DNA from: a virus
Lineage: Duplodnaviria; Caudoviricetes
Direction: 5' to 3' (one strand)
Virus record (IMG/VR): IMGVR_UViG_3300024042_000050
Coordinates: 1 to 24,727 of that record
Length of the DNA: 24,727 nt
The translations under genes were made by a program, and so were the position numbers. Of the stretch, positions 1 through 24,727 are shown in pieces. The notes under the pieces were generated by a model, which saw only the letters and a program-made list of their open reading frames with translations, was not told the DNA's origin and made no database searches. Position 1 is the first letter of the stretch, and the number at the start of each line of letters is the position of its first letter.

Positions 1-930
1 TTAGCGAACGATGATGCGCAGCTCGTCGTCGCCCTGGTCGGGGTTGATGTCAAACGGCATGGCCACCATGGCGATGCCCTGGTCGTCTTGCAGGGTGAAG
101 GGGTTGCACTGGATCTTGGGTGCAGACAGCTCGATGATGTTGCCCACGTCCACGCCGTGCACCAGGCTCATTGCGCCAGTGGTGCCCTCGCGCACGACCT
201 CGGCCCAGTTCTTGGTGGCGATGCTGGGCAGCTCCATGGTGACGTTGCCGGTGGGCTGGCGGTCAGGGCTGCGCGCACCTGCGCAGTTGATGAGTTCGCG
301 CCAGGCCAGGGTGTTGCCCCAGGCGATGCTGAACGCCGACGTGCAGGCCGTGACGCCATGGAAGGTGAAGGTGGGCGTGTTGACCTTGCCCACGGGCTTA
401 GGCTGCATGAAGGCGCTGTAGTCCACGCCCGGGGGCAACTGCGTGTCGGTGGGCGTGGAGTAGGCGCCCAGGAACTCGAACTGCATCACGGGGATGGCCT
501 TGGCGTTGAGCGTGAAGGTGACGTTGCCCTTGCAGCCGGTGAGCTTGAACAGGATGCCGTCGAGGTAACCGTACAGGGTCAGGGTGGGCTCGCCCTCGCT
601 GACGGGATCGTAGGCCACATCGACGCCAGCGGTGATGGTTTCGGCGAAGCCGCAGGCCTGCAGGCAAGGCCCCCACGGGGGGGCGGTGCCTGCCGCGCCG
701 CTGCCAGCGAATTCGACCTCGAAGGTGAGTTTGCGGTGCACGCCCACGGCCAGCTTGCCGCTGTTGCCCTTGTAGGGGCGGATGAGGTCGCGCGAGACCT
801 GCTCGGCCGTGATGGGCTCGGGCGCGAGGGCGCGGCACATGATGGCGTTGGCGCCTGCGGTGGGGAGGGCATCGGTTCCGCTGGTGCCTTCGATCTTGGC
901 GAGCAGCAGCATTTTCTTCATGGACTTCAT
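1..930 (-). CDS. Phage major tail tube protein
   Basis: 309-aa beta-rich acidic ORF directly downstream of the neck and terminator genes; size and position fit a siphophage tail tube. Confidence 0.8.
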   Translation of the reverse strand: MKSMKKMLLLAKIEGTSGTDALPTAGANAIMCRALAPEPITAEQVSRDLIRPYKGNSGKLAVGVHRKLTFEVEFAGSGAAGTAPPWGPCLQACGFAETITAGVDVAYDPVSEGEPTLTLYGYLDGILFKLTGCKGNVTFTLNAKAIPVMQFEFLGAYSTPTDTQLPPGVDYSAFMQPKPVGKVNTPTFTFHGVTACTSAFSIAWGNTLAWRELINCAGARSPDRQPTGNVTMELPSIATKNWAEVVREGTTGAMSLVHGVDVGNIIELSAPKIQCNPFTLQDDQGIAMVAMPFDINPDQGDDELRIIVR

Positions 931-1136
931 GGCGTGGCCTCCTTCGGATCGGTGTCAGGGGTGGCGCGACGGCGCTCGCCAGTGGCGGGGTCGCGCACGT
1001 AGGAGCCGCCCAGGCCGGTGTGCGTGTCGCGCGGGCGCGGGGGCGTGGGCTCGTGGTGCGGCGGCTTCTTGCTGGCAGGGGCGGTTTGTGCAGACGTGTG
1101 CACACCGCCCGCCTTTTCAGGGGGGGTCTTGGGCAT
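927..1136 (-). CDS. Small hypothetical phage protein
   Basis: 69 aa with GLGGSYVRDPATGERRR core; ATGA overlap with the tail tube start. Confidence 0.6.
   Translation of the reverse strand: MPKTPPEKAGGVHTSAQTAPASKKPPHHEPTPPRPRDTHTGLGGSYVRDPATGERRRATPDTDPKEATP
1088..1103. repeat. Dispersed 16-bp palindrome, copy 1 (GTGCAGACGTGTGCAC)
   Basis: 15/16 match to GTGCACACGTGTGCAC; symmetry extends one further base each side. Confidence 0.85.
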
Positions 1137-1160
1137 GGATGCCTTTCGGGGGTTGAGGGG

Positions 1161-1529
1161 TTAGTGGCGCGGGGTGCGCAGGCGCACAGTGAGAAAGCGG
1201 GCGTACAGCTCGGGGTCGGGCTCGTAGTCGGCATCGCCTGCCGTCTCTTCCCACTGGTAGGCGGGCAATGCCTCCAGCGCGGCCCGCAGCGGGCCGCCGC
1301 CATCCAGGGGCAGCAGCGCGTCGAGTTCGTCAAGGTCGCGGGCGACGACGATCACGTTCACGTCGTGCTGGGTGTAGCCGCCGCCCATGCACCACTGCGC
1401 CTCGGGCTCGCTGTCCACGTCGAACACGACAGCGGGATAGACGGGTGCGGGGGGCAGCTCGATAGGCCAGGAGTTTGGAAACACGGCGCACAGCGCGGTG
1501 GTCAGGGTCTGGTGGATCGTGTCGCTCAT
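1161..1529 (-). CDS. Tail terminator / tail completion protein (DUF3168-like)
   Basis: 122-aa acidic protein with P..YPAVVF motif, between the gp10-like gene and the tail tube. Confidence 0.7.
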   Translation of the reverse strand: MSDTIHQTLTTALCAVFPNSWPIELPPAPVYPAVVFDVDSEPEAQWCMGGGYTQHDVNVIVVARDLDELDALLPLDGGGPLRAALEALPAYQWEETAGDADYEPDPELYARFLTVRLRTPRH

Positions 1530-2152
1530 GCCTTGCCTGCCTTTTCCAGGTCTTGCTGCAGCTTGGACTCCATGGCCTTGAGGGCTTCGCCCCTGCCCTG
1601 CTCCAGCGCCGGGGCGATGAAGGGCTTGGCCGCGACCGACTCCGAGGCCCGCGCTCGGCGGGCACGCAGCGAGTCTGCCGAGCGCTTACGCTTATAGGTG
1701 ATAAGGTTGCCGCTGCGCCCCTTGCGGGTGTATGTCAGTTCTTGCTGCCCTGCTCTGCCAGTGGCACGGCCCACGACCTTGTGGCCCTGCTCCACCCACC
1801 GCCAGTAATACGGGTCGTCCTCGTAGCGCTTAACGATGCGCCCTTTCTTGCTGACGGCCAGGTGGGCGCCTGACTTCTTGGCCTTGGCCGTGAGGTTGCG
1901 GCCGTGGCGCACGCCCAGGTGGTACTGCTCGGTACCTGCGGGGGCGCTGGTCTCGCGCTTGATGGCGATGTTTTTGATCATCGCCCCGGTGCGCCGCGAG
2001 CCGTTGGCCAGGGCAATCACCTTGGCCTTGCCCTTGAGCACGCCACCGGCTGCCACCAGCATGCGGCGACTGGTGCGCTTGCGCATGTCGTCGCGTACAC
2101 GCTCGAAGCCAGCGCGCATGTCGCCGATGCCGAGGATTTCGGTTTTAGCCAT
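1526..2152 (-). CDS. HK97 gp10-family neck/tail component
   Basis: YYWRWVEQGH and AKPFIAPALE motifs typical of gp10; synteny. Confidence 0.85.
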   Translation of the reverse strand: MAKTEILGIGDMRAGFERVRDDMRKRTSRRMLVAAGGVLKGKAKVIALANGSRRTGAMIKNIAIKRETSAPAGTEQYHLGVRHGRNLTAKAKKSGAHLAVSKKGRIVKRYEDDPYYWRWVEQGHKVVGRATGRAGQQELTYTRKGRSGNLITYKRKRSADSLRARRARASESVAAKPFIAPALEQGRGEALKAMESKLQQDLEKAGKA

Positions 2153-2483
2153 CGTTGAGCCCCGTGTCGCAGGTGAGGATCATCCAGCCGGGGTAATCGG
2201 CCATGGGTTTGACGTGCGTTATGCCCAGGGCCTGGCCCTTGTGGATGACACGCATTTGCGCGGTGATGCCGTTGCGCTCACGCAGCAGGAATTCCACACG
2301 GGCTACAGCCACCTGCCCTCCGGCGGAACTGCTGGCGCTGCGTTCGTTGCCGCTCATGTCGCGCCGCTGAGCCCAGCAGTCTTTGGCATGCACAGACCAT
2401 GTTTTCTTTGCGCCACCAGAGGCGCCGCGCGAAATGGCCGGGGCCTCGATGGAGATCAGAGTGTTCAGTTTCTGGCTGTTCAC
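2145..2483 (-). CDS. Head closure / head-tail adaptor (SPP1 gp16-like)
   Basis: Probable GTG start just after the upstream stop; (M)NSQKLNTLISIEAP...CWAQ...SGNE...ITAQMRV pattern. Confidence 0.8.
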   Translation of the reverse strand: MNSQKLNTLISIEAPAISRGASGGAKKTWSVHAKDCWAQRRDMSGNERSASSSAGGQVAVARVEFLLRERNGITAQMRVIHKGQALGITHVKPMADYPGWMILTCDTGLNDG

Positions 2484-2484
2484 G

Positions 2485-2793
2485 TCATGCCCCCATGTTC
2501 CGGTGCAGGCGCAAGATGCTGAGAGCAGCGGCTTCCTTGCTCTCGCGCTCCTGCTGGGTGTTGTTGCCAATGAAGCAATCGACCAGCAGCAACTGCGCAG
2601 CGATGATGTCCTCGGCGGACAGAATGCCGCGAGGGTCAGCGGCCATGGCTACCTCGGTCTCATACAGCGTGCCGTCGAGTACCTTGACGGCGCGGGCATG
2701 CGCCTGGTCTATTGCGCCCTGCAGATCCGTGGCGAGGTCAGGATCAAGACGCAGACGGGTCTTGGCCTCATCAAGCGTGGGCTTGGTACGCAT
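2485..2793 (-). CDS. Head-tail connector (HK97 gp6-like)
   Basis: PTLDEAKTRLRLD N-terminus, IIAAQLLLV helix, 102 aa, follows the capsid gene. Confidence 0.8.
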   Translation of the reverse strand: MRTKPTLDEAKTRLRLDPDLATDLQGAIDQAHARAVKVLDGTLYETEVAMAADPRGILSAEDIIAAQLLLVDCFIGNNTQQERESKEAAALSILRLHRNMGA

Positions 2794-2795
2794 GG

Positions 2796-3230
2796 CTAGC
2801 CGCCACCATCCAGGGCACCGCCTGCACCGCCAGGATGGCCCGCGCCATCCGAAGGCATGGCGCCGGGCGGGGCGCTGCCGTCCGTGGGCGCGCTCTGCTG
2901 CGTGCTACCCGCCTCACCCAGTGCCGGGCCTGGCGTATCGGTCTGCGCAAGCCCTTGCGGCTCCAGCGAGGCCACGCCAGACACGACAGCAGGCGCGGCC
3001 AGCGGCGCCTGCTGCGGTGCGGCGGGCTTGCGCTCAACCGTTTTCGGGGTGCGCTGTTGGCGCGGCGTGGGCAGCCGCGTACCCGATGCCGGGGCAGCAG
3101 ACGCGGCGGGCTTGCCGAGCATGCCGTGGCGTTGATAGTGGGCTACCGTGGGGGCGTCGAGTTCGGGCGGCGGATCATCGCCAGGGCGATAGCGTCTGCC
3201 CTGGCGCACAAAGGTCTTGAGCACTTCCAT
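2796..3230 (-). CDS. Hypothetical virion-associated protein with Pro/Ala-rich tail
   Basis: GGAG RBS at 3237-3240; MEVLKTFVRQGRRYRPGD small domain then low-complexity tail; the longer track ORF overlaps the capsid gene. Confidence 0.65.
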   Translation of the reverse strand: MEVLKTFVRQGRRYRPGDDPPPELDAPTVAHYQRHGMLGKPAASAAPASGTRLPTPRQQRTPKTVERKPAAPQQAPLAAPAVVSGVASLEPQGLAQTDTPGPALGEAGSTQQSAPTDGSAPPGAMPSDGAGHPGGAGGALDGGG

Positions 3231-3240
3231 GGATGGCTCC

Positions 3241-3273
3241 AAAGAAAAGGCCCGCGAGGCATGCCTGCGGGCC
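3241..3273 (-). terminator. Rho-independent terminator after the capsid gene
   Basis: Minus strand GGCCCGCAGGC-AT-GCCT(C)GCGGGCC stem followed by TTTTCTTT. Confidence 0.7.
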
Positions 3274-3287
3274 GAGTGAAAGGATGC

Positions 3288-3309
3288 GCCGTGCACACGT
3301 GTGCACGGC
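3288..3309. repeat. Dispersed palindrome, copy 2 (perfect 22-bp GCCGTGCACACGTGTGCACGGC)
   Basis: Perfect 16-mer at 3291-3306 with 3-bp symmetric extension; intergenic. Confidence 0.9.
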
Positions 3310-3321
3310 TGCGGTGCTGCG

Positions 3322-4701
3322 TCAGGCGAACGAGCCGACCACCATGGCGGCGGGACGCTCCACGGTGAAGGCCAAGCGCTCTTCGCAGAGGATGGCCACC
3401 ATGTTTTTGATGAAGAAGTCGTCGTGCTGCTCTGCCACGCGCACGGTGACTTCTTCACGGTCGTAGATGGTGGCGGCCAGCGACGAACCGGCGAGGAAGT
3501 CGCCCGCATCGAGGCCGTGGCTTTCCACCACGCGCTTACCCCACACGCGGGGCGCGGCGCCGTCGGTAGGTGTTCCGAACAGGTAGGCGCCATCGGTGGT
3601 TTTCATCATCTGGATCAGCGCCCAGTCGTCCAGGCTCAGTACGGCGAAGGTGGCGGGCAGCTTGGCCTTGCTGGACTGCAGGAAGGCCCAGCGCAGCTTG
3701 TCCAGGTTGTTGGCCCCTGCGGGCAGGCCTGCGGGAACGAATGCCGTGGCCTGGGGCACCAGGCCGAGCAGGTTGCCGTTGGTGCCGTCGCCGAAGAGCA
3801 GCGCTTCGTCTTCCTTGAGCTTGAGGCCGGAGCGCAGGCGGGTGTCGATCAGGCCGGAGAGCTGGGGTGCGTCCGCCAGAACCTGGCGGCTGGCAGGAAT
3901 CCAGTGCGCAATGGTTTCGACGGCGCTGCTCTTTTTCTCGAAGGTGAGGCCGCTTTCGTTCTTGGGCGCGCCTTCGCCGTTCTGCGGGCCTGCATTGTTG
4001 GTGAAGAGCTTCTCGGCCACCCACTCGACGGCATTGGTGCTGATGGAGACGGCCATGAACAGGTCGCGCACGGTGAGCGGTTCGTCAGGCTGCATGATGA
4101 TGCCGGGCACGCGGTAGGGCTCGATCAGCGCGCCCGCGCTGGTGCCGCCGCTGGTCACGGCGGCCTTGCCGAACAAGGGCGCGTTCATGGTGACCAGCTC
4201 GGCGATGCCGCCGCGATAGGTCTTGCACACCTCGGCCTCGGAGGCGAGCTGCCCCAGGCTCTTGCGTTGCTGCACACTGCCCAGCAGGTTGGCGGACTTC
4301 TTGGCCAGTTCGGTGACTTCGCTAGAGAGCTTTTCCACCGTTTTTTCTACCGTGTCCACTTTCTGCACGGCGTCTTGGAACGCGGCCTTGGTGGTGGCGT
4401 CCACGCCGCCCGCCTTCATCTCTTCATGCATCTTGCTCACGCGGCCGTCGAGGTCGTTGTGGGCTTTCTGCAAAGAGGCCACGGTGTCTTTGGCGGCCTT
4501 GGCAACATCGTTGAGCTGCTCCAGCGCCTTGCGAACATCACCGCCGACTTCGCCGGAGAGCGCCATGGGCATGGCGCCTGCGGCGGCGAGGCCTGCCCAG
4601 GCTTCGGGCGGGACGATGGGAACACCGATAACGGCGCATGCGGCCATGACGGCCAGGCCTGCGAGCAGGCAGAGGGTGAGGTGTTTGCGGGTGATTTGCA
4701 T
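3322..4701 (-). CDS. HK97-fold major capsid protein
   Basis: Coiled-coil delta domain, TSAGALIEP, ETIAHWIPASRQVLAD, LLFGDG, FIKNMVAILCEERLA motifs; ATG 4701 (TTG 4710 alternative). Confidence 0.95.
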   Translation of the reverse strand: MQITRKHLTLCLLAGLAVMAACAVIGVPIVPPEAWAGLAAAGAMPMALSGEVGGDVRKALEQLNDVAKAAKDTVASLQKAHNDLDGRVSKMHEEMKAGGVDATTKAAFQDAVQKVDTVEKTVEKLSSEVTELAKKSANLLGSVQQRKSLGQLASEAEVCKTYRGGIAELVTMNAPLFGKAAVTSGGTSAGALIEPYRVPGIIMQPDEPLTVRDLFMAVSISTNAVEWVAEKLFTNNAGPQNGEGAPKNESGLTFEKKSSAVETIAHWIPASRQVLADAPQLSGLIDTRLRSGLKLKEDEALLFGDGTNGNLLGLVPQATAFVPAGLPAGANNLDKLRWAFLQSSKAKLPATFAVLSLDDWALIQMMKTTDGAYLFGTPTDGAAPRVWGKRVVESHGLDAGDFLAGSSLAATIYDREEVTVRVAEQHDDFFIKNMVAILCEERLAFTVERPAAMVVGSFA

Positions 4702-4706
4702 AGAGA

Positions 4707-5342
4707 TCAATTCCAGGTAAGGTTGCGCGCGAGGGTCTTGAGTTCGTCTGCCAGCGTCTCGCTGTCCGGGGCACCGTCACGGTGGCCCAGCGACTTGAAG
4801 CCGCCAGACGCCAAGGCCTTGGCCTCGCGCTGGCTGTATCCGAGGCCGCGCAGCTGCGCCTCGAAATCTCGAATGGATGCGGCCTTGACGGTATCCACCA
4901 CGGCCTCGGGGTTCATGCCGAAGGCAACGACCGAAAACTCCCACAGCTCGGCCTTGGAAATGAGGCGGACATACCGGCCATCGCGCTCTTCCCAGGTGGC
5001 GCCGCCTTCGGGGATGTTGAAACCGACCGACAAGCCGTTGAGCACGCCGTCTTTCATGAGCGCGTAAGCGTCGCGTGCGTAGCTGACGCCGAGGCTGAGC
5101 TGGCCGTCCACACGCAGGCCGTGGGTGTCTTGGGCAAACTTGGCTTTGCCAACCAGGCGGCGCAGGTCGTGATCCAGGGCGATACGGATCTGGCCGTCGG
5201 GCGTGGTCTTGGCCTGGGTGAAGGCACCGGGCAAGATGACGTCATCGCCTAAGTCCACGTTGCCGAACACTGCGGCATAGCCGCTGAAAGTGCCGTCTTC
5301 CTGCGCGGCCTTAATGGTGAGGGGTGCAATCAGGCGATCCAT
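4707..5342 (-). CDS. HK97-family prohead protease
   Basis: FSGYAAVFGNVD.GDDVI.PGAF, GLSVGF, LWEFSVV motifs. Confidence 0.95.
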   Translation of the reverse strand: MDRLIAPLTIKAAQEDGTFSGYAAVFGNVDLGDDVILPGAFTQAKTTPDGQIRIALDHDLRRLVGKAKFAQDTHGLRVDGQLSLGVSYARDAYALMKDGVLNGLSVGFNIPEGGATWEERDGRYVRLISKAELWEFSVVAFGMNPEAVVDTVKAASIRDFEAQLRGLGYSQREAKALASGGFKSLGHRDGAPDSETLADELKTLARNLTWN

Positions 5343-6595
5343 TAGGCGCCTCCTGTCTTGTTGCGGGTGAGGATCTCGCCCAGCAGGTCGCTGGGTGCCA
5401 TGTTGAGCGGCACGTGCAGGTCATCTGCGCCTTCGCGCGTGTCCATGTTTTCGCGGTTGCGAATCTCGTTTTGCGAGATGGCGCCTGCTTGGCGCATCTT
5501 TAGGTAGTAGTCGGCGCGCTGGGTGCTGTCGCCACGCAGCAGGCCATTCACGTCAAACTCGAAGTACATGCCACCAGCACGCTCAGCTGGGGTCAGCAGA
5601 CAGGTGTTGAGCGAGGCCTCTATGCGCGTGAGATACGACAGCAGCGTGTAGTCAAGGAAGTGCTTGTTGGCCTGCTCGGTGTTGTTGTAGCTGGCCTTGT
5701 CGGTTTCCATGAGCATGTGTAGTGGCACGCGGTAGATGCGTGCCACTTCGGCGATCTGGAGCTTGCGCGCTTCGATGAACTGCGCTTCGTTGTTGGGCGT
5801 ACTGACTGGCTGGTACTCAGTGCTGCCATCGAGCACCGGCAAATGGCCCAGATCGCGCGAGGCCTGCAGGTATTTGGCAAAGCCCTCGCGGATCTGGTCA
5901 CGGCTCTTCTCGCCGAAGTCGGCCGTGGTTTTGAGGATGCCCTGTGGACGCCCTCCGCTGCCAAAGAACTCGGACGCGTACTTTTCCATCGCCATGGACA
6001 GTGCCAGGCTGTTGCTGTGGACACGGTGCGGTGCGTAGCCCTCCAGCTCGCCAACGCCTCCGAAGCCGCGCACCGGCATCACGTCTTCCCGGCGCAGCAG
6101 CTTGCGCAGGCCCTGGCGGTTGGTCAGCCAGTACATGACGCTGCCGTCGGGTTGCACCTCGGGCTGCACGCGGCTTTTGTGCACCGGCTGGATGCTGATG
6201 ATGCGGCCCGTGCTCTCGAACCGCGTGACCGGGTTGTAGGCTTGGCCCATGGTGGCCAGCGAGACCACCATGGCCTCTTTCCATTCCGGCGCAGTCATGT
6301 AGTCGCAGGGCTGGTAGCGCACCAGTCCGTAGCGCTCATCGTCGGTGGCGCGTTCGCGCCCACGGGCGGTCTTACGGTACAGGTGCAGCGGCAGGGTGCC
6401 CACGGTCTCGGCAATCAGCCGGATGGCCGACCAGGCTGTGGTGATCTGCAGCTGCGTGGTGTCTGCCACATTGATCTTGGCCCAAGTGGCGCCTGTGCTG
6501 ACTACGCTCCAGCCCTGTGTGCTGGTGAGTGTCAGGTCGGTGCCCTTGAGCGCCCATTGCGCACCGCGCAGCAGGGATCGGCGGATTAGGTTCAT
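5342..6595 (-). CDS. HK97-family portal protein
   Basis: IAETVGTLPL, QFIEARKLQIAEVARIYRVP, FDVNGLLRGD, NEIR motifs. Confidence 0.95.
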   Translation of the reverse strand: MNLIRRSLLRGAQWALKGTDLTLTSTQGWSVVSTGATWAKINVADTTQLQITTAWSAIRLIAETVGTLPLHLYRKTARGRERATDDERYGLVRYQPCDYMTAPEWKEAMVVSLATMGQAYNPVTRFESTGRIISIQPVHKSRVQPEVQPDGSVMYWLTNRQGLRKLLRREDVMPVRGFGGVGELEGYAPHRVHSNSLALSMAMEKYASEFFGSGGRPQGILKTTADFGEKSRDQIREGFAKYLQASRDLGHLPVLDGSTEYQPVSTPNNEAQFIEARKLQIAEVARIYRVPLHMLMETDKASYNNTEQANKHFLDYTLLSYLTRIEASLNTCLLTPAERAGGMYFEFDVNGLLRGDSTQRADYYLKMRQAGAISQNEIRNRENMDTREGADDLHVPLNMAPSDLLGEILTRNKTGGA

Positions 6596-8400
6596 GTCGT
6601 CTCTTCTGCAAACGATGCCCAGAAGGCTTGCGTCTTCTTGGCGCTGCTAGGCTCCTCTGCCAGAGCGAGGGCGCGGCCCAGCGCCATGAGCATGGCGATG
6701 GGGCCATCGATCTTGTTTTCGGGCCGCTCTTTGGTGGGCGTCATCAACTCGTTGAACTTGCTGACTTTGACCACCAGATTGCTGACCATCCAGGCCATGA
6801 CCGGATTTCCGTCGTGCAGCAGCTTGCCCTCGCGCACCATGTTCTCGACCTGTATCAGTGCAGGCGTGAAGAACACGCTGCGCTGAGCGATCTCGACCAG
6901 TGGCAGGCCCTCTTCAATCAGTTTTCCCGCGAAGTACATGGACAGCGCAGGGTCAAATGCAATTTCCTGCACATCCCACTGGCGGCAGTAGCGGCGCAGG
7001 TCTTCGGCCACGCGGTCAAAGTCGGTGAGGTCGCCGTCGGTGACCTCCACGTAGCCCTGTCGGGCCCAACCGCTGAGGTGGGCGTTGCCGCTTTCCTGCA
7101 CAGCCAGCTCATTCAGGTACAGCCGTATGCATAGGCCCCACTGGCCGTCATCCATCTGCCAGGCAATGGCCAGGGCTGCGAAGTCCTTTTTCTGAGCCAG
7201 GTCAAGGCCCATGTACACCTTGGCACCAAGAGGAATACTGTCGAGCGTGGCGGGCACTTTGCCGCAGCGCTCCCAGGCGCGCATGTCCATCCATGGGCTT
7301 TCGCCGCTGACCCAAACATTGAGGCGCTTGGTCAAAAAGTTGTTAAGCGCCGAGGGCATAGCCTCTGCCTTGCGGGCCTGGGCTGCCATTTCATCGGCCT
7401 GCACGGACTTGCCGAAATTCGGGTTGGCCTTGGGCCACACCGCTGGATCGAATGGGTCATCGCCATCGTCGATGGTGTAGATGATCCCGAAGACCCGGTC
7501 GTCCTCGATGACCCCCTCCAGGATCTTGGTGATGTGCGTGCGCCGCTCGTAGCAAATACCAGAGCGGTCGGTTCCTGCGGTGGTGATAGTCCACAACAGC
7601 GACTGTTCGCGTGCGCCACGGGCGGTGTCGATCACGTCGTACACCGCCCGGGTCCTATGGGCGTGTAGTTCGTCCAGCAGCGCGAAGTGCACGTTCAGAC
7701 CGTCCAGCGTGCTGCCCTCGGCGGCCAGCGGCGCGGCCTTGCTGCTGGTGTGATCCACCGTCAGGATGTGCTGTTGGATGACCACGCCCAGCTCGGTGCA
7801 CAGATCGGGCGTGATCCGTGCCATGGAACGTGCGTCGTCGAACACGATGCGCGCCTGGTCGCGCGTCGTGGCAGCGGTGTAGCACTCTGCGCCGTGTTCC
7901 CCGTCGGCCGCCAGCATGTACAACAGCAGGCCTGAACCCTTGGCGCTCTTGCCGTTCTTGCGGGCGACCTCTTCGTACACTTCCAAGAAGCGACGCTTCC
8001 CCTGCATCGACAGAATGTCGAGCATCCTGCTGTTGAGCTGTCTATCGTCAAGACCTTCGGCTAAGGCGGACTCGCGGAAGGCGTCAAGCTCACTTTCCGT
8101 CCAAGCGCGGTGCACCCAGCCAAAGACGGTAGTGATGATGAAGCACTGCCAGGGCTCAAGCTCAAGCAGGCGCCCTTCACGTGCCCACTTGCCCTTGATG
8201 TGCGGCAGCAGCTCGATGAAGGCACAGGGCCGCTCGGCCGCAGCCTCGTCAAACACCCATCGCCATTCCTTAGACGGCGCGCGTGCCAGGTCGTCTGCCT
8301 GGCGCTGCACGGCCAGCTTCACCCATTTGCAGGCCGCAACTTCCCCATCTAGCACGTCGCGCATGTATTTCTGCGCCTGCTGGATGTAGGAGTGGGTCAT
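6592..8400 (-). CDS. terL: Terminase large subunit
   Basis: ARKNGKS Walker A, LLDELHAH Walker B, ITTAG, GLDLA nuclease and KIDG motifs. Confidence 0.95.
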   Translation of the reverse strand: MTHSYIQQAQKYMRDVLDGEVAACKWVKLAVQRQADDLARAPSKEWRWVFDEAAAERPCAFIELLPHIKGKWAREGRLLELEPWQCFIITTVFGWVHRAWTESELDAFRESALAEGLDDRQLNSRMLDILSMQGKRRFLEVYEEVARKNGKSAKGSGLLLYMLAADGEHGAECYTAATTRDQARIVFDDARSMARITPDLCTELGVVIQQHILTVDHTSSKAAPLAAEGSTLDGLNVHFALLDELHAHRTRAVYDVIDTARGAREQSLLWTITTAGTDRSGICYERRTHITKILEGVIEDDRVFGIIYTIDDGDDPFDPAVWPKANPNFGKSVQADEMAAQARKAEAMPSALNNFLTKRLNVWVSGESPWMDMRAWERCGKVPATLDSIPLGAKVYMGLDLAQKKDFAALAIAWQMDDGQWGLCIRLYLNELAVQESGNAHLSGWARQGYVEVTDGDLTDFDRVAEDLRRYCRQWDVQEIAFDPALSMYFAGKLIEEGLPLVEIAQRSVFFTPALIQVENMVREGKLLHDGNPVMAWMVSNLVVKVSKFNELMTPTKERPENKIDGPIAMLMALGRALALAEEPSSAKKTQAFWASFAEETT

Positions 8401-8957
8401 CGTGCTGGGTTGACGAACATCGAGAAACTGGGTTTGGCTTCGGGCTTGGGCTCGATGCCGGGCAGCGTGGGCTGCACGTAGGTGCTGGCCTGTACGCGAC
8501 CACGTGCTGCAGGGCTAAGGCCGAAATGCATCAGGTAGCGGTTGAGCTGCTCACGGTGCTTGCCGATGAGCTGCACGATCACACTTTGCTGGGCGTAGCC
8601 GCTGGGGGTGACGGAGTAGCTGGCCTTGTAGACAGCATCGGCATAGTCCATGCCATCCTCTACAAGGCGGGCCACTTGGCCGTTGAAAGCGGTCTCCAGT
8701 TCGGCCAATCGGCCGGCCGCCTGGCAATACAGCGCCAGTGCCGCGCGATCCAGGCCGCTGATCAGACCTAGCTCTTCCAGCAACGGCGTGATGCGTTTCC
8801 ATTCCTTGCGCGCCTCGGCACCCAGGTGCTTCGGCGGGCTAGGCACTTCAATGCGCGGGTTCACGCCAGCGGATAGATCCAATGCGCGCTTGCCAGCATT
8901 GCCCCGGAGCAATTTCAGGGCCGTAGGCTTCGGCAGCGGCCCACGCGATCCACTCAT
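8397..8957 (-). CDS. terS: Terminase small subunit, P27 family
   Basis: RGPLPKPTALKLLRGNAGKR, PPKHL...ARKEW, FGLSPAAR; AAAGGA RBS upstream of ATG 8957. Confidence 0.9.
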   Translation of the reverse strand: MSGSRGPLPKPTALKLLRGNAGKRALDLSAGVNPRIEVPSPPKHLGAEARKEWKRITPLLEELGLISGLDRAALALYCQAAGRLAELETAFNGQVARLVEDGMDYADAVYKASYSVTPSGYAQQSVIVQLIGKHREQLNRYLMHFGLSPAARGRVQASTYVQPTLPGIEPKPEAKPSFSMFVNPAR

Positions 8958-8964
8958 AGTCAAT

Positions 8965-9058
8965 CCTTTCGGGGTACCCCCCCCTCCAAAACCTGCGCGC
9001 ACAAAAATAAAGCTAAGCGGTCGGTTTCCGGTGTGTGGCTGTGAACTTTCTCCACCCC
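8965..9058. other. Probable cos packaging region
   Basis: Intergenic between HNH and terS; G/C runs, GGGGTACCCC palindrome (8971-8980) and A/T tract; canonical position for HK97-like cos; cut site not determined. Confidence 0.6.
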
Positions 9059-9448
9059 CTACCCCCCTTCCATGTACCCGGCCCACCCTCCCCCACGCGC
9101 ACGCCGCTGGCCGCGCTCGCGTTCAGCTTTGCTCTTGGCGTCGTGGCAGTCCCGGCACAGGCCCTGGACGTTCGCGTCATCGTCGGCCCCGCCTTCTTCG
9201 AGCGACACGATGTGGTCGCGCTGGGTGGCGAGGGTGACGCGGCCGTGGCGCTTGCACTCAGCGCACAGCGGGTCTCGGGCGAACAGTTCGGCGCGTGCCT
9301 TCTGCAGTCGGCGGCCCGTCATGCGCTTGGCAGCTGTGTGCGGCTTCGACCAGACCGTCTTCGGGTGCTTCGCGCACCGGCCAGAGCCATCGCGCACAAG
9401 CACGCCGCAGCCGGGGTGACTGCAGGGACGCGGGGCAGCAATGGGCAT
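9059..9448 (-). CDS. HNH endonuclease (HK97 gp74-like terminase cofactor)
   Basis: PRPCSHPGC, PLCAEC, DHIVSLEEGG, NVQGLCRDCH motifs; upstream of terS. Confidence 0.92.
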   Translation of the reverse strand: MPIAAPRPCSHPGCGVLVRDGSGRCAKHPKTVWSKPHTAAKRMTGRRLQKARAELFARDPLCAECKRHGRVTLATQRDHIVSLEEGGADDDANVQGLCRDCHDAKSKAERERGQRRARGGGWAGYMEGG

Positions 9449-9465
9449 GGGGGAGGGGCAACGGG

Positions 9466-9502
9466 AAAAAGAAAACCCCGTCACGCTTTCGCATGCCGGG
9501 GT
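9466..9502 (-). terminator. Late terminator (tR'-like)
   Basis: Minus strand ACCCCGGCATGC-GAAA-GCGTGACGGGGT followed by TTTCTTTTT. Confidence 0.8.
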
Positions 9503-9556
9503 CGTGGTGCAGTGCCGTTGTGCGCGGTGGGGACGCAACAACAACACAGTGCCTGA

Positions 9557-9584
9557 AATGTACTCAAAAAGTCTAAGGTGTAAA
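9557..9584 (-). promoter_or_regulatory. Late promoter (pR'-like)
   Basis: Minus strand TTTACA-16 nt-TACATT in an AT-rich patch between the Q-like gene and the terminator. Confidence 0.7.
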
Positions 9585-9598
9585 ACTCCCTCGCGCGT

Positions 9599-10018
9599 CT
9601 ATAGCTCGCCGCGCTCCCTGCGGGCTATTGCCATTGCGCGCTGGCGTTCACGCTCCACGGCGCGCGCATCCAGCCAGGCGGCGATGGCGTGGTCTGCTGC
9701 ATCCAGCTGCGCCTTGATCGTGGACTCGGCCCGCTGCATGCGCCTGGCCGTTTGCTTGATGCCCAGGTCTTTCAGGTAGATACAGTCCAGCGTGATGTAG
9801 AGATGGCCCCGGCCCAACTTGAGTGCCGTCACGGCTTCGTCGGTCTCGGCCGCCTCCTCCTCGAAGTGCGGGATGCTGGCGCCGTTGTAGCTGCCTCGGT
9901 TCCACACGTCCACGGCCAGGATGTTGCGCGCGTGGAACCCCAGGCCTGCATCGTTCTGCCGCGCCTTCCACAGCGCCCAGTTGTCCAGGCGCCGCTTGAT
10001 GTACTCAATCCGCGCCAT
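9599..10018 (-). CDS. Q-like late antiterminator
   Basis: IKRRLDNWALW N-terminus, sigma4-like HTH at C-terminus, followed by promoter plus terminator. Confidence 0.75.
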   Translation of the reverse strand: MARIEYIKRRLDNWALWKARQNDAGLGFHARNILAVDVWNRGSYNGASIPHFEEEAAETDEAVTALKLGRGHLYITLDCIYLKDLGIKQTARRMQRAESTIKAQLDAADHAIAAWLDARAVERERQRAMAIARRERGEL

Positions 10019-10349
10019 GCTGCACCCCGCCGTCCTCGCCCGCCGCCCTGCCCTGCCACACGCGCTCCGGCCAAATGCACACGTGTGTACAGCCCATCTC
10101 GACCATGAAACCAGCCGCATCCTTCAGCACGCCACTGGGCAGGCCTGCGGGCTGGCCCACGACGTGGCCGTTTTCCACCGCGTAGAAGCACCCCGGCTCG
10201 CCCCGCAAGCCACGGCGCACCAGCGCATAGGCTTCCTTACCAAAGTGCACCGCCCGATCCTCGATACACGCCAGGGTCTCAGGCATATGCCGCTTGATGG
10301 TCTCCAGCCGGTACGCCATCAAGACATCGCTGTTCTTCGCCGCTGTCAT
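10005..10349 (-). CDS. Hypothetical phage protein
   Basis: 114 aa, MPETLACI...VRRGLRGEPGCFYAVENGHVVG; GGAG upstream; overlaps the Q-like start. Confidence 0.7.
   Translation of the reverse strand: MTAAKNSDVLMAYRLETIKRHMPETLACIEDRAVHFGKEAYALVRRGLRGEPGCFYAVENGHVVGQPAGLPSGVLKDAAGFMVEMGCTHVCIWPERVWQGRAAGEDGGVQHGAD
10075..10090. repeat. Dispersed palindrome, copy 3 (ATGCACACGTGTGTAC)
   Basis: 14/16 match to consensus. Confidence 0.75.
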
Positions 10350-10369
10350 TCCTGCCGCTCCTTTCCGGG

Positions 10370-10575
10370 CCGTCCACCCGTCCACCAATTTCATAGACCT
10401 CTTACACACACAACAGGAGTTCCACCCGCGCGCGACCGCGCCCGCACACACCCCTGCGCCTGCGCCCACATCTAGGGCGCTCAGATTCATTCAGACAATG
10501 CAGCGGCTTCGACTGGTGAAATGGCCCACTGCCCACCGCCGTGCACTCCATGGCAAACCCTGGACGGCTGGACGG
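10370..10575. repeat. Inverted pair of tandem heptamers; candidate replication origin
   Basis: CCGTCCA-C-CCGTCCA (10370-10384) faces TGGACGG-C-TGGACGG (10561-10575) in the gap downstream of the primase-helicase. Confidence 0.55.
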
Positions 10576-10761
10576 CATGCACACGCATGCCCCAGCGCCA
10601 GGCCGCCTGACCTATGCCCCTACGTCATAGGCCACCCGCGCAATGACATCCCCGCGCCCGTGCCGCAACGCTGGCCGCGAATCGCGCCTCTCGCCAGCGT
10701 TGCGCCACAGCGCGTTTCACGCACCGCAGGCTTTTCCGGCGCCGTGCGCGCCGATCCCTGC

Positions 10762-13470
10762 TCATAGCGGTGCATAGTCATCGTCCTCTGGCCACGCCGC
10801 CGCAGCGGGCGGTGTGGCGTGTTCTGCCCCCCCGTCCTGCGCCACTGGCGGCACAGGATCGGCAGAGCCGTTCTCTTCGTCATCCTGGAACACGGGCGGC
10901 CACACAGCAGGGCGGCTGAACCCGCGCCTGCGCTGCCCGCCGCCCTCGCGGCCGTACTCCCAGCCGTGTTCGTTGAGCCAGTCCCGCACCTGACCTTCCA
11001 GCACGTTGCTGGACTTGCCAGGATCGGCACCCAGCGCCTGCACCAGGTCGGGAATGGTCACGAAGGCGGTATGCACGTTGAACCCCACCGTGGCCTTGGC
11101 CTCCAGGGGGGGCGCGCCATCACGGGTCAGCAATGCCCACAACCGCCCCTGCACGCCGGTTTCCACGAGGCGCAGCTCCTGTTCGGGGTAGAAGTAGGTG
11201 CGTTCCTCCTCGGGCGTGGGGTAGTACCGCTCGCCTTGCTGGAACAGGTGCAGCGCCTCAGCAAAGAGCTGCGCGCGGAACTTGCGCAGCCATTCCAGAT
11301 TGGCGCGGCCGGGCACCATTACGGGCCAGAAGCGCCGGTTGCCCGTGATGTCGAACAGGTACTGCCGTTTGTTGGTGGTGCACCAAATCACGCACTGGCG
11401 CGGGTGATCCTGCACATAGCGGCCATAGGCGCCCCGGTAGCGATCCTTGCGGCTGCTGAAGAACGCCTTCACCGATTCGCTGTCGGCACGGCGGAAGGAT
11501 GTCATCTCCGACATTTCATAGGCCACGATGCCGCTGATCTGTTCGTAGCCATCCTTGCCCGAGCCGATGTCGAAATGGGTGTCACTGAAGAATTCATCAC
11601 CCACCAGCGCGCGCACCAGCGAAGACTTGCCAATGCCGCCCTTGCCCTCCAGCACCACCGAGTAATCGAACTGGCACCCCGGGCTCATCACGCGGGCCAC
11701 GTGGCCCATCACGATGTACTTCGAGACCATCTGCAGGTAGCGCAGGCGGCGCGGCTTCAAGTCGCCTGGTGTGAGGCCCAGAACGTGGATCAACCACTTC
11801 TCCAGGCGCGGCTTCTTGTCCCAGGCCTGGGCCTTGATCCAGTCCCGGAAGGGATGCACCCGGTTTTCATCAGCCGCCACGTTGATGGCCTGCTCAGTGG
11901 TCTGCGCACTGGCCTCGGCCGTACCGTAGTGCGATTCGATCCAGTCCGCCAGGCGCAACACATCGGCATCCACCAGCGGCCCCGGCGCATTGCGCCAGGG
12001 GAAGGGCTTGACCGCCACCGGGCGCTCGCGCAGTTCATCGAACGCCACGCACCCCGCCAAACCTGGCGCGCTGCGAAGCGCTTCAATGATTGCGCCCCGG
12101 CGCGGCCGCAGCAGCCACCGGCCGCGCAGCCGCAGGCGTACCACCTCATCATCGAGGTACGCCCCAAACGGATCATCATCGCAATCCTCCCCGCCACCCG
12201 CGCCATGACCGGCGCCAGCCGAGGGTTCGCGTTTTTTGGGCGGGTCGCCCCCGCCATCCTTGCCGCCCCCTGCTGGCGCAGGCTCAGGCGCAGGGACGTC
12301 GGCCAGCAGCGGCTGGGCTGTGCCGAAGAACGCCATCACGCGCTCAAAGTCCCAGCCGTCCGTCTCGATGGCATCGCGGCAGTCCCAGCCCGAGGGCTTG
12401 ATGCCGGGCTTGTCGATGGGCAGCAGCTGCACGGTGCATGCGTGCGTGTCGCGCAGCAGCGCGCCGATCCCCAGCGCGGCCTTCATGCCCGGCTGCTTCT
12501 CGAAAGCCAGGAAAGGCTTCACAGCACGCAGGGCCTCGCGCGCCTCCTCGTCTGGGTGCGCTTTCAGCTCGTCCCGCGTCAGCGGCTCTCGCAACGAATC
12601 GCAGTCGGGCCAGATGATGACCGTGCAATCCGCCAGCCAGTCCCACAGCGCCTTTGCCCAGGCTTCGGCGCCACCTGGCCAGCTCACCACGCAATACACG
12701 CCCGGCGCCCCGGCATCCAGCAGGCGCTGCAGCGCATCGGCCTTGACCTCGCCCTCCACGATGACGACAGTGCGCCCCTCGGGCATACGCCCGCCAGGAA
12801 AGTACAGCGGACGCGGATCAGCCCAAAAGCGCCACTTCCACGTCTCAGTGCCATCGCGCAGGCTGCGCGCGTAGGTGTAGGGGATGGTGACCTTGTCGCC
12901 GTCGCTCTTCACGAAGCGCACGACGAAACCATACAAGTCATCGCCCACCTGGTAGCGCGCGGTGTGCTGGATCTTGTCCTTGCTGCGCTCCGGCGCAGGG
13001 TGCCAGAAAGTGGGCTGCACATGGTGCGCTGGCGCTGGCTTGATGGTCTCCCACTTCTCTGAGTCGCGCGCGGGCTTGTCAGCCTTGGGCGGCGCCGCCG
13101 GGCGCAGTGGCCGAGGCGTAGGCACGGCACCAGCGGCGGCGCGCTTCACCAGGCCCGCTACATCCTCCAGGCCGTATTCGCGCGCCACCTGTATGGCGGC
13201 CTTGCCCTTGGAGAGATCGTTGACTGCCGCATACAGGTCGATCAGGCTTCGCCCGCTCTCGCCCGTGGCGAAGTCCTTCCACAGGCCCGAGACCACATTG
13301 ACCTTGCAGCTGTCGCCCTTGCCACCGGCCAGCGAGCCGCACACGTATTCGTCGGTGGACTTCTCGAACACTCCACCCTGCAACCATTCCTTGACCAGGC
13401 GCTCCGCATCGCGGAGCAAGGCAGCGGCCAGTTCGTCGTACTTGATGGGTGGCAACTCTTCACGCGCCAT
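10762..13470 (-). CDS. Primase-helicase: Toprim primase plus VapE-type P-loop ATPase plus C-terminal winged-helix-like domain
   Basis: VVIVEGEVKAD and WPDCD Toprim motifs; GKGGIGKS Walker A; AYEMSE, YRGAYGR, CTTN, GNRRFWPV. Confidence 0.9.
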   Translation of the reverse strand: MAREELPPIKYDELAAALLRDAERLVKEWLQGGVFEKSTDEYVCGSLAGGKGDSCKVNVVSGLWKDFATGESGRSLIDLYAAVNDLSKGKAAIQVAREYGLEDVAGLVKRAAAGAVPTPRPLRPAAPPKADKPARDSEKWETIKPAPAHHVQPTFWHPAPERSKDKIQHTARYQVGDDLYGFVVRFVKSDGDKVTIPYTYARSLRDGTETWKWRFWADPRPLYFPGGRMPEGRTVVIVEGEVKADALQRLLDAGAPGVYCVVSWPGGAEAWAKALWDWLADCTVIIWPDCDSLREPLTRDELKAHPDEEAREALRAVKPFLAFEKQPGMKAALGIGALLRDTHACTVQLLPIDKPGIKPSGWDCRDAIETDGWDFERVMAFFGTAQPLLADVPAPEPAPAGGGKDGGGDPPKKREPSAGAGHGAGGGEDCDDDPFGAYLDDEVVRLRLRGRWLLRPRRGAIIEALRSAPGLAGCVAFDELRERPVAVKPFPWRNAPGPLVDADVLRLADWIESHYGTAEASAQTTEQAINVAADENRVHPFRDWIKAQAWDKKPRLEKWLIHVLGLTPGDLKPRRLRYLQMVSKYIVMGHVARVMSPGCQFDYSVVLEGKGGIGKSSLVRALVGDEFFSDTHFDIGSGKDGYEQISGIVAYEMSEMTSFRRADSESVKAFFSSRKDRYRGAYGRYVQDHPRQCVIWCTTNKRQYLFDITGNRRFWPVMVPGRANLEWLRKFRAQLFAEALHLFQQGERYYPTPEEERTYFYPEQELRLVETGVQGRLWALLTRDGAPPLEAKATVGFNVHTAFVTIPDLVQALGADPGKSSNVLEGQVRDWLNEHGWEYGREGGGQRRRGFSRPAVWPPVFQDDEENGSADPVPPVAQDGGAEHATPPAAAAWPEDDDYAPL

Positions 13471-13525
13471 GCACACCCCCACAAACCGGCGTCCCACCAC
13501 CGGCGGCTTGCATCACAACCATGGC

Positions 13526-13828
13526 CTACCCCCAGGCGCGCAAGAGCTGCGCCATGCCTGCATCGTTCGCGGCCGAGGCCTGGGCCGCCATGGCGGCAGG
13601 GAGGTACTCGGCCACGGGGCGGTTGCGGTAGGGCACCCGGCGGGTGCGCAGCACCACCAGTACGCCAGCACGGCGCATGTTCTTGACGGTGCCCTCGGCC
13701 GCATCCCGTCCCACGCGCGCCTCGGCTGCCATTTCGCGCAAGGTAGGCCCACACCCAGCTGCAGAGCGCGCTGCCAGGCTCTCGCAGGCCTGCAGCAGCG
13801 CCTGGCGAATCTCTCCGGCTGGCCTCAT
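13526..13828 (-). CDS. Small HTH-like phage protein
   Basis: PTLREMAAEARVGRDAAEGTVKNMRRAG; ATGA coupling with the upstream gene. Confidence 0.7.
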   Translation of the reverse strand: MRPAGEIRQALLQACESLAARSAAGCGPTLREMAAEARVGRDAAEGTVKNMRRAGVLVVLRTRRVPYRNRPVAEYLPAAMAAQASAANDAGMAQLLRAWG

Positions 13829-14319
13829 CGCGCTGCCTCCACAGCCGCACGGTGGCTGAGCACCTCGGCGTCGTGCCGCGCACGCATGTTGCGCAGCAGC
13901 ACCTGGCCAGCGCCCACCACATCGGCCCACTGGCGCTCCAGATCCTCCAGCTCACGCCGGGTAATGCGCCCGTCCGCCTCTACCTTGGCTACGGCCATGA
14001 CGACCTCGGCGCACTCTTTCATGAGGAGCGCCACGTCCTGCGCCGATGCCGAGCGCACATTGCCGTCGCGCGGCAGTAGCACCAGCATGCCGCCCACCGC
14101 ATCGACCAGGGTGTTGGCATAGGCCAACGCGTGTTCACCGCCCTGCTCTTGCGCCAGCACCGTGATTTCGAGGGCATCTACAGCACCCAGCTTGTAGCCG
14201 GGCGTGCCGCGCAGTTCGCGCTCCAGCGTACCGGGCTGCTTTTGCAAGCGCACGGCCATGGCTTCCAGGCCCCCAGGAAAGTGGCGTACCGCGCGCCGGG
14301 CGGCATCAAGCAAACTCAT
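13825..14319 (-). CDS. Phage regulatory CII-family protein
   Basis: FPGGLEAMAVRL...TLERELR and DGRITRRE motifs; downstream of cro. Confidence 0.75.
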   Translation of the reverse strand: MSLLDAARRAVRHFPGGLEAMAVRLQKQPGTLERELRGTPGYKLGAVDALEITVLAQEQGGEHALAYANTLVDAVGGMLVLLPRDGNVRSASAQDVALLMKECAEVVMAVAKVEADGRITRRELEDLERQWADVVGAGQVLLRNMRARHDAEVLSHRAAVEAAR

Positions 14320-14586
14320 AGTGCAAAACCTCGCGTGAAGGGCTATGGATGGACAGGCGCGCGCCTGCGAGACTGCGCACCATGGAGAGAAGAAGAAAAA
14401 GCCACCCGCCCCGCAGCCATGCGAAACACCGCGTACCTTCCCGCGCGCGGCGTACCAACAGCATGAAGGGAGAGGAGCAACCCCCTGGCGGCATGGCCTG
14501 GAGCGGTGCGGGTGGGGAAAAGGGCGCCCGCCCTGCCCTGGCATACGATGGGAGTTCCCACACAACCATCGCCAAGGAGGGCGGAC

Positions 14587-14793
14587 ATGGAAAAAGAAGA
14601 GTTCCTGGCCAGGCACACTTTCAGCGACCAAGGCCTAGACACCTGGCGGCGTGTTGCCGAAACCTTGATGCAAGACCCGAAGCTGGAACCCATACGCACG
14701 GCAAAGCTGCTGGGACTGCTTATCGAACGGCTGGAGCAGAAGGAACTGCTCGACATGTCCGAGATCGACGAGATGCTGATCGCGGTCGTATAG
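14587..14793 (+). CDS. Small acidic hypothetical protein, antisense to the pR operon
   Basis: AAGGAGG RBS 14574-14580, ATG 14587, 68-aa helical-looking protein. Confidence 0.7.
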   Translation: MEKEEFLARHTFSDQGLDTWRRVAETLMQDPKLEPIRTAKLLGLLIERLEQKELLDMSEIDEMLIAVV

Positions 14794-14939
14794 CGAACCG
14801 TCATCGCGCCACCCCTCTCGCCTCGCGCCACACTCGCACACGGCGCAGTTCCGCCTCGTATGCAATGCGACGCAGGCGCTGGGATGGCTTTTCTCGCCCT
14901 GCTGGCAATGCAGGCCGGTGGGCAGGAAGAAGTGGCGGC

Positions 14940-15227
14940 CTACGCATGGGCCGCCCCCTGTGCTGCAGTAGCGGCAGCGGCTACGCCAGACCCAGGACTC
15001 AAGGGCGTCCTGCTTGCCAGATAACCCCATTCCACATCTGGGCGCAGCTCTTCCAGCAGAACGCTGCCAGAAGATTCCCGCTCAATGCGAATACACAGCT
15101 CAGCACCCAGCCTGCCACCTGTAGACAGCACTTTTCGGAGATAGCCCAGACTGGTGCCACACCGCACCGCGAACGCGGCTTGGTCAGCCAGCGTCAAGCT
15201 GTTGAGGTAAATGCGCAAAGATTCCAT
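14940..15227 (-). CDS. Cro/YdaS-like repressor
   Basis: QAAFAVRCGTSLGYLRK HTH and IERESSGSV..EELRPDVEW motif; divergent from cI. Confidence 0.85.
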   Translation of the reverse strand: MESLRIYLNSLTLADQAAFAVRCGTSLGYLRKVLSTGGRLGAELCIRIERESSGSVLLEELRPDVEWGYLASRTPLSPGSGVAAAATAAQGAAHA

Positions 15228-15235
15228 GGCGCATT

Positions 15236-15306
15236 ACTATACCCCAGGGTAAACAAATTACCGATACCCCTGGCACATTTACCTATTGGTATGCGCCCGG
15301 GAGAAT
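15236..15306. promoter_or_regulatory. OR-like operator and divergent promoter region
   Basis: TACC-CCAG-GGTA (15240-15251), degenerate TACC-CCTG-GCAC (15265-15276), TACC-TATT-GGTA (15280-15291); TTTACC-17-GAGAAT toward cI; TATAGT -10 toward cro. Confidence 0.75.
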
Positions 15307-15313
15307 GCCGCGC

Positions 15314-15814
15314 ATGAGTACCCCCGAAGAACTAGAGCACTGGCGCCTACGCCTGTCAGAGCTTGTCGAATGCCTGAAAGCCACGCGGGGCATGAACCAA
15401 AGGGCCGTAGCCGATCAAGCAGGCATCGCACCCGACTACCTTTCACGCCTGCTGTACGCCCCCGAGAAAAAGGGGCGCAAGAACCTTGGCATGGACACCA
15501 TGCGCAAAATCTGCGCTGGCTTTGAACTCGACCCGAACTGGTTTGATCTGCCCTTGGGGGCGGCCCTACCCCGTGACGATGCGGCCACTGCCGCGCCAGA
15601 ATTCGTGCTCCGTGAGGCCAACGAAGGCACAAAGTCTGTCCGCCCTCAAATCCTGTGGCCCTTCCCGCTTGTCACATATCGACGGGTTCAGGATCTAAAG
15701 GCCGCTCTCGGGCCGAGGCTCGGACATGAAGCCATGATGGACATTGGCAAGACCCTTGATGTGATCGTGACCAAATGGGAACGCGAGGCCATCGCCCGAA
15801 AAAGCCGTGCCTAG
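15314..15814 (+). CDS. CI-like XRE-family repressor without an S24 peptidase domain
   Basis: MNQRAVADQAGIAPDYLSRL HTH, WFD motif; divergent from cro; start 15314 or 15305. Confidence 0.8.
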   Translation: MSTPEELEHWRLRLSELVECLKATRGMNQRAVADQAGIAPDYLSRLLYAPEKKGRKNLGMDTMRKICAGFELDPNWFDLPLGAALPRDDAATAAPEFVLREANEGTKSVRPQILWPFPLVTYRRVQDLKAALGPRLGHEAMMDIGKTLDVIVTKWEREAIARKSRA

Positions 15815-15856
15815 ACCGTCTGCGACGATCTACTACTTCACCCCTACCACCCCCCC

Positions 15857-17050
15857 CTAGAGCGCGAACGGCTCTATCGTTCGTAGCATGTGCGATTTGC
15901 TCATGTCCCGGCGCAACTCGAAGCGCTCCATCGCCAGCATTGGGTCAAGCAGAGTCAGTTCGTTAAAGTTCAGACCAGACCACGTTGCACGGTCTATCCG
16001 GGCGCTCACCAGGTAATCATCCTGCATGTGCCCTGTCGCTCCATTGGCACGCTGCGAGTAGCCAGACACAACAACCAGCACAACGGATGGCAGCCGGTTG
16101 AACACTACGCCAACCAGCCGAAACAGCACTGCGTGAATGTGCCTGGCGTAGAGCTCTCTCGCCCTGGCATCCGCCAAAGTCTTGACCACCAGCCGATCTG
16201 CGCGCGCAGGGACACTAGCCACCTGGCGCGGCATATCCTCAAACTCCGGCAAGTCAACATCCAGCAGCACCGCCGTGCCGCCCTGTGCCAGCTCATAGCC
16301 AACACTGGTTTCGCGCGGCCACTCCAAATCCTCGAATGCCGCCTCTAACTCTTGCTCCATGAGCGCAGTATCGTGGTGCAGTTGCTCCACCCGCGCCACC
16401 TCAGCAGCCTGCAGGGTATCGTGCTGCGCCTTTTCAGCAGACCACTGCTCCACAGCTCGCCTATGGCGCTCTCGGGCCGCTTGGTGGCTGGCCAGCGCCC
16501 GCGATTTCAACGGAGGCAACAATCGCTGCAAGAGCGTCAGCGGTGCCAGGCGCAGTACAGGCTCATCATCGCCAAAAGGCACCACCACATGCTGACGGCG
16601 CACTAGTGGTGCAGGCGTATCAGTGTGCAAAGACGAAACCGCCTCCATCTCGCCATTGACACGATCACACGCCGCCTGCAACCCCGCCACGATGGCCGCT
16701 TTGTTCTGCTGGCGCAGCACCTTGACCGTCGCTTCGCTCAGGGGATCACCATTCGCATCGAGATAGCGAATCTGGCCATCCTCCGTGAACATGAGTTGCA
16801 CATCAATGGCCTTCGGCACCGCCTGCACTGCTGCAGCCTTCGCACCCCGGCGAGCCGTCCCTGATGGTGCAGACAGCAATTTCCGCGAACTCAAACCTGT
16901 GCCAGGAACGCCGAGGTTCGCGTAAGTGCCACGGCGCGTAAACGATACCGAAGCACCACGCGGCCCCACATTCATGCTCAGACCGTTCATACCCACGTTC
17001 AGCCGCACGCCCGGCGCAATCTTGATCGTTTTACGGAATCGCGTAGCCAT
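15857..17050 (-). CDS. DUF4236-domain accessory protein
   Basis: RFRKTIKIAPGVRLN...GLS..VGPRG...G.PGTGLS N-terminus characteristic of DUF4236; GGAG RBS; codon usage differs from flanks. Confidence 0.8.
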   Translation of the reverse strand: MATRFRKTIKIAPGVRLNVGMNGLSMNVGPRGASVSFTRRGTYANLGVPGTGLSSRKLLSAPSGTARRGAKAAAVQAVPKAIDVQLMFTEDGQIRYLDANGDPLSEATVKVLRQQNKAAIVAGLQAACDRVNGEMEAVSSLHTDTPAPLVRRQHVVVPFGDDEPVLRLAPLTLLQRLLPPLKSRALASHQAARERHRRAVEQWSAEKAQHDTLQAAEVARVEQLHHDTALMEQELEAAFEDLEWPRETSVGYELAQGGTAVLLDVDLPEFEDMPRQVASVPARADRLVVKTLADARARELYARHIHAVLFRLVGVVFNRLPSVVLVVVSGYSQRANGATGHMQDDYLVSARIDRATWSGLNFNELTLLDPMLAMERFELRRDMSKSHMLRTIEPFAL

Positions 17051-17104
17051 AGACCCTCTCCGCATGCAATAACACCTAGCAACATTCTGCCGCATTGCAA
17101 AATT

Positions 17105-17168
17105 TACCCATGGGTATTGACTAATCAATTTACCCGCAGGTACATTACCCACCGTTTACCCAACGGAG
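17105..17168 (+). promoter_or_regulatory. OL/pL-like operator-promoter
   Basis: TACC-CATG-GGTA (17105-17116), TACC-CGCA-GGTA (17131-17142), degenerate sites at 17146 and 17157; TTGACT(17117)-18-TACATT(17141). Confidence 0.75.
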
Positions 17169-17175
17169 GATAGCA

Positions 17176-17919
17176 ATGCACACCCATCCCCCCAGTGCAC
17201 ACGTGTGCACGCCAATCACCCACGCCGGGCTCCTGACCCAGTACTGGGACGGCAAACCCCGCCTCAACCGCTGGCTGCCCAAGGCCCTGGGCCTGGACGC
17301 CACGGCCAGCAAGAAGGAGCGCCGCTACCTTGAGCTGGTGGGCCGCTACATCGTCATGGCGCACGTGGCGCGCCTGCTGGAGCCGGGCTGCAAGTTCGAC
17401 CACGCGGTGCTGCTGCGCGGCCCTCAAGGCATGGGCAAATCGACGCTGGTGCAGGCGCTGGTGGGCGCAGGGCACTACAGCGACGTGCCCGCCGAGTTCA
17501 AGAACGGCTCAATGCGCCATCTTCCGCCCAGCGAATGCATCCTGGCCTATGAACTGACCGAGCTTTCCATGTTCAGCCGGGCAGAGATCGAAGGCGTGAA
17601 GGCCTTCCTCTCCTGCTGCACAGACCGCTTTCGCGCGCCCGATAGCACCTGGATAGTGGTGAAGCCGCGCCAGTTCGTCGTGTGGTGTAGCAGCGGCGAG
17701 TGCGACTACCTGAGCGACGCCACCAACCGCCGCTTCTGGGTCGTTGACGTTGCCAAGCCCGTGAACACGGCCTGGCTGCACAAACACCGCGCCCAGCTCT
17801 TCGCCGAGGCGCACCACCGCTTTCGCCAGGGCAAGCGCTTCACGCCCTCGGCGCGGCAAGAGGAACGCTACTTCGTGCCTGCGGCCCTGCGGGCCAGCAA
17901 GAAGGGCGGTGCGGCATGA
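17176..17919 (+). CDS. Stand-alone VapE-type ATPase, paralogue of the primase-helicase ATPase domain
   Basis: GGAGG RBS; GPQGMGKS Walker A, NRRFWVV, RAQLFAEA; aligns by eye with the 11184-11823 region. Confidence 0.85.
   Translation: MHTHPPSAHVCTPITHAGLLTQYWDGKPRLNRWLPKALGLDATASKKERRYLELVGRYIVMAHVARLLEPGCKFDHAVLLRGPQGMGKSTLVQALVGAGHYSDVPAEFKNGSMRHLPPSECILAYELTELSMFSRAEIEGVKAFLSCCTDRFRAPDSTWIVVKPRQFVVWCSSGECDYLSDATNRRFWVVDVAKPVNTAWLHKHRAQLFAEAHHRFRQGKRFTPSARQEERYFVPAALRASKKGGAA
17195..17210. repeat. Dispersed palindrome, copy 4 (perfect)
   Basis: GTGCACACGTGTGCAC about 50 nt downstream of the pL-like -10. Confidence 0.9.
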
Positions 17920-18614
17920 ATACCACCATTACCTTTGAGGTTGACAGCGAAAACCTGCAGTCCTACACCGACCAGTACTTGGCCGCGCTGTGGCACATCG
18001 GGCAGGCCAACCCCGCTCCTTTTGGAGATCGGGACGCCTGCCGCTTTGCCGAGGATGTGGGCAGAGAGATCATTCGCCGGTTCTTGGCGAACACCGGGCC
18101 GGAACTGTGGCACCACCAAGGGCGGCATGTGGAGGCAGTCCCCAAAACCTACGCTGCCGAGCCATCAACTATTGACGAACAGATTCGCTCCCAGGTTCAG
18201 CCGGGCGAGTTCGTCACGGTTCCAGACTTGATGCAGCGCCTGGGCCTGCCATTTGAGGCAGCGACCGAAGGGGCGCTGCGCGACGCCCTGCACCGCAACG
18301 GCTTCATGCCGCAGCGGAAAACAGGCGGCATGCGGCGCCGTGGCTTTCTCGCGCCGCCTACGCCCGCCCTTGATCCAGATCCTTCTGGATGTCTTCACGC
18401 GCCTCGCCAAGAGCGTGATAGGCCTGACGGACAGCCGCAGACATTTCCTCGCGCGGCGTCGTGTCCCGCTGCCCCGCAGCAAGAAAGCCTGCAGCCAGTT
18501 GAACAGCCTGCGCAAACCGCACTTCATCAATCGCCTGGCTCATCCGATCACCTCTCTGGTTCTGGTGGCCGGAGTCTAACGGCACAGCAGGGCCGGGAAG
18601 GCGGTGCAGCATGA
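17916..18614 (+). CDS. Chimeric hypothetical protein containing a copy of the primase-helicase C-terminal domain
   Basis: ATGA coupling at both ends; FVTVPDLMQRLG...GGMRRRGF matches FVTIPDLVQALG...GGQRRRGF. Confidence 0.7.
   Translation: MNTTITFEVDSENLQSYTDQYLAALWHIGQANPAPFGDRDACRFAEDVGREIIRRFLANTGPELWHHQGRHVEAVPKTYAAEPSTIDEQIRSQVQPGEFVTVPDLMQRLGLPFEAATEGALRDALHRNGFMPQRKTGGMRRRGFLAPPTPALDPDPSGCLHAPRQERDRPDGQPQTFPRAASCPAAPQQESLQPVEQPAQTALHQSPGSSDHLSGSGGRSLTAQQGREGGAA
18358..18543 (-). CDS. Candidate nested antisense small protein (61 aa)
   Basis: GAGGTG RBS, TAGACT -10-like hexamer upstream, amphipathic helical sequence. Confidence 0.5.
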   Translation of the reverse strand: MSQAIDEVRFAQAVQLAAGFLAAGQRDTTPREEMSAAVRQAYHALGEAREDIQKDLDQGRA

Positions 18615-18973
18615 CCACCCACCTCCCAGCCTTCCCATGGCGCGCCCAGGTGCAAAAGGGCAGCACCGGAACCCTCTGGGTACATCGCCTCGACAGCTAC
18701 TTCGGCGCCATCCCCGCCACTGTCGTGTTTCACCGGCCCCGCCCGAACGGCCTGGACGTTATCGAGGTACAGCACGACGCCGTGGCAGAGGACGGCCAGA
18801 CCATCACGCGAAACATCGCTGGCCCCTACGCATGGTTTCGCCGCAACCGCCGTGGCCGGTGGATCTCACTTGACCGCCAGCCGCATCGCTACACCGGCAC
18901 GCCCGCCTACTGCGACCAATTCGAGCCTGGCCCACAGCAGTACGTGCCCCTCCGTCTAGATATTCCGTTTTGA
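18611..18973 (+). CDS. Hypothetical phage protein
   Basis: 120 aa, ATGA-coupled, typical codon usage. Confidence 0.65.
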   Translation: MTTHLPAFPWRAQVQKGSTGTLWVHRLDSYFGAIPATVVFHRPRPNGLDVIEVQHDAVAEDGQTITRNIAGPYAWFRRNRRGRWISLDRQPHRYTGTPAYCDQFEPGPQQYVPLRLDIPF

Positions 18974-18981
18974 GGTACAGC

Positions 18982-19128
18982 ATGCCCCCCCTGCTCCCCT
19001 TCCGCATCCACTGCGCAGGCCTCAAATACATCGCCCTGGCGCCCACGTCCTGCATCGCCGTCATCGAGGCCATGGCGCGCCACAACGTGCACGGCGCGAC
19101 CGCCCGGCCGCTGGAGGCCACGCCATGA
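18982..19128 (+). CDS. Small hypothetical protein (48 aa; not in the ORF track)
   Basis: GAGGT RBS; MPPLLPFRIHCAGLKYIALAPTSCIAVIEAMARH...; ATGA overlap with the next gene. Confidence 0.6.
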   Translation: MPPLLPFRIHCAGLKYIALAPTSCIAVIEAMARHNVHGATARPLEATP

Positions 19129-19328
19129 GCGCGCCCGTGCAGATCGACGGCCCGCACCGCCCGCGCGGCCGCACGCGCCTGCTGCGCGCGCTGGCTACCG
19201 CCCGCTCCCCCCTGGGCACGGTGTTGGCCATGGCGCTGCTGCTGCTTGCCGCAGCCGCTACCGGCTACCTCGCAGCCCTGCCCGCCGCCGTGCACACGTG
19301 TGCAACCACCCCACCCGCCAGGAGCTGA
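19125..19328 (+). CDS. Small putative membrane protein
   Basis: GGAGG RBS; hydrophobic LGTVLAMALLLLAAAATGYLAAL segment. Confidence 0.6.
   Translation: MSAPVQIDGPHRPRGRTRLLRALATARSPLGTVLAMALLLLAAAATGYLAALPAAVHTCATTPPARS
19290..19305. repeat. Dispersed palindrome, copy 5 (GTGCACACGTGTGCAA)
   Basis: 15/16 match to consensus. Confidence 0.85.
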
Positions 19329-19329
19329 C

Positions 19330-19635
19330 ATGCCTCGCGCCCAGAACACCACCGGCGTGCACATGCACGCCAAGCCCACACCCATGCCCCGCACGAGTGG
19401 CCTGCAGCCGCTCCCCAACGCGGCCCGCATCCACACCCACAAGCTGGATCTGCGCAGCATGCCGCGCGCCGAGGCGCCCGCCTGGCGCACCAGCGCGCCG
19501 TACACCTGCCCCGAGCTGCGCCAGCCCACGACCATCTCGCCCGCACGCATGGCCGCCTTTGCCCTGCCCAGCCGCACCGGCGCCACGCTGCGCTTTCCTG
19601 ACGGGCGCATCACCCACTCTCCGCTGGAGGCATGA
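19330..19635 (+). CDS. Hypothetical phage protein
   Basis: AGGAG RBS; YTCPELR...AFALPSR; ATGA overlap with the ParB-like gene. Confidence 0.65.
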   Translation: MPRAQNTTGVHMHAKPTPMPRTSGLQPLPNAARIHTHKLDLRSMPRAEAPAWRTSAPYTCPELRQPTTISPARMAAFALPSRTGATLRFPDGRITHSPLEA

Positions 19636-22034
19636 CCATGGCCACCGACCAACACGACCAGGCCACCGCCGCAATTCCACTGCCCGGCGCCGGGCCGCGC
19701 ATGTTCATGGCGCCCGTGGCGAGCATCGTTGCCAGCCTGACGAACCCGCGCAAGACGTTTGACCAGGCCAAGCTGCGCGAGCTGGCCGACAGCATTGCTG
19801 CCAGCGGCGTGCACCAGCCCATTCTGGTGCGGCCCCTGCCACCCGAGCGCCTGGCCGATACCTCGCGCGCCCGCAGTGCCGTGCCGGTGTGGCCCATTGC
19901 CACCACGCGCAAGACCGAGCCCATCGAATACGAGCTGGTGGCCGGTGAGCGCCGCTGGCGTGCCTGCCAGCTGGCGGGCGTGGCCGAGATCCCGGTGATG
20001 GTGCGGCACCTGGGTGACGAGCAGGTGTTGGAGATCCAGATCGTTGAGAACCTGCAGCGCGAGGATGTAACCGAGCTGGAAGAGGCCGAGGGCTACGAGG
20101 TGCTGATGTGCCATGGCAACCTCAACGCCGACCAGGTGGGCGCCAAGATCGGCAAGAGCCGCAGCTACGTCTACGCCCGCCTCAAGCTGCTTGACCTGTG
20201 CGCCAAGGCTCGCGAGGCGCTGCGCGAAGGCAAAATCGATTTCAGTCGGGGCCTGCTGATCGCGCGCATCCCCGACGAAGGCCTGCAGCTGCAGGCGCTG
20301 AAATTCTGCACGCAGCCGCGCTACGGCGGCGGAGGGCCCAGTTACCGCGAGTGCGCCACCCACGTCCAGCAGAACTACATGCTCAAGCTGAGCGCGGCCA
20401 AGTTCAAAATCACCGACGCCGATCTTGTGCCAAAGGCTGGAAGCTGCAAGGAGTGCCCCAAGCGCACCGGCGCCAATCCAGACCTCTTCCAGGACGTGGA
20501 CGGTGCAGACGTGTGCACCGACCCCAAGTGCTACCACGCCAAGGAAGAGGCCCACAGCATCGCCATCAAGAAGGCCGCGCTGGAGAGCGGCGCGCACATC
20601 ATCGAAGGCCGTGAGGCCAAGGCCCTCATGCCCAACGCGTGGAGCAGTGAGGTCAAGGGCTACCTGCGGCTGGACGACAAGAGCGACAGCCCTACCGACA
20701 AGCCGCTGCGCAAGCTCATCGGCAAGGCCATGGAGCAGCAAGGCATCAAGCCCACTCTGGTGGCCAACCCGCACAAGGGCGGCGAGCTGGTGGCCGTCAT
20801 CACTCTAGACCAAGCCGACGTGCTGCTCAAAGCAGCCAACCAGGAAGAGGCCGCGTCCAAGCTCAACCAGGATGCCCAGCGGGACGCAGAAAGCGCAAAG
20901 CGCCAGGCTGCGGCCGAGGCCAAGACCGCCTATGAAGAGCAATGGCGCTGGGATCTGCTGGCCGCCACCTGGGCGGAGATCACTGGCGGTACGCACGAAT
21001 GCCCTGCCGACGCCGTGCTGCGCCACATTGCCACCGACATGGCCAAGGCCCTGAACCAGGACAAGGCCAAGAAGCTGTGCAAGCTGCTCGACCTGGGCAA
21101 GGTGGCCCCGGTGGCAGGCCTATTGCAGTACATCGCAGACACCGACGCACCTGGCGATGCGCTGCAGCTGATGGTGATGTTCCAAGACGTGGAATACCGC
21201 CACTGGCTGCCCACCGAAGACACCAACAAGGGCCTGCTGATGGTGGCCCAAGACTTCGGCGTGGATGTGGAAGGCATCAAGGCCAGGACCAAAGCCAACC
21301 AACGGGCCGCTGCCAAGGCCAAAACCGAGCGCGAAACCCTCAAAGCTGCAGCCCAGAATGCCGCCTCTACCCCGCCCCCCGCTGCGCAAGCCAGTCCTAC
21401 GCGCGCGAAGGCCAAAAAATCCACGGCCCCGGCTGCGCTGGCGCGCGATGCCGCGCGCGTGAAGACCACGGCGGCCGAGGCCCAGGCGCAGATTGCGGCC
21501 GAGCTGCGGGCGCTGGAGGAAGCAAATCAGGCGCCTGCGGCGCAAGGCGACGATGCTGCGGCTGTCGCTGGCGCGCAGCCGCAGGCCGCGCCCCGTGGCG
21601 GCGCCGCTGGCGGTGCACAGGCCACTGAGCAGGCGCCTGCGGCGCAGGGCAACGAAGCGCCACCAGCTGCTCGCGCGCTGGCGGCGGCAAGCGCCCTGCC
21701 CCTGGCCAGCGCCACGTGCGCAACCCCGGCGCCCGCGCAGCCCAGCGCCCCAGCGGCAGACCCCGCCCAGGCGGCCGCCTGCGCCGCTGCGCCCAGTGGC
21801 CAGGCCCGTGCAGGCGTGGACACCGGGGCAGCAGAGCAGGTGGTGGGCATCGGTGCGCGCGTGCGGGTCAACGAGACGGCCACCGGCAAGCAGCAAAAAC
21901 CATGGATCGGCTACGAGGGCAACGTGGTGGCGCAGATCGGCCCTAGCGCATGGGATGTGGCCATCGAGCGCAGCAAGCGCTGCGCGCCCAAGCGGGTGGG
22001 TTTTGATGTGACAGAGCTGGAGGTGCTGACATGA
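19632..22034 (+). CDS. Large ParB/RepB/Spo0J-family protein
   Basis: NPRKTFD..L.ELADSI..GVHQPILVR, ELVAGERRWRA, IVENLQRED, HTH ADQVGAKIGKSRSYVYARLKLL; Cys cluster; long C-terminal extension. Confidence 0.9.
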   Translation: MTMATDQHDQATAAIPLPGAGPRMFMAPVASIVASLTNPRKTFDQAKLRELADSIAASGVHQPILVRPLPPERLADTSRARSAVPVWPIATTRKTEPIEYELVAGERRWRACQLAGVAEIPVMVRHLGDEQVLEIQIVENLQREDVTELEEAEGYEVLMCHGNLNADQVGAKIGKSRSYVYARLKLLDLCAKAREALREGKIDFSRGLLIARIPDEGLQLQALKFCTQPRYGGGGPSYRECATHVQQNYMLKLSAAKFKITDADLVPKAGSCKECPKRTGANPDLFQDVDGADVCTDPKCYHAKEEAHSIAIKKAALESGAHIIEGREAKALMPNAWSSEVKGYLRLDDKSDSPTDKPLRKLIGKAMEQQGIKPTLVANPHKGGELVAVITLDQADVLLKAANQEEAASKLNQDAQRDAESAKRQAAAEAKTAYEEQWRWDLLAATWAEITGGTHECPADAVLRHIATDMAKALNQDKAKKLCKLLDLGKVAPVAGLLQYIADTDAPGDALQLMVMFQDVEYRHWLPTEDTNKGLLMVAQDFGVDVEGIKARTKANQRAAAKAKTERETLKAAAQNAASTPPPAAQASPTRAKAKKSTAPAALARDAARVKTTAAEAQAQIAAELRALEEANQAPAAQGDDAAAVAGAQPQAAPRGGAAGGAQATEQAPAAQGNEAPPAARALAAASALPLASATCATPAPAQPSAPAADPAQAAACAAAPSGQARAGVDTGAAEQVVGIGARVRVNETATGKQQKPWIGYEGNVVAQIGPSAWDVAIERSKRCAPKRVGFDVTELEVLT
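20501..20520. repeat. Dispersed palindrome, copy 6 (CG-GTGCAGACGTGTGCAC-CG)
   Basis: 15/16 match at 20503-20518 with 2-bp symmetric extension, inside the ParB-like gene. Confidence 0.85.
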
Positions 22035-22339
22035 ATATCCGCAAGAACAAAAAGCGGGTGTACCGCCAGTTTCGCAAAGAGCTGCTCACGCGGGAATTCC
22101 ACCGGCGATTAGCCCGTCGAGCAGTCAATCTGATGGTGGAGGACTGGAATAAGCGCGTTATTGGCGCGGTGGGCAAGCATCTTTACATACAGCACCAGGA
22201 ACTCATCAAAGCTTTCTGCGCACTTGAAACCGCTATCAGCGGTGGAACGACGACGTTCGGCGTAGCAACAAATGGCCTCCTAGGCAATGGATTGAGCGCA
22301 TTTGACTCACACGTCCGCACCACAGGAGGCAGCGAATGA
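22031..22339 (+). CDS. Hypothetical protein (basic N-terminus, lower GC)
   Basis: GGAGG RBS; ATGA coupling at both ends. Confidence 0.6.
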   Translation: MNIRKNKKRVYRQFRKELLTREFHRRLARRAVNLMVEDWNKRVIGAVGKHLYIQHQELIKAFCALETAISGGTTTFGVATNGLLGNGLSAFDSHVRTTGGSE

Positions 22340-22971
22340 CCGGCCGCAGCACTCTCCGCAAACCACGCCAGGCTCTGCTGCGCTGCCAGATTGCCCACCG
22401 CCCGCTGCCCATGGCCCGGATCATGGCGGCCGCACGCGCCAGGCACCTGCGCCGGATGGAGCGCGGGCAATGCTCGCGCGAGCACCGTCGTCAGTGGCTC
22501 TGCGCCAGGGCGTACCACGCGGCCCACCACGCCCGGCTGCGCGTCACGTACCTGACGCCCGCCGAGGTGCACGCCACCCTGGCCCCGGCCTGGGCGTGCC
22601 TGGCCCGCCTGCGCGAGGGCGTGGCCACCGAAGACCAGCACACCGTGCTGGCCACGCACCTGGCGATTGCCGTGGCCATCGAGGACAGCGGCATCGTGCG
22701 CGGCATGCGTGAGCATTTCGACAGCGCAATGGCCGCGCTGGCGGCCATACGCGCACGCGCCCTCGCCTCGGGCGCATGGCTGCCGCAGCAGCTGGAGTTT
22801 CACGAGATCGACGCCCTGGCCGAGGCCGTGGATCTGCACCGCCACCAGCTTGCCTACGTGAGCAGCGGCGAGCTGCGCGACATCACGACCAAGTTGATAG
22901 CCCGCACCCGGAGCACGGGCGGCAAGGCGGTGCGCACCACAACCCAAAACATCGGCCTGGTGGCCGCGTGA
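22336..22971 (+). CDS. Hypothetical phage protein
   Basis: GGAGG RBS; helical C-terminal two-thirds (LARLREGVATEDQ...EIDALAEAVDLHRHQL). Confidence 0.7.
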   Translation: MTGRSTLRKPRQALLRCQIAHRPLPMARIMAAARARHLRRMERGQCSREHRRQWLCARAYHAAHHARLRVTYLTPAEVHATLAPAWACLARLREGVATEDQHTVLATHLAIAVAIEDSGIVRGMREHFDSAMAALAAIRARALASGAWLPQQLEFHEIDALAEAVDLHRHQLAYVSSGELRDITTKLIARTRSTGGKAVRTTTQNIGLVAA

Positions 22972-22973
22972 GG

Positions 22974-23288
22974 ATGACCATGACAGACCACATTCAGCTG
23001 CCAGCACCGGACTACACAGAGACCGTGCATGGCTTCGTGCACGACACCCAGCGCCACTACTACGCCGAGGAAACCATGCGCGCGTATGCCGAGCGCCTGC
23101 ACGCCGCGCGCGTCAACAGCCCGGCCATCATGCAGGCCATTGGCCTGCTGACCATCCTGCAGAGCTGGATCGGCCCGCGCCGCCCGGAGAACAGCGAACC
23201 CGAGGAGCAGACCCTTTGGGATCAGATAGAGGCTACGCGCACTGCGCTAGCGCCTATAGAAAAGGCCAAGGAGGCACGGCATGGCTGA
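22974..23288 (+). CDS. Hypothetical phage protein
   Basis: 104 aa from ATG 22974 (or 22980); overlaps the xis start. Confidence 0.6.
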   Translation: MTMTDHIQLPAPDYTETVHGFVHDTQRHYYAEETMRAYAERLHAARVNSPAIMQAIGLLTILQSWIGPRRPENSEPEEQTLWDQIEATRTALAPIEKAKEARHG

Positions 23289-23613
23289 CACGATCAACGC
23301 CGAGCAGTGCGCCGAGTTGCTGCAGTGCACTGCCGAAACCGTGGAAGAACTCACCCGCAAAGGCGAGCTGCCGGGCGTTAAGTTTGGCCGTGGCTGGATT
23401 TACGTGAAAACGGATCTGCTGGCGTACCTGGCCGAGAAAGCGCGGCAGGACGCGGAGGAGCGCCGCCTGCAGTTTGTAAAGCGCCTGCGCACGCCTGCAC
23501 CGCTGGCCAGCGTGGTCAGGCCGCGCCGACAGACTCCCCCGGCCCTTCCTCAACCGCCCACAGCCGCGCTGCAAGGTCTTCACTGCGGAAACTCGCATAG
23601 CGCTGCGCCATGA
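23281..23613 (+). CDS. xis: Excisionase-like HTH DNA-binding protein
   Basis: INAEQCAELLQCTAETVEELTRKGELPGVKFGRGWIY motif; AAGGAGG RBS; adjacent to integrase. Confidence 0.8.
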   Translation: MADTINAEQCAELLQCTAETVEELTRKGELPGVKFGRGWIYVKTDLLAYLAEKARQDAEERRLQFVKRLRTPAPLASVVRPRRQTPPALPQPPTAALQGLHCGNSHSAAP

Positions 23614-24727
23614 GGCTACCCGGCTTCCAGCCCATGATCTTGTTCAGCTCTTCCAGCCGGAACAAGGGCACGCCCCGGGCGTCTTTCATCTCCAGCCAGC
23701 GGCAGGTAGCCTCATGCCGCAGGTCGTGCTCCCGCAGCCCATGGATGTCCATGTACTCAAAGGCTATCTTGAAGCGGAGCGAAAGCCGCTGGCTGACCGT
23801 TTTCTCGCCCTTCACGCCCTCTTCCTCCATGAATGGGAAGAACCACGCACCGGGAAGCATGGGCCGGGTGGCCAGGTAACTTGCCAGCGCGGCGTGTACG
23901 GCGGGTGTCATGGGCACATCGCGGTAAGCCACCGCCCCGCGCCACTGCTTCGAGCTTTGTACGCGCAGCACCTTGGCATCCATGTCCACCTGGTGGCGGC
24001 GCAGCGTGTAGGCCTCTTTCAGGCGCAGGCCCGTATTGACGATCAGCAGATAGAGCGTAAGCAGCGCCGTGCCGCCCTTGAGCTGCAAGCCACGCATCCG
24101 ATCTGGCCGTTCGTAGCCAGAAAGCACCTGCACAATCTTTTCGTGCTCGCCCGGCAGCAAGCGCCGGTCTCGCTCCATGCTAGCCTTTGGCTTACCTCCA
24201 CGCGCCTGCACTTGCTTTGCTTCGGCCTCGCCATAGGCGCTGTAGCCGCGTGGTAGCAGCCGCACGGGGTTGACAACCTTCAGACCGGGGTGGTGCCGCA
24301 AGTATTCATCTATCGACCGCCCCAGCGCCTGGATGCGATGCTTGATGCTGATGGGCGAGAGGTTTTTTTCGACTTTCAACTGCCGCAGGTAACCCGTGAG
24401 CCAGGTGTAGTCGGCCTCTGCCAACTTGACGCTGCCCACCTCGCGCGTCAGCGTCCTCAGCGTGAGGAGCTGGGTGGGGGCGGCAAAGCCGCTCTCCGAC
24501 CATTCGCCGAACACACGCACCAGGCGCACACCGCCATCGGGGCCAGCAGGCTGCGTGAGCGCGGTAGGCGGCTGCAGGCCAGCGCCCTTCATCAACTTCC
24601 ACTGCCGGGCGTAGACCTCGGCCTCTTCGGCCGTGTCAAACGTGAAGTACTTGCGTCCACCGGGCAACGACGGGTGCCGCAGCCCGATTTCCCATTTGCC
24701 CGAGGGCTTTTGCCTTGGTTTTGCCAT
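23516..24727 (-). CDS. int: Tyrosine recombinase (prophage integrase)
   Basis: TGLR, HDLRHEA, MGW and RYA catalytic motifs; 403 aa. Confidence 0.92.
   Translation of the reverse strand: MAKPRQKPSGKWEIGLRHPSLPGGRKYFTFDTAEEAEVYARQWKLMKGAGLQPPTALTQPAGPDGGVRLVRVFGEWSESGFAAPTQLLTLRTLTREVGSVKLAEADYTWLTGYLRQLKVEKNLSPISIKHRIQALGRSIDEYLRHHPGLKVVNPVRLLPRGYSAYGEAEAKQVQARGGKPKASMERDRRLLPGEHEKIVQVLSGYERPDRMRGLQLKGGTALLTLYLLIVNTGLRLKEAYTLRRHQVDMDAKVLRVQSSKQWRGAVAYRDVPMTPAVHAALASYLATRPMLPGAWFFPFMEEEGVKGEKTVSQRLSLRFKIAFEYMDIHGLREHDLRHEATCRWLEMKDARGVPLFRLEELNKIMGWKPGSLMAQRYASFRSEDLAARLWAVEEGPGESVGAA

Follow-up and report, generated by a model that had tools for sequence, protein, structure and literature searches.

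The 24,727-nucleotide stretch of viral DNA analysed here (the window) encodes a ParB-family protein and carries scattered copies of a 16-bp palindrome, which raises the question of whether these copies are loading sites for this protein and, if so, what the protein does in an integrating phage. An initial annotation of this DNA had reported six copies with 0-2 mismatches, and matches to GTGCACACGTGTGCAC were indeed found at 1088, 3291, 10075, 17195, 19290 and 20503 (1, 0, 2, 0, 1 and 1 mismatches, respectively). These copies and the neighbouring features are as follows.

1088..1103: site 1, within a minus-strand ORF (927-1136, 69 aa) of the head-tail region, at its codon 12
3291..3306: site 2, a perfect copy, 15 bp past the major capsid stop codon and ahead of a terminator-like hairpin
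7117..7132: degenerate seventh copy, inside terL
10075..10090: site 3, in an ORF between the primase-helicase gene and the Q-like antiterminator gene
15240..15291: two TACCNNNNGGTA palindromes, likely repressor operators (OR), between cro and cI
17105..17146, plus strand: pL-like promoter region (TTGACT-18-TACATT at 17117-17146)
17105 and 17131: two likely repressor operators at the pL-like promoter
17195..17210: site 4, a perfect copy, 48 bp past the -10 element, within the ORF that opens the left operon (codon 7)
19290..19305: site 5, ~340 bp ahead of parB, within a short ORF of the left operon
19632..22034, plus strand: parB, encoding an 800-aa ParB with ParB_N and HTH_ParB domains
20503..20518: site 6, inside parB, codons 291-296 (GADVCT)
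23281-23613, plus strand: excisionase-like gene
23516-24727, minus strand: tyrosine integrase gene

Individual copies had also been placed after the pL-like promoter, after the capsid gene and within the ParB gene, which are the locations of sites 4, 2 and 6.

Abundance and constraint of the palindrome

With up to three mismatches allowed, 0.29 copies of GTGCACACGTGTGCAC are expected in the window compared with the six observed, and none of 100 shuffles reached six copies. An order-5 Markov model predicts 0.07 palindrome copies per window, with a maximum of 1 across 60 runs. These expected counts, shuffles and Markov runs rule out a chance origin. Moreover, no copy in the window carries exactly three mismatches, and the six-copy set is therefore distinct from the background. 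The degenerate seventh copy at 7117 scores 13.3, compared with 21.8-28.2 for the main six.

Across the prophage clade the consensus is GTGCANACGTNTGCAC. Positions 6 and 11 vary freely, which leaves ACGT as the conserved centre in place of the CACGTG originally proposed. Five of the six copies lie within ORFs, on both strands, in reading phases 0 and 1 and with the peptides that had been listed for them. The synonymous-site conservation suggested as a check is seen for the copy inside parB, which is held at synonymous codons (AGT in 59/69 and GCA in 79/94 orthologues); these two codons are the strongest synonymous outliers of 178 columns in the gene. Protein-level convergence is ruled out as the source of the copies by this constraint and by the mixed phases. 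In addition, the in-parB site co-varies with the dispersed copies, and in one lineage (G179) all six sites are altered together, including an Asp-to-Gly change in ParB itself. A parS site also resides inside spo0J in Bacillus subtilis.

Scans of the window ORFs identified cI and cro, and the phage has CII-like and Q-like activators of its own. The TACCNNNNGGTA palindrome, with four copies in the window compared with 0.02 expected, probably represents the repressor operators, and the identity of the 16-mer as CI/Cro operators is ruled out because TACCNNNNGGTA occupies those places. On the basis of gene order and these operator-like palindromes, parB likely lies within the left early operon under repressor control, and ParB would be made only while the left promoter is free of repressor.

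Distribution in phages and host genomes

The palindrome characterizes one clade of integrating, lambdoid prophages, found in Betaproteobacteria and encoding a long ParB. Among 50 ParB-positive virus records, 45 have sites (median of 5 copies, compared with 4 control matches in total), although these loci were picked via ParB and are mutually related, so the counts are not independent. The proposed co-occurrence of motif and ParB clade is therefore borne out in most records, but not for every ParB: 5 of the 50 records lack a site at one mismatch (four have 1-3 weaker copies, one has none), as do 6 of 31 ParB-positive genomes. Loci selected by their primase, gathered by alignment search, carry sites in 16 of 17 cases with ParB, and ParB is absent from all 15 site-less records examined whole. 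Among 19 distant site-bearing loci, ParB is the sole protein found in all, and the runner-up occurs in 6.

In host-family genomes, 374 of 401 have no exact copy, and clade ParB is present in all eight that have at least two. Consistent with the predicted enrichment in prophages relative to host chromosomes, the copies are confined to prophages and are rare in the remaining host DNA. Canonical parS clusters lie elsewhere on the chromosome, separate from the palindrome, in 5/5 hosts. A host parS or host repeat is thus ruled out by the genomes without an exact copy and by their own parS elsewhere. The initial annotation held that the motif in relatives lacking this ParB would count against the idea. 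Sites with no ParB detected do occur in incomplete or unrelated records. G440 keeps three sites, though the N-terminal half of ParB is gone. An unrelated 76.8-kb phage record (G001, 74% complete) has 11 copies, and ParB was not found in it; its relatives have their own dispersed TGCA-N6-TGCA palindromes. A sister ParB of the clade type in G001 is unsupported, since the ParB-N proteins of these relatives are short and of a different type.

Sites are spread over ~40 kb of phage genome, and among relatives they recur in the same zones yet at non-homologous positions, as expected of a sliding clamp. The left-operon zone is filled in 25/25 site-rich records and the zone before the Q-like gene (site 3) in 22/25, whereas gaps of 12-27 kb are frequent in the tail region. 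The head-tail ORF or zone that holds site 1 also has a site in relatives, the post-capsid position of site 2 is also occupied in Aval, VarioGold, G458 and G463, and 13/25 have a site in or at terL. Of 98 left-operon sites, 17 lie 24-114 bp past a sigma-70-like promoter, compared with 1.8% of control windows. The majority of sites reside deep inside coding regions, distant from any promoter. No target promoter was identified.

The ParB protein and related systems

The protein comprises a CTPase-fold domain (GERR, ENLQR), an HTH, a four-cysteine motif, a helical middle region, an Ala/Pro-rich linker and a predicted SH3/KOW-like barrel. Both the ParB_N domain (PF02195, E 7e-26) and the HTH (PF17762, E 1.5e-14) are matched, and the structural model matches Caulobacter ParB 6t1f (TM 0.86 by target). 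Residues G85, R88, E119, N120 and R123 are invariant in 26 aligned rows, and ENxxR is present in 130/130 orthologues. As judged from ParB_N, the GxxR/ENxxR motifs and the central HTH, this protein is assigned to the CTPase clamp family. The middle region is modelled as long and helical (pLDDT 96), and it matched no Pfam family and no solved structure by sequence. In predicted models the last 65 residues have a fold similar to SH3/KOW barrels, NusG-KOW among them (TM 0.69-0.75). This module is missing or swapped in many orthologues, and in 5 of 18 orthologues chosen by hand the protein ends with the C-terminal DNA-binding domain of H-NS.

By fold and sequence the nearest relative is chromosomal ParB (E 1e-47), with KorB weaker (E 1e-17); the KorB domain PF08535 is absent in the window ParB and below cut-off in orthologues. 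The ParB of the PRTRC system (TIGR03734) is also long and similar over residues 37-318, but the score of 134.8 bits falls below the curated cut-off of 278.6, and no PRTRC genes were matched in the window. Like chromosomal parS, the phage site is a 16-bp palindrome with an ACGT centre, and the equivalents of K171, S172 and R173, specificity residues described in PMC7383237, are kept. As had been claimed, the arms differ, being TGTTT in parS (PMC7383237) and GTGCA here, and at the DNA-contact positions the phage proteins mostly have Ala/Gly (N178), Ser (G201) and Leu (R204). Ser at the G201-equivalent position is found in 110/112 motif-bearing but 8/18 motif-less ParBs. We give this link little weight, since 7 of those 18 belong to a single outgroup clade.

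The claim that no ParA is visible agrees with our searches. No ParA or KorA family matched among the 32 window ORFs scanned, and ParA (PF13614) was found in 0/50 related records, of which 33 have a completeness of 90% or more, while the control was positive in 14/14 genomes. The N-terminal ParA-binding motif (L/F/I)G(K/R)G(L/F/I), as defined in PMC12704722, occurs in 0/130 orthologues within 50 codons of the ParB match start. Whereas chromosomal parS sites cluster at oriC with ParA, the phage sites are dispersed along a prophage with an integrase, unlike a clustered centromere on an autonomous replicon.

A close functional parallel is KorB of RK2, a ParB-family protein that slides as a CTP clamp and exerts long-range repression from 16-bp operators at varied distances from promoters (PMC11790492). 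Such dispersed candidate operators at varied distances were found in the phage records. KorB, however, is plasmid-encoded and needs KorA as a clamp lock (PMC11790492), whereas the present element is a phage that integrates, no ParA/KorA-like partner was seen, and the 800-aa protein has extra domains and is nearer chromosomal ParB. BisD of ICEclc is likewise a long ParB fusion on an integrated element, a CTP clamp with sites inside genes that acts after activation; unlike the phage protein, it is preceded by a parA, has two sites of 23 bp and an activation domain, works with BisC as its partner and drives conjugation genes (PMC12409273). VirB of Shigella flexneri is a ParB-related, CTP-dependent transcriptional regulator, but it counters H-NS silencing on a virulence plasmid, and the phage analysis points to no such target. 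Orphan ParB-CTPase proteins without a ParA-binding motif are described as common on mobile elements, including prophages; the survey's passages on them name no DNA site, and 'palindrom' and 'ChIP' occur 0 times in its main text (PMC12704722). Searches on the motif sequences and on temperate-phage ParB binding returned nothing, and no earlier description of the phage palindrome was found in the literature searched.

Annotations of orphan ParB genes, which are common in prophages, usually name a partition protein or a nuclease, and no DNA target is known for them. One widespread clade now gains a precise candidate site and a reason to drop the partition label. The inducible prophage VarioGold, in Variovorax sp. 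ZS18.2.2, offers a cultured model in which the role of ParA-less phage ParB proteins becomes directly testable. Because the site differs from host parS, it might also provide an orthogonal ParB/parS pair with which to label DNA loci.

Proposed role and competing explanations

These findings suggest that the phage ParB very probably binds the palindrome as a candidate loading site. If binding holds, loading and sliding with CTP would be likely, although 17/28 ParB-fold proteins tested elsewhere bound no NTP (PMC12704722). Given both, we lean slightly towards a transcriptional main output. We hypothesize, with a probability of about 0.45, that ParB acts as a CTP clamp of the KorB kind, loading after induction and damping early transcription. 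ParB would close at GTGCANACGTNTGCAC sites, slide along phage DNA following infection or induction and, in the fashion of KorB, damp early transcription including its own operon. The site ~50 bp into the left transcript, the site inside parB and the site ahead of the Q-like gene would together provide negative feedback on early genes and offer a handle on the switch to late genes. A broader proposal for integrating lambdoid phages is tentative and rather doubtful: a third regulatory layer beside CI/Cro and Q, in which a phage-encoded CTP clamp, with an address code private to the phage, would set the entire phage genome apart as chromatin of its own once induction has occurred, couple development to host CTP levels and deliver swappable C-terminal effectors (SH3/KOW-like or H-NS DNA-binding).

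The same protein and sites might instead have a structural job, with clamps that coat the excised, replicating phage DNA and thereby compact it, position it, protect it or bring in host SMC. We regard this as somewhat unlikely. The sites do span the whole genome, and the H-NS domains and long helical middle region would suit such a role, but even spacing is not general: only 4/25 records reach p < 0.05 (~7 kb apart in the best case), with a median p of 0.29 and 18/25 below the random median. Filled left-operon and pre-Q zones with tail gaps also fit regulation better than uniform coating. An improbable alternative is that ParB acts from afar to activate or de-silence phage promoters, as BisD or VirB do, possibly through the SH3/KOW-like barrel; BisD turns on its element's promoters after sliding (PMC12409273), and the site ahead of the Q-like gene in 22/25 records would be well placed. 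However, the barrel is absent or swapped in many orthologues, the phage's own CII-like and Q-like activators are present, and in-transcript sites suit a roadblock.

That some other phage or host protein binds the sites, with ParB merely travelling along, appears quite improbable. G001, its relatives' own palindromes, the ParB records without sites and the missing tail and lysis region of the window would allow it, whereas no other protein is common to the distant site-bearing loci, the repressor operators differ, host DNA beyond the prophages seldom contains the motif and has a separate parS, and the in-parB site is constrained and co-varying. Classical partition of a plasmid-state prophage by host ParA is highly improbable. 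A complete relative is on record as a 36.9-kb circular plasmid of Comamonas odontotermitis and carries six sites, and the ParB domain is nearest chromosomal ParB; that record and the window nonetheless encode integrases, and VarioGold, for which an attP is annotated, is a prophage that can be induced. Because the operon containing parB is likely kept silent by the repressor during lysogeny and ParB has no ParA-activating motif, partition is unlikely. It is scarcely credible that the repeat acts as a nut-like RNA hairpin or as a joint at which recombination swaps gene modules. The left operon begins with a site, at the place of nutL in lambda, different genes follow similar leaders, and 77/98 left-operon sites are within 45 nt of a likely gene start compared with 28% of controls. 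A structured RNA is nevertheless unsupported, because positions 6 and 11 are unpaired in 56/122 sites and Rfam gave no match. Weak N-terminal coding constraint would also give the gene-start enrichment, and 21 of the 77 near-start sites use the motif's own first triplet as the start codon.

The 16-mer and its copy within parB

The initial annotation described six copies of a parS-like 16-bp palindrome with 0-2 mismatches (at 1088, 3291, 10075, 17195, 19290 and 20503), and all six are recovered here, against 0.29 expected; none of 100 shuffles reaches six, and under an order-5 Markov model the chance expectation is 0.07 matches per window. No window site has exactly 3 mismatches, and a weak seventh copy lies within terL. 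Five copies indeed reside inside ORFs, on both strands and in differing registers (phases 0 and 1), and one follows the capsid gene, 15 bp past its stop codon. The consensus matrix, built from 122 sites in 31 records, is GTGCANACGTNTGCAC. Positions 6 and 11 form 59 Watson-Crick and 7 G-T pairs and are unpaired in 56 sites; were the two positions independent, 47 pairs would be expected. This pattern agrees with a dimer reading two half-sites, and no RNA stem is needed to explain it. The 16-mer is a genuine feature, for which the function is predicted.

The copy within parB (20503-20518, codons 291-296) is the strongest evidence in this analysis. Codon usage was assessed in 130 of 163 ParB orthologues, those under 85% identity, and 82 of the 130 carry the in-gene site within one mismatch. 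The initial annotation had proposed synonymous-site conservation as a check, and this is apparent here: Ser is encoded by AGT in 59 of 69 cases (5.0 expected), Ala by GCA in 79 of 94 (13.1 expected) and Gly by GGT in 21 of 31 (3.6 expected). The Ser and Ala columns rank as the top two of 178 tested, with z values of 23.8 and 20.0 (next 9.5); kinship of the orthologues inflates these values, yet in every column alike. Genome G179 carries the variant GTGCAGGCGTCTGCAC at all six sites, including the in-gene copy, where Asp becomes Gly in ParB, and its ParB has a divergent HTH. This variant recurs in several lineages (G179, G352, G103, G375 and G388). Two loci (L104 and L106) have lost the in-gene copy and retain dispersed copies.

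Distribution of the palindrome relative to ParB

A site outside parB is present in 108 of the 162 loci selected through ParB, which are 3-40 kb long and partly redundant. In 50 whole records picked from these loci for length, sites occur in 45, at a median of 5; the control gave 4 hits over the whole set. Counting against the proposal that the motif tracks this ParB clade, five of the 50 have no site within one mismatch, and G001, the record of an unrelated phage that encodes its own DNA polymerase, carries 11 copies although no ParB was found in it.

An independent set of 80 loci was entered through the primase-helicase rather than ParB. Sites are present in 16 of 17 such loci with ParB nearby versus 10 of 63 without. 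Of these 10, three encode ParB at another place in the record, six come from records that are 31-78% complete, and one is a complete record with a single one-mismatch copy. Fifteen of the 53 site-less primase loci, viewed as whole records, contain neither ParB nor site. In 19 distant site-bearing loci ParB is the only protein present in all (by selection), with primase in 6 and a Q-like protein in none; these are 20-kb windows, so a protein common to all may lie outside them. One genome (G440, L377:1-3717) keeps three sites and lacks the N-terminal half of ParB, the C-terminal remnant being recognised by eye; this loss is likely a natural deletion in a prophage. Like G440, a Myxococcus plasmid whose ParB is 39% identical counts against the link: the 50 kb inspected of its 64 kb contain no site.

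Comparison of prophage with host, another suggested check, indicates that sites gather around the prophage parB, and canonical parS clusters elsewhere in 5 of 5 hosts. Such gathering is seen for 4 of 5 sites in Delftia sp. PS-11 (within 18 kb) and for 5 of 6 in both Variovorax and Curvibacter; Noviherbaspirillum has two clusters of four sites each, and Rhodoferax none in the same comparison. Across 401 host-family genomes, 27 contain an exact copy (reversed control, 5), 31 encode a clade ParB and 13 have both. All 8 genomes with at least two exact copies encode this ParB. Exact copies are missing from 18 ParB genomes; 12 of these have one-mismatch copies, which lie within ~40 kb of parB in 10 of the 12, and the other six have none.

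The window phage and its ParB

The window spans an entire 24.7-kb virus record and is part of a lambdoid temperate phage, which probably infects a bacterium of the Comamonadaceae. It encodes tail tube, capsid, protease, portal, terminase, HNH nuclease, primase-helicase, an excisionase-like protein and a tyrosine integrase, plus CII-like, Cro-like and CI-like regulators, with parB within the left operon. Features of the regulatory region are:

15240-15291, cro-cI gap: two copies of palindrome TACCNNNNGGTA, candidate repressor operators
15857-17152, opposite strand, separating cI from the pL-like promoter: DUF4236 gene, lower in G+C, likely an accessory gene
17105-17142: two copies of TACCNNNNGGTA flanking and overlapping the pL-like promoter, candidate repressor operators
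17117-17146: pL-like promoter
17176-17919: first left-operon ORF, a short site-bearing leader followed by a second VapE-like helicase domain, the shorter of the two

TACCNNNNGGTA occurs four times in the window versus 0.02 expected, and these copies are likely repressor operators. This palindrome differs from the 16-mer, which therefore is not where the repressor would bind. parB appears to sit in an operon that would be silenced by the repressor during lysogeny. Leaders similar to the site-bearing one precede different genes in relatives.

The weight matrix finds five sites apiece in two cultured relatives, Acidovorax phage Aval and Variovorax phage VarioGold, whose ParB proteins show 68% and 58% identity, respectively. 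By term search, the VarioGold paper names ParB twice and palindromes never (PMC9658991), and partition goes unmentioned in the Aval paper (PMC11619371). Prophage orphan ParB proteins are already recognised as a class (PMC12704722); no description of the 16-mer was found in the literature searched, mostly non-subscription main texts. A sequence deposited as a Comamonas odontotermitis plasmid (L540, NZ_CP083453.1) is a complete circular phage of the window's family, encoding an integrase and ParB and carrying six sites.

The N-terminal 300 residues of ParB yield a good model (pLDDT 85) whose best match is chromosomal ParB, with the CTPase motifs intact. Relative to Caulobacter ParB (PMC7383237), K171, S172 and R173 are retained, whereas N178, G201 and R204 are altered; the site is therefore predicted to be akin to, yet distinct from, parS. 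Ser occupies the G201 position in 110 of 112 motif-bearing versus 8 of 18 motif-less orthologues, 7 of the latter 18 being one outgroup clade. A four-cysteine motif after the HTH, found in 126 of 130 orthologues, might conceivably bind zinc. The middle region gives a confident, mostly helical model and no sequence match, and the C-terminal 65 residues are similar to SH3/KOW barrels. An H-NS DNA-binding domain forms the C-terminus instead in 5 of 18 hand-picked orthologues; it scores above the Pfam cut-off in loci L154, L157, L163, L134 and L130. The reported lack of a ParA extends to the relatives, with ParA alongside ParB in 0 of 50 records and a ParA-binding motif in 0 of 130 orthologues.

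Site placement and candidate functions

In the 25 records with at least 4 sites, a site lies upstream of parB within the left operon in all 25, between primase-helicase and Q in 22, in parB in 16 and at terL in 13. The exact position and the gene carrying the site differ between records inside one zone, and spacing is significantly even in 4 records only. Placement by zone rather than by base fits a clamp able to slide after loading. Of 98 left-operon sites, 17 are 24-114 bp downstream of a sigma-70-like promoter (control 1.8%). A likely gene start is no more than 45 nt away from 77 of the 98 (control 28%), and in 21 of these 77 the motif's own first triplet serves as start codon.

The 16-mer is a well-supported candidate target of ParB, which very probably binds it. 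That another protein binds the sites, as G001, in which no ParB was found, might suggest, is improbable. Given the sliding-type placement, predicted early left-operon expression and missing ParA machinery, we favour over all rivals, at a probability of about 0.45, a regulator resembling RK2 KorB, the comparison for this mode (PMC11790492), which would damp early transcription, that of its own gene included. Structural coating by ParB is a doubtful second possibility, and activation in the manner of BisD of ICEclc (PMC12409273) is unlikely, if slightly less so than a different binder. The predicted early left-operon expression and the missing ParA machinery both argue against partition, which is very hard to credit, and RNA or recombination roles are the least probable of all.

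The window's motif occurs in 0 of 24 relatives of G001, and 13 of the 16 examined have at least three copies of their own related palindromes. A ParB_N match is found in 11 of 24, mostly in short proteins of another type. G001 and its relatives (loci L451-L529, e.g. L466, L496, L525, L462 and L472) form an unrelated family of phages, ~85-105 kb in size, that encode a DNA polymerase of their own. Their dispersed 16-bp palindromes share common arms and have phage-specific centres (e.g. TTGCAATAAATTGCAA, GTGCAATCGATTGCAC, GTGCAATTAATTGCAC and CCGCAAACGTTTGCGG), with 3-9 copies per 17-24 kb examined, and the version in G001 is the same as the window's motif.
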